DNA from: a virus
Virus genome (UHGV): UHGV-0016284
Direction: 5' to 3' (one strand)
Length of the DNA stretch: 55,548 bases
Shown: piece after piece, positions 1-55,548 of the stretch
Numbering within the stretch: position 1 is the stretch's first letter
Layout: the number at the start of each line of letters is the position of its first letter
Notes under the pieces: model-generated
Told to the model about the DNA's origin: nothing
Seen by the model: the letters and a program-made list of their open reading frames with translations, nothing else
Databases searched by the model: none
Translations under genes and position numbers: made by a program

Positions 1-192
1 AAGGTAAAAACATCAGCAGAAAGCGCACAAGATAACACCATAACGAACAACACCTACACCAGCGTTGAAAACAAGGTGGGACAAGGCAGGCCAGTGCCAA
101 TCCTGTTGGGTGAGATGAAAATAGGTTCAAACGTCGGATCGTTAGGCATAGACACAAGCAATAACAAAGACGCCTTAGACGTTGTAAGTTAA
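1..192 (+). CDS. 3' end of upstream tail gene, probably tail assembly protein I-like (partial, start outside window)
   Basis: Open frame from base 1 to TAA at 190-192 (ends ...GEMKIGSNVGSLGIDTSNNKDALDVVS), immediately upstream of the J-like gene as in lambda I-J synteny. Confidence 0.35.
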   Translation, partial: KVKTSAESAQDNTITNNTYTSVENKVGQGRPVPILLGEMKIGSNVGSLGIDTSNNKDALDVVS

Positions 193-205
193 CAGGAGAA
201 AAGCC

Positions 206-3200
206 ATGAGTAGCGGCGGCGGCAAAGCCAAAACACCAACATTATTGAACGATAACCTGTATCATAAACAGTTTTATCGTGTCTTAGATATTCTCAGTGA
301 GGGGCCGATATATGGTCCGGTAAACCAGAAAGCACCACTGAATAACGTGATGCTTAATGACACGCCTGTTACTGACGCAAACGGGAATACATCAATACCG
401 GGGATTAGTATAGCCTGGCGAAACGGCACGGCTGACCAATCGCCGATTAATGGTTTTAATGCCATTGAGTCAACCGTTATTGTCAACGCAAAGGTAACTC
501 ACGACACGCCAATAATCAGGACTGTTTCAGATCCAAACGTTACCCGCGTCAGGTTGAATCTTGGTGTTGACGCTCTCGTTCAGTCAGACGACAAGGGCAA
601 TCAATACAATACATCCGTTATGTTGATGGTTGACGTTAAACCGTCATTATCTTCTACGTGGTCGCTGATTAAAGATATACACATTGGCCCCGGTAAACAA
701 AGCGGTGAATATCTGGAAGCTCACATTATCAAAGCGCCGGATGAAAAACCGTTTGATATTCGCATTCGTCGCATAACAGCAGACAGCAACAGCGATCTAT
801 TGCAGAATGATACGCGGTGGAGTAGTTACAGCGAAATCATAGACGATAATCTGTCTTATCCTCATACCGCTGTAGCTGGCGCTGTGATTGACCATGACCA
901 GTACACTGATACACCTACCCGCACCTATCATCTTCGCGGCCTGATTGTTGACGTGCCTGATAACTACAACACAGAAACGCGCACATATTCGGGCTTATGG
1001 CTTGGTGGATTCAAAAAAGCGTACACCAATAACCCTGCGTGGATTTTCCGGTATCTGGTTAAAAACGAGCGCTTCGGGCTTGCTCGACATGCTGGTTACA
1101 TTGATGTTGATGATGGCGCTTTGTACGTGCTCTCCCAATACTGCGATCAGTTGGTTGATGATGGCTATGGTGGCCTTGAACCTCGCATGACGCTTAACGC
1201 TTACATTACGGAGCAAATGAGCGCCCGCGACCTACTGGATAACATTGCAGGTATGTTCCGTGGTATCGCGTTATGGGACGGGCAACGCCTTACCGTGATG
1301 ATTGATGCGCCACAGGATCCAATTGCCACCATCACAAACGCAAGCGTCGTTGATGGCGCGTTTACTCGCTCAAGTCTTCCGCTTGCAGAGTGTTACAACG
1401 CCGTGATCGTATCATGGACTGACCCGGAAAACGGCTGGGAGCAATCAAAGGAATACGTGGCAGATGATGAACTAATCGCCCGCGATGGTTATAACGAAAC
1501 CACGTTGGAGGCGTTCGGGTGCACGTCACGCGGGCAAGCTCACCGCGCTGGGAAGTGGCTGATAGAAACAGCAAAACGCGAGCCGTCTAAATTCACGTTT
1601 AAAATGGCCCGTGACGCAATTCACTTCACCCCTGGTGATATTATCGAGATACTCGACAATAACCGTGCTGGCGCCCGTCTAGGCGGTCGTATCGTAGCAA
1701 ACAATGGCAGGGTTATCACTGTCGATAAGGTTGATTCTGAATATATCACCCCTGGCGACACCATTAGCCTGCTTGATAGTGACGGCAAATTTAAAAAACA
1801 CCAGATCACCGGAGTTAGCGGAAACAAAATTACCCTTGCATCCGCCCCGGCATGGATTCGTAACGGTACTGTATTTGCTGTATCAACTAACGCAGCAAAA
1901 CCCGTATTGTGTCGAATCACCAGCGTAGCAGAAACAGAAAATAACAGCGTGTACACCATAGAGGCTGCACAGCATGATCCGCACAAACAGGCTGTAGTAG
2001 ATAATGGCGCAATCTTTGAGGTCAACAACGATACGCTTAATCACTTCCGCGTGCCGAACATTGAAAACCTGAAGGTGTTAAACATTGGATCTGAAACAGT
2101 TCAATGCCGCGCAACATGGGAAACACTGACGACAACTCATCGCCTGACCTTTGAAATCCGCGTATACAATTCAGCGGGGGCCGTAGTTAAAAGCTACGAA
2201 ACTACTAATTACAGTTATGATTTTTATGGCATTGATGCGGGAACCTACTCATTAGGCATCCGTGGCAGAAATGACACGGGCATGAAGGGTGCTGAAAGCA
2301 TTGTGGATCTGGTTATTGGCGCACCGGCGGCCCCGGTAGGAGTTAACTGGGTTCCTGGTGTATTTCAGGCTACAGTTTACCCGATCAGCAGAACAACGCT
2401 TACCACTGACACTAGTTATGAGTTTTATTACTCAGGTGAAACACAAATCACCGATCCGGCATCAGTAACCACTAAGGCACAATATACCGGGCGTGGTCAT
2501 CAGTGGACGTTTGGCGGCATGAACACGGGCCACACCTATTACGTTTACGTGCGCACACGCAATGCTTTTGGCGTGTCTGACTTTGTAGAGGCGTCAGGTA
2601 AGCCGACAGAGAATTTTGATGAAATCAGTGACTACGTGATGAAGGATGTCATGGGGTCGGAACAGTTCAAGGAAATGATTGGTGACATCAAAGATCTAGG
2701 CGACCGCACCGATGTTATCGAAGGTGTTGCGGAAGAACTGAAAACAGCTACTGACAACCTCAAAACTACAACTGATAACCTTACGAACGTAACTGACGAT
2801 TTAAGGACTGAAACAGACAACCTTACCAGCATAACCGACGATTTGAGGACCGAAACAGACAACCTTACTAACATAACTGAAGATTTAAGGACTGACACTG
2901 ACAACCTGATCACAGAAACGGGAACAATAAAAGCTGACACCGATACACTTAAAAAAGAAACGGAAGATCTTTACAAAAAAGTTAAGGAAAACGCCGATGA
3001 TATTGGTCAGCATGAGTCCAGGATTGACCTATTAGAAGTGTCCAGCGAAAAAGTTGGCAGCGAACTGGCGCAAGCAAAAGCAAGCCTGCAAAACGCGTCA
3101 TTGGCGCTTATCAACAACTCGCTTGCACAGACAAACACGCGCGTTACCCTTACCGCCCAGTACAAAAAAGGCAGAACGGAAACGAAAGCGGAAATTGACC

Positions 3201-5950
3201 GTATTGACAACGTTATCGCTGAAGAGAAAAAAGCAACGGCTGAATCACTGAAAACCATCACGGCAGAAATGAACACGATGGATTCCAACCTTAAAGGTCA
3301 GATCTCCAGTGTGGAACGCGCAGTGGCTGACGAGGCTAGTGCCCGCGCTGAAGCTATTAACGGTGTGAACGCCTCAATAAGCAATCTCGACAAGAAAACG
3401 GATGCCAGCGTCAATAGGCTTGATCAGGCTATTGCAGATGAAACGAACGCCCGCACACAGGCGGTCAGTGACGTTAACGCAAGTATCTCGGTACTTGATA
3501 AGAAAACTGACGCCAGCGTTAAACGCCTGGATCAGGCAATCGCTGACGAAACCAGCGCAAGAACCGAAGCTATCAGTGGCGTGAACGCATCAATTTCAAC
3601 GCTTGATAGCAAAGTGGAAAGCAATATAACGCGCATAGATAAAGCTATTGCAGATGAAACGCAGGCGCGTACAGACGCAATAAGCGGCGTCAAAGCGAGC
3701 ATTAACACACTTGAAGGCAACACCAATTCAGAAGTTAAACGTCTGGATCAGGCAATCGCTGACGAGGCCAGTGCCCGCACACAGGCGGTCAGTGATGTAA
3801 AAGCATCAGTAAGCAACCTTGAAAGCAAAACTGACGCCAGCGTTAAACGCCTGGATAAAGCTATTGCAGACGAAACAAGCGCACGCAGCGAAGCTATTAG
3901 TGGGGTAAATGCCTCAGTATCAGCGCTCGACAAGAAAACCGATTCAAGCATAAGCCGCCTTGATAAAGCCATTGCGGATGAAACAAGCGCGAGAACCGAA
4001 GCCATCAACGGTGTGAATGCGTCAATTTCCACACTCGACGGCAAGGTTACAAGTAACGTTAGCCGCCTTGATAAAGCGATTGCAGACGAAACTAAGGCAC
4101 GCACTGACGCCATCAGCAGCGTTAATGCAAGTATCAGTACGCTTGAAAGCAACACTGAATCAGAAGTAAGTAGACTCGACCAGGCAATCGCTGACGAGGC
4201 CAGTGCCCGCGCACAGGCCGTTAGCGGCGTGAAGGCATCAATAGACAGCCTTGATAAGAAAACAGATGCCAGCGTTTCCCGCCTTGACAAAGCAATATCA
4301 GACGAAACGAAGGCAAGAAGCGACGCAATAACAGAGGTTAAAGCAGACTTAACAACGCTTGAGAACAGCACAAACGCCAGCGTTAAGCGTCTTGATCAGG
4401 CAATTGCCGATGAATCAAGCGCCCGCGCTCAGGCAATATCAGGCCTCAGCGCAAATCTTGGCACTGTTGAAAATAATGTTGGCAAAAACAGCGACGAAAT
4501 AAATCAGGCAAAAGCAAGCCTGCAAAACGCATCTATTGCACTTATCAATAACTCAATCGCTCAAACCAACACGCGTGTTACTCTTTCAGCCCAATACAAG
4601 AAAGGAATCAGAGAAACCAACGCGAAAATTGACCGTATTGACAACGTTATCGCTGAAGAGAAAAAAGCAACGGCTGAAGCCATTAGCGGTGTAAACGCAT
4701 CGATCACTAATCTTGATAAGAAGACTGAAGCAAGCGTAAACCGTCTTGATCAGGCAATTGCTGACGAAACAAGCGCCAGAGGACAAGCTATCAGCGAAGT
4801 TAGCGCAAGTGTCAGCACGCTTGATAATAAAGTGACAAGCAACGTCACCAGGATGGACAAAGCCATCGCCGACGAAAAAAAAGCACGCGCGGACGCAATA
4901 AGCGGCCTTAGCGCATCGCTTACCAGTACGATCAACTCAAAAGTATCTGAAGTGTCGACGGCGCTCTCTACGCATGAGGAATCAAGCGCGGAAAAATTTA
5001 GCCAGATCTCAGCGTCTTTCGAATCAGTAAACTCAAGTATTACAGAATGGTCGCAGACAATGGCTACGGCAGACGAGGCGTTGTCAACGAAAATTGATCA
5101 GCTAACAGTGACCGTTAACGGGAACAAGACGGCAATAGAGACGACATCTAAAGCGTTAACCGACTTTAGGGGTAATGTTGATGCGACATATTCAATCAAG
5201 CTCGCCACAGATAGCAATGGCGTAAAATACGCTACAGGTATGTCGCTTGGCCTTACTGGTGACGGCACTAACTTTCAGTCGCAGTGTATTTTCCTTGTTG
5301 ATCGCTTTATGTTAATGACGGCGGCAAACGGCGCATATACATCGCCCTTCTATGTCACTAACGGCGCAATGTATGTGAAAGAGGCATTTATTAAGGATGC
5401 ATCAATAGGGACAGCTAAAATTGCAGATGCCTCCATTACTATGGCTAAAATTGTCAATGAAATTAAATCAGCAAACTTCGTCCCCGGTTCCAATGGTTGG
5501 AGGATAACACAAAGCGGCGCATCAGAATTTAACAACGTTGTTGTAAGGGGTGAAATACATGCAGACAGCGGCAAGTTTACCGGTTCACTTGAGGCGAAAA
5601 CCTTTATCGGTGATGTTGCAAACATGTACACAGGTTCTGACGTTAGCACGTTAAGGGATGGTGAACTAGAAAAAGTAATAACATACAATGACACATCTGA
5701 CGCAGCGCATAGCCGACATATCTGCGTTATGGCTAACGTTAAGGGTTTTGGTGGTTGCACAATAACAATTGGCGGTTCATCAAAAGGTTTAGCACTGGAT
5801 GGCACGGAGCGCCTTGTTATGCATTCAGCAGCAGTAACCAGCAGGGGCGTTACAGTTAAAATTAAGGTATCTGCTCAAAATGACAAGGGGGCTTATATAA
5901 ATTCGCCGACAGTCATAGTGTCGCGCGGTTCTGGTTCATTCTCAGGATAA
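206..5950 (+). CDS. J: host-specificity / central tail fibre protein, lambda J-like, with inserted coiled-coil repeat stalk
   Basis: N-terminal ~800 aa align by eye with lambda J (TPTLLNDNLYHKQFYRVLDILSEGPIYGPV; FDIRIRRITADSNSDLLQNDTRWSSYSEIID; YCDQLVDDGYGGLEPRMTLNAY; FGCTSRGQAHRAGKWLIET). C-terminal ~350 aa also J-like. Between them lies a ~650-aa Ala/Asp/Glu-rich repeat region absent from lambda J. Confidence 0.9.
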   Translation: MSSGGGKAKTPTLLNDNLYHKQFYRVLDILSEGPIYGPVNQKAPLNNVMLNDTPVTDANGNTSIPGISIAWRNGTADQSPINGFNAIESTVIVNAKVTHDTPIIRTVSDPNVTRVRLNLGVDALVQSDDKGNQYNTSVMLMVDVKPSLSSTWSLIKDIHIGPGKQSGEYLEAHIIKAPDEKPFDIRIRRITADSNSDLLQNDTRWSSYSEIIDDNLSYPHTAVAGAVIDHDQYTDTPTRTYHLRGLIVDVPDNYNTETRTYSGLWLGGFKKAYTNNPAWIFRYLVKNERFGLARHAGYIDVDDGALYVLSQYCDQLVDDGYGGLEPRMTLNAYITEQMSARDLLDNIAGMFRGIALWDGQRLTVMIDAPQDPIATITNASVVDGAFTRSSLPLAECYNAVIVSWTDPENGWEQSKEYVADDELIARDGYNETTLEAFGCTSRGQAHRAGKWLIETAKREPSKFTFKMARDAIHFTPGDIIEILDNNRAGARLGGRIVANNGRVITVDKVDSEYITPGDTISLLDSDGKFKKHQITGVSGNKITLASAPAWIRNGTVFAVSTNAAKPVLCRITSVAETENNSVYTIEAAQHDPHKQAVVDNGAIFEVNNDTLNHFRVPNIENLKVLNIGSETVQCRATWETLTTTHRLTFEIRVYNSAGAVVKSYETTNYSYDFYGIDAGTYSLGIRGRNDTGMKGAESIVDLVIGAPAAPVGVNWVPGVFQATVYPISRTTLTTDTSYEFYYSGETQITDPASVTTKAQYTGRGHQWTFGGMNTGHTYYVYVRTRNAFGVSDFVEASGKPTENFDEISDYVMKDVMGSEQFKEMIGDIKDLGDRTDVIEGVAEELKTATDNLKTTTDNLTNVTDDLRTETDNLTSITDDLRTETDNLTNITEDLRTDTDNLITETGTIKADTDTLKKETEDLYKKVKENADDIGQHESRIDLLEVSSEKVGSELAQAKASLQNASLALINNSLAQTNTRVTLTAQYKKGRTETKAEIDRIDNVIAEEKKATAESLKTITAEMNTMDSNLKGQISSVERAVADEASARAEAINGVNASISNLDKKTDASVNRLDQAIADETNARTQAVSDVNASISVLDKKTDASVKRLDQAIADETSARTEAISGVNASISTLDSKVESNITRIDKAIADETQARTDAISGVKASINTLEGNTNSEVKRLDQAIADEASARTQAVSDVKASVSNLESKTDASVKRLDKAIADETSARSEAISGVNASVSALDKKTDSSISRLDKAIADETSARTEAINGVNASISTLDGKVTSNVSRLDKAIADETKARTDAISSVNASISTLESNTESEVSRLDQAIADEASARAQAVSGVKASIDSLDKKTDASVSRLDKAISDETKARSDAITEVKADLTTLENSTNASVKRLDQAIADESSARAQAISGLSANLGTVENNVGKNSDEINQAKASLQNASIALINNSIAQTNTRVTLSAQYKKGIRETNAKIDRIDNVIAEEKKATAEAISGVNASITNLDKKTEASVNRLDQAIADETSARGQAISEVSASVSTLDNKVTSNVTRMDKAIADEKKARADAISGLSASLTSTINSKVSEVSTALSTHEESSAEKFSQISASFESVNSSITEWSQTMATADEALSTKIDQLTVTVNGNKTAIETTSKALTDFRGNVDATYSIKLATDSNGVKYATGMSLGLTGDGTNFQSQCIFLVDRFMLMTAANGAYTSPFYVTNGAMYVKEAFIKDASIGTAKIADASITMAKIVNEIKSANFVPGSNGWRITQSGASEFNNVVVRGEIHADSGKFTGSLEAKTFIGDVANMYTGSDVSTLRDGELEKVITYNDTSDAAHSRHICVMANVKGFGGCTITIGGSSKGLALDGTERLVMHSAAVTSRGVTVKIKVSAQNDKGAYINSPTVIVSRGSGSFSG
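2745..2960 (+). repeat. short in-frame tandem repeats (about 30-40 bp units) encoding TDNLxxTTDDLRTETDNLT motifs inside J
   Basis: Repeated peptide TDDLRTETDNLT(S/N)IT and matching DNA units (actgacgatttaaggactgaaacagacaacctta...). The antisense ORF 2632..2940 is a by-product of this periodicity. Confidence 0.6.
3194..3244 (+). repeat. 51-bp perfect direct repeat, copy 1 (within J)
   Basis: attgaccgtattgacaacgttatcgctgaagagaaaaaagcaacggctgaa is identical at 3194-3244 and 4628-4678. An additional 23-bp identity (gcaaaagcaagcctgcaaaacgc) lies about 125 bp upstream of each copy. Confidence 0.85.
3310..4450 (+). repeat. about ten tandem 108-bp (36-aa) coding repeats, predicted coiled-coil stalk of J
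   Basis: Protein repeat KKTDASV(K/N)RLDQAIADETSARTEAISGVNASIS(T/N)LD recurs about 10 times with a 36-residue period. Boundaries approximate. Confidence 0.8.
4628..4678 (+). repeat. 51-bp perfect direct repeat, copy 2 (within J)
   Basis: Identical to 3194-3244. Spacing 1434 bp = 478 codons, so recombination between copies would be in frame. Confidence 0.85.
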
Positions 5951-5952
5951 AC

Positions 5953-5984
5953 AAAAACCCCGCTTCGCGCGGGGTTTTCTTTTA
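5953..5984. terminator. bidirectional rho-independent terminator between J and the antisense lipoprotein gene
   Basis: Hairpin ccccgc-ttcgc-gcgggg followed by ttttctttt on the plus strand and preceded by an A-run (T-run on the minus strand). Confidence 0.7.
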
Positions 5985-6230
5985 GTAGTTAGCTACACAG
6001 TTAGAAGGGCTACCGATGCGGCGCATGTTGTGATCGAGTTCATGACACCATTGACCAGTATAAGGCAGTTTTTCAGTGTCATAGACAAGATGACCTTCAC
6101 CATCATAGACAACATCTTGTGGAATTACTCCGCTATTCGGCAGGTTATGCAATGCGGCCTCTTTGTCAACAGCGCAACCAGTAAGAGCTACAGCCGCAGC
6201 GAACAAAACCACTTTGAACATGTTTTTCAT
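5982..6230 (-). CDS. small lipoprotein (signal peptide plus lipobox LTGC), antisense moron next to J
   Basis: MKNMFKVVLFAAAVALTGC...: hydrophobic signal peptide with L-T-G-C lipobox; 82 aa with two further Cys; AGGA ribosome-binding site 8 nt upstream. Confidence 0.65.
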   Translation of the reverse strand: MKNMFKVVLFAAAVALTGCAVDKEAALHNLPNSGVIPQDVVYDGEGHLVYDTEKLPYTGQWCHELDHNMRRIGSPSNCVANY

Positions 6231-6339
6231 TTTTAATCCTCATTCTCGTTCGTTCATCCGGTTCATCCGGTGGCTTAAATATCAGACAAAAGCACATTTC
6301 GTATATTGATATAAATCAACAAATACATTTTGTGTAAGC

Positions 6340-6373
6340 AGAAAATGCAACACAGATCACAAAATGGTAGAAT
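6340..6373 (+). promoter_or_regulatory. candidate extended -10 promoter for the side tail fibre gene
   Basis: TGgTAGAAT at 6365-6373 (TGn plus near-consensus -10); AT-rich upstream; GGAG ribosome-binding site before the ATG at 6407. Confidence 0.3.
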
Positions 6374-6406
6374 TATTCCGTTAATTAACAAAATGGAGTC
6401 ATCGAG

Positions 6407-9400
6407 ATGATTTACACAACTGGAACAATTGCCATCAATGGCAATACTGTTACAGGCACGGGCACAAACTTCTCCGCGCCGCTTTCTCTCATTCGTGTAG
6501 GCTGCACGCTCATTGCTGTTGGCAATCCGGTACAGATCTTTACCATCACAGAAATTAAAAGCGGCACTGAACTGTCAGTGACGCCAGCGGCTAACCCTGC
6601 AATCCCTGCCGGGACAAAATTCAGCATCCTGCTATCTGACTCGATCTCAGTTGATGGGCTTGCTCAGGACGTAGCTGAAACCCTGCGTTACTACCAGGGC
6701 AAGGAAACAGAGATCGCCGCCGCTGTCGAGTGGTGGGAAGATTTTGGCGGTGATGGTCAGGTGGATCAGCTTCTTGCCAACATTCGCGCAGAAACAGCGA
6801 AATCAACCGCTAACGCTCAAAAAACAGAATCTGACAAAAACGCAGCAGAAGCATCAAAAACAGCGGCTGCAAAATCTGCCACGGCAGCAAAAACATCAGA
6901 AACTAACGCAAAGAAAAGCGAGACAGCAGCAAAGACAAGCGAAACCAACGCCAAAACATCAGAGAACAGGGCGCAAGAATATCTGAATCAAATGGGAAGG
7001 CTTACCAGCCCAATGGTTCAATGCGATTGGCCCGTTACAACTGTTGCGACTGACGCTTACGTTAAGATAGCTAAAATTACCAACCCGGGTGGCACCCCCT
7101 GCCACATAACACTAATGATCACTAATGCCGGTAACTACGGGAAAAGTTACGGAAACATTGATTTTGTCGAGATCTCCGCTCGCAATTTTCCCAATGAACT
7201 GAACGCCGACAATGTATCTAGATACTTAAGTATCCGCCGCTTAGGTTCACCGAATCTGGCAACTGATAATCAGATGAGTTATGGGCTTGTTAAGGGCGAT
7301 AACTTTTTTGAGGTCTGGTGTTGTCAGCGAGCATTTACCACAAGCGCAAAGGTCGCTGTACTGGCACAGACTAATGAAAACGTGGAATTATACATTCCTG
7401 AAGGATTCGTTAGACAAGACAACGCACCATCAGGATTTATTGAAAGCCCAGCAGCAAGGATTTACGACCAGGTAAACAAGCCGACTAAAGCAGATTTAGG
7501 TCTTTCTAATGCTATGCTTACAGGCGCTTTCGGTCTTGGCGGTAGCGGTATACCATCAGACGGCAAGATGAGCGATGTAGAACTATTAAAAGCTCTTCGT
7601 GACAAAGGTGGTCATTTCTGGCGTGCTGATAAGCCAGCCGGAAGCACTGCGACCCATTATACCCACGGCGCTGGTATATTCTCTCGGTGTGGCGATACGT
7701 GGGCGGCGTTCAACGTCGAATACGGAACAGGTAGAGTCAAGGTTTACGCTGGTAACGATAATGGACTTAACCAGGGGAATTACTCCCTCAATGAACTATA
7801 CGGAACCCGAAATAAGCCGTCGAAATCGGATGTTGGACTCAGCAACGTAACTAACGATGCGCAGGTGAAAAAATCCGGCGATATTATGTTTGGCGACCTG
7901 GCGATCAAAAAAAGTATACCGTCAGTCTTTCTGCGGTCAGACGATGGAGCCGCCCATGTATGGTTCCAAAACGGGGATCAGTCCGAACGCGGCGTTATTT
8001 ATGCGCCTACAAATACTGATACGCTTGGCGAAGTTCACATCAGGGCTAAAACCGCAAAAGGTGAGACAAAAGGTGATTTTATTGTTCGCCACGACGGTAT
8101 GATTTCAGCCAAAGAGGCAAAAATAGCTTACAAAATCAGCGGAGCCACCGCAGAGCTTGCAAACGCATCAACTAACGTCGCTGATACTACGTTAAAAATC
8201 AGCGGCCCACAGCATACGCCTTTAGTTTTAACTCGCAGTGGAGCAATTAAAAACTTATCTATTGGGTTTAAGGTTGATGATGTTAACCAAAAATACTTGG
8301 GCGTAGCTGGTGACGGTGATTTGTATTTTGGTGATTCTTCTGACCACTCAAAAAACAGCAAAGTAATTACACAAGCAAAACTCGATAGCGGGGTAACGGT
8401 AGGCGGCAAAACAACCTTTTCCGACCTTGCCACATTTAACGCAGGTATGGCGGGATCTATCGAGCCGGAAGCCATTGACGGCCGGACTATTGATTTAAAC
8501 GACTTGATTATTGCTAATACAGAAGCTGGATCCGTTAAATACTATCAATGCAAAACTGTCGCAGGTGGTGCAAATATTACCAATAAGCCTGACGGCGTAA
8601 ACGGTAACTTTTTACTCCGTGTAGAGTCGACTCGTAAGACTACGGGTTCAGATTATGCAAACTTGCAAACGCTGATTGGCAGCGACACAAAACGCATATA
8701 CGTTCGCTTTGTTGTCAATGGAAGTTGGACAGTGTGGAGTCAGGTTGTTGTTTCAGGATGGAATCAGGATGTAACCGTCAGGTCGTTAGCCACACAAAAT
8801 GTTATTCTTGGTAATGTTACTCTTCGAGGGATAAACAAGGATGAAGGGGCGGGGATAGGTGTTGTTTTTGATGGTTCTAACTCTACCGAAAACACCTTCG
8901 GAATAGTTAATACTGGTGGTGGTTCGGCTGTTTTTCACAATTATGCTAAACCGGCTGATTCATCCGCTGTTAATACTGGCGTTCTGATAGGTGGTTATGG
9001 ATCAAGGCCGTGGACAGGCAGCACCTATACAGAGCACAGTAATGTATCTCAACACTTTCTCATGGATGGTGTAGCTTCTGCAACTAACCACGGTGGTTGG
9101 TTCCGTTTGTTAACCACACCATTAAATGCAACCATAGACAAACGTAGACAGACATTTGCTACGAGCAATAATGGCGACCTTTATATAGGTTACGATGTAC
9201 CTATGGGGCTGTACAAGCTAGATACTGCAAATTACAACGGTTTAGACATATTAAACGGTCGCGGCCTTAAGCAAGTAAATAACTCGGTTAATGAAATAGC
9301 CTTAATCACTCCACGAAATGGATCGGCAACCTCTTTAAATTTCAGAGGTGTTGCTTTTGATGGCACAATGACCGGGACTAAGGGTGCAACTCAGAAGGGC

Positions 9401-10066
9401 GATAACTTGTGGTTATCTTTTGCAGGCCACGATGGTGTAAAATTCACTGGGGCAGCAGCTGGTATCAGAATTCAGGCTTCAACTGGTTGGGGCACGACAT
9501 CAACTCAATGCGGGATAACATTTGCAACAACTGCTCAAGGGAGCACAACAAGAGTTGATAGATGGTCTATAACAAGTGATGGCACTCTATCACCTGCACA
9601 AGATAATACTTACGCAATTGGTAGCGCTGTTTCCCGTGCTACGTCAATCTTTGCTACTAATGGTGCAATACAGACGTCAGATGCAAGAATGAAAACAGAT
9701 GTCCGAAAAATGTCGGACGCGGAACTTTCAGCCGCTAAAGATATAGCCAGGGAGTTTGGCTTCTTCCAGTGGATTGAAAGAGTTAAAACGGAGGGTGAGT
9801 CAGCCAGGTGGCATACAGGTATAACGGCCCAGCGTGTTATTAGCATTATGGAATCACACGGATTAAACCCGATGGCGTATGGATTTGTTTGCTATGATTC
9901 CTGGGAAGAACAGGAGGTTGTATCTGTGGACCCAGATAATCAATCCAGGACTATCACAAAAATAGAAGCGGGGGATAGATATAGCTTAAGATATGAAGAA
10001 CTTAGCATTTTTATAGCCAGAGGGTTAGAACAGAGGATTTCGGAGCTGGAGGAAAAACTTTTGTAA
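6407..10066 (+). CDS. side tail fibre: Stf-like N-terminus, C-terminal S74-type intramolecular chaperone (autoproteolytic) domain
   Basis: N-terminal AAKTSETNAKKSETAAKTSETNAKTSE repeats as in lambda Stf-type fibres; Gly-rich beta region; C-terminus ...TSDARMKTDVRKMSDAELSAAKDIAREFGFFQW... resembles the Ser/Lys self-cleaving chaperone of endosialidase-type fibres. Confidence 0.8.
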   Translation: MIYTTGTIAINGNTVTGTGTNFSAPLSLIRVGCTLIAVGNPVQIFTITEIKSGTELSVTPAANPAIPAGTKFSILLSDSISVDGLAQDVAETLRYYQGKETEIAAAVEWWEDFGGDGQVDQLLANIRAETAKSTANAQKTESDKNAAEASKTAAAKSATAAKTSETNAKKSETAAKTSETNAKTSENRAQEYLNQMGRLTSPMVQCDWPVTTVATDAYVKIAKITNPGGTPCHITLMITNAGNYGKSYGNIDFVEISARNFPNELNADNVSRYLSIRRLGSPNLATDNQMSYGLVKGDNFFEVWCCQRAFTTSAKVAVLAQTNENVELYIPEGFVRQDNAPSGFIESPAARIYDQVNKPTKADLGLSNAMLTGAFGLGGSGIPSDGKMSDVELLKALRDKGGHFWRADKPAGSTATHYTHGAGIFSRCGDTWAAFNVEYGTGRVKVYAGNDNGLNQGNYSLNELYGTRNKPSKSDVGLSNVTNDAQVKKSGDIMFGDLAIKKSIPSVFLRSDDGAAHVWFQNGDQSERGVIYAPTNTDTLGEVHIRAKTAKGETKGDFIVRHDGMISAKEAKIAYKISGATAELANASTNVADTTLKISGPQHTPLVLTRSGAIKNLSIGFKVDDVNQKYLGVAGDGDLYFGDSSDHSKNSKVITQAKLDSGVTVGGKTTFSDLATFNAGMAGSIEPEAIDGRTIDLNDLIIANTEAGSVKYYQCKTVAGGANITNKPDGVNGNFLLRVESTRKTTGSDYANLQTLIGSDTKRIYVRFVVNGSWTVWSQVVVSGWNQDVTVRSLATQNVILGNVTLRGINKDEGAGIGVVFDGSNSTENTFGIVNTGGGSAVFHNYAKPADSSAVNTGVLIGGYGSRPWTGSTYTEHSNVSQHFLMDGVASATNHGGWFRLLTTPLNATIDKRRQTFATSNNGDLYIGYDVPMGLYKLDTANYNGLDILNGRGLKQVNNSVNEIALITPRNGSATSLNFRGVAFDGTMTGTKGATQKGDNLWLSFAGHDGVKFTGAAAGIRIQASTGWGTTSTQCGITFATTAQGSTTRVDRWSITSDGTLSPAQDNTYAIGSAVSRATSIFATNGAIQTSDARMKTDVRKMSDAELSAAKDIAREFGFFQWIERVKTEGESARWHTGITAQRVISIMESHGLNPMAYGFVCYDSWEEQEVVSVDPDNQSRTITKIEAGDRYSLRYEELSIFIARGLEQRISELEEKLL

Positions 10067-10169
10067 TATTGCCGCAATGGATGAGCGGATAGCAAAACTT
10101 GAAGCGCTTATCAGTCAGTTGACCGGAAGCGAAGAATAAGAGGTGATGTACGAAGAACATCGCCGCGCG

Positions 10170-10197
10170 AAACGAGGCTTACGCCTCGTTTCTTTTT
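10170..10197 (+). terminator. rho-independent terminator after the tail fibre gene
   Basis: Hairpin aacgaggc-ttac-gcctcgtt followed by tcttttt. Confidence 0.7.
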
Positions 10198-10451
10198 GTG
10201 TACCAAATCGTGACCAAATTGATAAATCAAAAACAAAAACAAATCATAAGATATTGAATGCAAACAGGTTTTTCGCTGAACTACCCATTCAAAAGATAAA
10301 CGGATAGTGCCATTTCTATAATTTCATATCGTGTCGCATCGTCACCGTTTCGCGTTGATTTAAAAAGAAATATTTATTCTATCGTGTCATATCGTTCCCT
10401 ATCGTGGTACTATCCATGCGTAAAATGTGTGTACCAAATAGTGACCAAATT
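10197..10451 (+). promoter_or_regulatory. putative attP / integrase regulatory region with 24-bp direct repeats and ATCGTG-type short repeats
   Basis: tgtgtaccaaatcgtgaccaaatt at 10197-10220 recurs (1 mismatch) at 10428-10451, directly abutting the int ATG; several tatcgtg/catcgtc repeats lie between; no tRNA-like sequence seen. Confidence 0.35.
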
Positions 10452-11651
10452 ATGCTTACAGATACCAAACTAAGAAACATCCACGGCAAGCCATACGACG
10501 GCCCGGAAGAAGTACCGGATGCGGGCGGATTGTCTGCCAGGATAAGCCCGCGCGGAGTTATATCTTTCCAGTATCGCTACCGATTCAACGGCAAGCCTCG
10601 ACGGATGAAGATCGGCACATACGGAGAAATAACACTTAAAGAAGCCCGCGCGGCGGTGGCTGAACATAAGGAAGTGTTAAACTCAGGACGAGATCCATCA
10701 ATCGTAAAAAGAATGCACTTTTCCCGCGTTACGACACGGGCAACGGTTGAGGATATTGTCAGGGAGTACATGGAATCACCACAGGCAAGAAACATGGTTA
10801 ACTATAAGCAGGTTGAAGCGATGTTGAATAAGCACGTCATCAGGCCATACGGTAGCTATATAGTCGATGATATGGACGCTATGATGTGGGAGGGTGTTTT
10901 TAGAAAGGTGGCTAATGGTGGTGCACCAGTTCAGGCGGGCATAGTTCTCAATAGAATGAAAGCGGTAATAAAATACGCCATGCGTCGCCGCCGCGTGGAT
11001 CGTGACGACATATCTTTACTACGCGTGAAAGACGTTGGTAAAAACCCGGCGCAAGGGAAGCGGGTTTTGTCAATACAGGAGATTCGCCATCTAATCAGCC
11101 TTATAGACAGTTCAAAAATGGCGCGTCTAAATCAGATATTGATGAAACTGATTATATTCACCGGATGCAGGACAAGCGAGCTAACAAACGCAAGGCGAGA
11201 ACATTTCGATCTTGATAACTGCGTGTGGACTGTGCCGGGTGCATTGAGTAAGAACAGAAACGAGTTTAAACGCGGTTTATCCGACGTTAGCGTCGATTTA
11301 TTGCGTGAGGCTATGGATCTGCATAGCTTTAATTTTGTCTTCGTTCCTGTGCTTTCTGGAAGGGATGAGGCGGTGGACAGAAGTGTACCGAAAACAGCGG
11401 CAAGGGATTTGATGTTAAGGATGGGCGGCGAGCCGTGGTCGTGTCACGATCTACGCCGCACTGTGAGAACGAACCTCTCTGCCATTGGCATTGCGCCTCA
11501 CGTTGCAGAAAAGGTTTTAGGTCATAAGCTGGCGGGGATGTTGGCTATATATGATCAGTATGACTACGTGAGGGAACAGACAGAGGCGATGAACATGCTT
11601 GCTGATTATTACATGAAGCCCATTGATTTACAAAATGAAATAACGTCCTGA
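10452..11651 (+). CDS. int: tyrosine integrase, P4-type
   Basis: N-terminus MLTDTKLRN...GLSARISPRGVISFQYRYRFNGKPRRMKIGTYGEITLKEARA is the characteristic P4-family start; C-terminal catalytic region with HDLRRT and LGH...Y-containing tail. The track start at 10404 is probably an upstream extension. Confidence 0.9.
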   Translation: MLTDTKLRNIHGKPYDGPEEVPDAGGLSARISPRGVISFQYRYRFNGKPRRMKIGTYGEITLKEARAAVAEHKEVLNSGRDPSIVKRMHFSRVTTRATVEDIVREYMESPQARNMVNYKQVEAMLNKHVIRPYGSYIVDDMDAMMWEGVFRKVANGGAPVQAGIVLNRMKAVIKYAMRRRRVDRDDISLLRVKDVGKNPAQGKRVLSIQEIRHLISLIDSSKMARLNQILMKLIIFTGCRTSELTNARREHFDLDNCVWTVPGALSKNRNEFKRGLSDVSVDLLREAMDLHSFNFVFVPVLSGRDEAVDRSVPKTAARDLMLRMGGEPWSCHDLRRTVRTNLSAIGIAPHVAEKVLGHKLAGMLAIYDQYDYVREQTEAMNMLADYYMKPIDLQNEITS

Positions 11652-11827
11652 TAACGGTAAAGAGATCCGCCGCGCTTTAACGCTGGCATTCCCTTAACGG
11701 GTTCAGGGAATGGAGTACCTGAATCCTTCCATTTTTTAACCAGCTTAAAAAATGCTGACTTACTTAGCCCGCCTAACATTTTTTGCACTTGCTCACGATT
11801 AATAAGAATTGCGCCGATCTTATCCAT
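11609..11827 (-). CDS. AlpA/Xis-like small DNA-binding protein (putative excisionase or regulator)
   Basis: 72 aa; pattern L.G.SKS.FFKLVKK...FP.PVK......W...DV resembles the AlpA/excisionase HTH family; convergent with and overlapping the int 3' end. Confidence 0.5.
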   Translation of the reverse strand: MDKIGAILINREQVQKMLGGLSKSAFFKLVKKWKDSGTPFPEPVKGMPALKRGGSLYRYQDVISFCKSMGFM

Positions 11828-12474
11828 TATCTTTTCCCCGTGTATTCAACGTGTCCGATACATCCATCAATAATAGCTTGCGCCATATTGCGATAATCGC
11901 ACGAAAAATCATTGTCGCGGTTAAAGTTAATCTCTTTTGCCGCGTCTTCACCAATCACCTTAGTAGCCAGCGCAAACGCAATTTGTGACAGTGCTTTTTC
12001 TTTTGGATCTATCCATCTGCGATATTTAAACGAATTCCATCTGGCTGTTTCTTCGTGTTTCCCATCCTTTCTAACAAAGATTCCTAACTCATCACCAGTA
12101 AAAATATATTTAGCTACGCAGTACATAGGGGCAAATTCCCCTGGGTAAAATTCGAGCCATACATCTAACGGCGGTCTTTCTCCTGGCTGCCATTCCTCGA
12201 CTTTCTGCTTATCGCAGTCACGGCGTTCGTCTTCGATTAATTCATCAATAACTTCACTTTCTTTATTCATGCCGTCATCATCCTTTTCAGGGAAGCGCAC
12301 AAAGCGCCACGTATTAGCCATCAACGTATAAGATTCGCCGCCAACCTTAGATCCTGCGTAATACTCCGTACCAAAATCGTAATAGCTAGAAAACGTTGTC
12401 ACTTCAAAAGGAGGAATATCAACGCGGAAGCGGTGAATCATTGTGCCTATTGCACGAGGTGTTTTATTTGCCAT
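11827..12474 (-). CDS. hypothetical protein (215 aa)
   Basis: Long ORF in operon context (start overlaps upstream stop); no motif recognised. Confidence 0.5.
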   Translation of the reverse strand: MANKTPRAIGTMIHRFRVDIPPFEVTTFSSYYDFGTEYYAGSKVGGESYTLMANTWRFVRFPEKDDDGMNKESEVIDELIEDERRDCDKQKVEEWQPGERPPLDVWLEFYPGEFAPMYCVAKYIFTGDELGIFVRKDGKHEETARWNSFKYRRWIDPKEKALSQIAFALATKVIGEDAAKEINFNRDNDFSCDYRNMAQAIIDGCIGHVEYTGKR

Positions 12475-12475
12475 A

Positions 12476-12637
12476 TTACGCCACCGTTACATTGTCAATT
12501 TTGATAAAATATTCAGGGTGATTTTCTATTTCGTGCTTAAAGTGCGCGTGACACAATCGCCAATCACGCGCCTGGTTGTGAAAGTAATAAACGTATTCGC
12601 CATCAATCTTATACAAAATGCCTGTAGGTTTAGCCAT
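12476..12637 (-). CDS. small hypothetical protein (53 aa, Cys/His-containing)
   Basis: ATG at 12637; MAKPTGILYKIDGEYVYYFHNQARDWRLCHAHFKHEIENHPEYFIKIDNVTVA; tightly packed between neighbours; below the ORF-track size cut-off. Confidence 0.3.
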   Translation of the reverse strand: MAKPTGILYKIDGEYVYYFHNQARDWRLCHAHFKHEIENHPEYFIKIDNVTVA

Positions 12638-13082
12638 GTAATAACGAACCATTATTGCCCCAGCGTTTTATAAATTCCTCGTTTAACTTCGTATCGCCAG
12701 ACCACTGAACACCATGTTCCGCACCGAACGAGTAGATCAGTTCGATTAATTCGCTAAACTCTGCTTTACTCATCCGGCTGGTTGACGTACCCAGCACAAC
12801 AAATCCTGATTTATCCAGGTTAGGGACAACGCCATATTTCTTAAGCCCGGCAGTAAATACCGCCTTCCAGTCTTCAGGTGACAACTTCTTGCCGTACCAA
12901 TTAACCTGATCGCTAACATCTGTCAGCAACGCCCAAAGCAACGCGTTTTGACTCAGTGAGCGTGTTTTTCCATGGATGGTAATTATCAGCGGGCTTTTGC
13001 TATCAGGCTGAATACCCCTTATCTGCCTGATAGCATTTTCTTTCACGGCGTCGTTTACTATTTCAAATCTAATTTGCCGCAT
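12630..13082 (-). CDS. ninB: NinB-type recombination protein
   Basis: Aligns by eye with lambda NinB: ...KSPLIITIHGKTRSLSQNALLWALLTDVSDQVNWYGKKLSPEDWKAVFTAGLKK..VVPNLDKSGFVVLGTSTSRMSKAEFSELIELIYSFGAEHGVQWS. Confidence 0.85.
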   Translation of the reverse strand: MRQIRFEIVNDAVKENAIRQIRGIQPDSKSPLIITIHGKTRSLSQNALLWALLTDVSDQVNWYGKKLSPEDWKAVFTAGLKKYGVVPNLDKSGFVVLGTSTSRMSKAEFSELIELIYSFGAEHGVQWSGDTKLNEEFIKRWGNNGSLLHG

Positions 13083-13296
13083 TATTTCTTTTTGCCTTAT
13101 TTTTCGCTTTATATTCCTGCCAACTTTCCCAGCGCGCTTTTATAATTGCATCAAGACTTACCAATCTTGAAGAAGTCATAAAAGCGCCTTTTAAATATTT
13201 CATATCAACCGTGACAGGCTTATCAGGATCGCCGCCGCGCATGTATTCCGCAATTGTGCTTAAGTCTTCCACGGTCAAATCTAATTCCCTATTCAT
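13069..13296 (-). CDS. hypothetical protein (75 aa)
   Basis: ORF in operon; no motif recognised. Confidence 0.45.
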   Translation of the reverse strand: MNRELDLTVEDLSTIAEYMRGGDPDKPVTVDMKYLKGAFMTSSRLVSLDAIIKARWESWQEYKAKNKAKRNNAAN

Positions 13297-13305
13297 GGTT
13301 GCCCC

Positions 13306-13512
13306 TTACACAATCCGCATTGTGTTTCGTAGTTCACCGCGCAACGCCAGCAACGCGTAACGAATTGGCACAAAAGCCCGATTAAATTTTACGTGCTTAT
13401 ACTTGCGCATTAGTGGCGGCGTATAAATCATCGTGCCGCAAGGATCGCATGTGAATTTAAAGTGAGATTCGTCAATAAACGTTTCAACTGAATAAAAAAT
13501 TACCCGTCTCAT
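13306..13512 (-). CDS. hypothetical protein (68 aa)
   Basis: ORF in operon; overlaps the upstream gene by 4 nt. Confidence 0.4.
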   Translation of the reverse strand: MRRVIFYSVETFIDESHFKFTCDPCGTMIYTPPLMRKYKHVKFNRAFVPIRYALLALRGELRNTMRIV

Positions 13513-14066
13513 AATTCCAACCCCGTTTCACCGTTAAGTTTTTCTATTTCAAATACTGGTTTATCCGGCAACAAGCCATTATTTTTCCGGTATTCGTTCA
13601 GGCGGCTATCAAAGTCAAACGCCAGATCATTGGCGTGACCGAATCGCCCAGGTTTAAACAGTGAGTAAAAGTTAACGCCGTGTCTATTTGGATCAACGCA
13701 AAGCGTTTCATCAATCACCATTAAACGCATAGTACGAGAAAGATAATTCCACGGTATTCCCGTTTCAGCGCTAATGTCGCGCATACGTTTTTTAACGCTG
13801 TAGTCACCAAATAACGACGCAACACGCTTACGACGTTCAGCATATAACTGTTTAATGCGATAACCCAGCAGGCGGCGGCGGCGTCCAAAACATGTATACA
13901 CGCGCTCGACGATGCCGTTTTTTATTAAGTGTTTAATTGTCTCAGGCATGATTCCATCCTTATCATACCAAGCCAATAACCCTGTTTTCTGGCGTAACTG
14001 GTGCATTGTTGCGATGCCATCAAGTTCAAGGATATTGATAATTTTTGTTTCAATTTCAGCGCTCAT
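13509..14066 (-). CDS. hypothetical protein (185 aa), downstream of the helicase gene
   Basis: ORF in operon; basic, possibly winged-helix-like; no firm motif. Confidence 0.5.
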   Translation of the reverse strand: MSAEIETKIINILELDGIATMHQLRQKTGLLAWYDKDGIMPETIKHLIKNGIVERVYTCFGRRRRLLGYRIKQLYAERRKRVASLFGDYSVKKRMRDISAETGIPWNYLSRTMRLMVIDETLCVDPNRHGVNFYSLFKPGRFGHANDLAFDFDSRLNEYRKNNGLLPDKPVFEIEKLNGETGLEL

Positions 14067-14142
14067 TTTTAGCCTCGTTTAAAACGCGATAACAGCCACC
14101 AGAAAGCGGTAAACTTTCCGGTAAGCCGTTTGCTCAGATTAA

Positions 14143-15558
14143 TTAAAAAGATGTGTTATTCTGATTGTTTCGTTGGTTAAAACGGCTTGTGCGATGATTC
14201 ATTGACTGAATACACGCGGCGGCTGCGCGAGCCTGGTCGCATGGCAAGATATTACCGTTGTCATCAAACCGCTGGTAAACAGTTCCAGACTTACCATGAC
14301 GGTTTTTGGACACAATGATTTCCATATATTCGCGGGCAACAGACTGTTCGTCGTAATACCCATCGCGGTAAACCATGATGATCCTGTCGGCATCTTGCTC
14401 AAGGTTGCCAGAATCACGAAGATCAGAATTGTTAGGGCGCTTGTTCGGTCGTTCCTCAACGCGGCGTGACAGTTGCGCCAGCGCCAACACTGGTACACGC
14501 AATTCTTTCGCCATCATCTTTAACGACCACGACAATTGCCCAACGGCGAGATCGTGACGTTCGGCCTTAGCCAGCTGCATTAAGCCGATATAGTCAATCA
14601 TTACCATACCCAAATTTGGGTGATCCTGTTTCATGCGTTCCGTTGTTGCGCGTATTTCCTCAACCGTTAACTGCGACGCGTCAACGATCCACACATCAAG
14701 GTTAGCAAGTGCGCTCATACCCTGGCCGACATGCGCCCACCCTTCATCATCAAGTTTTACCGGATTGCGCAGGCAGTCAGTTGATAAATTACCAGCGCCA
14801 GCGATAGCTCGCTCAGTCATCTGATCGAGTGACATTTCAAGAGTGAAGAACAAAACGCCAACCCGCTGATCTTTACTGCCAGGGTAAGGGCGTTCAGCGG
14901 CAGCGCGGGCAATTGTCAGCGCCAACGCAGATTTACCAGACCCAGGGCGTCCGGCGAGAAGTACCAAATCAGTAGCGTTAATGCCGCCTAACATTTCATC
15001 GAGCGGGTCAATACCTGTTTTGATGTTGTCAGAATTAACACCGCATTCCATGCGCTTGCTTAAAACATCCGTATATTCCTGTACCGCATCGCGCAACAAC
15101 ACCGGAATGATCTTGTCTTTCGTTACCTTTAATTTTGAATATCGGGAATCAAAATCCTTCATCGTCTCTTTGACGACCTCAAGCGTACCTGTTTCCAGCT
15201 TGTAACGCATATCGTCGATGAGTTCCAACATCTGCCGCCGCTGGTGCTCTTCACGTAGTAGCTGTGCGTATCCCTTCAGGTTGGCAGCAGACGGGCACGA
15301 TCGCGCCGTTTGCATTAGCGGTACAAAGTTTTCATTGCCAATCTCATCGCCAACCAATAACGCGTCGATAAGATTTCTGTTTCTGGCTTGCGCCCGGATA
15401 ACTTCAAACGCACGTTTATACAGCGGAATCGTGAACACTTCAGGATCAAGCGTGGCGAGAACATCTTGCGCGTTAGGAGTAAGGCCACCCAACAACAGCC
15501 CGCCGATAACTGACGCCTCACGTTCCTGCCGTAGTGAGTTTATTTGCTCAGTTACCAT
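14143..15558 (-). CDS. replicative DNA helicase, DnaB family
   Basis: Walker A GRPGSGKSALALTIA, DnaB-like N-terminal domain, RecA-fold C-terminal half (VMIDYIGLMQ; LAQLSRRVEERPNKRP). Confidence 0.85.
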   Translation of the reverse strand: MVTEQINSLRQEREASVIGGLLLGGLTPNAQDVLATLDPEVFTIPLYKRAFEVIRAQARNRNLIDALLVGDEIGNENFVPLMQTARSCPSAANLKGYAQLLREEHQRRQMLELIDDMRYKLETGTLEVVKETMKDFDSRYSKLKVTKDKIIPVLLRDAVQEYTDVLSKRMECGVNSDNIKTGIDPLDEMLGGINATDLVLLAGRPGSGKSALALTIARAAAERPYPGSKDQRVGVLFFTLEMSLDQMTERAIAGAGNLSTDCLRNPVKLDDEGWAHVGQGMSALANLDVWIVDASQLTVEEIRATTERMKQDHPNLGMVMIDYIGLMQLAKAERHDLAVGQLSWSLKMMAKELRVPVLALAQLSRRVEERPNKRPNNSDLRDSGNLEQDADRIIMVYRDGYYDEQSVAREYMEIIVSKNRHGKSGTVYQRFDDNGNILPCDQARAAAACIQSMNHRTSRFNQRNNQNNTSF

Positions 15559-15576
15559 TATGTTATTGCCTCCGGT

Positions 15577-16695
15577 TTACAAAATGGAATATTCAGGGTA
15601 ATAAACAAAGCGCCCTATCTCACCATGATCCGGGCTGTAAATAATCACCGCTGCCAGCCGACGCGACCGCCAGCCGCCATTAGTTGAATATGCGTCTTTG
15701 CCCGCTAACGTTCCGTGGTGTTCGACGATCCCCAATGATGTTTCAACGACAGATTGGTGGTGTAGGTGTCCAGTGTGAGCGTAAACAGCAACCGACTTGC
15801 CGAAATCCTCCCGCCAGTCAGATACGCAAGCCGACAATAAATTTTCTGGCTTTTTGATAGTGTGCCCGTGGTGGTAAGCAAGGAATGTTTTACCGTACTG
15901 CGTGTGGTGGACGATAGCAGGGGACACATCAACAGTTACGCGCGGTTCGTCTTCGTAAAAAGCTGCCAGCGCCGCACGTAGCCAAATCATGCCTGACTGA
16001 TCGTGATTGCCTGATAACACCTGGATTTCAACATCCTTATGATTTAACAACATTTTACCTACCGCCCGCCGGACCGACCGGATCGCCACATAAACAAGTT
16101 TTGCGTAGCGCGAATCACAATCTAGGACGTGATTGCTTGATGGTGTGACTGGTAATAGCCCGTCAGTGTGAAGTAGATCGCCACCGAGAAGCAATACAGC
16201 TTTTTCAGACATCGGCGCAGCGCCTACAGCGTAGTCGAAGAAGTCATTCAACACGCGCTCAGCGATCCCGGTGTCGTAGCTCTCTCCACATTCTGCTCTG
16301 TGAGCAAGCGCCCCGATATGCAGATCAAATACCGGATAAAGGGCCAGGCTTTTTTGGAAATCAATTTCAGGCACTGGCACAGCCTCCGCGCGTGGTATCT
16401 CATCCGTGAAAGCGTCGCGGGCCGCTTCCATTAGCTGTTCCATTTCGTCGCGGTCACGGGCTGTTTTAATCCAGCGCATGATCACATTGCCGTTCTTATC
16501 GACCAGTAACGACTCGCCATTGACGCCAAAACCAGGGGCGCGGCGCGTTGATAATAAACCGCGTTTCGCCAGCTTTGCGCCCAGCCGCTCGACGTTGCGT
16601 TTTGACATACCATATTTTTCAGCGATCTGCTTGTACGTTAAACCGTTGTTATATTCAGCGATCAATTGCTCATCGCTTATCTTTCTTTGTGACAT
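15577..16695 (-). CDS. fusion protein: N-terminal helix-turn-helix plus C-terminal calcineurin-like metallophosphoesterase
   Basis: N-terminus LTYKQIAEKYGMSKRNVERL (HTH). C-terminal half carries the ordered metallophosphoesterase motifs DLHIG, GGDLLHTDG, GNHD, HHGH, GHLHH. Confidence 0.6.
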   Translation of the reverse strand: MSQRKISDEQLIAEYNNGLTYKQIAEKYGMSKRNVERLGAKLAKRGLLSTRRAPGFGVNGESLLVDKNGNVIMRWIKTARDRDEMEQLMEAARDAFTDEIPRAEAVPVPEIDFQKSLALYPVFDLHIGALAHRAECGESYDTGIAERVLNDFFDYAVGAAPMSEKAVLLLGGDLLHTDGLLPVTPSSNHVLDCDSRYAKLVYVAIRSVRRAVGKMLLNHKDVEIQVLSGNHDQSGMIWLRAALAAFYEDEPRVTVDVSPAIVHHTQYGKTFLAYHHGHTIKKPENLLSACVSDWREDFGKSVAVYAHTGHLHHQSVVETSLGIVEHHGTLAGKDAYSTNGGWRSRRLAAVIIYSPDHGEIGRFVYYPEYSIL

Positions 16696-16729
16696 AGTGT
16701 CATTTCCTCACGAATAACAAATTGTATAC

Positions 16730-17398
16730 TTAGTTACAAGTTAAAAGCTCAGTGATCCATACTTGTCCTTTAGCAGTGAATACAGCCTGCTCATATCCAT
16801 CGTGAGTTACCCTCATTTCACCGTAGCCCTCATCAATAAACCACTGACTAAATACACGGCGGCGACAGCGAAGATCGTAAACACCAACAGCCGAAAGTTT
16901 TCTGTTTAATTTTACGGCTGACATTCCCAGCGGTTTAGCAACCTCTGAAGCCGTTCGGTGCATATCGTTTTTGACTATCGCGTCACATACAGCCGCTTTT
17001 GGCGCAAGTTCCTTATTAACCAGTGCAAGCCGTTCTTTTTCCTCAGCAAGATCGGCAGCAAGGCGCAACGCTTCGCTTAATGTTTGAGGAATTGCAGGGG
17101 CGTTTTGCTGTACCCGTTTTTCAAGTTCCTGCCAGCGGTCGATGATGCGAGCACGTAACTCAACGCTATAGCCAGATACAACCAGCAAAGAGTCACGCTT
17201 AGTTAAAAGCCATTCCCTCTGTGTTTGATTGTTGTATCCTTTGTAAGTTACTGATTTGCTTGATTCCCCCAAATTTGGGGCAATGACGTCAATGTCTCTC
17301 AATATGTGATCGTGCCGTTTACCAGTTAGCTTGGCGATCTCACGAGAAGACATTGTTAATACTTCGTTCGCCCCATTAAGCGCCATTAATTCAGACAT
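16730..17398 (-). CDS. Rha-family phage regulatory protein / antirepressor-like
   Basis: N-terminus ...TMSSREIAKLTGKRHDHILRDI is the Rha-family signature; C-terminal coiled-coil/KilA-C-like region. Confidence 0.6.
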   Translation of the reverse strand: MSELMALNGANEVLTMSSREIAKLTGKRHDHILRDIDVIAPNLGESSKSVTYKGYNNQTQREWLLTKRDSLLVVSGYSVELRARIIDRWQELEKRVQQNAPAIPQTLSEALRLAADLAEEKERLALVNKELAPKAAVCDAIVKNDMHRTASEVAKPLGMSAVKLNRKLSAVGVYDLRCRRRVFSQWFIDEGYGEMRVTHDGYEQAVFTAKGQVWITELLTCN

Positions 17399-17479
17399 TT
17401 TATTTTCTCCGGTTTACTGAATATATATTCACAAAGAAAATTGACATCACCCGCCATAAATGACGTGGTTCTAATGCTT

Positions 17480-19297
17480 TCAATGGTGAAATAAACCTTT
17501 AACCTTGCTAAAGAATCCGTCTTCTGGCTTTTTATCGAGCCGGTACAGTAATTCTTTTACTTTGTCTTGCAATGCCATTATCAGCTTACGATAACGTTCA
17601 TGATTGCGCTGTTGACGCTGTTTCAGGTCGCCCATGTACCGTTTTTGTGCTGCCCGGCGTTGCATGTTGCGAGCAATCAGTTTGTTATATCTGTCTGATA
17701 GTTGGTTATAGCCAGATTGTAAGATGTTCACATTATTTTGCAGTTCCAGTTTATCATCCTCAAGTTCTGCCACTTTAAGCTGATAGCCCTTGATAACTAG
17801 AGCCTTGTTGCCTGCCTCCTGTTGTTGCACTTTGATTATTTCCTTCGCTTCTGTCAGATCTGCACGAAGGTCGTTGATTGTTTGTTTGTCTGCCGCAGCT
17901 TTCGCTTTTGCGTCTTCGTCATTTGCAGCGTTGAGTTTTTGGCGTAGTTCGCAATTAGTTTTTACCAGGTTGTCGCGCTCACTTTCCAGCTTCTGGCGTT
18001 TACCCTGTTCGTCACCAAATGCCTTATTCGCCTCGCTGTATTGGTGTTTCCAGTAGTCAACGCGTTGCTGATAGTTGTCGCGATCTTCTCTCGCTATGTT
18101 GAGCACTCCATGTAATTCCTTGATTTGTCCTTCCAGCGTTTTTACCTGGCATTTAAGATCTCCCACCTGTTTGCTATCTGTTTGCTGCGCAATAGCCGCG
18201 CTGATATGGTTGTCTTTAAATTTGCGAAAGGCCACCGATAAATCAACCCGATCCTTTTCCGCCCCTATACGTGCAACTATCATCCCTGCTATCTCAAACG
18301 GCGCATAGCCTTTTTTGATCTGCATGTCACAGTGTTCAGTGCAATAGATGTAACCAGGAAGTTTATTCAGGCTTTCGATGCGGTGGCGCAATTCGTCATC
18401 GTCAACACCATAAGCCGAAGCAATGTCCATCAGATTGATTTCATCTGTGTCATTAACGCGAACATCGTAACCGTGGAATTTAAACGCTCTAGGTAACTTC
18501 TGTTCCGGCGGTTCAGTGTTAATTTCTATTTGCTTCATTTCTTCACCTTCATAATAACGCTGTTTAATGTGTTCCGCTTCCTCTGGTGAGATATAATCAG
18601 GGAAGTTATTTATTTGTTTGCCGAAATACTTGATCTCACCCTGGATGCGCGCCTTTATTGCGTCGTTGATGTTGTTGAAACAACCAAGATTGTGAGTCAT
18701 TCCATCAGCTGAAATATACGCCCTCCATTTATTAGTCACTTTGTCCAAATAAATACCTTTGATTCCGCTATCTCCAAAAGGCTGACGTTTTACGTTAATC
18801 TCACTGAGTGTGATTAATTTCAGGTTTTCAATTTTCACGCATGAGTCATCAGCGTTTTCTATTACATAACCATCAGGAATAGGGCCGTTAAACATTTCCC
18901 ACACAATGCGATGCAAGTAATATTGGGCGTGATTTATTTTCAACCTAAATTTTTTAGCTACTTTTGCTCTGTCTTCACTCCCGCGAATAATATCGCCAGG
19001 TTTGATACGATTTTTCCCCACTCCCCGCGCCACCTTACTGACCAGATAACCATCAGGATGATAATCAAATAATTCAGGCCAGTTTTCCGCACACTGGCTG
19101 CAATCAGCGTACTGAATATCGCCAGCTTCCACCGCTGTTATTTCCTTCCAATAGCCACCGGCCACCATGCGTACAAACTCGCTTTCTTTACCCCAATGAT
19201 TCCACGTTTGATATTTACGCTTCCGCATAAACACCATTCCTTCATCAATTTTTGCAAACAATTTACTTCCTCTTATCGATATAAAATATCTAGACAT
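17480..19297 (-). CDS. multidomain HNH endonuclease (HNH + AP2-like + Bro-N/KilA-N-like) with long C-terminal coiled coil
   Basis: YLHRIVWEMFNGPIPDGYVIEN.DD..VKIENLKLIT (HNH_3-like); IKGIYLDKVTNKWRAYISADGMTHNLGCFNNINDAIKAR (AP2-like); FKFHGYDVRV..EINLMDIASAYGV (Bro-N-like); about 230 aa heptad-rich tail. Start set to ATG at 19297 (GAGG ribosome-binding site); track start 19345 is TTG. Confidence 0.6.
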   Translation of the reverse strand: MSRYFISIRGSKLFAKIDEGMVFMRKRKYQTWNHWGKESEFVRMVAGGYWKEITAVEAGDIQYADCSQCAENWPELFDYHPDGYLVSKVARGVGKNRIKPGDIIRGSEDRAKVAKKFRLKINHAQYYLHRIVWEMFNGPIPDGYVIENADDSCVKIENLKLITLSEINVKRQPFGDSGIKGIYLDKVTNKWRAYISADGMTHNLGCFNNINDAIKARIQGEIKYFGKQINNFPDYISPEEAEHIKQRYYEGEEMKQIEINTEPPEQKLPRAFKFHGYDVRVNDTDEINLMDIASAYGVDDDELRHRIESLNKLPGYIYCTEHCDMQIKKGYAPFEIAGMIVARIGAEKDRVDLSVAFRKFKDNHISAAIAQQTDSKQVGDLKCQVKTLEGQIKELHGVLNIAREDRDNYQQRVDYWKHQYSEANKAFGDEQGKRQKLESERDNLVKTNCELRQKLNAANDEDAKAKAAADKQTINDLRADLTEAKEIIKVQQQEAGNKALVIKGYQLKVAELEDDKLELQNNVNILQSGYNQLSDRYNKLIARNMQRRAAQKRYMGDLKQRQQRNHERYRKLIMALQDKVKELLYRLDKKPEDGFFSKVKGLFHH

Positions 19298-19464
19298 TAT
19301 TAATACCTCGCATTTAGTAATTTGCTTTTGCATGGATACAATCAATAAAACGCGCTACAACGCAAAAATCCCACCGCGTAACCCATTTGCACAGGTTGCA
19401 GTGTCTTATTGCGTCAGAGGCGCTTTCAGGTGGCTAATTTTTGATTTACAGACTGGTATGAAGG

Positions 19465-19566
19465 TTATGGATTGACCAGAAGGAACAAACCGCCGAACAA
19501 AGCGACGTTAACAGCGATTGCCGCAGCGATGGCAAAAGCCAGGGCGAAAACGTGTTTACCGTCCAT
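19465..19566 (-). CDS. hydrophobic minipeptide (33 aa, one predicted TM helix)
   Basis: MDGKHVFALAFAIAAAIAVNVALFGGLFLLVNP; GAGAGG ribosome-binding site upstream; intergenic location between the HNH and initiator genes. Confidence 0.3.
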   Translation of the reverse strand: MDGKHVFALAFAIAAAIAVNVALFGGLFLLVNP

Positions 19567-19703
19567 TTTAAAATCCTCTCTGTAACGCTCTATAACGAGC
19601 TAATCGCAAAAAGGTAAGCAAGTGTAGCACCATATGCGATTTAGCTCGCTGGTGAGCTTGTTTTGTGGGTGATTTTGGATTTTTGGTAATGCCGAATGGT
19701 TGT

Positions 19704-20750
19704 TTATGGGAAATTCCGTGTCTTGCGGAGCGTTTCGGGCTTCAGCAGAAAATCTATATCAGCCCGCCAGCCAGTGTTGTTGTTGCCAAAGTAGAAGTCG
19801 GGGGCATGCTTGTTGAAGTACTCGAAGTAGTTGATGAATGCTGTGATGTTTTTCTCCTTCATGCTGTCAGCCAGTCTATGTATCTTTCTCTCCAGATCGC
19901 GATCAAGCTCTGCATACGGCAGTGAGTCGCCGAATGTGTTGTTGTAGGCTTCTACTACCTCAGCAGCATCAATAACCGCGCCTTTTTGTTTCCATTGATT
20001 TGCCTTATCAAGTTTCTCAGCAAACAGCGTCTTCCTGCATATATTGAGTGGCGACAACTCGCCAGGTTCTTTCCTCCACACGCTCGCCACCCAATCAATG
20101 ACCAGTTTGATATCGTCAGGTGTAAAGCCGTTTGCTAGCAGCGTAACGAAAGGGCGGCTATCCCTGCTTTTCCCGCCGAGTCTGTCGCGGAAGTAGCTAA
20201 GCATATCCATTGCCTTAATCTGGTTTTGCGAAAGACCATTATCAACCACACTTTCCCCCTGTAGGGGGATTATAGGGGGTATATCTTTTTCTTTTTTTAC
20301 CTTGTTATTATTTATATCTACCTTGTTAGAGTCCCCCTCTAGGGACTTTGACTTGGCAAATGAAAGTCCCCCTCTAGGGACTTTGACTTCTTCTGCGGGG
20401 ATGGGTAAAAGTCCCCCTCTAGGGACTTTGACTTCTTCTGCGAGAATGAAGTCTTCAATGCTCATATCTTCGTTTTTTTGTACGACCTCCTTAAACTTTT
20501 CACTGAACCTGTAGATGTTCGAGGTGTTATATCTTCTTTTTCTGGATAGTACCCCGTATCTTTCCAGGACTTTTATTGCTGCAATGACGGAATCCCTTTT
20601 TATGTGACACCTTCTGGCTAGCGTGTCTATGCTCGGGTAGCATTGGTTTTTATCGTGGTCAGCATACCAGGCCAAAGTAATGAGGACGTAACTTACATTG
20701 CGATCATCAATAAGAAGCCTGAACGCGCGATCCTGTAGTTCGTATGCCAT
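19704..20750 (-). CDS. replication initiator (lambda O-like organisation, origin iterons inside the gene)
   Basis: N-terminal HTH-like domain (PSIDTLARRCHIKRDSVIAAIKVLERYGVL); central linker EEVKVPRGGLLPIPAEEVKVPRGGL encoded by DNA iterons; first long gene of the leftward early operon. Confidence 0.6.
   Translation of the reverse strand: MAYELQDRAFRLLIDDRNVSYVLITLAWYADHDKNQCYPSIDTLARRCHIKRDSVIAAIKVLERYGVLSRKRRYNTSNIYRFSEKFKEVVQKNEDMSIEDFILAEEVKVPRGGLLPIPAEEVKVPRGGLSFAKSKSLEGDSNKVDINNNKVKKEKDIPPIIPLQGESVVDNGLSQNQIKAMDMLSYFRDRLGGKSRDSRPFVTLLANGFTPDDIKLVIDWVASVWRKEPGELSPLNICRKTLFAEKLDKANQWKQKGAVIDAAEVVEAYNNTFGDSLPYAELDRDLERKIHRLADSMKEKNITAFINYFEYFNKHAPDFYFGNNNTGWRADIDFLLKPETLRKTRNFP
20285..20440. 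repeat. origin-like iterons (3 copies of a 25-bp unit) with adjacent AT-rich tract
   Basis: agtccccctctagggactttgactt at 20330-20354, 20365-20389 and 20410-20434, each with an internal inverted repeat (agtccc/gggact); AT-rich ctttttctttttttaccttgttattatttatatc upstream. Confidence 0.55.
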
Positions 20751-20758
20751 ACATCACC

Positions 20759-21163
20759 TCAAAACGGCGCTGTTCTCTGTTGGAATTTATCCAGAAAATC
20801 ATCGCTACCATCAAGTTCTAATGCGTAAAACATATCGCAATCACCCTTGCCTGGCTTATCATGCTTGATGGCTATGATGTCCTTAATTTCTTTGTCTTTT
20901 ATGTCCTTATATGGCCCGCAAAATACAGGGTGATACGGGAAAACACCTTCGCGTAGTTTTTGGTATAAGTCAGATCTCGTTATTCCGGCCCACCAGGCTA
21001 ATCTAAACAGATTGTCTTCGCGGAACACCACATAGTAAGTGTTGTGGTATTGGCAATCGGCAAGATACATGGCGATCAGCCTGTCTTCCGCTTTCCAGTA
21101 ATAAGTCTTATCGATGATATCCCTTGCTGTAGCAGCAAGATTGATTGAGTCATCGTTAATCAT
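20759..21163 (-). CDS. hypothetical protein (134 aa), first gene of the leftward operon
   Basis: ATG at 21163 preceded by AGGAGA; track version starts at TTG 21241. Not Cro-like in size or sequence. Confidence 0.5.
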   Translation of the reverse strand: MINDDSINLAATARDIIDKTYYWKAEDRLIAMYLADCQYHNTYYVVFREDNLFRLAWWAGITRSDLYQKLREGVFPYHPVFCGPYKDIKDKEIKDIIAIKHDKPGKGDCDMFYALELDGSDDFLDKFQQRTAPF

Positions 21164-21380
21164 TCTTGTGTCTCCTATGGTTAGAGTGAACGCGCGGGCG
21201 GGCATCCCATTAGCATTAGATAGCAGTGACTGACCGCTCAACAGATCCCGCCGTTGCGTGATATTTGTTTTTCGCTTCGCAGCGACACCGGATTTTTAAA
21301 GAGCTTAAGTGGTTGGCCTTTTGTGCTTTCCGTTATCTTTTTTCTTGCATCATTGCAACTATGGCCTTACCTTGTTTGCA

Positions 21381-21425
21381 AGTTTACAGAATGGCGTTGA
21401 CAGGTCAAGGCTTTAAAAATACGTT
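21381..21425. promoter_or_regulatory. divergent overlapping promoters with palindromic -35 region (immunity-region control)
   Basis: Plus strand: TTGACA (21397-21402), 17-bp spacer, TACGTT. Minus strand: TTGACC (complement of 21403-21408), 16-bp spacer, TAAACT (complement of 21381-21386). The two -35 elements form the palindrome TTGACAGGTCAA. Confidence 0.4.
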
Positions 21426-21467
21426 TTGTGACTTGTATCAAACTTTTTTAGGTTATAGGGTAGCGAC

Positions 21468-22115
21468 ATGAAAACAAAATGGTATGACTTAGCAAAACAA
21501 CTCATGCGGGCGCAGGGCATGAGCCAGGATTCATTGGCTGATCTCATGGGGATAACCAAAGGTGGCCTTTCGCACTGGCTGAACGGTCGCCGTGAGCCAA
21601 ATCTTGAAGATATTGCGCGGATTATGCGGGCGCTTGGGCGTCGGCAGTTTACTGTCACACATGACGGGATGGTTATCGATGATTCTGTTTCTAACACTTT
21701 ACCGGGAGCGCCACCGCGTGATTTAGGCAGTTACCCGGTTGTTGACTGGAAGGATGTAGCAAACAATATGGAAGGCATACGCCGATCAACATTGCCACAT
21801 GTTACTACTAACGTTATTTGTTCGGATGATAGTTATTGGCTGGTAGCTAAAGGTGAATCAATGAACGCACCGCAGGGGTTAAGCATCCCTGCCGGTACTA
21901 TGATACTTATTGACCCGCACGCGCCAGCTATTGATGGTAAACTGGTTATAGCTCAACTCGAAGAAGGGCAAATACCGACGTTTAAACAATTGATTATTGA
22001 TGGAGGCCGAAAACTTTTGCGTTCACTGAATCCGTTGTATCCGCCGATCCCTATGAATCCAGAATCAAAAATCATTGGCGTGGTTGTTGATGCGAAGATC
22101 GTAAACCTGCCATAA
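21468..22115 (+). CDS. cI-like repressor (HTH_XRE N-terminus, LexA/S24 autopeptidase C-terminus)
   Basis: N-terminal HTH (MSQDSLADLMGITKGGLSHWLNGRREP); C-terminal S24 fold with GESM (Ser nucleophile) and downstream Lys (TFKQL). Confidence 0.8.
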   Translation: MKTKWYDLAKQLMRAQGMSQDSLADLMGITKGGLSHWLNGRREPNLEDIARIMRALGRRQFTVTHDGMVIDDSVSNTLPGAPPRDLGSYPVVDWKDVANNMEGIRRSTLPHVTTNVICSDDSYWLVAKGESMNAPQGLSIPAGTMILIDPHAPAIDGKLVIAQLEEGQIPTFKQLIIDGGRKLLRSLNPLYPPIPMNPESKIIGVVVDAKIVNLP

Positions 22116-22120
22116 ACATT

Positions 22121-22148
22121 AGCCGCCTGGTGGCGGCTTTTCTTTGTT
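22121..22148 (+). terminator. rho-independent terminator after the repressor gene
   Basis: Hairpin agccgcc-tggt-ggcggct followed by tttctttgtt. Confidence 0.65.
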
Positions 22149-22239
22149 CGAAAAAACACCAAAACGTAAACAGAAAACGCTATTTATTGTTTAAATATCA
22201 ATAGTATATAAAATATTTTAAAAAAGTATACAAAATGGA

Positions 22240-22268
22240 TTGACTCGGTGTTTTACGGGGCGTATATT
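22240..22268 (+). promoter_or_regulatory. strong sigma70-type promoter for the rightward operon
   Basis: TTGACT (22240-22245), 17-bp spacer, TATATT (22263-22268). Confidence 0.55.
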
Positions 22269-22312
22269 GCGAGTCAAAGGAGGTAGCAAGGCAGGGAAAG
22301 GGAAGGTTATTT

Positions 22313-22349
22313 GCTCTTTAACAATCTGGTCAGCCGCTGGAAGTGCGGC
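22313..22349 (+). promoter_or_regulatory. nut-like site: boxA-like sequence plus boxB-like hairpin
   Basis: GCTCTTTAA (22313-22321) resembles boxA (CGCTCTTA); hairpin GCCGC-tggaagt-GCGGC at 22333-22349 resembles boxB. Confidence 0.35.
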
Positions 22350-22406
22350 AATTAACGAAGATGATTTTTTTATTAAGTATCATCAAGGATATACGGAGAT
22401 CAGATT

Positions 22407-22697
22407 ATGAGCGTTACAATCATGTATGGCAAATGTGACAGTAAACTGAATGCCAGGGAACGCAGAAAAATAAAAAGAGAAAACGAAAGAAAATCATCAC
22501 CTGCAATTAATAAAACAGACAATGTGGATAAAGCTATTCGATTTGCAAACGAGGAAAGGTGCAAACCAAATAGCATTAAAGAACGTCGCAAAGGATCAGT
22601 AAAATGGTATATGGAAAATGAAAGCGGCAGCTACTACCACGCAACGCAACCACGCCATTTAGGGGAAAAACCCCTGGATAAAGTCCGCTATCATTAA
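22407..22697 (+). CDS. basic protein with arginine-rich motif, candidate N-like antiterminator
   Basis: First gene after the promoter and nut-like site; KLNARERRKIKRENERK near the N-terminus resembles an arginine-rich RNA-binding motif. Weak assignment. Confidence 0.35.
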   Translation: MSVTIMYGKCDSKLNARERRKIKRENERKSSPAINKTDNVDKAIRFANEERCKPNSIKERRKGSVKWYMENESGSYYHATQPRHLGEKPLDKVRYH

Positions 22698-22727
22698 TAC
22701 AAAATGTAAACATTCGGAGGTGACATT

Positions 22728-22850
22728 ATGGTTATTCAGGCGCTTCAATTCAAACTGGCAGTAGCGGAAATGCTTCATGATGCCGAAATGTGGAGCGCCG
22801 CGAATAAAGCCTTATACGTAGTGTTAACAGCGAAGGAGATTAAAGAGTGA
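22728..22850 (+). CDS. small hypothetical protein (40 aa)
   Basis: ATG at 22728; stop overlaps the erf start (GTGA); below the track cut-off. Confidence 0.25.
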   Translation: MVIQALQFKLAVAEMLHDAEMWSAANKALYVVLTAKEIKE

Positions 22851-23500
22851 AAACAGAGTTACACAAAAAACTGTGGACGATTCAGCAAACGCTGAACGCG
22901 CCGAAAAATCAGCGTAATAATTTTGGTGGATATAATTACAGGTCGGCGGAGGATATTTTAGAGGCGGTTAAACCACTGCTTCAAAATATCACGCTGACTG
23001 TTAGTGATGAAATTGTCCTGATCGGCAATCGCTATTATGTGAAAGCAACGGCTACACTAAGCGACGGCGAGGATGAAATTGCGGTAACTGCTTACGCCAG
23101 GGAAGAAGAAAGCAAGAAGGGCATGGATTGTTCACAGCTAACTGGCGCGACATCAAGTTATGCGCGTAAATACGCGTTGAACGGATTGTTCTGTATTGAT
23201 GATGCGCGAGATCCTGATACTGACGCATACGCTAAGCAGACAGGCCAGCAGCCTCGCCAACAGAAAAACCCACCAAAACAACAAACTAATCAGAAACCAC
23301 AGCAGCAGAAAGCGCCGCCAAATCCTGATGAAGTGTTAGCGCGTTTCTGTGATGCGGCAGCGAAAGCGCCGGACGCTAATAAGTTGCGCGAGATATTCGG
23401 GAAGTGCTGGAAGCTACTTCCTAAAGATTCAGAGCAGCAACAGAAAGCAAAAGACTGTTATGACATTCGCTTAAAAGAGCTTAAAGGGGAGATCAGTTAA
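22847..23500 (+). CDS. erf: Erf-family single-strand annealing recombinase
   Basis: Aligns by eye with P22 Erf: LNAPKNQ.N.FG.Y.YRS.EDILE.VKPLL......SDEIVLIG.RYYVKATAT..DGE......A.AREEE.KKGMD..Q.TGATSSYARKY.LNGLF.IDDA.D.DT. Confidence 0.8.
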   Translation: MKTELHKKLWTIQQTLNAPKNQRNNFGGYNYRSAEDILEAVKPLLQNITLTVSDEIVLIGNRYYVKATATLSDGEDEIAVTAYAREEESKKGMDCSQLTGATSSYARKYALNGLFCIDDARDPDTDAYAKQTGQQPRQQKNPPKQQTNQKPQQQKAPPNPDEVLARFCDAAAKAPDANKLREIFGKCWKLLPKDSEQQQKAKDCYDIRLKELKGEIS

Positions 23501-23919
23501 TGAGCTTAAATTCAATCACGCTGGGCGGTAATATCGGGAATGATATGGAGGTTCGCTACACGCAAAACGGTAAAGCTATTGGTAGCTTTCCGTTGGCTGT
23601 AACGAATGGCTACGGTGATAATAAACGGACTATGTGGATCACTTGCCTGGTATTTGGCGAGCGTGCGGAAAAATTAGCGCCACATATTCGTAAGGGTGGA
23701 AAAATAGTGGTAAGCGGTCGCCTGGATGTTCGGCAATATGACCGGAACGACGGCACGAAGGGAACTGCGGTAGAAGTGGCGGTTAATGAGTTCGAATTCA
23801 TGAACATTAACCAGCAAGGCCAGCAGCAAGGCCAGCAGCATAAAGCGCCTCCGCAGCAGCAGAATAATAACGGGAATAATCCGCCTCCGATGGACTTCGA
23901 TGACGATATTCCTTTTTAG
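23500..23919 (+). CDS. ssb: single-stranded DNA-binding protein (SSB)
   Basis: OB-fold N-terminus (MSLNSITLGGNIGNDMEVRYTQNGKAIGSFPLAV...), Gln/Gly/Pro-rich linker, acidic C-terminal tail DFDDDIPF. Confidence 0.85.
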   Translation: MSLNSITLGGNIGNDMEVRYTQNGKAIGSFPLAVTNGYGDNKRTMWITCLVFGERAEKLAPHIRKGGKIVVSGRLDVRQYDRNDGTKGTAVEVAVNEFEFMNINQQGQQQGQQHKAPPQQQNNNGNNPPPMDFDDDIPF

Positions 23920-23935
23920 AATCAATGTGTTAGCG

Positions 23936-24214
23936 ATGAGTGATTATCTAAAAACGCCACCGCCACCGCGAACAAAAGAGCAAGTTTTAAAAGAAGCCCG
24001 TGATCATATCGATCATGGGCTTTTTTTATGCGGCACGGCAGCGGAACGGATGGCAAAAAGATTTAGTGACCTGTACGCAAAACAAATATGGTTCGACAAC
24101 TGGCAGGCAAGTTTTTATCCGCTGCAAAGAAAACCGGATATGCATTGGCCTGAATATGTCGATCCACGTATGCGCAAATATCGCGGGCGTATGGGCCAGG
24201 TTATTAACGATTAA
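23936..24214 (+). CDS. hypothetical protein (92 aa)
   Basis: ORF in operon; start set to the internal ATG after the SSB stop. Confidence 0.4.
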   Translation: MSDYLKTPPPPRTKEQVLKEARDHIDHGLFLCGTAAERMAKRFSDLYAKQIWFDNWQASFYPLQRKPDMHWPEYVDPRMRKYRGRMGQVIND

Positions 24215-24228
24215 TGAGGTATCAAATC

Positions 24229-24453
24229 ATGATCGAAGAAAAGGAAATTGATAAAGAAATGCCTGATGGTCGTGATGAGCTTATTTGTTTTGATGGCGGC
24301 CTGTATGAGTTCGATACGTCGGCTGGGTGGACGGATAAGTGGCCGCAATTAACAAAACAGGAGCTTTTAAGCAGAAACAGTTTTGGTAATGACAAAGAAC
24401 GGCTGGCTAATAACAAATGGCTTGATAAGTTAATTGCGGAGGGTGGCAAATGA
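24229..24453 (+). CDS. hypothetical protein (74 aa)
   Basis: GAGG ribosome-binding site before ATG 24229. Confidence 0.4.
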   Translation: MIEEKEIDKEMPDGRDELICFDGGLYEFDTSAGWTDKWPQLTKQELLSRNSFGNDKERLANNKWLDKLIAEGGK

Positions 24454-24563
24454 GCTTTGCAAAAATTGCCGCATTGCTTGCGGCTTTATCTATCGCTGTG
24501 CTGTATCTCAGCGTATCTCTTTATATCACGGTAGCGATTATTAAACTCATTACTAACATGTGA
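24450..24563 (+). CDS. hydrophobic minipeptide (37 aa)
   Basis: MSFAKIAALLAALSIAVLYLSVSLYITVAIIKLITNM; ATGA overlap with the upstream stop. Confidence 0.35.
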   Translation: MSFAKIAALLAALSIAVLYLSVSLYITVAIIKLITNM

Positions 24564-24571
24564 GGCCAATC

Positions 24572-24691
24572 ATGAAAGTCGGTAAGGACATTGTGACTGT
24601 CGCGTTTTGCATTATTTGCTTCCTGTTTGTGGTTGTTTTTTGTGGCGCATTTGCCGCGCTGGTTAGCCTTATTTTCAGGGGGTTACTGTGA
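24572..24691 (+). CDS. hydrophobic minipeptide (39 aa)
   Basis: MKVGKDIVTVAFCIICFLFVVVFCGAFAALVSLIFRGLL; GAGG ribosome-binding site upstream; stop overlaps the next start. Confidence 0.35.
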   Translation: MKVGKDIVTVAFCIICFLFVVVFCGAFAALVSLIFRGLL

Positions 24692-24963
24692 TGAAAACAT
24701 GGGATGCAAAGGCTGGTGATCTTGTCGTGTTGCCTGAATATCGTGATGACCCTGGCCTGGTTGTACTGAATAAGATGTGTAACGATCTCGAACGTCCATT
24801 ACTGGTTAAATACCTGGACGGAACAATCATAGAGCCGCGTTTCTTTGATGATATTGAACTGAAGGCCCGCAATGTTCGCGTTAAGCCGTTCCGGGCTTAT
24901 GTTGAAAACCACTGGCGGAAATTGTTTGCCGGACTGAATGGGATGTTTGGCGTATGGCTATAA
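24691..24963 (+). CDS. hypothetical protein (90 aa)
   Basis: ORF in operon (alternative GTG start at 24688). Confidence 0.4.
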   Translation: MKTWDAKAGDLVVLPEYRDDPGLVVLNKMCNDLERPLLVKYLDGTIIEPRFFDDIELKARNVRVKPFRAYVENHWRKLFAGLNGMFGVWL

Positions 24964-25145
24964 AATTAGTGAAAGTTAAAGACCTGAAAGGCGGCGAAAA
25001 GATCCGCACATGGTATGGCTATAAATTTATTGTCGCTGCCTTTTCTTTCGGGCCAGGGGGTCAAGTAACATTATTTGATGAAGAAGACGACGAGGTGGGT
25101 AAATGGCATCTTGAACAATATGTTGAGGTGTTAAATGAAAATTAA
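24954..25145 (+). CDS. hypothetical protein (63 aa)
   Basis: ORF in operon, overlapping neighbours. Confidence 0.35.
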   Translation: MAIKLVKVKDLKGGEKIRTWYGYKFIVAAFSFGPGGQVTLFDEEDDEVGKWHLEQYVEVLNEN

Positions 25146-25467
25146 ATTACATAAGGCCTATGATAGCGAAACAAATAAGCTATCACTATTTATTGTGTTC
25201 GAACGCCGGATCGTGTGTGTACCGTGGGCGCGTCGCTTTAATGATGCAGCAGGGCGGCGGCAGTTCGCGTTAGACATGTTGTTACGCGGTTGCGGCCTTA
25301 TGCGCCCACTATCTGATTTAAAACGGATGATGCCTGGATCGTTCGGTCAGATTGATGAAATCGAAGTAAGCCAGGACGAGCTAAAACGGGCGCGTGATTT
25401 GTTCCTTTCAAGCGAAGGAAACCCGTTTAATTCAGAAACTGAAATGAAATGGCATCACCCACTATAA
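25135..25467 (+). CDS. hypothetical protein (110 aa)
   Basis: ORF in operon. Confidence 0.4.
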   Translation: MKIKLHKAYDSETNKLSLFIVFERRIVCVPWARRFNDAAGRRQFALDMLLRGCGLMRPLSDLKRMMPGSFGQIDEIEVSQDELKRARDLFLSSEGNPFNSETEMKWHHPL

Positions 25468-25480
25468 AAGGATAAATATC

Positions 25481-26101
25481 ATGAACGACATCAAAACAGC
25501 TTATTCACTTGGCAGCAATGGCATGTTAATCACTCGCTACACTGAAGATGCAAGTTTTCATGAAGTGGAAACGAAGGATTATCACGAAGTATTAAAAGAT
25601 ATGGAAGCTGGCGCGTATGACGCTGATTTAAACCTGGCTATGCAGATTGTTGATATTATGATGGACGCGTCGATCCGCGATTATGTGTCTTTAAACGCTG
25701 AAGAAAAAACTGCCGTAGCTCGTTATGTCTTCTGCCTTGCTTTCGTAAAACGCATGGAAGAAGAATTTGGACGAGTACCAGTGCCGGAAGAAATTGACCC
25801 ACTGGCGTTCGGAAGTGCTGTTATTTTCCCGTTAGATGAAAATCATACGGGTAGCGTTGCGCTGTATTCTGTGCGCGGCGTAATGAAAAAAGTATTCGAG
25901 GCTAAAGCGTTACAGAAGTGTATTGATGAAGGGCACAAAGAGGAAGAAGTAAAGGCGATCATGCCATTATTTTACGGCGAAATGGTTGGCAATAATATGC
26001 GCGCAAATGATTTAGGTGTACAGGCAGCTATAGCTGTGCTTAATGACGCGCGGAAAGACGCACAGCTAGTGCCTGAACCTGAAAAACGCGTACTTCATTA
26101 A
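25481..26101 (+). CDS. hypothetical protein (206 aa)
   Basis: ORF in operon; no motif recognised. Confidence 0.5.
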   Translation: MNDIKTAYSLGSNGMLITRYTEDASFHEVETKDYHEVLKDMEAGAYDADLNLAMQIVDIMMDASIRDYVSLNAEEKTAVARYVFCLAFVKRMEEEFGRVPVPEEIDPLAFGSAVIFPLDENHTGSVALYSVRGVMKKVFEAKALQKCIDEGHKEEEVKAIMPLFYGEMVGNNMRANDLGVQAAIAVLNDARKDAQLVPEPEKRVLH

Positions 26102-26104
26102 CAT

Positions 26105-26120
26105 TGTGATTGCGATCACA
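26105..26120. promoter_or_regulatory. perfect CRP-consensus-type palindrome TGTGA-N6-TCACA
   Basis: tgtgattgcgatcaca at 26105-26120 in a 100-bp intergenic gap; further TGTGA half-sites just downstream (tgtgatcgca, ttttgtgaact). Confidence 0.4.
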
Positions 26121-26200
26121 TAAATATACATTTTGTTTTGTGATCGCATGTCCGTTTTGTGAACTGAAATCAAAAGGTTTACGGCGCGGAGGAAAACAAG

Positions 26201-26419
26201 ATGGCCCGCGAATTAATGCTTTATTGCGTTGAGGGTGGCGTAGGCCATGATGCCTATGTCGCAGGGAAAAGCTATCCAGCCGATGAAGTACTTTCTAACA
26301 TGCACTTCCGGGAAAATGAAAGCCGGGTGTCTGTGTGGAAACGGTGCATTGATGGTATTGAAGTTGTAAGTATCGAACGGTATTTAGGCACATTTGATTA
26401 CGGTGTTATTGAGGCTTAA
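26201..26419 (+). CDS. hypothetical protein (72 aa)
   Basis: Strong GGAGGA ribosome-binding site before the ATG. Confidence 0.45.
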   Translation: MARELMLYCVEGGVGHDAYVAGKSYPADEVLSNMHFRENESRVSVWKRCIDGIEVVSIERYLGTFDYGVIEA

Positions 26420-26421
26420 TT

Positions 26422-26514
26422 ATGGACGACACATTGTTTTATATGTGCTGTTGCTGGGGTTTTATTGCCTTATGCCTGTTTATCAGGTGGTTTATTGAAT
26501 ACCATATGAGGTGA
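26422..26514 (+). CDS. hydrophobic Cys-rich minipeptide (30 aa)
   Basis: MDDTLFYMCCCWGFIALCLFIRWFIEYHMR; GAGG ribosome-binding site; packed between two ORFs. Confidence 0.3.
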   Translation: MDDTLFYMCCCWGFIALCLFIRWFIEYHMR

Positions 26515-26517
26515 TAT

Positions 26518-26712
26518 ATGGAACAAAAAACTGATTATAGAATACCTGATAACCTAATATTAGTTGGCATTGGTTTTGGGTGTAGATTTGTATCTGACAC
26601 AAAAGGGGAAATTTATTTAGTGCGCATCATTGATGGCGTTCAGCATATAAGAAGGCTAGGACTTTACATCAAAGCATTCAGAAGAGGTTATTTAAAAGCT
26701 CATGAAATTTAA
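26518..26712 (+). CDS. hypothetical protein (64 aa)
   Basis: ORF with GAGGTGA ribosome-binding site. Confidence 0.4.
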   Translation: MEQKTDYRIPDNLILVGIGFGCRFVSDTKGEIYLVRIIDGVQHIRRLGLYIKAFRRGYLKAHEI

Positions 26713-26905
26713 ACACTATAGGGAATGGAAAATTCCAGAATCAGCAACAAAGGCAGCGCCAGGTAATGTTTCTGGCGTTTATTTTTATATGGATGGCAAA
26801 TGGTATTTCGGCAGCAGGCCGGATCATTTCTATCTCGAGTTATGCAAGCCGCACACATGGGATATTAAAGAGCGCGTGAAAGATGGGGTAATTGATGAGG
26901 TTTAA
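26702..26905 (+). CDS. hypothetical protein (67 aa)
   Basis: ORF in operon. Confidence 0.4.
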   Translation: MKFKHYREWKIPESATKAAPGNVSGVYFYMDGKWYFGSRPDHFYLELCKPHTWDIKERVKDGVIDEV

Positions 26906-26910
26906 ATCCT

Positions 26911-27144
26911 ATGGCTTTATTCAATATGTCAGAGCCGCAATTTAACGCCGTAAAAATTGCCGCCCGCGCCGCGCTTTCGGCCTGCAAAGCGGAGGTAGAA
27001 AAGAACGGCTACAGCGATAAAGCCACGCGGCTGATACTCGACAAGCATTATCGCAAGGTCGCCCCGCTAATCAGTATTGAGCGTTTTGTGTGGTTGGTGG
27101 GGTATCTGAATAACCGCTGGGGAACAGATCAGGATTATTTCTAA
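26911..27144 (+). CDS. hypothetical protein (77 aa)
   Basis: ORF in operon. Confidence 0.4.
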   Translation: MALFNMSEPQFNAVKIAARAALSACKAEVEKNGYSDKATRLILDKHYRKVAPLISIERFVWLVGYLNNRWGTDQDYF

Positions 27145-27153
27145 GGGGGCGTA

Positions 27154-27693
27154 ATGAAAAATGATTACGGCGGCAGCCATACGCCGAAAGAAATAAAAGA
27201 CTTATGGCAAACGCCAAAACCCGTTTTTAGAGGAATGGATCGCGAGTTCGAGTTTGTCGCAGATGTGGCAGCAAACGAAGCAAACGCATTAATACCGCGA
27301 TATATAACCGAAGAAATGGACACGCTCCATTATCCGTGGGGAGCGGTGGCAATGCCTGGTGAGTATGTCTGGATGAATCCGCCATATTCTAATCCGGGGC
27401 CATTCGTTGATAAGGCGGCGATAGAACATCAACGAAATCACATTGGCTGTGTAATGTTATTGCCCGCTGACATTTCTGTTAGCTGGTTTATGAACGGCGT
27501 GGAGACGGCAAACGAATGCCGATTAATCACGCGCGGGCGGCTGGCGTTTATCAATGCTGCAACAGGTAAACCAGCAAGTGGAAACAATAAAGGGAGCTTG
27601 TTCTTGATCTGGCATCCACGATGCAGACATGAATGTATTTTCACGCAGATAACACGTAAAGAGCTATATGCAAGAGGTGCAGAAAATGAATAA
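27154..27693 (+). CDS. DNA N6-adenine methyltransferase (phage Dam-like, orphan)
   Basis: Catalytic NPPY motif (VWMNPPYSNPGPF); size and context typical of lambdoid nin-region Dam methyltransferases. Confidence 0.75.
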   Translation: MKNDYGGSHTPKEIKDLWQTPKPVFRGMDREFEFVADVAANEANALIPRYITEEMDTLHYPWGAVAMPGEYVWMNPPYSNPGPFVDKAAIEHQRNHIGCVMLLPADISVSWFMNGVETANECRLITRGRLAFINAATGKPASGNNKGSLFLIWHPRCRHECIFTQITRKELYARGAENE

Positions 27694-28177
27694 AGCGGCT
27701 GAATTGCTGAGACTTGCGGCTGAAACTATCGAGGCAAGAGGAGAACAAAACGGATACGATCGAAAAGAAGAAAAATCAGCGCCAAAAATAGCCACTATTT
27801 ACAACGCTAAGAAGGGGACAAGTTTAACCCCGCTTGATGTATGGGATCTAATGATTTGCCTCAAGGAGGCGCGATTAGAGGCCATTTTAAGCAATGGAAG
27901 CGATCCGCTCGACACTCTCATAGACCTTATTGCTTACAACGCGCTAAAAGCGGAGCAAATATTAGCGGAGCGGGAGGAAGAGCAAAAGAAAAAACAGGGT
28001 GATTTTGATATGTCGTTAAATTGCCGCTGTAAGAAAACCTCAATACCAGGCGACCTAATCGCTAGTGGTGAAGTAATAATGAATGGTAGCTTCCAGCTTG
28101 GTAACGGCTGGCGGTTTAATAAAGAGGCTTTATTGTATACACCGAAGGATCATAAAAATGGAAAGGGTGACGATTGA
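27686..28177 (+). CDS. hypothetical protein (163 aa)
   Basis: GAGGTG ribosome-binding site before ATG 27686 (track start 27668). Confidence 0.45.
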   Translation: MNKAAELLRLAAETIEARGEQNGYDRKEEKSAPKIATIYNAKKGTSLTPLDVWDLMICLKEARLEAILSNGSDPLDTLIDLIAYNALKAEQILAEREEEQKKKQGDFDMSLNCRCKKTSIPGDLIASGEVIMNGSFQLGNGWRFNKEALLYTPKDHKNGKGDD

Positions 28178-28661
28178 CAGGTTATTAGCCTGCGTTTATG
28201 TCGCCGTTTTTGTGATCATCAACCTTATTGTTAACCACTGCGGCCCGTGGGTAATTCCGATCACCACGGTAGCCGCCGTGTGTGTCAATATGATGATCCG
28301 CGACTTTCTGTTATATGACGGCGGCCTGAAATGGTCGGCTACAACATGCGCCGTCGCTGGCGCAATCACGGTGCTAATAAATTACGATGCAGGAATGGTG
28401 GCAATAGCGTCATTCGTCGCGGTTGTTTCAGGTGCGCTTATATCTGGCGGTGTTTACCGGGTTTTGCCTGGTGATTTCGATTCGAAGCGCTGGCCTGCAA
28501 ATATAGCTTCAGCCATCGGGGATGCGTTAATTTTCCCGACGCTATCGTTTATGGCGTTTATGCCGGAAATATCAGCAATGCAGTTTATCTCAAAAATGGC
28601 AGCGGTAACGGTGATCACTATCATCATGCGCCGCTATTTCACGTTTGAGGGTAGGAAATGA
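28158..28661 (+). CDS. integral membrane protein (4-5 predicted TM helices); possible DUF165/VUT-type transporter
   Basis: Hydrophobic throughout; loose similarity by eye to YhhQ-family transporters (ASAIGDALIFPTLSFMAF versus YhhQ ASTLFGNVSDTLAFFFIAF). Family assignment is tentative. Confidence 0.5.
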   Translation: MERVTIDRLLACVYVAVFVIINLIVNHCGPWVIPITTVAAVCVNMMIRDFLLYDGGLKWSATTCAVAGAITVLINYDAGMVAIASFVAVVSGALISGGVYRVLPGDFDSKRWPANIASAIGDALIFPTLSFMAFMPEISAMQFISKMAAVTVITIIMRRYFTFEGRK

Positions 28662-29185
28662 ATTGGGATGATTATTTTATATACAATCCAGATACAGGTA
28701 AGTTGTACTGGAAATATAGAAATGACATAGAAGAATCAAGGCGTAAACAATGGAATGCGTGTAATGCTGGTCATGAAGTTGGACATATTGGCGGTAGCGG
28801 TGGGTATCTTAATACAGCGCTTACCGTTGGTGGAAAGCGTTATAATTTAAAAGTTCACAGAATATGTTATGAGATGTACTATGGCCCAATACCTGAAGGA
28901 AAGGAGGTTGATCATATAAATCACATTAAAACAGATAACAGAGCAGTAAATCTTGGATTAAAGGACCATAAAGATAATATGCGCAACATGTCTTTGATGG
29001 TAAACAATACCAGTGGATGTACTGGCGTACATAAAAACAAACATGGGAAATGGGTTGTTAGAATAGGAGGAGGCAAAAGAGGCAATAGGATTTATATAGG
29101 TTGTTTTTCTGATATTAATGACGCAATAAAAGCGCGGCGCGACGCTGAAAAAGAGTATGGATATCACGAAAACCACGGCAAATAG
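28658..29185 (+). CDS. HNH endonuclease with AP2-like DNA-binding domain (homing-endonuclease-like)
   Basis: YNLKVHRICYEMYYGPIPEGKEVDHINHIKTDNRAVNL (HNH_3-like); CTGVHKNKHGKWVVRIG....IYIGCFSDINDAIKARR (AP2-like). Confidence 0.65.
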   Translation: MNWDDYFIYNPDTGKLYWKYRNDIEESRRKQWNACNAGHEVGHIGGSGGYLNTALTVGGKRYNLKVHRICYEMYYGPIPEGKEVDHINHIKTDNRAVNLGLKDHKDNMRNMSLMVNNTSGCTGVHKNKHGKWVVRIGGGKRGNRIYIGCFSDINDAIKARRDAEKEYGYHENHGK

Positions 29186-29286
29186 AACAAGCCACCGCCG
29201 CGCGGCTTCGCCCGTGCTGTATTCCTGGCTAACGACCGGGCCATCACGCGGACTACGCTTAACCGCGTTTTACCGGACTAAAGTTT

Positions 29287-29359
29287 ACAAAATGGCGTCA
29301 TTGCGTGATATGGATCACATAATGGCGCTTTTCGCCTTGTTCTGGTGTATCCATTTTGT
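29287..29359. promoter_or_regulatory. nested inverted repeats (TTTACAAAATGG ... GTGATatggATCAC ... CCATTTTGTA)
   Basis: ACAAAATGG at 29287-29295 and its reverse complement at 29351-29359 flank the palindrome gtgatatggatcac; intergenic between the HNH gene and the next ORFs. Confidence 0.3.
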
Positions 29360-29440
29360 ATACTTCAAGCAAACAAAATGCTCTTTAAAAATCCGGCAGC
29401 GCTGAAATGCGTAGAAATCACCTGAAAATGAGAGGGCATT

Positions 29441-29617
29441 ATGTCTTTTGATAATTACCAATGGCATGACGACTATGAACGAGAGAGCGTCATGCGTGCA
29501 ATGTGCAATGTATGCAGCACGAAGAAAGGAGGCTGTAACGAGTGCAACGAATGCTTAGAACATTGGCTAAGGGCCGGACACGCCGAAAGGCTGAACGAAA
29601 CAGAGAATCAAAAATAA
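29441..29617 (+). CDS. small Cys-rich protein (58 aa, CxxC...CxxC, zinc-ribbon-like)
   Basis: MSFDNYQWHDDYERESVMRAMCNVCSTKKGGCNECNECLEHW...; GAGGG ribosome-binding site; below the track cut-off. Confidence 0.35.
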   Translation: MSFDNYQWHDDYERESVMRAMCNVCSTKKGGCNECNECLEHWLRAGHAERLNETENQK

Positions 29618-29631
29618 TCGGGGTGGTTTTT

Positions 29632-30237
29632 ATGCAAAACCCTAAAAAACCCATAAGACGCCGTTGCAAATGCTGCGGCGTTTTTTTTGAGCCTAAATAC
29701 CATAATCAAACGTGGTGCAGCGATGAATGTCTGGAAGAACTGAAATTTGATCAGCTATGCCGCGACCGTGAGAAGGCTATGAAGGCTATGGAACGGAAGA
29801 AACGCCGTGATAGCCAGCGTGATGAACGCAACCGAAAGCGGAAGCAGTTAAATCCGCGTAGCTATTGGTTAAAGCAGGCGCAAGCGGTATTTAATGCCTA
29901 TATCCGCGAGCGTGACGCGAGTTTGCCGTGTATATCCTGCGGGACTTATTACGGTGAGCAATGCGGATACGATGCGGGCCATTATAGGACTGTAGCCGCC
30001 GCCGGACACCTTCGCTTCAATGAAGATAACGTCCACAAGCAATGTAGGCACTGCAACCAGACACTAGACGGCAACATCGGAGGGTATCGCCCGGCGCTGA
30101 TTCGAAAAATTGGCCTCGCCAGGGTGGTGGCGCTGGAGAACAACAACGAAACTCACAAATGGACGATAGAAGAATGTAAGGAGATCATAAAAGTCTATCA
30201 GGCTAAGTTAAACGCCTTAAGGAGGAAGGCGGCATGA
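29632..30237 (+). CDS. ninG: NinG/Rap-type recombination protein
   Basis: N-terminal CKCCGVFFEPKYHNQTWCSDECLEE zinc motif and C-terminal Cys/His cluster typical of lambda NinG. Start set to ATG 29632 (track start 29542). Confidence 0.7.
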   Translation: MQNPKKPIRRRCKCCGVFFEPKYHNQTWCSDECLEELKFDQLCRDREKAMKAMERKKRRDSQRDERNRKRKQLNPRSYWLKQAQAVFNAYIRERDASLPCISCGTYYGEQCGYDAGHYRTVAAAGHLRFNEDNVHKQCRHCNQTLDGNIGGYRPALIRKIGLARVVALENNNETHKWTIEECKEIIKVYQAKLNALRRKAA

Positions 30238-30635
30238 ACGAGTATACATTTAGCCTACCATACCCGCCATCGAACAACCGCTATTACCGGCATTCACGCG
30301 GTTTTCACTATATCAGCAAGGTTGGGAAAGAATACCGGGAGCAAGTAAAAGACATCATCGAACTATTAAATTTAAACATCAACCTATCTTGCCGACTGGC
30401 AATAGCCATTTATGCCGCGCCGCCGGATAACCGAACCAGGGATCTTGATAATATCCCTAAATGCCTTTTTGACAGCCTTACTTATGCCGGATTCTGGAAG
30501 GATGACGGGCAAATTGACTCAATAAAAATTGTTCGCTGCCGGAAGGTAAAAGGCGGGCGATTGTTTATTAAGGTACGCGAACGCGGCGACCTGTTACCGG
30601 ATATTGGTGAATACGAAACTAATATGTGGGGGTGA
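30234..30635 (+). CDS. rusA: RusA Holliday-junction resolvase
   Basis: N-terminus FSLPYPPSNNRYY and catalytic acidic cluster DLDNIPKCLFDSL. Confidence 0.8.
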   Translation: MNEYTFSLPYPPSNNRYYRHSRGFHYISKVGKEYREQVKDIIELLNLNINLSCRLAIAIYAAPPDNRTRDLDNIPKCLFDSLTYAGFWKDDGQIDSIKIVRCRKVKGGRLFIKVRERGDLLPDIGEYETNMWG

Positions 30636-30638
30636 CAA

Positions 30639-30821
30639 ATGAAAAACGAAATTAAAGATCTGCAAATAGATATTCAGCGCGATGAGCATGATTTAGAGAC
30701 TGTGCGACAAATACAGGCTTTCCACATGCGAGAATTGCTTGCGCTTAAAGAGCTTGAAAGAAAGTTGGTGCAGGCAATATCTGATCGCAAGAAACTTGTT
30801 GCGCGTTACGGGGGCAAATAA
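30639..30821 (+). CDS. hypothetical coiled-coil protein (60 aa)
   Basis: ORF in operon. Confidence 0.4.
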   Translation: MKNEIKDLQIDIQRDEHDLETVRQIQAFHMRELLALKELERKLVQAISDRKKLVARYGGK

Positions 30822-31543
30822 TGAATTTGGAATCAATTCTCAAATTCCACTTCCCAAAATCACCGCGTTTATCAGATGAAAGTCGGGGCACGTCCCCGGA
30901 TGCGTTTAATACTACGGATGCACTAACTGCCGCAGGTATGGCGCAATCGCGCGTAGAGCTTGGTTATAGCGCTTTTTTAGGGAAGATGGAACTATCACAA
31001 GCCGAAAAACATAAGGCCGTAGTTTTGCTTACAGAGCGTTTAAGGGCTATGGCAAAAGATTATGAATACGTTATGGAACTGGACGAGGCCAAACGCAATG
31101 ATCTCATTATTCTTGTTGCCGTTTTCGCGTTTCGGGATTATTGCCAAAGCGCCGCGACGGAAAAAACTTGTATGGAGTGCGGCGGATATAAATTTACGTT
31201 TGACGAATACGGAGAAAAACACCTTTGCAAAAAATGCAAGGGGCATGGGACAGTTCGCAATCATTGTAAACAATGCAAGGGTCGTGGCGAGATACCGGAT
31301 AAAACAGCCAGCGAAGCGGCGGAAATGCCAGTATTCAAAACGTGCCAGCACTGCGGCGGGCGCGGGTACTCGCGTTTCCCTGTAGATCTTGTCCGGCAGG
31401 CGGTTAATCAGCTTGTTTTTCCGGTAAGCCGATCAACATGGTGGAAGAAGTACCGCGCTTTCTATGAAGACGCCATTGCCGAATTGTTCAAAGAAGAGGC
31501 GCGGGCTGACAACGAAATCAAACGAGTGACACGGGGTGAATGA
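30821..31543 (+). CDS. Q: late-gene antiterminator Q (lambda Q-like)
   Basis: Aligns by eye with lambda Q from the N-terminus (MNLESILKFHFPKSPRLSDESRGTSPDAF...TAAGMAQSRVELGYSAFLGKMELSQAEKHKAV) through the Cys-rich zinc region. Confidence 0.85.
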   Translation: MNLESILKFHFPKSPRLSDESRGTSPDAFNTTDALTAAGMAQSRVELGYSAFLGKMELSQAEKHKAVVLLTERLRAMAKDYEYVMELDEAKRNDLIILVAVFAFRDYCQSAATEKTCMECGGYKFTFDEYGEKHLCKKCKGHGTVRNHCKQCKGRGEIPDKTASEAAEMPVFKTCQHCGGRGYSRFPVDLVRQAVNQLVFPVSRSTWWKKYRAFYEDAIAELFKEEARADNEIKRVTRGE

Positions 31544-31743
31544 TGGATAAGCTGGAAATAAACGATCAGTTTGCTGTTATCTTGTTCGAAGATAAAACGG
31601 GCGGTGCATGGTGCAAGAAAGTTACCGGTGCTGAAGCGCGTTTAATATTGGGCATGGCAAGCGCATTAAACGAAGGTGAATTACCAGCCGTGCCAATTGA
31701 GCCTGTTCATATTTACGGACGGAGAAACGACAATGAAGCCTAA
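31540..31743 (+). CDS. hypothetical protein (67 aa)
   Basis: ATGA overlap with the Q stop. Confidence 0.4.
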   Translation: MMDKLEINDQFAVILFEDKTGGAWCKKVTGAEARLILGMASALNEGELPAVPIEPVHIYGRRNDNEA

Positions 31744-32002
31744 ATTAAAGGATCATGAATTTAGGGAGCTTATAAACGGAATAACTGACAAAGCAAGGAC
31801 GTACTCAAATGCACAACAATTAAGGGCGGTAATAGTTACTGAATTGCGGAAATATATAGACTTAACAGATCCGGTTGATGCTATGACTATGGACAAGGCC
31901 ATCAAGCGCCGTTCGGCTGATTGGTCAGTTAGCAACACTGGATTAACCGGATACATCGAAGGCTATAACGACTGTTTACAGGATCATAGCAATGAAAAGT
32001 AA
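31733..32002 (+). CDS. hypothetical protein (89 aa)
   Basis: GGAGA ribosome-binding site before ATG 31733. Confidence 0.4.
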   Translation: MKPKLKDHEFRELINGITDKARTYSNAQQLRAVIVTELRKYIDLTDPVDAMTMDKAIKRRSADWSVSNTGLTGYIEGYNDCLQDHSNEK

Positions 32003-32204
32003 CCGTAAGCGCCTTGTAAGGGCATATGACAAAGCATTAAAGGCTTTTGATGATTTGCGTCGCAATAAGCGCCAGCGCCGTAAATGGGCGCGAATGCTTG
32101 TAAGAGAATGGCATAGCGAGGACTATTTCCTTGATGCCAAGCACATGACGCAGGATGTAGCCGACATGTTAGCTGATGAGAACGTTTATTATATGATGTG
32201 GTGA
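31992..32204 (+). CDS. hypothetical basic protein (70 aa)
   Basis: ORF in operon. Confidence 0.35.
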   Translation: MKSNRKRLVRAYDKALKAFDDLRRNKRQRRKWARMLVREWHSEDYFLDAKHMTQDVADMLADENVYYMMW

Positions 32205-32208
32205 TAAT

Positions 32209-32574
32209 ATGCAAATAATTATTGATTATCTTTGTCATGCTGTGAATACGCTTTTTGGTTTTTATCAACAACCATTCCTAAAAGAATGGGATGAAATGCT
32301 TAATGACATCATTGATAAAGGGTTAATAGTTGAAGTAGGCGAGCTAACGATAAAATTCAATTACGAAGGAAAAGAATATGATATATGGGTAGGTAACAGA
32401 TGGTACGCATACGGGCATATTTATTCAATTGGCGGCAAATACATTAAACGCAGCCAGGAGTTCAGGCCACGATTCCGCACAATGCGCCGCCTGCGTGACC
32501 TGCATATGAATATATTGGAAAATCAGGAAGCGTGTGAACTATTCAAGATCTACGGAGATAAATCATGGAGCTAA
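32209..32574 (+). CDS. hypothetical protein (121 aa)
   Basis: GGTGA ribosome-binding site before the ATG. Confidence 0.45.
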   Translation: MQIIIDYLCHAVNTLFGFYQQPFLKEWDEMLNDIIDKGLIVEVGELTIKFNYEGKEYDIWVGNRWYAYGHIYSIGGKYIKRSQEFRPRFRTMRRLRDLHMNILENQEACELFKIYGDKSWS

Positions 32575-32795
32575 AAATCTGGCAGGCTATCGACGTAGTT
32601 GATAATGAATTATCTATGTTTGCCACTGACGGAAAGCGCGTGGTGATCGCTACATGGACGCGCAACCATGATGATATTTCTTTTCGTCGCAGAACGGCGG
32701 AGTGGTTTTTCTCTGAAGGCGGCTACACGATGAACATCGCACAGCTTGCCAGAATGAAAGATGAAAAGCTGGTGGACAGCTACACAACTGCTTAA
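32565..32795 (+). CDS. hypothetical protein (76 aa)
   Basis: ORF overlapping upstream gene. Confidence 0.4.
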   Translation: MELKIWQAIDVVDNELSMFATDGKRVVIATWTRNHDDISFRRRTAEWFFSEGGYTMNIAQLARMKDEKLVDSYTTA

Positions 32796-32805
32796 CGGGG
32801 TGAAT

Positions 32806-33039
32806 ATGCGTATCTATGAACACAAGCGGGATAAAACCCGCTTTTTTGTCCGTGCTGGCGTGGCGTACTGGTATCACGAATGCGGATACATTGAAGCTGT
32901 TGCTTACGATTTGGATTTTGAACAGGAAAAAGAATGGTTCGACTTCAAGATCTACCGGAAGCGCAAACCAACGCGCGACGAACGCCACGCCATCCGGGAC
33001 TTTTTAATCAGCATTGAGCGTTGGGGGACAGAAGAGTGA
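32806..33039 (+). CDS. hypothetical protein (77 aa)
   Basis: GGGGTGA ribosome-binding site before ATG 32806. Confidence 0.4.
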   Translation: MRIYEHKRDKTRFFVRAGVAYWYHECGYIEAVAYDLDFEQEKEWFDFKIYRKRKPTRDERHAIRDFLISIERWGTEE

Positions 33040-33263
33040 AAGTTAAATTCTTGCACGATCACGGTTATCCGTCATTGAAACAGGTTGTTGGTAAGGTCGT
33101 TAATGTCGTTCATAGCGATGATGTCACTTGCATGATTAACGGTGCTGATTTAATCGCCGCTGGCGCTGATGACCATTACATAAATCCGGCATGGTCGTAT
33201 ACGTTCAGCCTGGGCGACTTCGTTGGCGATAAGGGGCGCGGGCTGGAAGTAGTCGAGGGTTAA
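33036..33263 (+). CDS. hypothetical protein (75 aa, GTG start)
   Basis: GTG at 33036 preceded by GGGGGA. Confidence 0.35.
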   Translation: MKVKFLHDHGYPSLKQVVGKVVNVVHSDDVTCMINGADLIAAGADDHYINPAWSYTFSLGDFVGDKGRGLEVVEG

Positions 33264-33267
33264 CATC

Positions 33268-33516
33268 ATGGACGTTTACGAAGATGTTTACCTGGCCCCT
33301 TCATTCTGTAGCTTTTACTTTCTGATCAACGATAAGACTTACAGGTGCGATTCTGATGGGGTTAGGGAAGAAAAGCTGTTTTGCACCAGGGGGCACCTGG
33401 ACGATTTGGTTTTTGCTGGCATATTCCGTAAACGTCCTGCCAACCTGGAAGAAGAAATGTTGATTGAGGTTATTAAAAATGAAAATCAGGGTAAGTTATT
33501 TCCGGGCAAAAGATAA
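33268..33516 (+). CDS. hypothetical protein (82 aa)
   Basis: GAGGG ribosome-binding site. Confidence 0.4.
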   Translation: MDVYEDVYLAPSFCSFYFLINDKTYRCDSDGVREEKLFCTRGHLDDLVFAGIFRKRPANLEEEMLIEVIKNENQGKLFPGKR

Positions 33517-33532
33517 GGCAACAGGAAAGCAG

Positions 33533-33730
33533 ATGGCGATCCTGGTTAACGAGGCTGGATACATGTTTGTGCTTCAGTCGTGGTGTGTTGTAGATCTTAA
33601 CGACAACTGTCGCCGCCACGCTGCGCGAAGTGCTGTTGGTATGAAAGGCTGGCAACCGCGCGACATGGAAAACTACTGTGACTGGAAATTAGTAGCAAAA
33701 TACACGGTAGATTATAAAGGGGTTTTCTGA
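33533..33730 (+). CDS. hypothetical Cys-containing protein (65 aa)
   Basis: AGGAAA ribosome-binding site before ATG 33533 (track start 33464). Confidence 0.35.
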   Translation: MAILVNEAGYMFVLQSWCVVDLNDNCRRHAARSAVGMKGWQPRDMENYCDWKLVAKYTVDYKGVF

Positions 33731-33748
33731 TAGTGGTGAGGTGGTGTT

Positions 33749-33955
33749 ATGCAGGTTAAATGTGTCGAATCAAATAGCAACATTTTTGTAGTCGATAAGA
33801 TTTATCACGTCTATCAGGTTTTGGGCGTTGACTGCGATGAAAGAGATCAAGTGCTAATTGATGAAGATGGCGACCCGTGGAAATTCCTATATCGCTACGC
33901 CAGCGGCGGCGATGTTATTGGTATTCACATTCGTGCAAAATTTGAACTATGTTAA
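33749..33955 (+). CDS. hypothetical protein (68 aa)
   Basis: GGTGAGG ribosome-binding site. Confidence 0.4.
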   Translation: MQVKCVESNSNIFVVDKIYHVYQVLGVDCDERDQVLIDEDGDPWKFLYRYASGGDVIGIHIRAKFELC

Positions 33956-33964
33956 GGTTTAATC

Positions 33965-34264
33965 ATGAAAAGCGACAAATTCATTGCGTGCTGTTTTGTT
34001 GAAGTTCCTAAAGGTGATGTTTTCTGCAATTATGAATTTAAAGACAGCTTAGGCAGATCTCATGTTGTTGTTGGTAAGCGCGGCGACTGGTTATATATCA
34101 CTGATGGAGACAGGATCTTCACTAAAAACCAGTTGTTAAGAATAAAGGCAGAAAATAATGAAATACCGGTTGGTAATATGGGGATTATGAATTATCACGC
34201 TGGTTTATCGTTAAAACACGATGCGGTAAATAAAGCGCGTAGCTTACCTGGTGCAGAATTTTAA
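33965..34264 (+). CDS. hypothetical protein (99 aa)
   Basis: ORF in operon. Confidence 0.4.
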   Translation: MKSDKFIACCFVEVPKGDVFCNYEFKDSLGRSHVVVGKRGDWLYITDGDRIFTKNQLLRIKAENNEIPVGNMGIMNYHAGLSLKHDAVNKARSLPGAEF

Positions 34265-34287
34265 TTTATTACGAAGGAGAATAACAA

Positions 34288-34611
34288 ATGTCTAAATTTG
34301 TCAGTGTTAAAGTTTTTCGTGGTACTTTTCCGAACGAAGAAAGATTGGGACAATTCGCCGGACAATCTGGCGCATGTTTCCGCGTGGCAACTGACGACGA
34401 AGCTAACGTCAAGTGCTTCCATGTAGCTGAACCGCCTTTTAATGCAGACCATCTTGAAGACCTGAATAGAATTAAAAGCCTTATTTTTGCTTATCTGGCG
34501 TTCCCTGGTATTGGTGATGCTGATGTCGAATTACTTGGCGCTGAACTGTTTGCGGAATACAAAATGACTGAAGGGGTAGAAGGGGGAATTGAAATTGAGC
34601 GCATCAAGTAA
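34288..34611 (+). CDS. hypothetical protein (107 aa)
   Basis: GAAGGAGA ribosome-binding site. Confidence 0.45.
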   Translation: MSKFVSVKVFRGTFPNEERLGQFAGQSGACFRVATDDEANVKCFHVAEPPFNADHLEDLNRIKSLIFAYLAFPGIGDADVELLGAELFAEYKMTEGVEGGIEIERIK

Positions 34612-34849
34612 GCTATACAAGATCAGGTGCAAAGGCGAATACCCTGGCTTTACTACTGGATGCGAATACCTGGGCCATATTGGGTATGGCCCTTTCGGTG
34701 AGTTAGGGATGAATACGATGGACGACGACGGCGACAGCAGGACGCTTGATCTTGATTCTGATGATTTCGAATACATCCCGCCGATAACTTACCGCGACGT
34801 TGATGATTTCATGGCCGAACATGACGACGAGGACGATGATGATGATTGA
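34589..34849 (+). CDS. small highly acidic protein (Asp-rich, C-terminal poly-D/E tail)
   Basis: Track ORF starts at a non-ATG codon; a likelier start is ATG 34709 (46 aa, MNTMDDDGDSRTLDLDSDDFEYIPPITYRDVDDFMAEHDDEDDDDD). Confidence 0.35.
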   Translation: MKLSASSKLYKIRCKGEYPGFTTGCEYLGHIGYGPFGELGMNTMDDDGDSRTLDLDSDDFEYIPPITYRDVDDFMAEHDDEDDDDD

Positions 34850-35036
34850 GTGCCTTATTGCTGTTATTGTTTTGCTTTATATCGCTGGCGCTATCCTGAT
34901 GTCATGTTTTATTAAGGTTAGCGAGGCTGACCGTTGCGGATTTGAGATCCCTTTCTGGCCTGTATTGGTTTTTCTCGCTTTCTTTGATGCTACGGTAGTG
35001 CAGATCAAGCGAGCTATTAAGGAGCGCGAGAAATGA
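34842..35036 (+). CDS. small membrane protein (64 aa, two hydrophobic segments)
   Basis: MIECLIAVIVLLYIAGAILMSCFIKV...FWPVLVFLAFFDATVV; ATG overlaps the upstream stop. Confidence 0.4.
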   Translation: MIECLIAVIVLLYIAGAILMSCFIKVSEADRCGFEIPFWPVLVFLAFFDATVVQIKRAIKEREK

Positions 35037-35203
35037 TTGAAGACGGTATCTATTTGCACAAGTTATTTACCTTCGCTTACTTGGTTAAAGGTGATAGGGT
35101 GTTGATACAAAGCGCGGGCAATAAATATTGGGAATCAAGCGGTATGGATCGCGAACACATGCAAACATTGCTTGATAACGGCCTGATATACAGAACTGCA
35201 TAA
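35033..35203 (+). CDS. small hypothetical protein (56 aa)
   Basis: ATGA overlap with the upstream stop; followed by a terminator. Confidence 0.35.
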   Translation: MIEDGIYLHKLFTFAYLVKGDRVLIQSAGNKYWESSGMDREHMQTLLDNGLIYRTA

Positions 35204-35228
35204 AGCCGTATTTGTAGAGCGCAAACAG

Positions 35229-35252
35229 GACCCGCTTCGGCGGGTTTTATTT
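35229..35252 (+). terminator. rho-independent terminator upstream of the cargo gene
   Basis: Hairpin cccgc-ttcg-gcggg followed by ttttattt. Confidence 0.65.
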
Positions 35253-35264
35253 ATTGGGGGCAAT

Positions 35265-35963
35265 ATGGAAGAAATGGTTTTATTGTCATCAATATGGCAT
35301 AAATTCGGAAGCGAGAAAGGTTATTCCCCAGCTTGCTGGTTGAATAGCAAAAGCGGTGAGGAATATCAAGATAAGTGTGAGTTGCGACGGATAGGGAAAA
35401 AAGGGAGCGCTGCTCGCGGGTATTTTGCTCCGCAATATGTGGCAAATGAGTATGGCGGCTGGTTGGCCAGGTCATTGACTAAAGTATCGTCACTTGTCTG
35501 CCTTACAGATATATGGAGGAATCACGATGCGCCCGAGTCGCGTCGTCCTTATCTTTGGTTGCAACGTCGTGGGTGGATATACAAAGACAGCACAAAAGTT
35601 ATAGGCAGTAAGACTTACGCAACAAAAGATGTGGCCGCTGCTTATGATGCGTGGTTGTGTGGTATTGAGAATAATAGACCTTACGGCAATGAGGCGTTTG
35701 CCAGAATTGAGCACGGCGCTTTATGCATGTATGAACAATTGGTTGGTGTTAAGCTAATTAGACAATATAAGGTATTGGAATACCGGATAGATGGTTATGA
35801 TCCGGTAAATAATATCGCCGTAGAAATTGACGAAGGGCATCATAAAAGCCAGGAGGCATCTGACGCTATACGTCAGCGCCGTATTGAAGAGGAGTTGGGA
35901 TGTTCATTTTTTCGGTGTCGCATATTTGACACGGAAACTGCGCAATATTGCAATGAAAAATAA
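35265..35963 (+). CDS. cargo protein with C-terminal Vsr/DUF559-like (PD-(D/E)xK-type) nuclease domain
   Basis: C-terminus YRIDGYDPVNNIAVEIDEGHH.......DAIRQRRIEEELGCSFFR matches the DUF559/Vsr-like pattern (..VDF..P...L.IE.DG..H......D..R...L...G..V.RF) by eye. N-terminal ~140 aa unassigned. Confidence 0.5.
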   Translation: MEEMVLLSSIWHKFGSEKGYSPACWLNSKSGEEYQDKCELRRIGKKGSAARGYFAPQYVANEYGGWLARSLTKVSSLVCLTDIWRNHDAPESRRPYLWLQRRGWIYKDSTKVIGSKTYATKDVAAAYDAWLCGIENNRPYGNEAFARIEHGALCMYEQLVGVKLIRQYKVLEYRIDGYDPVNNIAVEIDEGHHKSQEASDAIRQRRIEEELGCSFFRCRIFDTETAQYCNEK

Positions 35964-36003
35964 AAAAGATTAGCATATTTACAACAATGCGAAACTGTAA
36001 CTA

Positions 36004-36030
36004 CCCGGCCCCGCGCCGGGTTTTTGCTTT
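36004..36030 (+). terminator. rho-independent terminator immediately upstream of the holin gene (tR'-like position)
   Basis: Hairpin cccggc-cccgc-gccggg followed by ttttt; GGAGGA ribosome-binding site and holin ATG follow. Confidence 0.65.
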
Positions 36031-36045
36031 GTTGGAGGAAAATCT

Positions 36046-36246
36046 ATGTTCGACAGAATACGGGAGGCGTGTGCGTATGTGACTGGGGCCGTAACTGCTT
36101 TTTTCGGCGCGATAACCATCAATGACGTCGCTGTTTTCGTTGGTATCTTATCAACCGTAGGCACATTTGCCGTTAATTATTACTTCAAATCACAGGAGAA
36201 CAAGCGGGCGCAAGAGGAACACGACGCGCGAATGGGGAATAAGTAA
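36046..36246 (+). CDS. holin (small two-TM type, pinholin-like)
   Basis: 66 aa, two hydrophobic segments, charged C-terminus (KSQENKRAQEEHDARMGNK); directly precedes the endolysin. Confidence 0.6.
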   Translation: MFDRIREACAYVTGAVTAFFGAITINDVAVFVGILSTVGTFAVNYYFKSQENKRAQEEHDARMGNK

Positions 36247-36738
36247 ATGATTAGCCAATCGCTGAAAAACAAGATTGTTGCGGCGGCGGCTGGTGGGGCG
36301 ATCGCTATTGCGGGGGCGATGATAAAAGATCTTGAAGGCGTTGAGTATAAGCCATACAGAGATGTCATCGGTGTTTACACGATATGTTATGGACACGTCG
36401 GAAAAGACATCATGCTTGGTAAGACTTACACGCAATCAGAATGCGATGCTTTGTTAAATAAAGATCTACACAAGACCGCAAAAGCGATTGACCCATATAT
36501 CAAAGTCGAAGTATCAGATTTTACCCGCGCTGCACTTTATTCCTTCGCCTATAACGTAGGCGCAACCAACTTCAAAACATCAACCTTATTAAAGCTACTC
36601 AATGACGGCAAGAAATCGGAAGCGTGCGCACAGCTTAAGCGCTGGGTATACGCTGGCGGTAAGAAGTGGCAAGGCCTGGTTAACCGCCGCGATGTTGAAT
36701 ATGCCGTTTGCGAATGGGGTGAGAAATGGACAAGGTGA
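36247..36738 (+). CDS. SAR endolysin (lysozyme, GH24 / T4-lysozyme-like)
   Basis: Catalytic E-x8-D-x5-T triad in [22 protein letters not shown]; N-terminal weakly hydrophobic Gly/Ala-rich signal-anchor-release segment ([17 protein letters not shown]). Confidence 0.8.
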
Positions 36739-37196
36739 AGACGTTAATCATCGCCGTTGTTGTTTGCATTATTGCCAGCCTTACCGCCGTAACGTGTTAT
36801 TACCAGGGTGAGGCAGCAAGGTTACAGGAAGAAGTCACGGTAACGAAAGGCGCACTGAAAACGGCAAGTAACACTATTCAGCAGATGAAGGAGCGAAACG
36901 CCGAACTGTCAAAACTTGATAAGAGGTATCACGATGAGATTAAAGCTATCAGATCTGACATTGCTGATCTGCGCACTGGTATTGACAATGGCACTATCAA
37001 GCTGCGCGTCAACGCCGTGCCAATGCGAACGGACAGTAATACCGGAGCCGCCAGCCGCATTGATGGAGCCTCCTGTAGACTCACTCCCGACGCTGAATCG
37101 GCTTATCTATCCCTCAGAGAACAACTAAAAACGAAAGACGCTCAGATCACTGGGTTACAGGACTACATAAAAACGCAGTGCTTACGCAAAGAATAA
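36726..37196 (+). CDS. Rz-like inner-membrane spanin
   Basis: N-terminal TM helix ([16 protein letters not shown]), coiled-coil periplasmic domain; overlaps the endolysin stop. Confidence 0.7.
36934..37128 (+). CDS. Rz1-like outer-membrane lipoprotein spanin, embedded in the +1 frame of Rz
   Basis: [26 protein letters not shown]: lipobox LSSC; Pro-rich mature peptide; fully nested inside the Rz gene. Confidence 0.6.
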   Translation: MRLKLSDLTLLICALVLTMALSSCASTPCQCERTVIPEPPAALMEPPVDSLPTLNRLIYPSENN

Positions 37197-37533
37197 CAGC
37201 GCGTGGACGTGTCGCCGTTTCCGCCAGCCAGCCATAACCGGGCCAATCCTTCCCGCGAGCGACGGCGGAAATTCAAAAACACGTAATACCGGATCAACAG
37301 TCCCATTAACAGGTCCGGCGCTACCTGGGTAGAAGAAAGCGCCATTTACTCACCTGCCATGCGTAGGACGAGCGCCCGGATCTGTTTATCAGAGATGTTA
37401 AGCAGGTCCAGTTTTATAAAATTCTGCAAACGGTACTCATGCAGTGCCGTTTTTAGTGTTTTATAGCTGTTTTCACTCCCTGCGGTGTCCAGTTTTGCGG
37501 GGGTTATACTTTTCAGGATAGAGGAATATTCTG

Positions 37534-38118
37534 ATGGCTAAGGCTAAAGGCATCAAGTTGCCTCAATTCAAAGTTCCGCTCTTTGAGCATACAATAGTTT
37601 TCTTCTGCCCGACCCGCGACATGTTTTATGAATTTTGCGAAAGGGCTGGAATACCAATTGAACCTGATTTCGAACTGGCAGGAGGGTTGACGCTTACTTG
37701 CACTGGTGAGAAAGGCGGTAACTTCTACGTGATCGCAGTATTCGATAATGAGCTTGGTACGCTGGTCCATGAAGCGGCGCATACGACATTCCACGTTCTA
37801 AGCGATGTAGGTGTCGTGGCAACCACTGATCCAACTCATCCGGCGAACGAGACTTATGCTTACATGGTAGGCCGCATCTTTGACGCATTCTTCCCAATCC
37901 TGGCTGAGTCAAACGAAGCACAGATTGCAGCTATGCAGGCCGCTGAAGTCGTAGAGAAGGCATTAGATCAGGCGGAAAAGGCGACCGATGCAGCAGAACA
38001 GGCAGTGGAACAGGTAGAGGAGCCGAAAGAAGAGAAAAAGCCAGTTAAGAAAGGCAAACGTAAGCCTAAAGCAAAAGAAGCGCTTGTACCGCGTGTTATG
38101 AGCTTTAAACGGGGGTGA
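37534..38118 (+). CDS. hypothetical protein with HExxH motif and Lys/Glu/Ala-rich C-terminal tail
   Basis: LVHEAAHTTFHVL (HEAAH...H) in a ~110-aa N-terminal domain; C-terminal low-complexity basic tail (EEPKEEKKPVKKGKRKPKAKE). Confidence 0.5.
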   Translation: MAKAKGIKLPQFKVPLFEHTIVFFCPTRDMFYEFCERAGIPIEPDFELAGGLTLTCTGEKGGNFYVIAVFDNELGTLVHEAAHTTFHVLSDVGVVATTDPTHPANETYAYMVGRIFDAFFPILAESNEAQIAAMQAAEVVEKALDQAEKATDAAEQAVEQVEEPKEEKKPVKKGKRKPKAKEALVPRVMSFKRG

Positions 38119-38120
38119 TT

Positions 38121-38189
38121 ATGGTTACTTTCCTGTTAGGTTTATTTATCGGAATGGCTGCGGCTGTAATATTGCTGGTTGGTGAATAA
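38121..38189 (+). CDS. minipeptide 1 of tandem array (22 aa, single TM helix)
   Basis: MVTFLLGLFIGMAAAVILLVGE; GGGGGTGA ribosome-binding site; starts 2 nt after the upstream stop. Confidence 0.4.
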   Translation: MVTFLLGLFIGMAAAVILLVGE

Positions 38190-38193
38190 TGTT

Positions 38194-38310
38194 ATGGATG
38201 ATTATATCATTGCCGGATTGATCGGCATTTCTGTATATCTGGTGGGTTTTATTGCAGTTGCACTAATAAACGCAAAGATCAAGCACTGGGGGGGGGGAGG
38301 GGCAAGATGA
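38194..38310 (+). CDS. minipeptide 2 of tandem array (38 aa); contains a G10 homopolymer
   Basis: MDDYIIAGLIGISVYLVGFIAVALINAKIKHWGGGGAR; GGTGA ribosome-binding site; the G10 tract at 38288-38297 encodes WGGGG. Confidence 0.4.
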   Translation: MDDYIIAGLIGISVYLVGFIAVALINAKIKHWGGGGAR

Positions 38311-38381
38311 TTGACCCGCTCATTATCCTTTCTGCCTGCGTCGCTGTATGGCTGGCTATCATGATATTCATTGAAAGCTAA
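38307..38381 (+). CDS. minipeptide 3 of tandem array (24 aa)
   Basis: MIDPLIILSACVAVWLAIMIFIES; ATGA overlap with peptide 2; GGAGGGG ribosome-binding site. Confidence 0.4.
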   Translation: MIDPLIILSACVAVWLAIMIFIES

Positions 38382-38392
38382 AGGTTCTCATC

Positions 38393-38467
38393 ATGAATAT
38401 TTACGATCTAATCTGGTGGTCGTTGGTCGCCGTCATTATCTATTTCTGGTGGAAGAATGTTGTATAG
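38393..38467 (+). CDS. minipeptide 4 of tandem array (24 aa)
   Basis: MNIYDLIWWSLVAVIIYFWWKNVV. Confidence 0.35.
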   Translation: MNIYDLIWWSLVAVIIYFWWKNVV

Positions 38468-38475
38468 GTGAAAGC

Positions 38476-38556
38476 ATGAACGCATACGAAATGCTATTGC
38501 TGGTGGCTGTTATTACAGTTATTGCCGTTGATTTCTATAGAGGGTTAAAAAGATGA
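38476..38556 (+). CDS. minipeptide 5 of tandem array (26 aa)
   Basis: MNAYEMLLLVAVITVIAVDFYRGLKR; AGGTGA ribosome-binding site. The track ORF 38371..38556 is a probable over-extension from a non-ATG start. Confidence 0.4.
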   Translation: MNAYEMLLLVAVITVIAVDFYRGLKR

Positions 38557-38639
38557 GAGAAGCAGACTTCTTTTGCATAATTATAGTGATCGTCATCGTT
38601 GCGGTGCTTTTAAGCGTTAACGGAATCGCAGGGGGTTGA
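38553..38639 (+). CDS. minipeptide 6 of tandem array (28 aa)
   Basis: MREADFFCIIIVIVIVAVLLSVNGIAGG; ATGA overlap with peptide 5. Confidence 0.4.
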   Translation: MREADFFCIIIVIVIVAVLLSVNGIAGG

Positions 38640-38641
38640 AA

Positions 38642-38710
38642 ATGAAATGGCTTGATTTCTTTTTCCTGATTGTCGCGATTGTTCTAACCATGACCGCGCT
38701 GACTCAATAG
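38642..38710 (+). CDS. minipeptide 7 of tandem array (22 aa)
   Basis: MKWLDFFFLIVAIVLTMTALTQ; GGGGG ribosome-binding site; starts 2 nt after the peptide 6 stop. Confidence 0.4.
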   Translation: MKWLDFFFLIVAIVLTMTALTQ

Positions 38711-38778
38711 GTTGTGGCTTGGACGCGCATTTTATGCGCTTCCTAAATTCAGCAAGTCAAATAAAGTGGACGGCAACA

Positions 38779-38862
38779 ATGAAAGAGCTATTCGACTGGT
38801 TGGAAGTATTAACATACTGCGCAAGTTTTGTGGCTTGCGTATATATCATCAACAAATATTAA
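38779..38862 (+). CDS. minipeptide 8 (27 aa)
   Basis: MKELFDWLEVLTYCASFVACVYIINKY; same architecture as peptides 4-7 (M-x-x-acidic, then hydrophobic helix); weak ribosome-binding site. Confidence 0.3.
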   Translation: MKELFDWLEVLTYCASFVACVYIINKY

Positions 38863-39017
38863 TGGGTGACGCGATGAATAATGAAGAACTAAAAATTGCT
38901 GATGAAGTCAGAAAGGCACTTGACGCGGCAGAAAACAATAAAACTATCTATCTTTCCGAGCGGGAAGTAGAAAAGATGATGGATGAATTTAAATTAAAAT
39001 TTGAAAAAGATAATTGA
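38862..39017 (+). CDS. small acidic helical protein (51 aa)
   Basis: MGDAMNNEELKIADEVRKALDAAENNKTIYLSEREVEKMMDEFKLKFEKDN; start overlaps the peptide 8 stop; lies just before terminase. Confidence 0.35.
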   Translation: MGDAMNNEELKIADEVRKALDAAENNKTIYLSEREVEKMMDEFKLKFEKDN

Positions 39018-39027
39018 GAGGTGAATT

Positions 39028-39513
39028 ATGGCCCGCACTAAAAAGGCAAAGGCTGACGATAAAAAGCCAGCGGCTAAAAAGGTGGGCCGTCCGCATGGTT
39101 ATACCGAAGAAAAGGCATTAGAGATCTGTGAGCTGGTGGCGGACGGTCAGAGTATTAACAAGATTTCGAAGATGCCTGATATGCCTGCGCGTTCAACAAT
39201 CCTTAAATGGTTCAGAGACGTGCCGGAATTCTCGGACATGTACATGCGCGCGAAGGAAATCGGCTTCGAGGTATTAGCTGATGAGATCATCGATATAGCC
39301 GATGCGGCGGAGAATATCGATAAAGACGAATGCCGCCGCCATCAACTGATGATTGAAACCCGTAAATGGCTATTGGCAAAACTGCAACCGCGTAAGTATG
39401 GTGAACGCGTTACACAGGAGATCGTCGGCAACAGGGAAGAAGCGCCCGTACAGGTAGAAGTCACAAAAGAAGAGATCGCCCGCATCGTTCAGGAAGTAGA
39501 AGATGAGGTGTGA
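39028..39513 (+). CDS. terminase small subunit
   Basis: GRPHGYTEEKALEICELVADGQSINKISKMPDMPARSTILKWFRDVPEFSDMYMRAKEIGFEVLADEIIDIADAA matches the common phage small-terminase HTH family; directly precedes the large subunit. Confidence 0.8.
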   Translation: MARTKKAKADDKKPAAKKVGRPHGYTEEKALEICELVADGQSINKISKMPDMPARSTILKWFRDVPEFSDMYMRAKEIGFEVLADEIIDIADAAENIDKDECRRHQLMIETRKWLLAKLQPRKYGERVTQEIVGNREEAPVQVEVTKEEIARIVQEVEDEV

Positions 39514-39515
39514 TT

Positions 39516-40994
39516 ATGTTGACAATCAAAGAACGAGTTATTCAGTCCAAATGTGAAAACGATGGCCTGTTTTTCAATCGCTACTTTTACAAGCAAGCGA
39601 ACGGAACGAAGATGTTAATCTCAGGCCATCATTTAGCTATCCGCGACGCACTGCAACACGTTGTCAATGGTGAGATAACCCGACTCATCATTAACATTCC
39701 CCCAGGGTACGGCAAAACCATGATCGCTACTATCAACATGATGGCGCGGTCCCTCGCAATAAATCCCCGCACAAGATTCCTTCACGTTTCCTATTCCAAC
39801 AACCTGGCGCTACTCAACTCCTCGACCGTAAGAAACATGATTTGTACGCCTGAATATCAGGCAATGTGGCCCATGAGGATCCGCAACGATGCAAACTCAA
39901 AATCGATGTGGTGGACTGAATACGGTGGCGGCGTGTATGCAACGTCATCGCTGGGCCAGGTAACTGGGTTCCGTGCTGGGTATATGGAACCGGGATTCAA
40001 CGGTGCGTTAATCATCGACGACCCATTAAAACCCGCTGACGCTTACTCAGACGTGGTGAGAAAGCAGGTTAACACTAACTATAACGACACGCTTGCTTCA
40101 CGTCTGGCAGTGCAAACGACGCCTGTTATCGTCATTATGCAGCGCATCCACTACGATGATTTGTCCGGCTACCTGCTACGCGGTGGGAGCGGTGAAAAAT
40201 GGTATCACCTTAACCTGCCAGTGAAGATCGACAACAGCGTTGACTATCGGGATTTGTACCCTGAAAACGAGTTCGCCATCCCTATTGCTCACAACCTGCC
40301 AGATGGCTGGCTGTGGCCTAAAAAGCACAATGACGCCCATGAAGCTGGATTGAAGGCACACAGACGGTCATTTGAGGCCCAGTACATGCAGCGCCCGCGT
40401 AAATTCGACGAAGAGGGTGCATTGTGGACTGAAGCGATGATAACCGCAGCGCACCGGATGCAGATAACGCAGGACAAGATCCGCACGGTGATAGCCATTG
40501 ACCCAGCGACAACGTCATCTGATGAGTCTGACGAAACGGGGATCGTGGCGTGTTCCGCATATGGTGGCGGCAAGAATGCTCAGTATTCTGTTGATGGTGA
40601 CTATTCAGGCCGCATGTCGCCTAACGACTGGGCGCAAGCATCAATGAACGCCTACAACATCCATGAAGCTGACGCGATGGTTATCGAAACCAACCAGGGT
40701 GGGGAAATGGCAGAGGCCACACTACGCAATGCAGGATTTAAGGGCCGCATTGTTAAGGTGCACGCAAGTAAAGGTAAATTCGCCCGCGCCGAACCAATAT
40801 CAGCACTATATGCCCAGGGCAGAGTAGCCCACACTGGCAGCCTGTACACGCTGGAAAATCAAATGATGGAATACGTGCCAGCTACCGCTAAAAAATCCCC
40901 TGACCGTATGGATGCGATGGTATGGGGCATCACTGAATTAAGCCAACCACAGGCAATGGGCCTCATGTTACCCAAGCGCCTACGCGGATTTTAA
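39516..40994 (+). CDS. terminase large subunit
   Basis: Walker A-like PPGYGKT; ATPase plus nuclease-size architecture (493 aa); GAGGTG ribosome-binding site before ATG 39516. Confidence 0.85.
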   Translation: MLTIKERVIQSKCENDGLFFNRYFYKQANGTKMLISGHHLAIRDALQHVVNGEITRLIINIPPGYGKTMIATINMMARSLAINPRTRFLHVSYSNNLALLNSSTVRNMICTPEYQAMWPMRIRNDANSKSMWWTEYGGGVYATSSLGQVTGFRAGYMEPGFNGALIIDDPLKPADAYSDVVRKQVNTNYNDTLASRLAVQTTPVIVIMQRIHYDDLSGYLLRGGSGEKWYHLNLPVKIDNSVDYRDLYPENEFAIPIAHNLPDGWLWPKKHNDAHEAGLKAHRRSFEAQYMQRPRKFDEEGALWTEAMITAAHRMQITQDKIRTVIAIDPATTSSDESDETGIVACSAYGGGKNAQYSVDGDYSGRMSPNDWAQASMNAYNIHEADAMVIETNQGGEMAEATLRNAGFKGRIVKVHASKGKFARAEPISALYAQGRVAHTGSLYTLENQMMEYVPATAKKSPDRMDAMVWGITELSQPQAMGLMLPKRLRGF

Positions 40995-41072
40995 AATCTG
41001 CCTCACAATCCCCCACAAGTTTTTCTATTTTTCGCGTAGCAACGCGTAAACATGTATTCAGGAGTAAACATT

Positions 41073-42443
41073 ATGCCATCAAATTTAGATTTGGCGGTTA
41101 ATGCTGCCTTGTCACAACGTCAGGCGGCCTATGCCCGCTATGCAGCCGCCAACCCATTCACTATGGGGATAGATGCCAAACGTGATTCTGCATGGAGTGA
41201 ATACGGATTCAAAGAAGAGATCACATATAGCGACCTATACAAATTGTATCGACGTGGCGGTATCGCTCATGGTGCTGTAGAAAAGATTATTACAACTTGC
41301 TGGCGCACAATGCCAATGATGATCGAGGGAACAGAAGACGAGAAAGCGGAAACGGAAACACCCTGGGAAAGAGAAATCAAGAAACGGTTTGATAACAGGT
41401 TCTGGCGCATCATTGCCGAATGTGACCGCCGCCGCCTCATTGGTCGTTATGCTGGCCTGTTGATTCATGTCAGAGATAACCAGCCGTGGGATCAGCCAGT
41501 GACAAAAGGCGTAGGCATTGCCAAATTTACCCCGGTATGGGCTGGCGCTCTTACACCGAAGGACTTCGAAGAAAACCCTGATAATGAAAACTATGGCCTA
41601 CCTACATGGTGGGAATACAAGGAACGCATTAACAATAAGACCATTGCAAGAAAGATCCACCCTGACCGCATATTTATCTTTGGTGACTATTCTGATGATG
41701 CTATCGCCTTCCTTGAACCGTCATATAACGCCTTTGTGTCACTGGAGAAAGTGGAGGGGGGTAGCGGTGAATCATTCCTGAAAAACGCCGCCCGTCAGCT
41801 TGCTATCTCATTCGATAAGGAAATCGACTTCCGTTCCCTGGCTGCAACATACGATTGCGACGTTACAGAGCTACGCGAAAGATTCAATGAGGCTGCGGCT
41901 GAAATGAACAAGGGTAACGATGTGATGATGGCATTACAAGGGGCGACAGTAAGCCCGCTGGTGACTGCCGTATCTGACCCGTCAGCAACCTATGACGTCA
42001 ACCTGCAAACCGCCGCCGCTGGTATTGATATTCCAACCCGCATCCTGATTGGGAACCAGCAGGGGGAACGCGCATCAACTGAAGACCTCCGCTATTTCAA
42101 CAGTCGCTGCATGACACGCAGGGAGGAAATCGGGGGTGAGCTTGAAGATCTGTTTCGCAAGATGGCAGATCTCCGCCTTATCAGTATGCCAGTCGATGTA
42201 TCAGTCTTATGGGACGACCTAAACGCCATGACCAAAGCCGAACTACTGGAAGCGGCATACAAAATGGCACAAATCAATCAGGCTTGTTTGGCTACTGGTG
42301 AAGAAATATTTAGCGGTGATGAGATCCGCGAGGCTGCCGGATACGAAGGCCCAGCCAGTGAGGTAGAAACGGAAGAGGAGGACGATGATGAAGGTGAAAA
42401 AGATAATCAGGCGAATACCTCCAGCCGCGATAATGCCATCTAA
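41073..42443 (+). CDS. portal protein (by position and size; family not resolved)
   Basis: 456-aa protein directly after terminase; acidic C-terminal tail (ETEEEDDDEGEKD); AGGAG ribosome-binding site before ATG 41073. Confidence 0.6.
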   Translation: MPSNLDLAVNAALSQRQAAYARYAAANPFTMGIDAKRDSAWSEYGFKEEITYSDLYKLYRRGGIAHGAVEKIITTCWRTMPMMIEGTEDEKAETETPWEREIKKRFDNRFWRIIAECDRRRLIGRYAGLLIHVRDNQPWDQPVTKGVGIAKFTPVWAGALTPKDFEENPDNENYGLPTWWEYKERINNKTIARKIHPDRIFIFGDYSDDAIAFLEPSYNAFVSLEKVEGGSGESFLKNAARQLAISFDKEIDFRSLAATYDCDVTELRERFNEAAAEMNKGNDVMMALQGATVSPLVTAVSDPSATYDVNLQTAAAGIDIPTRILIGNQQGERASTEDLRYFNSRCMTRREEIGGELEDLFRKMADLRLISMPVDVSVLWDDLNAMTKAELLEAAYKMAQINQACLATGEEIFSGDEIREAAGYEGPASEVETEEEDDDEGEKDNQANTSSRDNAI

Positions 42444-43329
42444 CACCGAAGACCCGACCATGACAGGGAAGTTAAGGTCTGGTGCTATCAAGCGTTTTAA
42501 AGCCTGCCTGAAGAAAGTAGCCGATCCGTATATTGCCATACTGGACAGAATACAATATACCCTGGCTGTTAATAAAAAATACACCTTCCAGATCTACATC
42601 GACGAATTACATGATTTGCTGGAAGACGCCAGCGACATGATTGATGAAATATTCGAGTTAACCGACCCGGAAGACTTCTGGTTCTGGCAGGAATACGTGA
42701 AGGTGGCGTATCAGCGTGGCACTTCCCAAGAGTACGCTAACCTCGCCAATCAGTCAGTTACATATTCCAGGGCTTACCCCGAAGTGTCAGCGGTATTAAC
42801 CAGCCAGACCTATCGCACGCGCCTTGCCCTGGTTCGTACCCGTGTATTTGAAGAGATGCGCGGGCTGACCGCGCAGATCAAGAAGGATATGGCCCGCCGA
42901 TTAACTGAAGGTATGGCCCGTGGCTTAAACCCACTTGAAATAGCGCGCACATTGCAGCAGGAAACGCAATTGCCGCTATACAGGTGCAAGCGTATTGCCC
43001 GTACTGAAATATGTACAGCGTTGCGCACAGCGCGTATGGATGAGGCAGAAGCAGCTTCAGAAGAGCTTAACTTGCGCACTATGCAAATGCACATTTCGGC
43101 ATTGTCACCGACTACCAGGCTATCACACGCACAGCGACACGGGAAAACATACACCATAGAAGAGCAGCGCGAATGGTGGAGCAGATCACCAAACTCGATA
43201 AATTGCAAATGTGTATGTATTACCGTATTAGTTGACGAAGACGGTAATATATTAAACAAACGAATATTAGATCGGGCGCAAGAAAACTATAAGGTTGCGC
43301 ACGCTAAATATGGCGAAGATTGGGAGTAA
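42385..43329 (+). CDS. head morphogenesis protein (Mu F / SPP1 gp7-like minor capsid protein)
   Basis: Position after portal; conserved-looking central region (RIARTEICTALRTARMD...SHAQRHGKTYT); GGAGGA ribosome-binding site before ATG 42385; overlaps the portal 3' end in another frame. Confidence 0.55.
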   Translation: MMKVKKIIRRIPPAAIMPSNTEDPTMTGKLRSGAIKRFKACLKKVADPYIAILDRIQYTLAVNKKYTFQIYIDELHDLLEDASDMIDEIFELTDPEDFWFWQEYVKVAYQRGTSQEYANLANQSVTYSRAYPEVSAVLTSQTYRTRLALVRTRVFEEMRGLTAQIKKDMARRLTEGMARGLNPLEIARTLQQETQLPLYRCKRIARTEICTALRTARMDEAEAASEELNLRTMQMHISALSPTTRLSHAQRHGKTYTIEEQREWWSRSPNSINCKCVCITVLVDEDGNILNKRILDRAQENYKVAHAKYGEDWE

Positions 43330-43334
43330 AAATC

Positions 43335-44603
43335 GTGAGTAAAGAACTGATTCAGGTTAATACCAAATTAACCGCTAATACCATCCGCCGGGAAACATAT
43401 AACGGGCGTGAACACATTGTAGTCCCGTCGTATACGTTGCCCTTCAATATCGTTATGAATCGTGAATATTACCCGGAAGCCGAAATCATTGCTAATTATC
43501 AGTCACTGGAAGGCACACTCGCACCGCTGGGCCATCCTACGGTTGACGGTGAATTTGTTTCCGCATTTAGCCCGGAAGGTCTGAATATTGGCTTTTGTGG
43601 AGCGTGGAACAGAAATGTTGAATTACGCGGCAACCGTGTTTATGTGGAAAAATGGGTGGATGTTGAAACCGCCAGCCATTCAGAACAAGGCCGCGAATTA
43701 TTAAGCCGACTGGAAGCACTGGAAAAAGGCGAAAGCAAAGATCCGATCTGGTCATCTGTTGCCGTATATCGTCAGCGTATGCCAGCTACTGAAGAAATGA
43801 AAGCCCAGGGCGCTGACAGCGTTGTCAAAATCATGTCGATTGACCATGACGCCATCTTACTGCATGAACCGCCAGCCGCATCGCCTGAACAGGGCGTTGG
43901 CCTGATGGTTAACACTGACCAGGCGAAGCCGTTAATGGCGGTGGCAATGAAAGAAAACAGCTATCGCACGCTTGAAAGACAACTTGAGGAAGCGGCGCGT
44001 AAACTGTTCCCCGATGCAGATTATGTCTATGTCGTGGACTTCACTGATAAAGAAGTGACGATTGCTACTAACGCTGAAAATGCTCAAGTTTGCACGTATG
44101 AAAAACAGGCTGATAAAATAATTCTCAATAATGGCGAGCTTGCAACCAATGAGGAAAGTAAATCATGGTTCGCTCAGTTCGCTGAACACCTATCCAATCT
44201 TTTCTCACTGAATGAAAAAATTAAGGCCAATAAATCGGAGGACGATCCCATGCCTTTGACCAAAGAAGAACGCGCCGAACTGGTAAAAGAAATTAACGAA
44301 GGCTTAGCCGCTAATATCGCCAATGCAGTAGCAGAGGCATTAAAACCAGTGCAGGCAAGCGTTGAAGAATTACAGACCAATCAGAAAGCGATTAAAGAAG
44401 AGATCGCAGCAAACGCAAATAAAGAAGTAGCAGAAAAACGCGCCGCAGTTGCGAAAGTACACGGCGAAATTGTTGCTAACGCATTAAGCGGTGAAGCGTT
44501 AGAAGCAATGTTTAAATCCCTGGGCAAAGCCGCGCCGATGGCAACCAACGCAGCAAGCGAAGGTAAAAAAGGCGAAGTACCAGACTTTAACACTTATTTC
44601 TAA
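43335..44603 (+). CDS. putative prohead scaffolding / protease-like protein
   Basis: Precedes the capsid gene; C-terminal half is Ala/Glu/Lys-rich coiled coil typical of scaffolds. GTG start with GGAG ribosome-binding site (track start 43320 is TTG). Confidence 0.45.
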   Translation: MSKELIQVNTKLTANTIRRETYNGREHIVVPSYTLPFNIVMNREYYPEAEIIANYQSLEGTLAPLGHPTVDGEFVSAFSPEGLNIGFCGAWNRNVELRGNRVYVEKWVDVETASHSEQGRELLSRLEALEKGESKDPIWSSVAVYRQRMPATEEMKAQGADSVVKIMSIDHDAILLHEPPAASPEQGVGLMVNTDQAKPLMAVAMKENSYRTLERQLEEAARKLFPDADYVYVVDFTDKEVTIATNAENAQVCTYEKQADKIILNNGELATNEESKSWFAQFAEHLSNLFSLNEKIKANKSEDDPMPLTKEERAELVKEINEGLAANIANAVAEALKPVQASVEELQTNQKAIKEEIAANANKEVAEKRAAVAKVHGEIVANALSGEALEAMFKSLGKAAPMATNAASEGKKGEVPDFNTYF

Positions 44604-44619
44604 TTAAAAGGGGATCACA

Positions 44620-45045
44620 ATGTTTCGTTTTCGTCGTGTAAATATTGATGGTAAGTCAATTACCGAAACCTATGCAGCCAATGAGGCGGTGAAGCCTGGT
44701 GAACTGGTTAAACTGGCTGAAGGTAAATTCGCTAAAGCAGCCCTTGCAGATGTTGGCAAGGCCCAACTTTTCATCGTTAACCCGGCATTCCATGAAGGCA
44801 AAACCATTGCTGATGAAATTGCTAAAGACGCAACCGTTGTTGCTGATTATGTGGAACAGGGTCGTGAGTTTGCTCTCCGTGTTCCTGCTGGAGAATACAA
44901 AAAAGGGGCAGCTATCGCTCTTTCGGCTACTGGCGTGAAACTGTTTGCCGCACCGGAAAGTGGTGCCGCAGACCCAATCATTGCGTACTGCCAGGAAGAC
45001 GTAACCCTGGAAGGCGTTGACTTCATCCGCGTTCGCGTCGCTTAA
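44620..45045 (+). CDS. putative head decoration / minor capsid protein
   Basis: 141-aa protein between scaffold-like and major capsid genes. Confidence 0.4.
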   Translation: MFRFRRVNIDGKSITETYAANEAVKPGELVKLAEGKFAKAALADVGKAQLFIVNPAFHEGKTIADEIAKDATVVADYVEQGREFALRVPAGEYKKGAAIALSATGVKLFAAPESGAADPIIAYCQEDVTLEGVDFIRVRVA

Positions 45046-45062
45046 TTTAAAAGGGGAAAAAC

Positions 45063-46127
45063 ATGTACTTTACAAAAGAAAACCTTGCCACCAACGCCCG
45101 TATGCAGGGCCATTGGAAAGAACTGTGGGCGCAACGCAATATCTTCAACGAGCAGCACAACGCCATGATTGCAGCAAATCAGGCAAATATGACCGCTGAA
45201 ATGTTGACCTGTAACGCCGTCGGCGGCTTCGCAAAAGAATTCTGGAAAGAAATCGATAACCAGATTATCGAACTGAACACCGAAGAAATCGGTATTGAGA
45301 TCGTAAACGACCTGATGGGTGTGCAAACCGTACTGCCAATCGGTAAAACGTTGAAAATGTACAACGTATCCGGTGACATCAACGACGAAGTCGTAATGTC
45401 TATGGATGGTCAAGCGCCACACGGCTTTGATCACACCGAATACGGCAGCGATGGCGACCCGATCCCGATGTTCGCAGCGGGTTACGGTGTTAACTGGCGT
45501 TTAGCTCAGGGCTTAAATACCGTGGGTATCGATCTTGCACTGGATAGCCAACGCCTGAAACTGAAAAAATTCAATAAAGCCCGCGTTCAGTTCTATCTGA
45601 ATGGTAACGACCGTATCGTGGTTGATGGTCATAAAGCAATGGGTATTAAAAACCACAAAAACACCCAGCAACTTAAACTGAAAACTGTCGCTAAAATCGA
45701 CCTTACCACTGCGGCTTTCGATAAGATTATTGAATTCTTTACCACTGGTGAGTTCGGGAAACTGGCCCGCGCCAACTTCGTAGCTAAATACGATGTAATG
45801 TGGGTATCGCCAGAAATTATGGCTAACCTGGCACGTCCGCACATCGTTAACGGCGCTATTGTTGGTAGTGTGCTGGATGTTGTTAAACCGTTCATCCCGG
45901 TTGGCGATGTTCGCCAGACCTATGCGCTGTCCGGCAACGAATTTATCGCTTATCAGCGTAGTCGCAGCGTCATCACCCCGCTGATTGGTATGACCACTGG
46001 CGTAGTTCCGTTACCGCGCATGATGCCGACTGATAACTACAACTTCCGCATTATGTCCGCCGAGGGTCTACAGATCACCTGTGACATGAAAGGTCGTTCT
46101 GGTGTTGTTTACGGCAGCAACACCTGA
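45063..46127 (+). CDS. major capsid protein
   Basis: 354-aa protein in the canonical position, followed by a strong terminator as is typical for major capsid genes. Confidence 0.7.
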   Translation: MYFTKENLATNARMQGHWKELWAQRNIFNEQHNAMIAANQANMTAEMLTCNAVGGFAKEFWKEIDNQIIELNTEEIGIEIVNDLMGVQTVLPIGKTLKMYNVSGDINDEVVMSMDGQAPHGFDHTEYGSDGDPIPMFAAGYGVNWRLAQGLNTVGIDLALDSQRLKLKKFNKARVQFYLNGNDRIVVDGHKAMGIKNHKNTQQLKLKTVAKIDLTTAAFDKIIEFFTTGEFGKLARANFVAKYDVMWVSPEIMANLARPHIVNGAIVGSVLDVVKPFIPVGDVRQTYALSGNEFIAYQRSRSVITPLIGMTTGVVPLPRMMPTDNYNFRIMSAEGLQITCDMKGRSGVVYGSNT

Positions 46128-46147
46128 TTGATATATTCTCTGTAACT

Positions 46148-46176
46148 CCCCGGCGCGATGCCGGGGATTTTTTTTG
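46148..46176 (+). terminator. rho-independent terminator after the major capsid gene
   Basis: Hairpin ccccggc-gcgat-gccgggg followed by attttttttt. Confidence 0.75.
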
Positions 46177-46193
46177 TATGTGGAGCAAACAAA

Positions 46194-46580
46194 ATGGTCA
46201 CTACAGAACAGGCGCGGGAATATCTTGAAAGCCAGGGTATTGACCTGCCAGACATTATCTTATCCTTGCTGGTGGAGCAGGCAAACAGCGTTAATGAATG
46301 CCTTGATGCCAACTATCCGGCCTCCACTGCAACATTGATTCAACTTTATCTGATTGGCCTGTTAGGACTCACTCAGGCCAACAAGTACGTTTCCTCGCAA
46401 ACTGGTCCGAACGGTGCAAGCCAGTCATACCGCTATGTCGATTTTAATAAAAAATGGAAGGCGGCCTATTCGTTGCTTTATTCCCTGGACAAACATAACT
46501 GTACAGCAGAACTAATTCCACCAGATCCAGAAAACACAGCACACGCCGGGCTGTGGATAGGTAAAAGCGGGAGGATGTGA
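46194..46580 (+). CDS. putative head-tail connector / head completion protein
   Basis: Position between capsid and tail genes; start set to ATG 46194. Confidence 0.4.
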   Translation: MVTTEQAREYLESQGIDLPDIILSLLVEQANSVNECLDANYPASTATLIQLYLIGLLGLTQANKYVSSQTGPNGASQSYRYVDFNKKWKAAYSLLYSLDKHNCTAELIPPDPENTAHAGLWIGKSGRM

Positions 46581-46768
46581 CGATGTGGAACGACCTTACA
46601 TTACCGGACCCGTTATTACCGAAACTGTTTACCCGCGTGTGGGTGAAAACTGACGCCGGGCGACAGGTGGCGGCCTATCTTAATGACGCTGGCGAATGGG
46701 TAATTCTTTGCCCGCGCGTGGCGAAAACCCATCCGAAAATTGTTAAATGGAGCTATGGCTATGAGTAA
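46577..46768 (+). CDS. hypothetical structural protein (63 aa)
   Basis: ATGA overlap with the upstream stop. Confidence 0.4.
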   Translation: MTMWNDLTLPDPLLPKLFTRVWVKTDAGRQVAAYLNDAGEWVILCPRVAKTHPKIVKWSYGYE

Positions 46769-47129
46769 GATTGCCAGATTCAGCTATAAGGCATTAGCCA
46801 CCATTTACCCCGTAACGCGTGACGACTGGACAAACTCCGACGTATACGGTGCGCCATACCTGGTAGATTGTGCATGGGAGCGTACTGACGGAACCGCAAC
46901 AGACGCAAACGGGAATGAGGTTAGCAACACGATAACCGTATATACCGAACTGCTTCACAAGATGCAGCCAGTGCAGCGCCCGGAAAAAGGGTGGATGATT
47001 GCCACTGGCGACACTGCCGCTATTGCCGACCCGCTGGCGGCAGGTGCGAACGTTATAACCGGAATCGTTGAATGGGATATGAGCATGTTTAACGACACGC
47101 CGGATTATAAGATCGTGACAGGGGGTTAA
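46761..47129 (+). CDS. putative head-tail joining protein (122 aa)
   Basis: Position; overlapping start. Confidence 0.4.
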   Translation: MSKIARFSYKALATIYPVTRDDWTNSDVYGAPYLVDCAWERTDGTATDANGNEVSNTITVYTELLHKMQPVQRPEKGWMIATGDTAAIADPLAAGANVITGIVEWDMSMFNDTPDYKIVTGG

Positions 47130-47131
47130 TC

Positions 47132-47572
47132 ATGCCTATCAAGGGTGTTAAACGTGTCAGGGAGCGATTAAAGCAGGAGCTAAAGGAAATCACAGATAAG
47201 AAAACTCATGAGGTGTTATGGCGAGTAGGGATGCTGGCTGGTGGCTTCGCGGCGAACATGACCCCCGTTGATACGGGTTTTTTAATTAACAGCCAATTTC
47301 AGTATATAGGTAGCACGGCGGAGGGCATGCAGTTACGGCTGGGATATACGGCCCGGTATGCTGAATGGGTGCACAATATGCCAGGTAAATTAAAAGGACA
47401 GCCGCGCGAACATTTCGGCAAGACTAGCGAAGGGGTTGAATTCGGCGGCGGTACTGGAAAAGGTAAATATTGGGACCCAAACGCGGAGCCGGAATTTTTG
47501 CGCAAGGCATTCGAAGATCCAAACAACGCTGACGATATTTATAAAGAGATTGTAGAAGGTTACAAAACATGA
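47132..47572 (+). CDS. putative tail completion protein (HK97 gp10-like)
   Basis: Size and position; loose resemblance to the HK97 gp10 family. Confidence 0.4.
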   Translation: MPIKGVKRVRERLKQELKEITDKKTHEVLWRVGMLAGGFAANMTPVDTGFLINSQFQYIGSTAEGMQLRLGYTARYAEWVHNMPGKLKGQPREHFGKTSEGVEFGGGTGKGKYWDPNAEPEFLRKAFEDPNNADDIYKEIVEGYKT

Positions 47573-47955
47573 AACGCAGCGAAGTATACGACGAAATAAG
47601 GGATTGGATTAAATCCCACGGGTACGATGAAGGCTATATTTTGCAGGCCCGTTTCTGGAATGAGCGATCCAATTCTAATAAAGACAGATACATTGTCATA
47701 CAGCAAAACGGCGGAGCGGCGGGAGAAGAGGCGATAACCCGCGACTATTTCCGCATCCTGGTTATTTCGGCGCGTAATGACGCAAATATCAGTGAAGTGG
47801 AAGATCTCGCCGACGCTATACGGCAAAGTATGATAACAGAGTATAAAACTGATAAAATTACACACATGAAGCCAGTAGGCGCTATTCCTGCAATGCAGAC
47901 AAAAGAAGGGCGCTTTATTTTTACCGTAGCTTTTCAAACTATCATATCTAGATAA
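47569..47955 (+). CDS. putative tail terminator / tail completion protein
   Basis: Position immediately upstream of the major tail gene; ATGA overlap. Confidence 0.4.
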   Translation: MKRSEVYDEIRDWIKSHGYDEGYILQARFWNERSNSNKDRYIVIQQNGGAAGEEAITRDYFRILVISARNDANISEVEDLADAIRQSMITEYKTDKITHMKPVGAIPAMQTKEGRFIFTVAFQTIISR

Positions 47956-47968
47956 GAGGTAACAAACC

Positions 47969-48445
47969 ATGTCTCAGACTTGCGAAAATGGCTCATTTAC
48001 AGGCCGTGACGTTGCTGTATTCTTTGCTATCGCTTGCCCTAATGCGAAACCTAGTAAAGAAGCATATAAAGCGTTAGGCATGATGCGCGGCAAAACGCTT
48101 TCCGTAGAATGGGAAACCGCAGACGCCACCGCTGATAAATCCGCCGACTATACCAAAGAATCCCTGGTCACTTACAAATCTGTTTCTTTCTCCGGCGACG
48201 GCGTATCACGTAGTGATGCTCTACACAACCAGAAAGAACTAAAGCGTCATGTAATGTCACCGGGCACTGCTACCGGAAATCAGCCATACGTGTGGCTAAA
48301 AATCGTCACCCCCACCGATGTGACTGAGGGTCCATTCCTTTGCACGTCTTTCGAAGAAGAAGCGCCGCACGATGATGTGACAACCTGGTCCATTGAGTGC
48401 GAAAGCGCGGGCCAGGTAACTGTAACCGATCCGGTTGCTGCATAA
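47969..48445 (+). CDS. major tail (tube) protein
   Basis: 158-aa protein directly upstream of the tail chaperone and tape measure; followed by a hairpin. Confidence 0.6.
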   Translation: MSQTCENGSFTGRDVAVFFAIACPNAKPSKEAYKALGMMRGKTLSVEWETADATADKSADYTKESLVTYKSVSFSGDGVSRSDALHNQKELKRHVMSPGTATGNQPYVWLKIVTPTDVTEGPFLCTSFEEEAPHDDVTTWSIECESAGQVTVTDPVAA

Positions 48446-48452
48446 ACAATAA

Positions 48453-48476
48453 AGGGGCTGTCTAGCCCCTTCCTTT
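48453..48476 (+). terminator. hairpin (attenuator/terminator) after the major tail gene
   Basis: ggggct-gtct-agcccc followed by ttccttttagg; the T-run is weak. Confidence 0.45.
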
Positions 48477-48489
48477 TAGGGTGAATACT

Positions 48490-49170
48490 ATGATCCATGT
48501 TCGTACAGGACAATTTGCGGCTGTGGTGAACGGTAAGCGCTATGAATTTAATCCTTGCTTTGCTGCGATGGCTAAAATCGGCAACGATAGTGAGCTTGTC
48601 GAATATTTCGCACTTATCCACGGCAGCAAATACCCTTCACGATTACCTACAGATCCAGACCTCCGCAATCGCATTATGGCGCGGTGTTATGGTGAGATAG
48701 TGCAAACGTCTATACACATCCTGAAATGTTGCTCAGACGACGAAACAGGCCCGTTATTGGGCGAATGCTGGTTTACTCCTTCAGGTAAATTAAGGTTAAG
48801 GCCCGGAATAATGCCAGTTGATGATGTTATTACGCTGGCGCAACACTGCATGTACCACGGTTTAATTGGTGACGGCCCTGAAGAGGTCGCAAGCGAGAGG
48901 CGGGAAGGTGAATACAAACCAACGTTCGACATACTGGAGTTTGTTTATTCTGCCGTTGCTCACCTGGGGTTATCAGAATCAGAAGCGTGGAATATGACAA
49001 TGACCGGATATAGGGCCGCTGTGCGTGCTAAAACGCCGCCAGAAGCAAGAAACAAACAAAAACGACCAGATGTATTACTGGATAAAAAGGCTTATGACGA
49101 TGGAATGAGGGAGGCTATGGAGATACTAAAAAGAATGGAAAATAGCGAGCAAGAAAAAGCCCGGGATTAG
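48490..49170 (+). CDS. tail assembly chaperone
   Basis: Position between major tail and tape measure; AGGGTGA ribosome-binding site before ATG 48490. No frameshift site could be assessed. Confidence 0.55.
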   Translation: MIHVRTGQFAAVVNGKRYEFNPCFAAMAKIGNDSELVEYFALIHGSKYPSRLPTDPDLRNRIMARCYGEIVQTSIHILKCCSDDETGPLLGECWFTPSGKLRLRPGIMPVDDVITLAQHCMYHGLIGDGPEEVASERREGEYKPTFDILEFVYSAVAHLGLSESEAWNMTMTGYRAAVRAKTPPEARNKQKRPDVLLDKKAYDDGMREAMEILKRMENSEQEKARD

Positions 49171-49191
49171 CCGGGCCTCTAAAATTCTGTG

Positions 49192-49551
49192 TTAGTTGAA
49201 ATACGCATCAACTCTGTGGGCCACGTTTACACCATAAGACTCGCCATCATTAAACGCATTTAGTGACGCTTTATTGTTTTTTGCCGCCTCTTTTAATCCA
49301 TTGTACTTGCTATTAAGATCTTTCCATTCAGCGGTTTTTTCTAATACTGGCTTCATTGCGTAATGAATACAGCCAACGTTAAATGGCATTTCCAGATCAC
49401 CATTACCGTCACCATGCTTTATATCGTACAACTGAGCATTATGCGCACATTCACGAAGTATGTATTTTGCGGACGGAGAGTGCTCAGCATTAGCATTAAG
49501 CGCAACTCCTGCAAGTACCGCCACGATTAAGATTTTTGCCAGACTTTTCAT
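49192..49551 (-). CDS. secreted/periplasmic protein (Sec signal peptide), antisense moron
   Basis: MKSLAKILIVAVLAGVALNANA then EHSP...: classic signal peptide with AxA cleavage site; mature ~97 aa with 2 Cys; GGGGTGA ribosome-binding site. Confidence 0.6.
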   Translation of the reverse strand: MKSLAKILIVAVLAGVALNANAEHSPSAKYILRECAHNAQLYDIKHGDGNGDLEMPFNVGCIHYAMKPVLEKTAEWKDLNSKYNGLKEAAKNNKASLNAFNDGESYGVNVAHRVDAYFN

Positions 49552-49563
49552 ATTTCACCCCGC

Positions 49564-49653
49564 TTAGTTTTTGTTTTTCAGCGCTTTTAACATTTGCTCG
49601 ATAAAGTCAGCATAGCGCTCATGTTCGTTGGGGTGGTAGTTTACGTTTTTCAT
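49564..49653 (-). CDS. small protein (29 aa) upstream of the secreted protein in the same antisense moron
   Basis: MKNVNYHPNEHERYADFIEQMLKALKNKN; AAGAGGA ribosome-binding site; 12 nt before the next start. Confidence 0.35.
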   Translation of the reverse strand: MKNVNYHPNEHERYADFIEQMLKALKNKN

Positions 49654-49729
49654 TTTCTTATCCTCTTTTGCTTCCTCCGGTCAATCCGGCCTTTTAAGTC
49701 CCTTCGCTCTATCCCTTTCCTTTGGCTTC

Positions 49730-49800
49730 TTTATACAAAATGTGTTCACTGAAGTAAATCCATTTTGTATAAAATAGAGGCATAGATCACATTTTGTATG
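49730..49800. promoter_or_regulatory. inverted/direct repeat cluster and candidate minus-strand promoter upstream of the moron (and of the tape measure gene)
   Basis: ATACAAAATGT (49733-49743), CCATTTTGTAT (49760-49770), ACATTTTGTAT (49788-49798). Minus-strand TTTACT-17-TATAAA promoter (complement of 49753-49758 and 49730-49735). Confidence 0.4.
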
Positions 49801-49810
49801 AGGTTAAATC

Positions 49811-52800
49811 ATGTCAACAAATTTAGGCACAATTTATTACGAGGTTGATGCAAAAACGGGTCAGCTTCTGACTGTTCAGCGCGAGGTAGATCGCGCAACT
49901 GGCAAAATGGAAAAGGATTTGGAGCGCGTGGATAGTGCCGCCACTCAGGCAAGTAAGTCACTGTCAAAGCTATCCTCGATTGCCAGTGCCCTGGGTGCTG
50001 CAATGGCAGCAAAAAAAATCATTGAGTATGCAAACGCCTGGCAGGAGGTGAATAACAGGCTAATCAATAGCGTTCGTGCTGGTGAATCACTGGCAGACGT
50101 TAATCAGCGTGTATTTCAGATCGCGCAAAATTCACGAAGCGATCTTGATGCTACAGCAGATCTTTACGGTAAATTAGAGCGCTCGACGCGCGACGCTGGT
50201 TTATCGACGAAAGCACTTGGTGATATGGTTGAAACCATTAACAAAACATTCCGCATTTCTGGCGCTTCTGCCGCTGAAGCAGAAGGCGGGATCCGTCAGT
50301 TGGGTCAATCCCTCGCCAAAGGTGTTTTGAATGGCGATGAATTTAACTCCGTTACAGAAAACGCCACCAGGCTGTCAGAGGGTTTGGCTAAATCACTGGG
50401 CGTATCGTCAGCGGAAATGCGCAAGATGGCAGCAGAAGGGAAAATCACCCGTGAAGCTATCATTAAAGCCCTTAAGGAAATGAAAGCGGAGGTTGATGCT
50501 GAGTTTTCTAAACTCACCCCAACTATGCAGGAGGCTTTCACTGTTGCAGGCAACAACGCAGCTAAATTTTTCGGCAGCAATTCGTCAATTATGGGCGGGA
50601 TTGGTGCTTTTAATTCGGCAGTTGTAACCCTGTCAGAAAACCTTAACGAAATAGCTACTGCATTTATTGGCATTGCCACTGTGATGGGTGGCAGAGTGGT
50701 AAATAAATTCGTAGCTGCAACAGCAGAGGTATTAACTAACGCTCAGGCGACCAGGGCACAAACGGCAGCGGCACGGCAGGCCGCTCAGAGTGAATTGGCG
50801 CTAGCTAACGCTCAGGTGGTATCAGCACGGCAATCAGTAGCGGCGGCGGCGGCAAGGTTGAGAGAGGCGCAGGCTTATGCTGCGGCAAATGCCGGAACAA
50901 AATTCGAAGTTCAGACACTGAAAGAATTGGCTGTAGCCAAAGCACAGAACACAGCGGCATCAAACGCCCTTACTGCGGCAGAGCAGCGCCTTGCTGCGGC
51001 CCACACTGCGGCGGCGGCTAATGCAGGGCTACTAAAAACAGCGTTTAGCGCTACTCTGGGTGCGATTGGTGGTATCCCTGGCGCGTTAATGCTTGCTGTT
51101 TACGGGTTGACAGCATATGTAGATCACGTAGATCAAACGGCAGAGGCAAACCGCAACCTTGCCGATTCAGTGGACGTTAGTACCGAATCACTGGAACGAA
51201 TGAGTAAGGCGGCTAAGCTGGCTGGTGCAGATAAACTACAAATATCAATGGGTCAGTTAGAGGAAGACGTTGCCAGTCTCAACAAACAGATTGACCAGGA
51301 CACGCAGGCGCTGGAACTGAATAAACAGGCACTGGAGAAAGCAGAGGAGGGGTCACGCGCTTACGCCAACCTATCGAAAGCTAATCAGGAAATCACAGCC
51401 CGCCTGACCAGGGAAGAGGCGCAGCGTGAGGATATTCTCGACCGCCTTAATCAAATGCAGCGCAAATATATTCTGCTTATGCAGGATACAGATCCGCTAA
51501 TGAAGACCGTTGCCACTTCATTGGGGTTGGTAGCGGATGCATACGGAAGAATCACCACAGAAGCAGAACGCGCAGCAGCAGCAACGCAACACGCTTCAGC
51601 AGCACTTAACGCAGATCAGCAAGAATTAATGAATCTGGCAAACCGCCGCCTGGAGCTGGCAAAACTCGACTCCAAAACAGCCAGCAGGGAAAAGGCGATT
51701 GATGGGTTTAAGCGTGAGGCTGAGAAAGCAAACCTGACCGGGGAAGCGTATGAAAAATACATGGCTACAATGACCAAAGCATACGACACCGAGCAGAAAC
51801 GCGCCGAAGCTGAAAGAAAGGCCAGTCATGGGAAAAAAACTGGCGAAAGCGAGGAGAAAAAACATCTAAAAGAGGCTGAACGCCTGCGCAAAGAGCTTGA
51901 GAAACGGGGCCAGAATGTTGCAGATAAATACAATGTAGAAGCCGCCGCGCAACGGAAATTAAAAGAGGATCAGGATGCGCTAAATGCAGCATTAAAAAGC
52001 GGCAAAATAAGCGCGGAACAATATAATAAGGCATGGAAAGAATTAATTGGAACCGAGGAACAACGCAAACGTCAGGCTAGCTGGGATAATCTGGTAAACA
52101 AAGAGCTACAACTACGCGGGCAACTAGACCCAATTCAGCAGGCGATGAATGAATGGGCGGTTCGCAAGCAGATGCTCACAGATTTAGGCGCTACAGAGCA
52201 ATATATGAGGGAGCAAGAAAAAGCGCATGAGAGGGAAATGCTATCACTTCAGTGGGAGAGGTATAAGGCGCAGTCATTGACCAACCAACTGTTAGGCGAT
52301 GCTGTTGATGCAATGAGCGGATCCGCAACTAACGCGCTTGTCGGCCTGATTAACGGTACTCAAAATTGGCAACAGGCGATCGCTAACATTGGCAATACAA
52401 TCCTTTCCTCCGTGATTGGTACGATTGTTCAAATGGGTACTGAGTGGGTCAAGCAGCAATTGATTGGTGATACAGCAAGAACTATGGCAACAGCTAAAGC
52501 AATGGGCGAGGCGGTGGCGTTAAGTTCTGCATGGTCAACCCCAGCCTACCTGGCAAGCGTGGCAACAATGGGCGGCGCAGCGACGGCGGGGTCAGCGGCG
52601 ATAGCAACCGGATTGGCTGGAGCAAAAGCGCTTGGCCTGGCTGGCGCTCGTTATAACGGCGGTGCGGTTAATGGTGGTAGCCTGTATCGCGTAGGGGAAC
52701 ACGGTAAGCCAGAGATCTTCCAATCTCGAAACGGTGAACAGTATATGATTCCTGGTGACAACGGCAGGGTAATACCAAATCGCGACATTGGTGGTGCGGG

Positions 52801-52966
52801 TGGTGGTAACGTTAGTATAAACGCACCGATTAGCGTTTACCCACAAAATGGATGGAGTGATGAGGACGCCAAAAAACTACAGCAGGATATGGAAAAGATC
52901 TGCATGGGCCTGATACACCGCGAATCATCCAGACCGGGCGGAATGCTGCAACCGCGCCGCAAATAA
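49811..52966 (+). CDS. tail tape measure protein
   Basis: 1051 aa, long Ala/Gln/Glu-rich coiled coil, Gly-rich C-terminal region; canonical position. Confidence 0.85.
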   Translation: MSTNLGTIYYEVDAKTGQLLTVQREVDRATGKMEKDLERVDSAATQASKSLSKLSSIASALGAAMAAKKIIEYANAWQEVNNRLINSVRAGESLADVNQRVFQIAQNSRSDLDATADLYGKLERSTRDAGLSTKALGDMVETINKTFRISGASAAEAEGGIRQLGQSLAKGVLNGDEFNSVTENATRLSEGLAKSLGVSSAEMRKMAAEGKITREAIIKALKEMKAEVDAEFSKLTPTMQEAFTVAGNNAAKFFGSNSSIMGGIGAFNSAVVTLSENLNEIATAFIGIATVMGGRVVNKFVAATAEVLTNAQATRAQTAAARQAAQSELALANAQVVSARQSVAAAAARLREAQAYAAANAGTKFEVQTLKELAVAKAQNTAASNALTAAEQRLAAAHTAAAANAGLLKTAFSATLGAIGGIPGALMLAVYGLTAYVDHVDQTAEANRNLADSVDVSTESLERMSKAAKLAGADKLQISMGQLEEDVASLNKQIDQDTQALELNKQALEKAEEGSRAYANLSKANQEITARLTREEAQREDILDRLNQMQRKYILLMQDTDPLMKTVATSLGLVADAYGRITTEAERAAAATQHASAALNADQQELMNLANRRLELAKLDSKTASREKAIDGFKREAEKANLTGEAYEKYMATMTKAYDTEQKRAEAERKASHGKKTGESEEKKHLKEAERLRKELEKRGQNVADKYNVEAAAQRKLKEDQDALNAALKSGKISAEQYNKAWKELIGTEEQRKRQASWDNLVNKELQLRGQLDPIQQAMNEWAVRKQMLTDLGATEQYMREQEKAHEREMLSLQWERYKAQSLTNQLLGDAVDAMSGSATNALVGLINGTQNWQQAIANIGNTILSSVIGTIVQMGTEWVKQQLIGDTARTMATAKAMGEAVALSSAWSTPAYLASVATMGGAATAGSAAIATGLAGAKALGLAGARYNGGAVNGGSLYRVGEHGKPEIFQSRNGEQYMIPGDNGRVIPNRDIGGAGGGNVSINAPISVYPQNGWSDEDAKKLQQDMEKICMGLIHRESSRPGGMLQPRRK

Positions 52967-52972
52967 TCAAAA

Positions 52973-53000
52973 CCCCGGCGCAATGCCGGGGTTATTTTTA
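52973..53000. terminator. rho-independent terminator after tape measure (probably bidirectional)
   Basis: Hairpin ccccggc-gcaat-gccgggg followed by ttattttta; same stem as the terminator at 46148. Confidence 0.7.
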
Positions 53001-53177
53001 TTCAATTTCATCATTTTTAAATTCGCCGTTTGCATAAAGCTGTAATGCGCTTATCAGTTCGTCAGCTTGCTTTTTGTCTATTACAATCATCTCGCAGTCG
53101 CTAACGATCCATAATCTTCCATCATCTTCAACACTAAGATCAATCCTTCTACATTCTTCAGTCTCGTGAATAATCAT
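52998..53177 (-). CDS. small protein (59 aa), antisense cassette gene 4
   Basis: MIIHETEECRRIDLSVEDDGRLWIVSDCEMIVIDKKQADELISALQLYANGEFKNDEIE; GAAGG ribosome-binding site. Confidence 0.4.
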   Translation of the reverse strand: MIIHETEECRRIDLSVEDDGRLWIVSDCEMIVIDKKQADELISALQLYANGEFKNDEIE

Positions 53178-53215
53178 TATAAACCTTCATCATGTTATTG
53201 ATTTCGTGAATAAAT

Positions 53216-53386
53216 TTACTCAAATCTTGTATATCCTCTTTCAATTTTCCCTCCGTGTACACTTCTGGCAAATACCGCGTCAGTATACCTGAAAAATGGG
53301 CATGTATATGTATCCCCTTTGCTATCCATATATTTTAGCACCCACGCTATGCGTTTTACGTTGCTTTTATTTGCCGGGTTTTTCAT
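53216..53386 (-). CDS. small protein (56 aa), antisense cassette gene 3
   Basis: MKNPANKSNVKRIAWVLKYMDSKGDTYTCPFFRYTDAVFARSVHGGKIERGYTRFE; GGAGGA ribosome-binding site before ATG 53386. Confidence 0.4.
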   Translation of the reverse strand: MKNPANKSNVKRIAWVLKYMDSKGDTYTCPFFRYTDAVFARSVHGGKIERGYTRFE

Positions 53387-53417
53387 TTTGTTTTCCTCCG
53401 CAACATTCAAATCCGTG

Positions 53418-53672
53418 TCACTTGTGAGCGCCTTTCACCCCACAGTGCCTGTTATATTCCAGGTGGTCAATAATTAACCACATCTTTAAATCTTCGCTGA
53501 ATAACCGCCAATCGGGGTTAATATCAAATTTATAACCGTAGCCATCGCGTAATTTTTTGGGGGTGGCCTCTTTTCTCAGGAAAGCATTTAATAAAGCCTT
53601 GCCCTTTTTGATGATCCGGTCCTGTGCGTTTTTCTGTGCTTTCAGATTTTTACCAATCGCTACCAATTTCAT
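53418..53672 (-). CDS. small protein (84 aa) with weak RelE/YafQ-like toxin resemblance, antisense cassette gene 2
   Basis: ...KKLRDGYGYKFDINPDWRLFSEDLKMWLIIDHLEYNRH: PDW-containing segment resembles YafQ (KGYRDAHVEPDWILIYKL). Unverified. Confidence 0.4.
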   Translation of the reverse strand: MKLVAIGKNLKAQKNAQDRIIKKGKALLNAFLRKEATPKKLRDGYGYKFDINPDWRLFSEDLKMWLIIDHLEYNRHCGVKGAHK

Positions 53673-53690
53673 AACACACCCCACAATCCA

Positions 53691-53846
53691 TTAGTTGACC
53701 ACTTTCAGGAAGAAATCACGGTATTCATCTTCTTTTGCATTCATCATGAATTGACCGTATTTGAATGCGTCATCAAAGCCTTTAACTATCGCCACTTCCA
53801 CCTGTTCGAATGCGTTGTTCAGCATCACAACCACATAGCGTTCCAT
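53691..53846 (-). CDS. small protein (51 aa), antisense cassette gene 1
   Basis: MERYVVVMLNNAFEQVEVAIVKGFDDAFKYGQFMMNAKEDEYRDFFLKVVN; GGGGGGAGGGG ribosome-binding site before ATG 53846. Confidence 0.4.
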   Translation of the reverse strand: MERYVVVMLNNAFEQVEVAIVKGFDDAFKYGQFMMNAKEDEYRDFFLKVVN

Positions 53847-54019
53847 ATTGCCCCTCCCCCCTTGTCGGTACTGCTTTTTCTTCTTGCTTACTATATACAT
53901 CTTGTCACGCCTTATGTGAAGCCATTTTGTAAACTGGTTATAATTCTTGTGATGAATTTCTCATTTTTCGCGTAGAAGCGCGTAAAGATGTATGCAATAT
54001 GTAACTTATAGGGGGAATC

Positions 54020-54373
54020 ATGCCAGAAGTTTTCAGATGGACGCCGCAAAGAAGCTACAGCGTGACCAGGGAACCAAATGTGTCTGTCGTTAAACTTGGT
54101 GATGGTTATGAACAGCGCCAGGCGAAAGGGATTAACACGTTGCTTGATAGTTATACCCTGGTTTTCAAAGGCAGTAGCGCGGGATGTGGTGATGGTGGAA
54201 ACGTGGCGATCCAGGCTGAAGCATTTTTGAGGGCGCGCGGCGCTGTCGATGCTTTCTACTGGACGCCTTCGATGGATGGGGTGCAAAGGCTTTTCGTTTG
54301 CCGTAGCTGGAGCATGACCAAAGACGGGCCTGTGTACACGCTAAACGCAACGTTTGAACAAGTTGTTGGCTAA
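54020..54373 (+). CDS. M: minor tail protein M (lambda M-like)
   Basis: Aligns by eye with lambda M along its length (FRWTPQ.....V.....V.KL.GDGYEQRQAKGIN..L.SYTLVF........EAFL...G....FYWTP.......F.C..WS.........ATFEQVV). Confidence 0.8.
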   Translation: MPEVFRWTPQRSYSVTREPNVSVVKLGDGYEQRQAKGINTLLDSYTLVFKGSSAGCGDGGNVAIQAEAFLRARGAVDAFYWTPSMDGVQRLFVCRSWSMTKDGPVYTLNATFEQVVG

Positions 54374-54570
54374 TGGGGGTTGTTATGTACGGGACTTGTG
54401 TAGTTGACAAAACTTACGCTTTTACATTGTTTGACGACTATGAGATCAACGACCTTACTGTAAAAGCTGACAACGGCGATATATGGTATCTTCACGACGT
54501 TGGTGATGGGTACGTGGGGTGTAGATCCCGGGAAGGGAAGGAGGTTTTATTTTTGGTTGATGGCGTATAA
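54373..54570 (+). CDS. small hypothetical protein (61-65 aa) after M
   Basis: ORF overlapping the M stop; likelier start is ATG 54385 (GGGGG ribosome-binding site). Not L-like. Confidence 0.4.
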   Translation: MGVVMYGTCVVDKTYAFTLFDDYEINDLTVKADNGDIWYLHDVGDGYVGCRSREGKEVLFLVDGV

Positions 54571-54575
54571 ACACG

Positions 54576-54604
54576 ACCCCGCGCGAAGCGGGGTTATTAT
54601 TATT
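54576..54604. terminator. bidirectional hairpin terminator
   Basis: ccccgc-gcgaa-gcgggg followed by ttattattatt; the stem is the reverse complement of the one at 5958. Confidence 0.6.
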
Positions 54605-54716
54605 CCATTTCCATTAATGCTATATTTTCTGCTATCGTTTTCCAGTCCAGATCTACAGCATGAACGCCAAATACTATCAATCCCATTATTATTAGCGCCA
54701 AAACTTCTATTTTCAT
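54600..54716 (-). CDS. hydrophobic minipeptide (38 aa)
   Basis: MKIEVLALIIMGLIVFGVHAVDLDWKTIAENIALMEME; GGTGA ribosome-binding site. Confidence 0.35.
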   Translation of the reverse strand: MKIEVLALIIMGLIVFGVHAVDLDWKTIAENIALMEME

Positions 54717-54726
54717 AATCTGTCAC

Positions 54727-54975
54727 CTATAAGTTATCACGCAGATAATTAACGCCCTTATCAGTGACGAATGAATGGTTAACCTGGTTTTCATCCGTCA
54801 TGATGATGAATAACTTTTCCTGTAGGTATTTCGCTTTCGGGTACAGCGTTAAACAGACCTGGTACAGTATCCCGCGCTCAATCAGCAAATCAATAAATTC
54901 GTGCTCATGATAACCGACGAGGCGGGCGGCCTGTTTCAACGTGTACACATAGTCACCGTGATTGCTCCGCCCCAT
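54727..54975 (-). CDS. hypothetical protein (82 aa), possible DNA-binding
   Basis: YTLKQAARLVGYHEHEFIDLLIERGIL looks HTH-like. Tentative. Confidence 0.4.
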   Translation of the reverse strand: MGRSNHGDYVYTLKQAARLVGYHEHEFIDLLIERGILYQVCLTLYPKAKYLQEKLFIIMTDENQVNHSFVTDKGVNYLRDNL

Positions 54976-54984
54976 ATTACCGCC

Positions 54985-55335
54985 TTATTTATCGAAGGCT
55001 GAAAGATTATCAATACAGAAGTCTTTAGCCGCTTTTTCGTATTCGCGTTTTGCTTCTGGATCGTCAGCCGGGAAACCTTTTGCGTGTATTTCACCAGGGC
55101 AAGACTGATCCATAGAGTCTGCAAATTCAACATTGACGTTAAAGTTAATATCTTTCGGGTTCATCTCTTCCACCTTATCCGGTACTTGGACCGGAGTAAT
55201 GTCAAATTCACGAGCGCTAGACCAACAGCGCAGTAATTCACGACCTTCATCACGCGCGGCGTTGTATGTATCGAATAACCCCATGCGCTCCCATTCGCAT
55301 TTATCAGTGAACACTTCTAAGCTGTATTTTTGCAT
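54985..55335 (-). CDS. hypothetical protein (116 aa)
   Basis: Antisense ORF overlapping the upstream gene end. Confidence 0.45.
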   Translation of the reverse strand: MQKYSLEVFTDKCEWERMGLFDTYNAARDEGRELLRCWSSAREFDITPVQVPDKVEEMNPKDINFNVNVEFADSMDQSCPGEIHAKGFPADDPEAKREYEKAAKDFCIDNLSAFDK

Positions 55336-55507
55336 TTTTTGTTATAACCTCCCATTTGGCAGGTTCGATCCTGTATCCCAAAACGCGGTCATCTTCAGCA
55401 AGTAAAAGCGCGTCAGTTAGTGCCTCGCCTTCGTCTTTATACAGAGCTACAGTCATTTCCCTGCCGCCTGACAGGAATACCGTCAACCTCCACACCTTAT
55501 CAGCCAT
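55304..55507 (-). CDS. hypothetical protein (67 aa)
   Basis: GGAGGTG ribosome-binding site before ATG 55507 (track start 55525); the cassette may continue beyond the window end. Confidence 0.4.
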   Translation of the reverse strand: MADKVWRLTVFLSGGREMTVALYKDEGEALTDALLLAEDDRVLGYRIEPAKWEVITKNAKIQLRSVH

Positions 55508-55548
55508 CTCACACCTCCGCGCCATTTTGTTAACCCTGCTTCCTTTTG

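Follow-up and report, generated by a model that had tools for sequence, protein, structure and literature searches.

In-frame gain or loss of repeat units by recombination is known to change the length of elongated proteins while their function is kept, as in the deletions of the lambda tape measure protein gpH. The same kind of variation is found in the collagen-like repeats of the host-specificity proteins of Streptococcus thermophilus phages and in the streptococcal M and alpha-C surface proteins. Classical contingency repeats are homogenised, and their DNA copies hardly differ. Among central fibres, He et al. reported that refolding of the fibre of F-type pyocins drives tape-measure ejection (He et al. 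2026, PMC12874032). [quoted passage not shown] In the F2-pyocin fibre PA0641, residues 907-1084 have been solved as a trimeric coiled coil (preprint 10.64898/2026.02.24.707460). [quoted passage not shown] In the searched sections of that paper, no analysis of the repeat architecture, the junctions or the mechanism was found.

We analysed a 55,548-nt stretch of the virus genome UHGV-0016284 (hereafter, the window). On the plus strand, as are all shaft features given below, positions 206-5950 encode a J-like central tail fibre or tip attachment protein of 1914 aa, identified from its open reading frame, Pfam domains and match to lambda gpJ. Relatives annotate the homologous genes as host specificity protein J. 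Positions 1-205 match the end of the tail assembly protein I gene of relatives, where the annotated gene order is L-K-I-J with J directly after I; L, K and most of I are absent from the window, and a check for circular closure did not join its end to its start.

The N-terminal hub and FNIII/Ig part (aa 1-851, positions 206-2758) aligned with residues 1-858 of lambda gpJ (PDB 8iyk, E 4.6e-180). It carries the FNIII/Ig domain set in the canonical lambda-J order, all above the curated Pfam cut-offs (FNIII-A_GpJ at aa 88-214, Phage-tail_3 at 335-492, Ig_J at 609-707 and Ig_J_second at 709-811). On the distal side of the insert stand the Phage_Tail_Tip domain (PF09327, aa 1643-1790, positions 5132-5575, E 5.7e-36), with gpJ 840-938 aligned to aa 1639-1737, and a variable C-terminal part (5576-5947), which differs among family members and is presumed to be the receptor-binding domain. 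Pfam and the gpJ alignment agreed with an earlier note on this DNA, which had claimed that lambda-like N- and C-terminal regions are kept around an insert, although the alignment corrects the size of that insert from 650 aa to ~790 aa. We suggest that the product is the central tail fibre, presumably a coiled-coil trimer, of a temperate siphophage that infects E. coli and belongs to the mEpimmI (mEp021-like) group.

The ~790-aa insert is composed of 14-aa units, two 70-aa modules (M1 and M2) and a set of 36-aa units, of which eleven separate the modules and two follow M2. The 14-aa (42-bp) heptad-based repeat region (aa 849-911, positions 2750-2938) was recognised by TRF (period 42 x 3.3) and HMM matches; it has three full units and degenerate ones, with a hydrophobic period of 3.52, and relatives have 0-3 copies. 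M1 (aa 944-1013, positions 3035-3244; HMM 144.6 bits) has 77% nucleotide identity with M2 and is not 36-periodic, and its final part is a degenerate unit. The A block (aa 1026-1421, positions 3281-4468), found by repeat search and HMM, contains eleven tandem 36-aa (108-bp) units, shows a hydrophobic period of exactly 3.60 and is predicted to be helix. M2 (aa 1422-1491, positions 4469-4678) was delimited by HMM and by comparison of the modules and of alleles, and the B block (aa 1504-1575, positions 4715-4930), with two more 36-aa units, by HMM and unit comparison. The non-repetitive shaft end (aa 1576-1642, positions 4931-5131) was placed by alignment with the F2-pyocin fibre PA0641. The tandem array of 36-aa repeats had thus been seen correctly in the earlier note, but its count of about ten becomes eleven in the A block and two more in the B block.

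All 18 exact repeats of at least 14 nt in the shaft are in frame. A 174-nt repeat (3071-3244 and 4505-4678) is 84% identical, and a perfect 53-bp tract forms its 3' end. The paralogous shaft segments are all in phase. They form a hierarchy that starts with 14-aa units of two heptads and continues with two super-repeats, in each of which a 70-aa module is joined to a number of 36-aa units. The minus-strand open reading frames within the repeats (e.g., 3748-4371) are taken to be mechanical by-products of stop-free repeats and not genes.

Several lines of evidence point to a helical shaft. There is no proline in 831 aa, and the hydrophobic periodicity of the shaft is 3.60, with a power of 290 against 44 +/- 11 in shuffles (z ~22). 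The AF2 monomer model, which is silent on a trimer or a beta-prism, gave helix over about aa 835-937, 976-1174 and 1194-1577 at low confidence (mean pLDDT 57). The segment from the 3' end of M2 into Phage_Tail_Tip (aa 1487-1742) aligned with residues 914-1164 of PA0641 (E 1.6e-25), and Pfam returned on the shaft just weak coiled-coil-type matches (SF-assemblin, DUF4806) below the cut-offs. As in the F-type pyocins, a long helical segment compatible with a coiled coil lies between FNIII-2 and the distal beta-prism region. Taken together, the data suggest that the shaft is an ~820-aa alpha-helical expansion of the F-pyocin-type central-fibre coiled-coil shaft, probably trimeric. Periodicity, the model, the gpJ alignment and Pfam thus uphold the proposal of a helical repeat insert in a lambda-J-type fibre.

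The 53-bp perfect direct repeat was found by exact-repeat search at 3192-3244, where it encodes IDRIDNVIAEEKKATAE, and at 4626-4678. It is the sole exact repeat of at least 50 nt in the window; within the shaft, the second-longest reaches 30 nt. The pair of 51 bp (3194-3244 and 4628-4678) given by the earlier note is real and lies inside this longer maximal tract, and its spacing of 1434 bp, or 478 codons, was confirmed. Recombination between the copies would be in frame as had been proposed, but it would remove 478 of the ~820 shaft residues and not the whole stalk. Two independent assemblies reproduce both copies, which answers the concern that the perfect repeat was an artefact: the J gene, both 53-mers included, is 100% identical in two ENA metagenome assemblies, with agreement at all 7,950 bases of the overlap. 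One of the two is a MEGAHIT k141 contig, for which k (141) exceeds 53.

The degenerate codons of the tract are identical at 17 of 17 positions; elsewhere in the module the rate is 0.59, and codon usage would predict 0.43. The chance of such identity is 0.59^17, or ~1e-4. Among the genomes examined, the perfect pair was found in the window alone. E. coli 190, at 98.7% identity the nearest relative, shows 6 mismatches over the tract, where its exact runs reach no more than 23 nt; NRZ96606 likewise shows 6 mismatches. In 13 genomes the longest exact run between M1 and M2 ranged from 11 to 62 nt, several others having 19-25 nt. Lineages other than that of the window can have long exact tracts at the matching place, of 62 bp for mEp010 and of 43 bp for both N921 and MIN12. 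A patch of ~300 nt over M2 in the window is of the N921/MIN12 allele type and its flanks are of the 190 type; the tract is perfect in the window because of this patch. The DNA-read junctions of natural variants (P0029, P0016 and mEp515) lie at the 5' edge of the 53-bp tract or in other units, and none lies inside it. These alignments indicate that the perfect pair is an accident of one lineage rather than a dedicated switch. The idea that it is built in was not borne out, given the mismatches in E. coli 190 and the mosaic patch.

Length variation is widespread in the family. Among 136 family proteins we found 24 shaft architectures, with 0-11 A units, 0-4 B units, 1-2 modules and 0-3 14-aa units, and the length differences among relatives correspond to whole repeat units or to the module-to-module super-period. 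The shaft protein search listed no match longer than 1452 aa, though the 1914-aa protein was in the collection, and therefore the long end of the length distribution rests on 15 loci fetched by DNA search. The shortest shaft seen, in MLI107, has one module and about one unit; the shaft was never wholly lost.

One clean event separates mEp021 and mEp515. The mEp515 J gene (in an Illumina-only assembly) equals that of mEp021 minus 1002 bp in frame, with 0 other mismatches in 4182 nt, and the flanks of the two phages differ at 6 of 1263 and 6 of 1822 positions. The junction falls within 120 nt of 87% identity, next to an exact run of 35 nt. PMC11893012 reports that both phages, with J proteins of 1727 and 1393 aa, respectively, plate on K-12 and need OmpA. 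N921 and MIN12 are one 108-bp unit apart, with a junction homology of 30 bp, which supports the claim that exchange among the 108-bp units varies stalk length. Ec127 equals the window minus units A3-A5, and the window itself has a 30-nt exact pair at 3503 and 3827, 324 bp apart, in units A3 and A6. Exchange between M1 and M2 also has natural counterparts. The metagenomic J P0029 is 97.4% identical over 1408 aa to the product predicted from it, and colinear except for two 14-aa units; P0016 is of the same kind, and P0033 is colinear with the predicted product at 88.7% identity. DNA was read across the hybrid M1/M2 junctions of P0029 and P0016, for P0029 on a Logan contig spanning the junction. 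These single hybrid-module forms come from short-read assemblies only, and complete RefSeq E. coli genomes contained none as one piece.

No difference separates the three available copies of the phage (the window, L020 and L021), and two prophages at 97-99% identity, those of E. coli 190 and NRZ96606, share the architecture of the window, in which the two modules are followed by eleven and two units (M-11-M-2). Length events are therefore rare on that timescale. We found no sign of a high-frequency switch. The sequence comparisons argue that it is largely right to say that this family lengthens and shortens its shaft in frame by recombination between repeats; of the mechanism for varying fibre length proposed in the earlier note, this part stands and the built-in switch does not.

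The following mechanism is proposed. Recombination between any two segments, homologous or homeologous, or else slippage between them, would remove or add whole units. Such a change would keep the helical register, 36 residues being 10 turns, and would stay in frame because all paralogous segments are in phase. Repeated events of this kind in the family have probably produced J proteins of ~1300 to 1935 aa with otherwise conserved ends. The 53-bp pair would be a recent by-product of exchange, namely of the mosaic patch over M2, and is probably at present the best substrate in the genome for the next 1434-bp in-frame deletion. Besides the pair, the window encodes an Erf-like single-strand annealing protein (22847-23500, plus strand; phrog_155, E 9.6e-48), which is a candidate catalyst of repeat recombination, an exonuclease of the DNA repair exonuclease family (15577-16695, minus strand; phrog_704, E 2.6e-139) and a NinB/Orf recombination mediator (12630-13082, minus strand; phrog_72, E 5.1e-43). 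A substrate for single-strand annealing and genes of a matching enzyme set thus occur together, and activity of these proteins on the pair is predicted. The deletion would probably proceed by single-strand annealing through the phage Erf, exonuclease and NinB or through the host RecA. The resulting J, of 1436 aa, would be viable, and proteins of its type already occur naturally. The observed anatomy, natural variants with their junctions, and recombination genes are best explained by an in-phase repeat shaft whose length is changed by recombination, with the pair as a by-product, and we consider this explanation likely as a whole. We infer that shaft length matters for receptor reach.

This explanation is compatible with a further reading that would extend it, in which the 36-aa units, instead of merely spacing the ends passively, are extra metastable coiled-coil copies that refold to beta-prism on receptor binding, each unit giving one two-strand beta-hairpin. 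He et al. predicted a switch in 21 of 24 siphophage central fibres (PMC12874032). In the window, the motif SxSxxMxxLxS occurs in nearly every unit, at position 6 in reverse and at position 21 in forward orientation, and twice per module, so that the alternating orientation described for the pyocin is present, with statistical independence limited by the paralogy of the units. The A block has 30 motif matches compared with 7.8 +/- 2.8 in shuffles. However, the units are mutual copies, so that this count reduces to two occurrences within a single consensus whose composition favours the motif, and shuffles already give ~0.7 matches per 36 aa. In 163 distinct family units, the six "S" positions are 100% small and the four "L"/"M" positions 100% hydrophobic, while E18 (100%) and R22 (99%) make up an i/i+4 pair that resembles the salt bridges reported by He et al. 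(PMC12874032). The shaft end also aligns with both the shaft and the beta-prism of the F2 pyocin. On the other hand, lambda and T5 are without this switch and the N-terminal part of the pyocin shaft is a non-switching "spine" according to the same authors (PMC12874032); all the repeats could be spine, and the AF2 monomer model gave helix only. We regard this further reading as possible, with less than an even chance.

In its most specific form, one unit would be ten helical turns before ejection and one two-strand beta-hairpin after it, and recombination would tune reach, tail draw and stored energy. Whole-unit insertions and deletions would therefore keep both folds. This form is tentative and rather unlikely. 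If it is true, each unit would add ~5 nm of tip reach (~120 nm for the whole shaft if fully extended), unit number would set both the stored energy and the pull of the tail toward the membrane on shaft collapse, and the 70-aa modules could be hinges or docking sites for side fibres, as F2-pyocin side fibres dock on the shaft.

Alternatively, the shaft may be a neutral spacer, its length without effect on fitness and its polymorphism a mere instability of an in-phase array that tolerates whole-unit insertions and deletions. The wide length variation on conserved ends agrees with this, as do mEp021 and mEp515, which share receptor and host with shafts 334 aa apart. Strong purifying selection speaks against it: among the 163 distinct units, the residue class is constrained to at least 98% at 14 of the 36 positions. 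Moreover, units have been held as positional orthologues over long periods, and even the minimal shaft of MLI107 retains a module and about one unit. We find a neutral spacer unlikely.

A dedicated programmed length switch, i.e., a contingency locus in which selection keeps the pair and the units and each lysate has mixed fibre lengths, is very improbable. In its favour, the 53-bp tract departs significantly from the background codon identity, long exact tracts lie at the same place in mEp010, N921 and MIN12, and the phage has its own annealing recombinase. Against it, the tract is broken in the closest relative and reduced to short runs in several others, the allele patch explains it in the window, and five genomes 97-100% identical share one architecture. 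The units themselves differ from what a contingency locus has, i.e., near-identical repeats homogenised by concerted evolution. The 108-bp units have a mean nucleotide identity of 61%, and each has a positional orthologue in other phages that is 80-100% identical, compared with 64-81% for the best paralogue. The unit identity matrix and this positional orthology led us to reject concerted evolution or frequent unequal crossing-over among the units. Their synonymous sites are near-saturated (identical codons 0.42 against 0.35 expected), and active avoidance of DNA identity between units was not seen in this comparison.

That the perfect repeat or the two-module structure is a metagenome-assembler chimera or mis-join is hardly credible and was rejected, for although the window apparently comes from metagenome-type data and the M2 patch differs in allele type from its flanks as expected for a chimera of co-occurring strains, the DNA is identical in the two differently made ENA assemblies (0 mismatches over 7,950 nt) and the M-11-M-2 architecture is also found in the complete chromosomes of E. 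coli 190 and NRZ96606.

Our preferred reading, a shaft of in-phase repeats that changes length by recombination, bears on the open question of how phages with long, non-contractile tails get to the outer membrane and through it. The family is a natural series in which the ends are constant and the number of 36-aa units in the shaft ranges from about one to above thirteen. Within it, the mEp021/mEp515 pair provides a single clean deletion with a shared receptor. Existing isolates make it testable whether shaft length affects reach through O-antigen or capsule and whether the units are fold-switching elements. For phage engineering, the family shows a site in a J-type fibre that tolerates large in-frame length changes, and the 53-bp repeat may make the allele of the window unstable on propagation.

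In comparison with lambda gpJ, the fibre is alike in its N-terminal 851 aa, aligned end to end with the same Pfam order, and in having Phage_Tail_Tip and a receptor-binding end. Lambda gpJ, however, goes from residue ~858 straight to Phage_Tail_Tip, whereas ~790 aa of helical repeats are inserted here, and PMC11893012 describes the phage as not lambdoid in immunity or genome type. The mEpimmI J genes are the nearest, with 84-99% nucleotide identity, a shared neighbourhood and shared repeat types; no A block seen is longer than the 11 units shared by the window, E. coli 190 and NRZ96606, which also have three 14-aa units. In contrast to the classical contingency repeats, the units here are ~61% identical, positionally orthologous and rarely changing. 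The F-type pyocin fibres (PA0641 of F2, PDB 25vf, and the F7 pyocin) are alike in their J-like N-terminus (E 3.6e-122), and the motif SxSxxMxxLxS of their trimeric coiled-coil shaft, which stands between the FNIII domains and the distal beta-prism, is shared with the window. The fold switch is described for these pyocins and has not been demonstrated for any phage J. He et al. did not describe the pyocin shaft as a tandem array, and the word "repeat" is absent from their paper (PMC12874032). The pyocin shaft has ~163-178 residues and is described as heptad-based, whereas the shaft of the window has ~820 residues, is built on a 36-residue repeat (3.6 per turn) and is polymorphic in length.

The J gene of the window (206-5950, plus strand) is a single open reading frame of 1914 aa, which encodes a lambda-J-like central tail fibre and contains the entire finding. 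Its N-terminal part (aa 88-811) carries the lambda-J domain set in Pfam (FNIII-A_GpJ, Phage-tail_3, Ig_J and Ig_J_second), Phage_Tail_Tip is located on the C-terminal side (aa 1643-1790), and no Pfam match above the curated cut-off was found between aa 811 and 1643. Residues 1-858 of lambda gpJ (PDB 8iyk) align to aa 1-851 of J (E 4.6e-180) and residues 840-938 to aa 1639-1737, which agreed with the lambda-like N- and C-terminal regions described in the earlier note. This two-part alignment shows an insertion of about 790 aa at a single place in the lambda layout. Among phages, the mEp021-like "mEpimmI" coliphages come closest (84-89% nucleotide identity; PMC11893012), and the nearest sequences overall are prophages of E. 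coli 190 (98.7%) and NRZ96606 (97.3%).

The window lacks the tail genes L and K and most of I, which precede J in identical contigs (L020), and its end (54373-55548) does not join its start (1-205); therefore, it is not a closed circular genome. The integrase gene directly follows the side-fibre gene, indicating the phage (non-integrated) form. Relatives have a cassette of small minus-strand ORFs upstream of L, one with a weak ANT match, to which the last large ORF of the window (54985-55335, minus strand, 116 aa) probably belongs. In mEp021 and mEp515, an HNH endonuclease gene (705-1271 in both L005 and L007) separates tail assembly gene I from J; the window and the remaining relatives do not have it, and there J comes directly after I. 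In the early region, a gene (17480-19345, minus strand) whose 621-aa product has an HNH_3 endonuclease domain adjoins genes for a Rha/ANT antirepressor-like protein (16730-17398) and a DnaB-type helicase (14143-15558). ARAGORN found no tRNA or tmRNA genes in the whole window. Between J and the side-fibre gene, an 82-aa ORF (5982-6230, minus strand) starting MKNMFKVVLFAAAVALTGC... has a lipoprotein signal with a lipobox Cys, and its location is that assigned to the lipoproteins of superinfection exclusion, by which the outer-membrane receptor of the phage is blocked (PMC11893012).

The repeat insert, or shaft, consists of 14-aa (42-bp) units (aa 849-911; three full, some degenerate), a 70-aa module M1 (aa 944-1013), eleven 36-aa (108-bp) units A1-A11 (aa 1026-1421), a module M2 (aa 1422-1491) with DNA 77% identical to M1, two further 36-aa units B1-B2 (aa 1504-1575) and a non-repetitive helical shaft end (aa 1576-1642), all on the plus strand. 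About ten tandem 36-aa repeats had been reported in the earlier note; the tandem array was confirmed, the count being eleven plus two beyond M2, and the 1434-bp spacing it observed is the M1-to-M2 super-period. The 36-aa units of the window show a mean identity of 61% in nucleotides and 59% in amino acids with nearly saturated synonymous sites, and they are old. Antisense ORFs of up to 207 aa over the array (3748-4371 and 3007-3288, minus strand, and others) are most likely by-products of stop-free periodic sequence, not genes. In relatives, minus-strand "terminators" predicted by ARNold are annotated within J.

The 3' ends of M1 and M2 carry a perfect direct repeat (3192-3244 and 4626-4678, plus strand), whose true length is 53 bp and not the 51 bp first listed. 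No other exact repeat in the window is as long, the runner-up in the shaft being 30 nt, and all 18 exact shaft repeats of at least 14 nt are in frame. An assembly artefact, named in the earlier note as a possible source of this identity, is very unlikely, because two ENA assemblies, including a k141 MEGAHIT contig, contain the same DNA with both 53-mers and without mismatch. Nor does the identity reflect chance: the tract has 17 of 17 degenerate codons identical, compared with a fraction of 0.59 in the remaining module, and is therefore a homogenised patch. The pair was further thought to be built in, and this did not hold. The longest exact M1/M2 run varies from 11 to 62 nt among 13 two-module genomes; E. 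coli 190 and NRZ96606 have a run of 23 nt and 6 mismatches in the tract. The M1 of the window is identical to the 190-type M1, while a stretch of about 300 nt over M2 matches the N921/MIN12 allele exactly within 190-like flanks; a recombination patch therefore created the perfect identity. Moreover, the 139 mismatches between the J alleles of the window and E. coli 190 are clustered, with 62 in the first 800 nt (window ~206-1005), 13 in nt 1600-1800 (~1805-2005), 35 in nt 4200-5000 and nearly zero in nt 2000-4200. This allele is therefore a mosaic of several recombination patches, the M2 patch being one of them.

The 478-aa in-frame deletion product predicted in the earlier note has natural counterparts among the family J proteins. 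P0029 (1408 aa) shares 97.4% identity with the deleted form of J, with which it is colinear except for two 14-aa units, and P0033 is 88.7% identical and colinear. The DNA changes from M1 type to M2 type at a common GAAAC immediately 5' of the tract in P0029, and at the final base preceding it in P0016. These hybrid forms (P0029, P0016 and P0033) are known solely from short-read assemblies, and no hybrid single-module form was found as one piece in 5,426 complete E. coli genomes. Logan contigs are built at k = 31, so a second repeat copy, if retained, should break the contig; a Logan contig of P0029 passes through the junction.

HMM segmentation of 136 family proteins gave 24 shaft architectures, with 0-11 A units, 0-4 B units, one or two modules and 0-3 strong 14-aa units, and full-length J proteins range from 1304 to 1935 aa. 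The protein database search with the shaft as query listed none above 1452 aa, yet the collection searched contains the exact 1914-aa protein; long members seem to have been lost at candidate selection, so that its length distributions miss the long end. Three length changes were resolved at the nucleotide level. The J of mEp515 is that of mEp021 minus a single 1002 bp (334 aa), with 0 further mismatches in 4182 nt, and 12 of 3085 flanking positions differ. The deletion joins the fourth unit after M1 to the fourth after M2; its junction falls in a 120-nt segment of 87% identity adjoining a 35-nt exact run. Both phages plate on K-12 and require OmpA (PMC11893012), indicating that the deletion is tolerated. 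Between N921 and MIN12, the difference is one 108-bp unit whose junction has 30 bp of homology; elsewhere, the gene shows 31 substitutions. Ec127 corresponds to the window minus A3-A5, which matches A3/A6, the most similar paralogues of the window (81%), sharing a 30-nt exact run 324 bp apart. In P0008 and P0032, the second module is cut after ...KKGLSETKAQ and fused straight to ITEWSQ of the non-repetitive shaft end, removing the B units and part of the pyocin-shaft-homologous region.

Variation of fibre length by recombination between the repeats, as the earlier note proposed, is therefore supported on evolutionary timescales by these architectures and events, but not as a switch. Each 36-aa unit is 80-100% identical to its positional orthologue versus 64-81% to any paralogue, with no concerted evolution, and five genomes of 97-100% identity have one common architecture. 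Shaft recombination thus appears to be sporadic and tolerated. Judged from the repeats, the 53-bp pair would be the best deletion substrate in the window genome. Its genes include those for an Erf-like annealing protein, NinB/Orf and an exonuclease. Systems of the lambda Red and P22 Erf type work on homologies a few tens of bp long.

The 831-aa shaft region contains zero proline, and its hydrophobic periodicity is 3.60 residues (power 290 versus 44 ± 11 in shuffles; 3.52 in the 14-aa region). An AF2 monomer model from 22 homologues, of moderate-to-low confidence, places helix at about aa 835-937, 976-1174 and 1194-1577. In the F2-pyocin central fibre PA0641, residues 914-1164 align with J aa 1487-1742 (E 1.6e-25), and the structure of residues 907-1084 has been solved as a trimeric coiled-coil shaft (preprint 10.64898/2026.02.24.707460). 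Taken together, the insert is best read as a roughly 4.6-fold expansion of this shaft, which would measure about 120 nm if fully extended. The mEpimmI J family and its "repeats of different length" were already published, and in the searched parts of that article (PMC11893012) no repeat hierarchy, recombination junctions, perfect-tract origin or fold-switch-motif link was found. The J of the window is a known kind of protein with a new, longest array and an unusual, length-polymorphic shaft.

The product of the side-fibre gene (6407-10066, plus strand; 1219 aa) has a Peptidase_S74 intramolecular chaperone domain at its C-terminus (E 2.3e-10) as well as a weak PA14 match, and the gene contains a degenerate tandem repeat of 21 nt (6887-6968). 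The side fibres of the F2 pyocin dock on its central coiled-coil shaft; by analogy, this side fibre may bind the repeat shaft of J.

He et al. (PMC12874032) reported that, upon cell contact, the central fibre of the F7 pyocin converts a coiled coil of 163 residues into a beta-prism, which powers tape-measure ejection, and that the fold-switch motif is SxSxxMxxLxS, with strands alternating in direction. Nearly every 36-aa unit has this motif in reverse at position 6 and in the forward direction at position 21, and M1 and M2 carry it too. Among 163 distinct family units, which are paralogues and so limit the statistics, residue class is 100% conserved at the ten motif positions and E18/R22 is an essentially invariant i/i+4 pair. 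It is conceivable, although rather doubtful, that the units are fold-switching elements, each forming ten helical turns or one beta-hairpin; if true, this duality would explain the tolerance of whole-unit indels. Compared with lambda gpJ, both end regions are common, whereas lambda gpJ lacks the ~790-aa insert. The motif is likewise common to J and the F7 pyocin, in which the beta-prism conversion was observed; for J it would be a prediction.

Follow-up and report, generated by a model that had tools for sequence, protein, structure and literature searches.

An antisense lipoprotein gene linked to the LamB-type tail tip of an mEpimmI-type coliphage and its probable role in superinfection exclusion

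Between the tail tip gene J and the side tail fibre gene of the viral genome UHGV-0016284, a small lipoprotein gene is encoded on the opposite strand. This position raises the question whether the gene is real, whether its product excludes other phages from the cell, and on which receptor it would act. In the following, the window designates the whole stretch of DNA that was analysed (55,548 nucleotides).

By megablast, the window matches the Escherichia phages mEp010, mEp013, mEp044, mEp554, mEp515, mEp021 and MagusPhagus. Its open reading frames follow the order J, tail fibre, integrase, early genes, and head and tail genes up to the tape measure, and the window looks like a circular permutation of the complete genome of a temperate coliphage (siphophage) of the mEpimmI type with ~55.5 kb. 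A tyrosine integrase with an Arm DNA-binding domain is encoded at 10404-11651, ~340 nt downstream of the tail fibre gene. Neither Rfam families nor tRNA genes were detected across the whole window.

The lipoprotein gene and its surroundings

The features of the locus are collected in Table 1. An earlier note, made from the sequence alone, had placed the lipoprotein gene antisense between J and the side tail fibre gene with a shared bidirectional terminator. This placement was borne out, and the terminator was scored on both strands. The hairpin is common to J on the plus strand and to the lipoprotein gene on the minus strand, the stop codons of which are separated by 31 nt; the hairpin has been conserved in the mEp genomes, the annotation of which likewise lists a terminator. 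The antisense frame of 82 aa with a signal peptide and an LTGC lipobox was equally found as described. The range 5982-6406 assigned to it contains the coding sequence but also takes in the 176-nt intergenic region by which the gene is separated from the side tail fibre gene. The latter gene carries a Peptidase_S74 chaperone domain, which is typical of tail fibres.

Table 1. Position of the features of the J–lipoprotein–side tail fibre locus in the window
Feature	Position	Strand	Evidence or remark
Tail tip / host specificity protein J, 1914 aa	206..5950	+	Pfam GpJ domains and Phage_Tail_Tip
J receptor-binding region, last ~166 aa	5450-5947	+	Type found in LamB-dependent phages
Bidirectional intrinsic terminator	5953-5979	both	G+C-rich hairpin with A and T runs on either side; terminator scan
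Lipoprotein CDS, orthologue of mEp010 gp116 (Lpp010, 'type-C' Lpp)	5982..6230	-	ATG start, 82 aa and stop; ORF list, tblastn
Mature lipoprotein, 64 aa (C19-Y82), predicted	5985..6176	-	Family alignments
Lipobox L16-T17-G18-C19	6174-6185	-	C19 codon at 6174-6176
Signal peptide, residues 1-18, predicted	6177..6230	-	Read from the sequence
Shine-Dalgarno GAGGA	6237-6241	-	6 nt before the ATG; invariant in 6 mEpimmI genomes
Conserved intergenic region, lipoprotein gene to tail fibre gene	6231..6406	.	~94% mean column identity, 6 genomes
Side tail fibre gene, 1219 aa	6407..10066	+	C-terminal Pfam Peptidase_S74 (intramolecular chaperone); DNA similarity to side tail fibre genes

The product starts with MKNMFKVVLFAAAVALTGC, followed by AVDK..., and reads in full MKNMFKVVLFAAAVALTGC/AVDKEAALHNLPNSGVIPQDVVYDGEGHLVYDTEKLPYTGQWCHELDHNMRRIGSPSNCVANY. 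Reading by hand revealed the elements of a bacterial lipoprotein signal, i.e. a positive n-region (K2, K6), a hydrophobic h-region (VVLFAAAVA, with the uncharged stretch LFAAAV at residues 9-14) and a lipobox Cys within residues 15-35. The lipobox A15-L16-T17-G18-C19 fits [LVI][ASTVI][GAS]C, and the N-terminus matches the PROSITE pattern PS51257. Lipidation is predicted at C19. According to the +2 rule, an Ala after the lipid Cys predicts sorting to the outer membrane. Since residue +2 of the lipoprotein is Ala, not Asp, outer-membrane sorting is expected.

An alignment of 23 family members clearly showed the constraint on the mature part. C19 and 20 further alignment columns are invariant, and the lipid Cys is followed by A, S or G in all members, never by D. 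The conserved core reads PNSGV.P...DTEKLP.TGQWC.E..H..RRIGSPSNC...Y, in which PNSGV.P, TE, TGQW and the final S.NC...Y are, like the lipobox Cys, invariant, and the flanking residues D51, K54, L55, P56, I72, S74 and P75 are conserved in at least 90% of the members. C62 is nearly invariant and C78 invariant, and both may form a disulfide. AlphaFold2 gave a pLDDT of 56.9 for the full-length protein (23 sequences) and of 54.8 for the mature domain (20 sequences), values at which the models are unreliable, the alignment being shallow.

That the frame arose by chance or is an annotation artefact has a practically negligible probability. The ORF is small and antisense within a late operon, and RefSeq as well as several phage records call it "hypothetical protein" or miss it. 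Against this reading, the pairwise dN/dS amounts to 0.03-0.17 in a gap-free alignment of six mEpimmI-type genomes, and judged from these ratios the gene is under purifying selection. Together with the invariant lipobox Cys and core motifs of the 23 homologues, the conserved Shine-Dalgarno and terminator and the experimental phenotype of an orthologue, this refutes a chance ORF. Near-identical genes were found by tblastn in five sequenced phages.

The intergenic region is as conserved as coding sequence in six phages, and the promoter of the lipoprotein gene must lie within it (6231..6406). A consensus scan of this region gave no sigma-70 consensus promoter for the lipoprotein gene, and a relaxed scan delivered weak candidates only, e.g. 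TTGTTA-16-TACCAT at 6391-6364 (-). A tandem 9-mer, GTTCATCCG x2 on the plus strand, occupies positions 6252-6269 just upstream of the lipoprotein ribosome-binding site. Short minus-strand ORFs of 23-43 aa overlap or precede the lipoprotein gene (6166..6297, 6275..6391 and 6282..6353), and the mEp and MagusPhagus records annotate small 'hypothetical protein' genes in the corresponding slot, e.g. mEp010_117 (phanotate calls in the mEp records). In this conserved regulatory region, the short ORFs of the window probably arose as artefacts of gene calling.

Relatives of the lipoprotein and their association with the J tip

The closest relatives of the lipoprotein were identified by tblastn in mEp010 (97.6% identity), mEp013 (96.3%), mEp044 and mEp554 (both 95.1%) and MagusPhagus (93.9%), in all of which the gene occupies the same antisense slot after J. 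Compared with mEp010 gp116, named Lpp010, 80 of the 82 residues are identical, the differences being V4M, which lies in the signal peptide, and S45E, the single change in the mature part. The profile of PHROG 12984 matches the protein at E=8e-27, and all 23 aligned relatives fall in this PHROG, which is annotated merely as "lipoprotein". Going by homology, lipobox and antisense slot, the protein is a member of the Lpp010 family (PHROG 12984), a lipoprotein named type-C in the study on the mEpimmI phages (PMC11893012, 2025).

The C-terminal 52 residues match small lipoproteins at 68-77% (tblastn). Homologues are carried by the Seuratvirus phages CAjan, Seurat, KurtStettler, GottfriedDienst, WildeMaa, SeppeHuegi and the SLUR phages, by CSP1/CSP1C and by the Dhillonvirus phages EP23 and PNS1, while gp69 of the Nonagvirus 9g is a homologue with 50% identity. 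CAjan, EP23, KurtStettler, CSP1C and 9g again have the gene immediately behind J on the opposite strand. The records of Shigella phage EP23 (NC_016566; L003:5920-6159) and PNS1 leave the homologue, MKTLIKNLIIPAACLLMTACGSG...SPSNCVIDY, unannotated. Among 5.8 billion proteins the family comprises 25 clusters, all with 49-104 aa; the few named ones derive from Salmonella or enterobacterial phages. Of 5,426 complete E. coli genomes, about 10-13 contain the gene together with its intergenic region, in every case on the chromosome and under the annotation "hypothetical protein". Lipoproteins encoded after gpJ in virulent siphophages targeting LamB had already been flagged as putative superinfection exclusion factors (PMC9586334, PMC11990801).

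Over the C-terminal 166 aa, the J protein of the window is similar to those of mEp013 (81.5% identity), mEp044 (74.5%) and mEp554 (72.6%), followed by CSP1C (65.5%), mEp010 (57.8%), 9g (57.1%), HK97 (54.8%) and KurtStettler (52%). A second tip type, found in CAjan, EP23, GottfriedDienst and MagusPhagus, shows 31-33% identity. HK97 depends on LamB. LamB is also the terminal receptor of all four carriers of the lipoprotein in the BASEL collection, Bas21-24 (BASEL S5 table), and a lamB knockout strain was not infected by mEp010, mEp013, mEp044 and mEp554 (PMC11893012). The lipoprotein accompanies both tip types, each of them found in LamB-dependent phages. The J C-terminus of the window groups with those of phages which depend on LamB by experiment, and the receptor of this phage is therefore likely to be LamB, not FhuA.

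Four unrelated phage backbones combine the gene with a J C-terminus of the LamB type. The Nonagvirus FritzHoffmann (Bas20), listed as LptD-dependent (BASEL S5 table) and taken as a control, has a J of 925 aa without this C-terminal region and a 321-aa antisense gene in the slot; no homologue of the lipoprotein was found in it (tblastn E>2). Its relative 9g has both the J receptor-binding region and the lipoprotein. A strict co-occurrence of lipoprotein and J tip was rejected: the lipoprotein gene is missing from HK97 despite its related tip, and lambda lacks both. In MagusPhagus (L008:6501-11217), the 93.9% identical lipoprotein stands beside a J tip of the CAjan/EP23 type which is 33% identical to that of the window. 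Within one phage group, two divergent J tips thus go with a single lipoprotein allele.

Two observations bear on the way in which the gene travels. The DNA of CSP1C is 82.5% identical to the window at 5603-6083, a continuous stretch which covers the 3' end of J, the terminator and part of the lipoprotein gene. A mosaic lipoprotein was found in a prophage of another type, located next to tonB in E. coli EC23HZZ201 (L013:6034-6531), in the antisense slot behind a J-like gene of 1296 aa which bears the annotation 'DUF1983 domain-containing protein'. The mosaic resembles the lipoprotein of KurtStettler in its N-terminal half and agrees with that of the window in all of its last 26 residues; the RefSeq ORF has 165 aa from an upstream GTG, and the expected Met reads Ile (..PIKRSIVILT..). 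Because of the continuity in CSP1C and the mosaic in EC23HZZ201, J tip and lipoprotein gene can be said to behave as one exchangeable cassette. A match to the lipoprotein gene would flag a LamB-dependent phage, and receptor use could be predicted from sequence.

The J gene of the window also contains tandem coding repeats at 2770-2907 and 3494-4029, with periods of 42 nt (x3.3) and 108 nt (x5), which encode a long coiled-coil-like region (...RLDQAIADETSARTQAVS.VNASIS.LDKKTDASV...). J has 1914 aa in the window, 1707 in mEp010, 1504 in mEp013, 1828 in mEp044 and mEp554 and 1478 in MagusPhagus; from these lengths, the copy number of the repeats varies between close relatives. Repeats in this region of J have been mentioned before (PMC11893012).

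Exclusion by the orthologue and proposed mechanism

The earlier note had proposed that the lipoprotein is a receptor-blocking exclusion factor. This idea gained support from the orthologue which differs by two residues: plasmid pLpp010, carrying the cloned gp116 of mEp010, excluded mEp010, mEp044, mEp554 and, unexpectedly, lambda in spot plating assays, while mEp013 was not excluded (PMC11893012). The exclusion function is thus already known for a near-identical protein, and since that protein was tested in the 2025 study the novelty here is low. For annotation, the gain is a name for the gene, LamB-directed superinfection exclusion lipoprotein (Lpp010 family).

The exclusion of lambda is informative for the target. 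Lambda was not among the best 60 of 719 matches to the J C-terminus, and no similarity of its J C-terminus to that of the window was visible with both C-terminal sequences side by side. That lambda is excluded despite its dissimilar J tip therefore suggests a target on the host side which these phages have in common; the only feature which lambda and the excluded mEp phages are known to share is LamB. Furthermore, mEp013 needs LamB and yet plates on cells producing Lpp010, so that LamB must be present and at least partly accessible. This would favour a local conformational or steric change over a loss of the porin.

The reading favoured here, to which we give a probability of about three in four, is that the outer-membrane lipoprotein makes LamB unusable for LamB-dependent siphophages, probably by binding to it, and that it belongs to an exchangeable module linked to the J tip. 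The lipoprotein would leave the cytoplasm through Sec, receive its lipid at C19 and reach the outer membrane by Lol sorting. Its 64-residue mature domain would there deprive LamB-dependent siphophages of the maltoporin LamB as terminal receptor, most likely by binding LamB and altering or occluding the surface recognised by J-type receptor-binding domains, an action which would parallel that of T5 Llp on FhuA and of Rtp45 on LptD. In a lysogen, host and prophage would be protected from lambda-like and mEpimmI-like competitors, and during lytic growth the loss of progeny to infected cells and debris would be avoided. The carriers of the genera Seuratvirus, Nonagvirus and Dhillonvirus are virulent, and the benefit must therefore arise during lytic growth, which is the sole mode open to them. 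The gene would move as one exchangeable module with the LamB-specific J C-terminus. Within this scheme, direct binding to LamB, a block at adsorption, a periplasmic topology and expression in the lysogen are inferred.

Other explanations were weighed against this one. From the receptor side, a surface-flipped lipoprotein could mask the loops of LamB on the outer face rather than act from the periplasm. Such masking has been raised for exclusion lipoproteins of receptors without allostery, LptD being the example alongside LamB, and LamB, which has neither a plug domain nor known allostery, offers no obvious route from a periplasmic binder to the outer face; LamB-targeting phages such as Bas23 were considered likely to have exclusion lipoproteins, the working of which on an allostery-free receptor is unclear (PMC9586334). 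The escape of mEp013 by means of its own receptor-recognising protein, probably J, would fit a partial steric masking. Nevertheless, masking from outside is unlikely: the protein sequence shows no surface-export signal, and the solved cases, Llp-FhuA and Rtp45-LptD, were not reported as such. Llp binds the periplasmic face of FhuA (PMC9586334), and for Rtp45, too, binding to the periplasmic side of its receptor, LptD, has been described (bioRxiv 10.64898/2026.04.02.716166).

The protein might also act after adsorption, hindering tail-tip penetration or the passage of DNA through the periplasm while the receptor is left untouched, in the manner of the Ltp lipoprotein of Streptococcus phage TP-J34, which acts against the tape measure protein. 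With plating assays only, the authors of the Lpp010 experiments left both possibilities open ('interfere with DNA ejection ... or block the host receptor'; PMC11893012). A block of this kind is nonetheless quite improbable, given that the gene tracks the LamB-type tip over four backbones with different tail and injection proteins, that it is replaced when the receptor changes, and that lambda and the excluded mEp phages have LamB in common. A moron improving host fitness and unrelated to exclusion, e.g. an adhesion or serum-resistance factor like Lom or Bor of lambda, would account for the usual layout with own terminator and opposite orientation, and the slot after J corresponds to lom in lambda. 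Such a function is very hard to reconcile with the exclusion phenotype of the orthologue, which largely refutes it, and with the homologues kept by strictly virulent Seuratvirus, Nonagvirus and Dhillonvirus phages, to which fitness traits of a lysogen are of no use; moreover, the protein resembles neither Lom nor Bor nor any Pfam family.

The proposed inactivation of LamB by the lipoprotein leaves the case of mEp013 to be considered. This phage carries essentially the same lipoprotein and escapes Lpp010, and over the last 260 aa its J is the closest to that of the window (83.8%), which also shares 22 of the 41 positions where mEp013 differs from all three excluded phages. Self-exclusion by the phage of the window is therefore uncertain, its J tip being closest to that of an escaper. 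Two related readings are tentatively put forward, as possible rather than probable: LamB would be disabled from the periplasmic side, and the module would exclude rivals such as lambda but spare its own kind. If the periplasmic part is true, a general or sugar porin would be inactivated as a receptor in a way that has not been described so far, and the cell might lose maltodextrin uptake. If the own kind is indeed spared, the locus would be a snapshot of an arms race between receptor-binding domain and exclusion factor inside a single cassette. The escape of mEp013 and the mEp013-like tip of the window offer a genetic handle on the relevant residues of J and features of LamB.

Comparison with known exclusion systems

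The earlier note had compared the locus with Llp and Cor and suggested a similarity search against both. When this search was done, no family-level match was obtained. Pfam and PADLOC gave no match to the lipoprotein at E<=10, and NCBIfam delivered noise only, including a 19-residue signal-peptide match to LptM. Membership in the Cor family was rejected, as the Cor profile PHROG 1119 matches residues 4-22 only, i.e. the signal peptide, at E=0.1; one of 23 relatives matched this PHROG, weakly (E=0.0023). Membership in the Llp family was rejected for want of sequence similarity in a search of the family profile against 177,635 distinct PDB sequences, a set which should include the FhuA-Llp entry; it returned three chance-level matches (E>0.5), none of them Llp. 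The comparison with Llp and Cor thus holds for the way of working, while the sequence belongs to neither family and the receptor is probably LamB, not FhuA.

The nearest known system is Lpp010 itself, with the same antisense slot, terminator and phage group as the gene of the window. It is linked to a J of 1707 aa, versus 1914 aa here, and the J tip of the window is 70% identical to that of mEp010 over the last 260 aa but closer to that of mEp013. The homologues of virulent phages (Bas21-24, CAjan, Seurat, 9g gp69, EP23/PNS1) are 50-77% identical in the mature domain and keep all core motifs, both Cys and the antisense slot directly after J, but their signal peptides differ, and the linker that follows the lipid Cys is shorter (77 versus 82 aa).

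T5 Llp is likewise a small outer-membrane lipoprotein which adjoins a receptor-binding function and inactivates the receptor of its own phage. Both proteins have two Cys in the mature part, which in Llp form a disulfide (PMC9586334). In contrast to LamB, which has no plug, the target of Llp is a TonB-dependent transporter with a plug that is exploited by Llp, and Llp adjoins a separate receptor-binding protein gene (pb5), whereas the receptor-binding region is here the C-terminus of J. Cor of phi80, N15, HK022 and T1 resembles the present case as a lipoprotein in the tail gene region which excludes phages sharing its receptor; it acts on FhuA-dependent phages, whereas the J tip of the window groups with LamB-dependent ones. 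Rtp45 of phage Rtp shares the locus downstream of gpJ in small siphophages and the receptor-specific cassette, but its receptor is LptDE, and the PDB-wide profile search gave no match to it. According to a recent study, Rtp45 blocks the binding of the receptor-binding protein to LptD via conformational changes arising from steric clashes (PMC12685063). Alongside these systems, the Lpp010 family would be the LamB counterpart of Llp (FhuA) and Rtp45 (LptD), and the disabling of a plugless porin by a small lipoprotein would be an instance of the mechanistic question raised for such receptors (PMC9586334).

Follow-up and report, generated by a model that had tools for sequence, protein, structure and literature searches.

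Cro and cI of lambda-type switches bind common operators, which sequence analysis cannot assign to one protein or the other and which usually occupy two control regions. The DNA analysed here (55,548 nucleotides, hereafter the window) is that of an mEp021-like (mEpimmI) temperate coliphage, a group in which one virion protein has been noted for its predicted DNA-binding motif (PMC11893012). A 9-mer, ACAAAATGG, is repeated throughout this genome, and we consider it probable, judging from its sequence context, that it represents the most conserved part of a candidate operator of the phage's own cI-like repressor, Rep. The candidate operators are most likely scattered over some 20 to 25 places rather than confined to two control regions, an unusually wide distribution.

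Over-representation of ACAAAATGG, proposed by the initial annotation, was confirmed by counting: the window contained 13 copies, against 1.13 ± 1.06 (maximum 5) in 100 dinucleotide-preserving shuffles. All ten positions reported initially were exact matches (6359, 6388, 15579, 22230, 29287 and 46189 on the + strand; 29351, 49760, 53922 and 55522 on the − strand), the two reported near-copies were ACAAAATGT at 49735 (+) and 49790 (−), and three further copies had been missed (21474, 42259 and 52843). When all 8-mers were counted, ACAAAATG ranked top with 24 copies, and the 12-mer TATACAAAATGG was found 3, 9 and 23 times at 0, 1 and 2 mismatches (0.03, 0.49 and 8.1 in shuffles). The proposed concentration in intergenic DNA was also borne out, since non-coding DNA, which makes up 10.3% of the window on a crude ORF map, contained 10 of the 24 ACAAAATG copies (P = 7e-5), and the non-coding 12.4% of the annotated relative mEp021 contained 16 of 17 motif copies (P = 4e-14).

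The word is embedded in a pseudo-palindrome of 17 bp, (G)T(A/T)TAC-N5-GTA(W), in which a strong half and a weaker one flank an A-rich centre. The full site is centred on the fifth base of ACAAAATG and reads (G)T(A/T)TAC, 5 A/T-rich bp, GTA(W)(A)(C); within the 8-mer, C1-A2 and T6-G7 are symmetric. At least one complete TAC half was present in 19 of 27 site groups, and a complete GTA right half in 8 of 27 (6.3% background, P = 2e-4); the eight groups devoid of a TAC half corresponded to start-codon, coding or boxA contexts. ACAAAATGG is most likely the conserved half plus centre of a candidate operator of about 17 bp for a lambda-cI-like repressor. The consensus given initially, T[T/A]TACAAAATGG, was correct but incomplete: the functional unit is the dyad TAC-N5-GTA, so sites with other centres, namely the PR −10 site, the 53.9k −10 site and those at 16717, 19445, 6294 and 22159, had escaped notice. 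Pairs of sites were exactly 25 bp apart, centre to centre, at PR (22234/22259), 53.9k (53901/53926) and 49.7k (49739/49764).

The position of the sites in the immunity region points to Rep. The rep gene (21468..22115, + strand) encodes an HTH_3 (Pfam, 4.6e-13) and S24 peptidase (4e-18) protein related to lambda repressor 3bdn (E = 1.6e-18), at least 90% identical throughout mEp-type loci; it is the sole group-constant regulator adjoining PL and PR. PL, the leftward early promoter (TTGACC-16-TAAACT, − strand, 21408-21381, called by the promoter scan), has its −10 and spacer covered by the operator-like site GTTTAC-AGAAT-GGCGT (21382..21398, +). This site and the PL hexamers were kept in 27 sequence variants, and many relatives contained the exact TTTACAAAATGG. 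Between PL and rep, GTCAC-AAAAC-GTATT (21417..21433, −; GTCACAAAATGTATT in relatives) lay in a conserved alignment block, with the exact 8-mer in a cluster of 13 loci. PR (TTGACT-17-TATATT, 22240-22268, promoter scan, 10/12) is overlapped at the upstream edge of its −35 by GTATAC-AAAAT-GGATT (22226..22242, +), the final 3 nt of which are the TTG of the hexamer; AAAAAGTATACAAAATG was unchanged in 36 PR sequence variants while the PR spacer varied. An unbiased scan of both strands for TAC-N5-G revealed a second PR site with a GC-rich centre, TTTAC-GGGGC-GTATA (22251..22267), over the −10 and 25 bp from the first; it was conserved, with TTTAC, TATAC or ATCAC as left half. The variant GTTTAC-GTTTT-GGTGT (22155..22171, −; CCAAAACGTAAAC kept in relatives) was found 71 bp upstream of the PR site, and the near-palindromic AATAC-AAAAT-GTAAA (22695..22711, +; 44 loci) between the N-like gene and the next gene.

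Prophages of Citrobacter, Rouxiella, Tatumella, Serratia and Shewanella that are otherwise unrelated were found to encode homologues of Rep, in which the recognition helix (T-K/Q-G-G/A-x-x-H-W-L-N-x-R-R-E-P) is conserved. Each of their 90-107-bp cro-cI spacers contained three WTAC-N5-GTAW sites about 30 bp apart, including the exact 11-mer ATACAAAATGG in Citrobacter, and the promoter downstream of rep had its −35 and −10 covered by pairs of sites 25 bp apart. Pooled, TAC-N5-GTA occurred at 8.6/kb adjoining the homologue genes versus 0.22/kb elsewhere (P = 3e-19). P0043 represents a natural domain swap, sharing the C-terminal domain with Rep and carrying an unrelated N-terminal domain; its locus contained zero TAC-N5-GTA and displayed TTTAGC...GCTAAA palindromes instead. 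Across these unrelated prophages, the site co-varied with the repressor DNA-binding domain. A literature search by sequence strings found no binding data for the Rep repressor family.

The motif was specific to the lineage. All 44 IMG/VR loci with a Rep at least 90% identical contained 0.35-0.74 motif copies/kb; mEp-type tail regions had 0.448 copies/kb, versus 0.021/kb in 49 lambdoid loci with homologous tail genes (M protein about 70% identical). TACAAAATG was found 0 times in 820 kb of lambdoid coliphages with homologous tail modules, which makes a host factor unlikely. Comparison of orthologous positions in relatives, suggested initially as a check, showed an invariant core and drifting flanks at 20 positions or more. 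A distant branch (L252), with only 65-70% nucleotide identity within genes, kept the site beside PR and in the cro-rep spacer; its Rep is 56% identical overall, with an identical recognition helix and N-terminal arm. The unrelated phage contig L248 also contained five tACAAAATGt copies, including two between its own cI and cro genes, and its repressor shows no similarity to Rep. Either the core is usable by different proteins, or the signal is partly promoter sequence (CATTTTG immediately before a TAnAnT −10).

Further sites were located in short intergenic gaps, upstream of nutR2 and at every junction between a leftward 'antisense' cassette and a rightward late operon; several were within operons, away from any promoter. 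In the leftward operon, TATAC-AAAAT-GCCTG (12609..12625, +; 15 loci) separated the NinB-like gene from the next gene, an orthologue being intergenic in mEp021. GTTTAC-AAAAT-GGAAT (15575..15591, +; 41 loci), 17 nt before the helicase start, coincided exactly with a mosaic junction; its core was invariant and its far flank, the side on which mEp021 has an HNH gene, non-homologous. A 34-bp intergenic gap of the leftward operon contained the variant TATAC-AATTT-GTTAT (16713..16729, −). Its orthologues read TTTAC-AGAAT-GTATA, TTTAC-GTTTT-GTATA or TTTAC-ATTTT-GTATA, so that the halves TTTAC...GTATA at 16717 were kept while the centre varied (AGAAT, GTTTT, ATTTT or AAATT). Another variant, TTTAC-AGACT-GGTAT (19444..19460, +), was found in the non-coding stretch 19346-19703, with GATTTACAGACTGGTA kept in most relatives. 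The intergenic region 26102-26200 contained (A/T)AC-AAAAT-GTATA (26124..26140, −; 32 loci), which relatives read as AATACAAAATGTATA and which a CRP-like palindrome adjoins. Upstream of nutR2 lay GTTTAC-AAAAT-GGCGT (29283..29299, +; 42 loci; intergenic in mEp021) and, 20 nt before boxA, GTATAC-AAAAT-GGATA (29347..29363, −; 36 loci), which reads TTGTTC-16-TATACT on the + strand, a promoter by eye that the scan tool did not call. An 8-mer copy overlapping nutR2 boxA (ACAAAATGCTCTTTAAAAA; 29369..29385, +), with no TAC half, is probably not an operator.

Sites clustered where antisense cassettes meet late genes. Four occupied the gap that separates the leftward lipoprotein-like ORF (5982-6230) from the tail-fibre gene (6407): the variant TATAC-GAAAT-GTGCT (6290..6306, −), TACAC-AAAAT-GTATT (6321..6337, −; 15 loci), GATCAC-AAAAT-GGTAG (6355..6371, +; 25 loci) and TTAAC-AAAAT-GGAGT (6384..6400, +). 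The third lacks a TAC half and probably represents, from its sequence, a site with a non-consensus half; its TGG doubles as the TGn of an extended −10-like TGGTAGAAT. In the fourth, GGAG is the tail-fibre ribosome-binding site and most relatives read ACATAATGG; a role as operator is uncertain. The interval between antisense ORF 49192-49551 and the tape-measure gene contained TATAC-AAAAT-GTGTT (49731..49747, +; 28 loci) and, centred 25 bp away, TATAC-AAAAT-GGATT (49756..49772, −; 31 loci), with back-to-back promoter-like hexamers recognised by eye (TTTACT-17-TATAAA, −; TTCACT-17-TATAAA, +), which the scan tool did not call because their last −10 base is not T. CATAC-AAAAT-GTGAT (49785..49801, −) followed, 10 nt upstream of the tape-measure start. 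Before the M gene, the variant TATAC-ATCTT-GTCAC (53893..53909, +; TATATACATCTTGT kept in relatives) lay over the −10-like TATATA of a leftward cassette promoter, GTTTAC-AAAAT-GGCTT (53918..53934, −; 22 loci) abutted the −35-like TTCACA, and a diverged copy, TATGCAATATGTAAC (53990..54006, −; TATACAAAATGTAAC in relatives forming a 23-locus cluster), lay 14-30 nt upstream of the gene start. The by-eye promoters outside PL and PR lack T at the last −10 position and were not called by the scan tool, so the target of control at those sites is uncertain.

Several copies were found in a translational or coding context. The initial caveat that some coincide with start codons was justified for three: at 46189, 53384 and 55523, the ATG of the motif is a start codon with an SD 5-9 nt upstream. 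The 46189..46197 copy (+), with the SD GGAG 9 nt upstream of a head-tail gene, lacks a TAC half and is translational context; mEp021 gp57 starts at the orthologous ATG. The 8-mer at 53384..53391 (−; SD GGAGG) is likewise translational context, as is the copy at 55518..55534 (−; 26 loci), which starts ORF 55304-55525 after AGGAAG, lacks a TAC half and is doubtful as an operator. Altogether, three or four copies are only start-codon context. Those at 21474, 42259, 52843, 34559 and 8794 lay within coding sequence. The copy in rep codons 2-5 (M-K-T-K-W; 21470..21486, +), with no TAC half, is ambiguous: it matches the PR copy over 16 nt, and may merely follow from coding, the MKxKW N-terminus being conserved across the protein family.

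It is very unlikely that the excess mostly reflects such start contexts (SD, A-rich spacer, ATG, G) and coding coincidence, with no function at the DNA level. Besides the three start codons, 3 of 12 copies in L252 (5259, 6687 and 16090) are of this kind and the rep copy encodes T-K-W, but most copies are not followed by an ORF, the frame closing within 1-7 codons; others precede a −35 or, as at 12613, 15579 and PL, run opposite to local transcription, ATG-less variants (TAC-GGGGC-GTA, TAC-ATCTT-GT) occupy equivalent positions, and the window contains 13 WTAC-prefixed copies where well under one is expected. Just as improbable is a boundary sequence for module exchange or a target of a phage DNA methyltransferase. 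The 15579 copy is exactly at the junction where the genes of relatives differ and copies flank variable antisense cassettes, yet most lie in stretches collinear among relatives, and repeated operators can provide microhomology for exchange as a by-product; the boundary function proposed initially is at most a side effect. Apart from the several methyltransferases encoded by the phage, nothing favoured methylation: conservation extends over 13-17 bp, nearly always in intergenic DNA, and the sites overlie promoter elements at a fixed 25-bp spacing that neither recombination nor methylation needs; such a long asymmetric word does not resemble known methyltransferase targets.

A promoter element read by host RNA polymerase (the proximal subsite of an A-tract UP element immediately before the −35 or, on the opposite strand, a CATTTTG + TAWACT spacer/−10 module) is improbable, though less so, and so is its corollary that repetition of the motif marks many phage promoters. 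At PR, 49761 (−), 49735 (+) and 53923 (−), a −35-like hexamer begins 1 nt after the end of the 9-mer, and ACAAAATGG agrees with the proximal UP consensus, AAAAAARNR, at 7 of 9 positions; the reverse strand provides the −10 at PL and 49.7k, and two canonical back-to-back promoters of L248 have CATTTTG ahead of their −10. However, each orientation geometry fits only 3-4 of about 20 site groups, the TTGACA beside the PL copy is not kept in relatives whereas the motif is, host-read elements would be expected in the lambdoid coliphages, which lack TACAAAATG in 820 kb, and the sites of the homologues are clear palindromes with variable centres. Somewhat less remote, but still unlikely, is binding by another immunity-region protein of the phage (Cro-like, or the small virion-associated HTH-like protein of mEp021); that Rep itself would then use different operators is equally unlikely. 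In all homologous prophages, an HTH_3 cro-like gene faces away from the repressor gene, but the mEp group has no conserved Cro-like gene, and the first PL genes of the window, mEp021 and L252 share no homology, in contrast to the invariant motif. Across five genera, the type of site follows the N-terminal domain of the repressor, changing when that domain alone is replaced, and PL and PR have no other repeated element in common. Among the options raised initially, a regulator site was the one supported, as a probable operator of the phage's own repressor.

As an operator of Rep, the site would be bound by a dimer placing one helix-turn-helix on each half-site, and the lambda-like C-terminal domain may allow cooperative binding of dimers on sites about 25-30 bp apart. 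Because the sites cover the −10 of PL and of PR and overlap the upstream edge of the PR −35, bound Rep would exclude RNA polymerase from both early promoters; in the prophage, it may also silence or tune a set of secondary promoters, including those of the cassettes. Compared with the operators of the homologues, sites of the mEp group vary far less in their AAAAT centre and have a much weaker second half, a combination that a plain symmetric-dimer model does not explain. Lambda operators likewise have one near-consensus half; here, GTATAC or GTTTAC is the strong half and GGA, GGC or GTA the weak one. The two-site geometry at PR is that of the Serratia, Citrobacter and Rouxiella homologues, and in the Tatumella and Serratia homologues the middle operator is of the same type as the site between PL and rep.

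Every copy of the 9-mer ACAAAATGG listed in the initial annotation was found in the window, together with three further copies at 21474, 42259 and 52843. Comparison with dinucleotide-preserving shuffles confirmed that the word is enriched, with 13 copies on both strands against 1.13 ± 1.06 expected (maximum 5). The shorter word ACAAAATG is the most frequent 8-mer of the window (24 copies), and the extended form TATACAAAATGG gave 3, 9 and 23 matches at 0, 1 and 2 mismatches, where 0.03, 0.49 and 8.1 were expected. The proposed concentration between genes also held: on a crude ORF map of the window, 10 of the 24 copies lie in the 10.3% that is non-coding (P = 7e-5), and in the annotated mEp021 genome 16 of 17 copies lie in the non-coding 12.4% (P = 4e-14). 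Part of the signal had been suspected to be translational context, rightly so for three or four copies: those at 46189, 53384, 55523 and perhaps 6388 sit in ordinary Shine-Dalgarno, spacer and ATG arrangements. Five copies inside genes may be due to chance. Other repeated words of the window, CGCCGCCGC (13 copies), 12-mers such as GCCAGCGTTAAA and AGCGATTGCCTG (3 each) and 11-mers such as ATTGCCTGATC (4), are presumably repeats inside the large tail-fibre and J genes.

Genome comparison placed the window, as a nearly complete and circularly permuted genome, in the mEp021 group of temperate coliphages ('mEpimmI'; non-lambdoid and Nus-dependent). Its identity is 86-91% with seven deposited phages and 87-94% with prophages that reside in 35 complete E. 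coli genomes. Among human gut E. coli, mEpimmI phages are reported to equal lambdoid phages in frequency, immunity to all group members is conferred by the plasmid-borne cI-like repressor Rep021, and three nut sites have been described in the group (PMC11893012). The operators of Rep021, which may differ from those of lambda, were left unidentified in that work (PMC11893012). The top 8-mer of mEp021 is that of the window too, and its copies occupy orthologous positions. Tail genes L, K and I are absent between the end of the window (55526-55548) and its start (1-205); in mEp021 and MagusPhagus they lie between the last antisense cassette and J. Because these genes are missing at the window ends, an additional motif pair that relatives carry before L falls outside, just past the window's end.

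Clustering of copies from 76 related loci yielded 27 orthologous site groups, each represented in at least 6 loci, in which the core is fixed and the flanks drift. The logo of these groups, a-G-T-W-T-ACAAAATG-K-A-W, has a core that is symmetric about its fifth base (C1 A2 ... T6 G7; CA-NNN-TG), and the dyad extends to GTATACAA-A-TTGTATAC, 17 bp in all, the same size as a lambda operator. At least one complete TAC half was present in 19 of the 27 groups and both halves in only 5, and a complete right-half GTA occurred in 8 groups, against a background of 6.3% (P = 2e-4). A TAC half is lacking from 8 groups: start-codon contexts, copies within coding sequence, two GATCAC copies and one that is fused to the boxA of nutR2. 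An unbiased scan for T[AT]TAC-N5-G[GT] returned 40 matches where 24.3 ± 5.1 were expected, and exposed sites with other centres at the -10 of the rightward early promoter PR, at a -10-like hexamer at 53.9k, and at 16717, 19445, 6294 and 22159. At 16717, relatives have TTTAC-AGAAT-GTATA, TTTAC-GTTTT-GTATA or TTTAC-ATTTT-GTATA. These orthologues are clear TAC-N5-GTA dyads. Since the halves are kept here while the centre changes, the conserved element is probably the pair of TAC and GTA halves; the 9-mer is over-represented, as first described, but is not the conserved unit as such. We propose TAC-N5-GTA, most often GT(A/T)TACAAAATGG, as a testable candidate operator, of which the over-represented word is probably one conserved half with the centre. 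Within the mEp group the AAAAT centre is near-invariant and the second half weak, whereas the sites of repressor homologues are clear TAC-N5-GTA dyads; readout by the short MKTKW arm of the repressor, or DNA shape, could account for the invariant centre and weak second half.

The repressor gene rep (21468-22115) encodes HTH_3 and Peptidase_S24 domains, with lambda cI as best PDB match (E = 1.6e-18). A promoter scan found two sigma-70 consensus matches around rep and only these, PL (TTGACC-16-TAAACT, leftward, 21408-21381) and PR (TTGACT-17-TATATT, rightward, 22240-22268), each followed by a boxA/boxB nut site. One candidate site (21382-21398) covers the PL -10 and spacer and another (21417-21433) lies between PL and rep, while at PR one site (22226-22242) ends in the TTG of the -35 and a second, TTTAC-GGGGC-GTATA (22251-22267), covers the -10. 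The two PR centres are 25 bp apart, with a variant site 71 bp upstream, and 25-bp spacing recurs at 53901/53926 and 49739/49764; in the cluster at 6.3k the centre-to-centre distance is 29-34 bp. As expected of lambda-type operators, the sites overlap the -35 and/or -10 of the flanking promoters and adjacent sites are roughly 2.3 helical turns apart, a spacing that would permit cooperative binding. Alignment of relatives showed no variation of AAAAAGTATACAAAATG in 36 distinct PR sequences, in contrast to the PR spacer immediately 3' of it. At PL, conservation extends to the motif and the PL hexamers but not to the window's own TTGACA beside the motif. A further copy, in rep codons 2-5, is ambiguous, as it could result from nothing more than the encoded K-T-K-W.

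Wherever the late operon resumes after a leftward antisense cassette, three or four sites are clustered in the gap: before the tail-fibre gene (6290-6400), the tape-measure gene (49731-49801) and M (53893-54006); another cluster (29283-29363) lies upstream of nutR2. Single sites occupy short gaps of the leftward operon (12609, 15575, 16713 and 19444) and of the rightward operon (22695 and 26124). At 53.9k, TATAC-ATCTT-GTCAC lies over the -10-like hexamer of a cassette promoter. Hexamers could be read by eye at 49.7k (TTTACT-17-TATAAA and TTCACT-17-TATAAA), 53.9k (TTCACA-17-TATATA) and 29352 (TTGTTC-16-TATACT), none of which the promoter scan calls. Within the tail operon, the antisense cassette at 53418-53900 (minus strand) comprises a small upstream ORF and a gene whose product has a ParE-like toxin domain (Pfam PF24732, 3e-11); two operator-like sites 25 bp apart lie in the promoter region of the cassette.

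The nut sites nutL (21283-21305, minus strand), nutR1 (22313-22345) and nutR2 (29380-29412), which comprise boxA (GCTCTTTAA...) and boxB hairpins, each lie 3' of a motif-bearing promoter region. Copies fused to a boxA are seen at 29373, where the 8-mer joins that of nutR2, and at nutR1 of L252 (GCTCTTTAACAAAATGG), a locus from a distant branch of this phage type, indicating that some motif copies arise from boxA itself. Two CRP-consensus palindromes were also seen, TGTGATCGCAATCACA at 26105-26120 (minus strand), with a perfect TGTGA-N6-TCACA core, and cGTGATATGGATCACA at 29304-29319. Both stand beside operator-like sites in early-region intergenic gaps and are conserved in relatives, which suggests possible catabolite control of early or delayed-early transcription.

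The motif had also been proposed as a boundary sequence at module junctions. At 15559-15600 a mosaic junction does fall exactly at an operator-like site: the far flank of the copy at 15579 is non-homologous between relatives, the sequence beyond the motif being the HNH endonuclease gene gp10 in mEp021, a gp11-like ORF directly in the window, and unrelated sequence in other relatives. The coincidence of site and junction is borne out for this copy, and a boundary role would be at most a side effect.

Searches with full-length Rep retrieved homologues at 39-56% identity, and a search with its N-terminal domain alone returned only near-identical fragments. Alignment of the homologues showed that the recognition helix and the N-terminal arm are conserved (Rep: MKTKW...GITKGGLSHWLNGRREP). 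One homologue, P0013, belongs to the distant branch (L252-L255), whose alignable genes are 65-70% identical to the window at the DNA level; this repressor is 56% identical to Rep overall and has an identical recognition helix. The branch carries 12 copies of the 8-mer in 20.6 kb, TATACAAAATGG adjoins its PR -35 and GTCACAAAATGG lies in its cro-rep spacer. Two perfect copies of GTATACAAAATGG, 39 bp apart (L252:8540-8620), stand directly 5' of a Rha/ANT-domain antirepressor-like gene of the leftward operon, an obvious candidate for regulation by the immunity repressor itself.

The same site type was found at more distant homologues. Prophages of Citrobacter, Rouxiella, Tatumella, Serratia and Shewanella that are unrelated in other respects have three sites about 30 bp apart in the cro-cI spacer (90-107 bp). 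For instance, these are AGTATACATATCGTATTCA, AGTATACATATTGTGTCTC and GCTATACAAAACGTATAAT in Serratia and TGTACATTATGTATA, TGTACATTATGTTTA and TGTACATATCGTACA in Shewanella, and the Citrobacter middle site, ATAATACAAAATGGAAC, includes the exact 11-mer of the window motif. Pairs of sites 3' of the homologues' repressor genes, with the 25-bp centre spacing seen in the Serratia, Tatumella and Shewanella loci, cover the -10 and reach the edge of the -35 in a good promoter, such as TTGAAA-17-TATACT of Serratia. When five loci were pooled, TAC-N5-GTA reached 8.6 per kb in regulatory flanks versus 0.22 per kb elsewhere (P = 3e-19), and several matches counted as elsewhere are themselves 25-bp pairs. 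The homologue P0043 has the same C-terminal domain and an unrelated N-terminal domain; the palindromes at its locus are TTTAGC...GCTAAA, and TAC-N5-GTA is absent there. Since these palindromes differ together with the N-terminal domain, the site type follows the DNA-binding domain, and in six lineages the same site type accompanies the same recognition helix. Three IMG/VR loci with a 36%-identical repressor (L049-051), considered as an immunity-swap control, proved to be unrelated phages and were uninformative. Collectively, these sequence comparisons point to a family of Rep-like repressors with a TAC-N5-GTA code, distributed over Enterobacterales and Shewanella. The gene that opens the leftward early operon varies: it is a 133-aa ORF with no family match in the window (20759-21241, minus strand), the 81-aa winged-helix-like gp14 in mEp021 (L001:10615-10860) and a 75-aa HTH_3 cro-like gene in the distant branch (L252:9649-9876). 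The mEp group seems to have no common Cro.

The initial annotation had offered either a phage or a host regulator as the binding protein. Motif density was 0.35-0.74 copies per kb in 44 IMG/VR loci with a Rep at least 90% identical. Around tail gene M it was 0.448 copies per kb in mEp-type loci versus 0.021 per kb in 49 lambdoid loci (M protein about 70% identical, 820 kb), and TACAAAATG did not occur in the 820 kb of these lambdoid loci. This contrast excludes a general property of E. coli or of the tail module and argues against a host factor; none of the known sites of IHF, OmpR, CpxR, PhoP, TyrR, MarA, GadE, EvgA, LexA or DnaA fits. The phage-regulator half of the proposal is supported, since the site type tracks the repressor DNA-binding domain, and the host half is unlikely in view of the lineage specificity of the motif. 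Methylation had been suggested as well, but a methyltransferase would be expected to modify each copy of a 4-8 bp word wherever it lies relative to promoters, and the motif length, intergenic restriction and promoter overlap argue against it.

An UP element bound by alpha-CTD would be an A/T-rich block whose position 5' of the -35 hexamer is fixed (-38 to -59), which fits only 3-4 sites; elsewhere the copies lie over -10 hexamers, between genes or in 5' UTRs. A fixed promoter module in either orientation likewise suits 3-4 sites per geometry, and the scan calls only PR and PL, while a 21-bp dyad, AGTATA-N9-TTGACT, around PR was not reproduced elsewhere. Translation-start context fits 46189, 53384, 55523 and a few copies of relatives; at the other copies the ORF ends after 1-7 codons or lacks a Shine-Dalgarno sequence. 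A function at the RNA level was rejected, given that copies run antisense to the leftward-operon transcript and also precede PR; Rfam gave no match either.

Beyond mEp-type contigs, an IMG/VR pattern search for convergent motif pairs returned mostly chance inverted repeats in AT-rich viruses, and L248, an IMGVR_UViG contig of 9999 bp from an unrelated phage. L248 has five tACAAAATGt copies (2367-2410, 3987-4063, 4899): its own cI-cro spacer holds two, and two more fall in a back-to-back promoter pair (TTGACC-17-TATATT and TCAACA-17-TACAAT). The S24 repressor of L248 has no similarity to Rep. CATTTTG lies directly 5' of canonical -10 hexamers in L248, so part of the motif sequence may also suit promoter function. 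Perfect palindromes were seen in other viruses, GATACAAAATGTATC (L173) and ATACAAAATGTAT (L160). The L248, L173 and L160 copies may reflect convergent use of the same core.

We hypothesize that Rep dimers bind the 17-bp pseudo-palindromes, the N-terminal-domain dimer sitting on a candidate site such as GTATACAAAATGTATAC, and that paired binding is probably cooperative through the lambda-like C-terminal domain. Rep at the PL and PR sites would block RNA polymerase, a proposal based on position, conservation and homology of architecture. We infer that the remaining sites silence secondary prophage promoters, and some, such as those beside the lipoprotein-like ORF, could even activate. The number and spread of candidate sites, about 20-25 with the tail-gene region included, are unusual. 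The placement suggests that tail-operon accessory cassettes (among them a ParE-like toxin and ones that carry an antirepressor-like annotation in relatives) are wired directly to the immunity repressor, which bears on lysogen expression of prophage genes and on the spread of induction. It is conceivable, though we consider it rather unlikely, that Rep is a genome-wide organiser that gates every autonomous prophage promoter via about 20-25 operators (antisense accessory cassettes, the lipoprotein/tail-fibre junction, the promoter feeding nutR2), perhaps repressing some, activating others and bridging distant clusters by lambda-like oligomerisation, with operators doubling as microhomology for cassette exchange. 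If true, a lambda-cI-type protein would here run a dispersed-operator network in the manner of P1 or L5, in coliphages that have no conserved Cro. Literature searches by sequence string returned only primers and no description of such an operator system. The analysis supplies a candidate for the operator hitherto missing in these prevalent gut coliphages, the positions of about 25 candidate sites, a two-site PR architecture, and the same code for prophage repressors of Citrobacter, Serratia, Tatumella, Rouxiella and Shewanella.

Several known systems resemble this arrangement in part. The P1 C1 repressor controls several separate operons through many dispersed operators, and binds the asymmetric 17-mer ATTGCTCTAATAAATTT as a monomer. 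The window shares with P1 the many scattered, asymmetric-looking sites for one repressor; C1, however, is unrelated in sequence, whereas Rep is lambda-cI-like and the sites of its homologues are true dyads. The stoperators of mycobacteriophage L5 gp71, about 13 bp and apparently asymmetric, occupy many short intergenic gaps and the early promoter, and block elongation in one orientation relative to transcription. A short asymmetric-looking site likewise recurs in short intergenic gaps and at the early promoter here, but orientations are mixed within clusters (+,-,-; -,-,+,+; +,-,+) and between operons, and the repressor is of another family. In the operators of 434 and P22 c2, outer bases are contacted and the A/T-rich centre is read indirectly. 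The window sites also have conserved outer bases and an A/T-rich centre that may matter via DNA shape; half-site sequences and spacing differ, and the nearly invariant AAAAT centre of the mEp group is atypical of 434 and P22.

Lambda OR1-3 and OL1-3 are 17-bp sites with one consensus and one non-consensus half, adjacent sites lying 24-25 bp apart over the -35 and -10 of the early promoters. Lambda cI and Rep both combine an HTH N-terminal domain with an S24 LexA-like C-terminal domain, and the candidate sites of the window, like those of lambda, are 17 bp with unequal halves, 24-25 bp apart, several of them beside the repressor gene. Judged from sequence, the system is a putative lambda-type operator, functionally and architecturally, whose recognition sequence is new: TAC-N5-GTA, centred on an A-tract, is unrelated to TATCACCGC of lambda. 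Unlike in lambda, rep is co-oriented with PR with a terminator between them, no conserved cro is apparent, and the candidate sites extend over the whole genome.

Follow-up and report, generated by a model that had tools for sequence, protein, structure and literature searches.

The interval 10193-10451 of the DNA analysed here (the 55,548-nt virus genome UHGV-0016284, hereafter the window) is the genuine attP of a temperate E. coli phage that inserts at the 3' end of abgT. The window belongs to the mEpimmI group of coliphages and carries an integrase of type II; it is about 90% identical to mEp010, mEp013, mEp044 and MagusPhagus (90-92% DNA identity). As an attP of a P4-family integrase it is ordinary, and the insertion site of the phage group has been published before: the abgT target and the class "type II integrase" were both reported for mEp010, mEp013 and mEp044 (PMC11893012). 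The terms "attP", "direct repeat", "excisionase" and "Xis" were not found in the text of that paper, so the arm repeats, the ATCGT arrays and the candidate promoter element presented below are apparently undescribed there. Strains 127 and 190, among others in its Table 2, contain related prophages split at abgT.

The initial annotation had called this interval attP-like, and related prophages do break inside it. Through comparison with complete E. coli genomes, we found that such prophages matched the window only from about 10291 rightwards (int side) or only leftwards to about 10299-10307 (tail-fibre side), and the sequence on the far side of each junction was abgT. The core was set by a four-way alignment of the window attP, the attL and attR junctions of strains 127 and 190, and the empty attB of K-12. 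The common core occupies 10291-10307 (AAAAGATAAACGGATAG in the window and AAAAGATAAGTGGATAG in K-12 attB), and 15 of its 17 positions are identical to K-12 abgT. In strain 190, positions 10299-10302 read AAAT at the int-side junction (attL) and AAGC at the tail-side junction (attR), and position 10290 has the host base at the former junction and the phage base at the latter. Considering these junctions together with position 10290, strand exchange is confined to AAAAGATAA at 10291-10299. An imperfect inverted repeat, CTACCCA (10281-10287) and CGGATAG (10301-10307), is a candidate for the core-type sites. The window had also been taken to show the phage (attP) permutation, and this holds: the tail fibre, terminator, attP and int are contiguous in the window and in MagusPhagus, while in the prophages the two halves stand beside abgT fragments and are separated by about 55 kb.

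The distance between the core and the 3' end of abgT is 83-99 nt. Integration trims AbgT from 508 to 480 residues (28 codons), and the C-terminus is not restored; the stop codon for the shortened abgT is supplied by the phage directly beyond the core. An intact attB was present in 4894 of the 5426 complete E. coli genomes (about 90%), and none of the 5426 has an attB identical to the core variant of the window (A at 10300). Of what had been expected from a search of bacterial genomes for the attB core, the location inside the interval proved correct, but the target is the 3' end of a protein gene and not a tRNA. A tRNA-type attB or a structured RNA was considered and rejected: no tRNA was found anywhere in the window, and Rfam, at E values up to 1, returned nothing beyond an sRNA match that stayed below the threshold, with 21.9 bits where the gathering score is 55.

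The features of the region are collected in Table 1. The tail-fibre gene ends at 10066, and an AT-rich palindromic spacer is located between the two ATCGT arrays. The IHF-like match was the only one at one mismatch, with 0.36 expected per 266 nt. Among 11 type II attPs, its TTGAAT and TAA are invariant and the four N positions are variable, a pattern that suits an IHF site, and we consider it a candidate.

Table 1. Features of positions 10169-11827 of the window.
Feature	Position	Strand	Remarks
Intrinsic terminator closing the tail-fibre operon	10169-10192	+	10-bp stem, 4-nt loop and T-run; kept in all relatives
Repeat copy 1, P-arm pair of putative arm-type integrase half-sites	10197-10220	+	
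IHF-like site ATTCAATATCTTA, one mismatch to WATCAANNNNTTR	10247-10259	-	Between copy 1 and core, in an A-rich stretch
Core region	10281-10309	.	From prophage junctions and attB alignment
ATCGT array A, two direct copies 10 nt apart, P' arm	10327-10343	+	Conserved within type II
ATCGT array B, three TATCGT at 10-nt spacing plus TATCC	10380-10415	+	
-10-like hexamer TAAAAT, candidate int promoter element	10421-10426	+	One base 5' of copy 2
Repeat copy 2, P'-arm pair of putative arm-type half-sites, candidate operator	10428-10451	+	
int, 399-aa P4-type tyrosine integrase	10452-11651	+	
72-aa helix-turn-helix protein	11609-11827	-	Convergent with int, overlaps its 3' end

The integrase has the domain order of the P4 type: Arm-DNA-bind_3 (PF13356, residues 2-87, E = 2e-19), Phage_int_M (PF22022, 100-191) and Phage_integrase (PF00589, 205-371). 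Its N-terminal domain matches the solved N-terminal chains 3jtz and 3ju0 of CP4-like and phage integrases. It is 94.7% identical to the mEp010 integrase, with about 90% DNA identity across int. Three upstream in-frame starts (GTG 10404, ATG 10416 and ATG 10425) were rejected, because a 2-nt indel in relatives (AAATT against AAAAATC) breaks the frame and puts the upstream ATGs out of frame; the start is therefore ATG 10452, and repeat copy 2 is non-coding. PGAP placed the start codon of int in the prophages at the same ATG. In mEp010, phanotate called the int start at the equivalent of 10416. No Shine-Dalgarno sequence was found before the int ATG in the window.

The interval contains two copies of a 24-nt repeat in direct orientation, TGTGTACCAAATCGTGACCAAATT (copy 1) and TGTGTACCAAATAGTGACCAAATT (copy 2), which differ by one mismatch (C to A at the 13th base) and are 231 nt apart from start to start. 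They were the only two matches in the window at up to three mismatches on both strands, and 100 dinucleotide-preserving shuffles of the window gave no match. The positions and the shuffles thus uphold the earlier description of a 24-bp direct repeat with one mismatch whose second copy stands against the int start. Copy 2 ends at 10451 and the ATG occupies 10452-10454, so the two are contiguous with 0 bases between them. The interval was rightly described as AT-rich, with a GC content of 33.6% at 10193-10451 compared with 46.0% for the whole window. Copy 1 ends 70 nt before the core, and copy 2 starts 120 nt after it.

Each repeat is composed of a tandem pair of half-sites of about 11-12 nt, GTG(T)ACCAAA, spaced by about one helical turn; in copy 1 these are GTGTACCAAAT (10198-10208) and then GTGACCAAAT (10210-10219). 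We found no further exact half-sites in the rest of the window, regulatory regions included, and near matches across the window showed no excess over the shuffled expectation. An operator role of the half-sites elsewhere in the window is therefore unsupported.

The 24-nt repeats are best read as arm-type integrase sites, with one pair in each arm. The layout had been likened to that of P4, and the GenBank record of P4 (X51522) annotates a matching arrangement of arm repeats: under "attP arm sequence repeat", two adjacent 12-bp repeats stand 16 nt upstream of int, followed by the core and two more adjacent 12-bp repeats, all oriented as int. In both elements int lies beside attP and is transcribed away from the core, and the distance from pair to pair is 209 nt in P4 and 231 nt here. 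The P4 integrase is of the same family and has the Arm-DNA-bind_3 domain (27% identity over 252 aa by tblastn). The arm motif is different, TTGGGGGCAT in P4 against GTG(T)ACCAAA here, and P4 has extra inverted and internal repeat copies at the int start and inside int, of which the window has none. The proximal pair of P4 keeps its spacing from the ATG, whereas that of the window has 0 nt and no Shine-Dalgarno sequence. The target of P4 is a tRNA gene, whereas that of the window phage is abgT.

The repeats were also found in phages with other integrases. The mEpimmI types Ia and Ib, which insert at ydaM, retain the two repeats in unchanged orientation at a distance of 241 nt (231 nt here), although nothing else between these repeats, the core included, is related to the window. 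Between type II and type I integrases, identity is 63-66% in the arm domain, 54-55% in the catalytic domain and 32-34% in the core-binding domain, a gradient that would be expected if the arm specificity was retained and the core specificity changed. In these type I phages and in other lineages, 14-30 nt with a Shine-Dalgarno sequence lie between the pair and the int ATG, so the direct abutment of pair and ATG is peculiar to type II. Within the mEpimmI group, the repeats have conserved neighbours, the terminator beside copy 1 and the 5' end of int beside copy 2, so part of the repeat conservation in this group is possibly hitch-hiking.

More distant loci, with integrases 32-47% identical and unrelated backbones, have one tandem pair close to int and another that lies 230-246 nt upstream of the first. 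They include the Salmonella phage vB_SosS_Oslo, with umuDC upstream and eaA downstream. In the distant lineages, the observed repeat match was reached by at most 3 of 100 shuffles. The half-site motif is GTGTACCAA in lineages with 44-47% identity, and drifts to GTGTACATA in those with 41% and 32%. Compared with these lineages, the mEpimmI phages have lost one T in the second half-site, in both arms. As a control, loci in the prophage configuration, in which the P arm is elsewhere, were found without the distal pair.

The four arm-type sites, all in the same orientation, would be bound by the Arm-DNA-bind_3 domains of an integrase tetramer, one per protomer. The integrase would then bridge the arms to the core in the intasome, with exchange inside AAAAGATAA.

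The P' arm contains five copies of ATCGT (10328, 10338, 10381, 10391 and 10401), all on the + strand and all on the int side of the core. By chance, 80 nt should contain about 0.08 copies, and any other 80-nt stretch of the window holds at most two. Considering the 10-nt spacing and the 53 nt between the arrays, all copies are roughly in helical phase. A sixth ATCGT is located inside repeat copy 1, and its position varies among relatives. The "ATCGTG-type" short repeats of the initial annotation are thus real and clustered, but they form a separate, lineage-specific element outside the arm-site motif: type I phages have TCCGT(T/A)C repeats in place of ATCGT at equivalent positions. A reading of the TATCGT repeats as CII-like activator sites was set aside, since no comparable repeat occurs elsewhere in the window and the motif is absent upstream of int in type I phages of the same immunity group. 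Excisionase sites are typically direct repeats one helix turn apart (PMC7498355), and by this analogy the arrays are candidate sites of an accessory protein, for which an excisionase would be the likeliest choice.

The 72-aa protein encoded beside int may be the partner of these arrays. The ORF itself gave no Pfam hit, and its mEp021 homologue (44% identical) hits HTH_23, HTH_28 and HTH_29. The protein matches a PHROG family annotated as "DNA binding protein" (E = 4e-4); it is 44% identical between integrase types and belongs to a narrow E. coli family. Its AF2 model (pLDDT 74) gave weak fold matches to MerR-type proteins, BldC and a putative excisionase, with E values of 0.28 or worse, and a sequence search of the PDB gave no significant match. 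From the modelled fold, we might propose this protein as a candidate recombination directionality factor (excisionase), with a chance of being right that falls a little short of even.

In the lysogen, ogt and the abgT fragment lie beside int, both on the opposite strand. Considering these neighbours and the upstream terminator, which would shield int from late transcription, the int promoter must lie in the 144-nt P' arm, between core and ATG. A sigma-70 consensus scan revealed no full promoter and no -35 element on the P' arm. The only hit of the scan, at 10219-10247, was rejected as the int promoter: it is located in the P arm upstream of the core and would be separated from int in a lysogen. 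Five lineages have a TAnnAT hexamer at one and the same offset from the proximal pair, namely TAAAAT (the window), TAGAAT (strain 127 and the L085 group), TAAGAT (Oslo), TAAAAT (L105) and TAATAT (L116). The hexamer is weaker in types Ia, Ib and L127 (CAAAAA, TAAAAA and CAAAAA/AAAAAT), and it is absent at that offset in the L123-type lineage.

A transcription start about 7 nt downstream of this hexamer falls in repeat copy 2, so an integrase on the proximal pair would occlude the start of int. Bound there, the integrase would cover roughly +1 to +20 and so repress int, on the pattern of P4 and KplE1. In KplE1, integrase and excisionase repress where attL overlaps the int promoter (PMC2951348), and for P4 a repression of int by both Int and Vis is reported (Piazzolla et al. 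2006, cited in PMC2951348). By this analogy, autorepression of int through copy 2 is plausible, and we put its chances at about even.

The repeats could instead be bound by another protein (the 72-aa helix-turn-helix protein, another phage regulator or a host factor), with the ATCGT arrays as the true arm sites. The half-sites are indeed about one helical turn apart, as is typical for excisionase arrays (PMC7498355), and the ATCGT repeats are strongly clustered and phased. We nevertheless consider this improbable. The ATCGT arrays are found on one arm only and are replaced by other motifs in type I despite arm domains that are 63-66% identical, whereas the GTGTAC-type pairs track the integrase family into unrelated backbones, and the equivalent pairs of P4 are annotated as arm repeats. 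Oslo, by its annotation, has no small helix-turn-helix or excisionase gene beside int, only a 37-aa hypothetical ORF and EaA, and the absence of the pair motif from the rest of the window, regulatory regions included, also speaks against this reading. More improbable still is that the repeats bind nothing and are a duplicated remnant or mosaic junction, kept by descent as mere substrates of homologous recombination. They do sit exactly at the borders of conserved and swapped segments in the mEpimmI group, and one lineage was found with a precise repeat-by-repeat deletion of the intervening 231 nt. A neutral 24-nt repeat able to delete attP would, however, be expected to be lost rather than retained. 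In type II attPs the repeat varies in the linker and in the last two bases while the half-sites are constant, which points to selection; the derived 1-nt deletion in the second half-site is common to both arms, and layout and spacing persist with the distant integrases and their unrelated flanks.

It is also possible that the repeats are arm-type sites but that the proximal pair is non-regulatory, the int promoter lying elsewhere and the abutment to the ATG being incidental. The missing -35 element and the restriction of direct abutment to type II agree with this. However, the terminator and the opposite host genes restrict a promoter to the 144-nt P' arm, TAnnAT stands at a fixed offset in five lineages, and P4 and KplE1 offer a precedent for regulation (PMC2951348), so that we regard a non-regulatory pair as rather unlikely. 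The explanation as a whole, an attP with arm-type pairs, a proximal operator and ATCGT accessory sites, is in our judgement probable.

The attL/intS/TorI region of KplE1 (CPS-53) is like the window in that attL overlaps the int promoter (PMC2951348), an overlap that is predicted here. There, the -10 and -35 elements are overlapped or flanked by arm-type P' and excisionase sites, and int and the excisionase gene are transcribed separately (PMC2951348). The KplE1 sites were mapped experimentally, have a TAAA motif and belong to an element inserted at the argW tRNA, whereas the regulation in the window is predicted. With lambda attP, the window shares a heterobivalent integrase and a short overlap in a core common to attP and attB; its counterparts of the lambda arm-type sites in both arms are putative, and that of the IHF site is a candidate. 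The N-terminal domain of the lambda integrase belongs to a different family, however, and the arm sites are not the same in number or arrangement. Transcription of lambda int comes from the distal promoters PI and PL, and its attP does not overlap an int promoter (PMC2951348).

A scan of 185,579 species-representative genomes with TGTACCAAATNGNGACCAAA gave 13 single hits in unrelated MAGs; it was uninformative, since 18 specified bases would turn up about 17 times by chance in 596 Gb. One IMG/VR hit was an unrelated contig (L021) in which the match is beside a tRNA 3' end, and it was taken as chance.

Considering the distant lineages, we might speculate that the arm module is portable across a subfamily of P4-type integrases whose members occur in mEpimmI coliphages, in Salmonella phage Oslo and in further prophages of enterobacteria. 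Such a module would unite one tandem GTGTAC(C/A)-type pair in each arm, at a distance of about 230-240 nt, with a -10 element joined directly to the proximal pair and with a conserved N-domain, and only the core-binding domain and the core would be exchanged for retargeting (ydaM, abgT, mppA and others). Type II would be a compacted form, in which the arm pair is the whole leader of an int mRNA without a Shine-Dalgarno sequence. [quoted passage not shown] What is new is the fine annotation of the attP (core, crossover segment, arm pairs, candidate IHF and excisionase sites, and candidate int promoter element) and the conservation of the GTGTAC-type arm-pair layout over a wider integrase subfamily. 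The mEpimmI phages are abundant and little-studied gut coliphages, of which previously the insertion locus alone was published. The segment 10150-11660 is predicted to serve as a self-contained cassette for integration at abgT. The arm motif and its spacing are kept while the core and the core-binding domain are swapped, a case of natural modular retargeting that could guide integrase engineering.

Two metagenomic contigs, IMG/VR 3300045988_076816 (L026/L075) and 3300045988_064823 (L038/L077), which shared 99.7% identity, were found to carry no attP. In both of them the terminator was followed by one hybrid repeat and then by the int ATG; the 231 nt between the repeats were precisely deleted, and the attP core was gone with them. 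These contigs represent either a natural attP-less variant, generated by recombination between the two repeats, or an assembly artefact.

Contig L013 (IMG/VR 3300045988_111075) contained a type II P arm which, after AAAAGATAAGTGG and about 100 nt past repeat 1, was joined to the coding sequence of the C-terminus of an AlpA-like protein and not to abgT, suggesting insertion beside another P4-like element or recombination with it. In the unrelated contig L021 (IMG/VR 3300002898_000029), GTACCATTTTTTGTACCAAATAGAGACCAAAC and the 3′ end of a tRNA were separated by about 60 nt; this copy is probably a chance match to the pattern, though it lies in an att-like context.

No Shine-Dalgarno sequence was found before the type II int; in type I and the more distant lineages the gap between the repeat and the ATG was 14–30 nt and included a Shine-Dalgarno sequence. 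The int start predicted by phanotate in the related phage mEp010 was an upstream ATG, which is out of frame in relatives with a 2-nt indel. An extra GATACCAAA was present 11 nt past the int ATG, where it codes for a DTK conserved at the N-terminus of the integrase; at this place many type II relatives have ACCAAAT and type I does not, so this copy is probably a coding coincidence.

Across the ATCGT arrays, a 31-aa “hypothetical protein” was annotated in records of related phages (mEp010_01 and MagusPhagus CDS0018). Its ORF was broken by a TAA in the window, and it is probably not a gene. Another small ORF, of 20 codons (MDERIAKLEALISQLTGSEE), followed the tail-fibre stop and preceded the terminator; it was conserved in mEp010.

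Coordinates of the features discussed
Feature	Window	Other sequence
20-codon ORF	10078-10140	
Segment deleted in the attP-less contigs	10221-10451	
TCA	10288-10290	
Region compared with K-12 abgT	10288-10307	L003 4248-4347
Polymorphic right half of core	10300-10309	
31-aa ORF equivalent	10331-10363	
TAA in this ORF	10361-10363	
int start region, no Shine-Dalgarno sequence	10404-10454	
Extra GATACCAAA	10463-10471	
GTACCATTTTTTGTACCAAATAGAGACCAAAC		L021 7186-7240

The right half of the core was polymorphic across the aligned type II relatives (AAACGGATAGTG, AAGTAGGTAACG and AAGCGGATAACG), and no complete E. coli genome had an attB exactly matching the window at position 10300. Identity between phage and attB is required only across the 9-nt AAAAGATAA.

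The comparison with K-12 abgT revealed that integration cuts 28 C-terminal residues and shortens AbgT from 508 to 480 aa. Read on the abgT strand, the phage TCA supplies a TGA stop, and nothing takes the place of the missing C-terminus.
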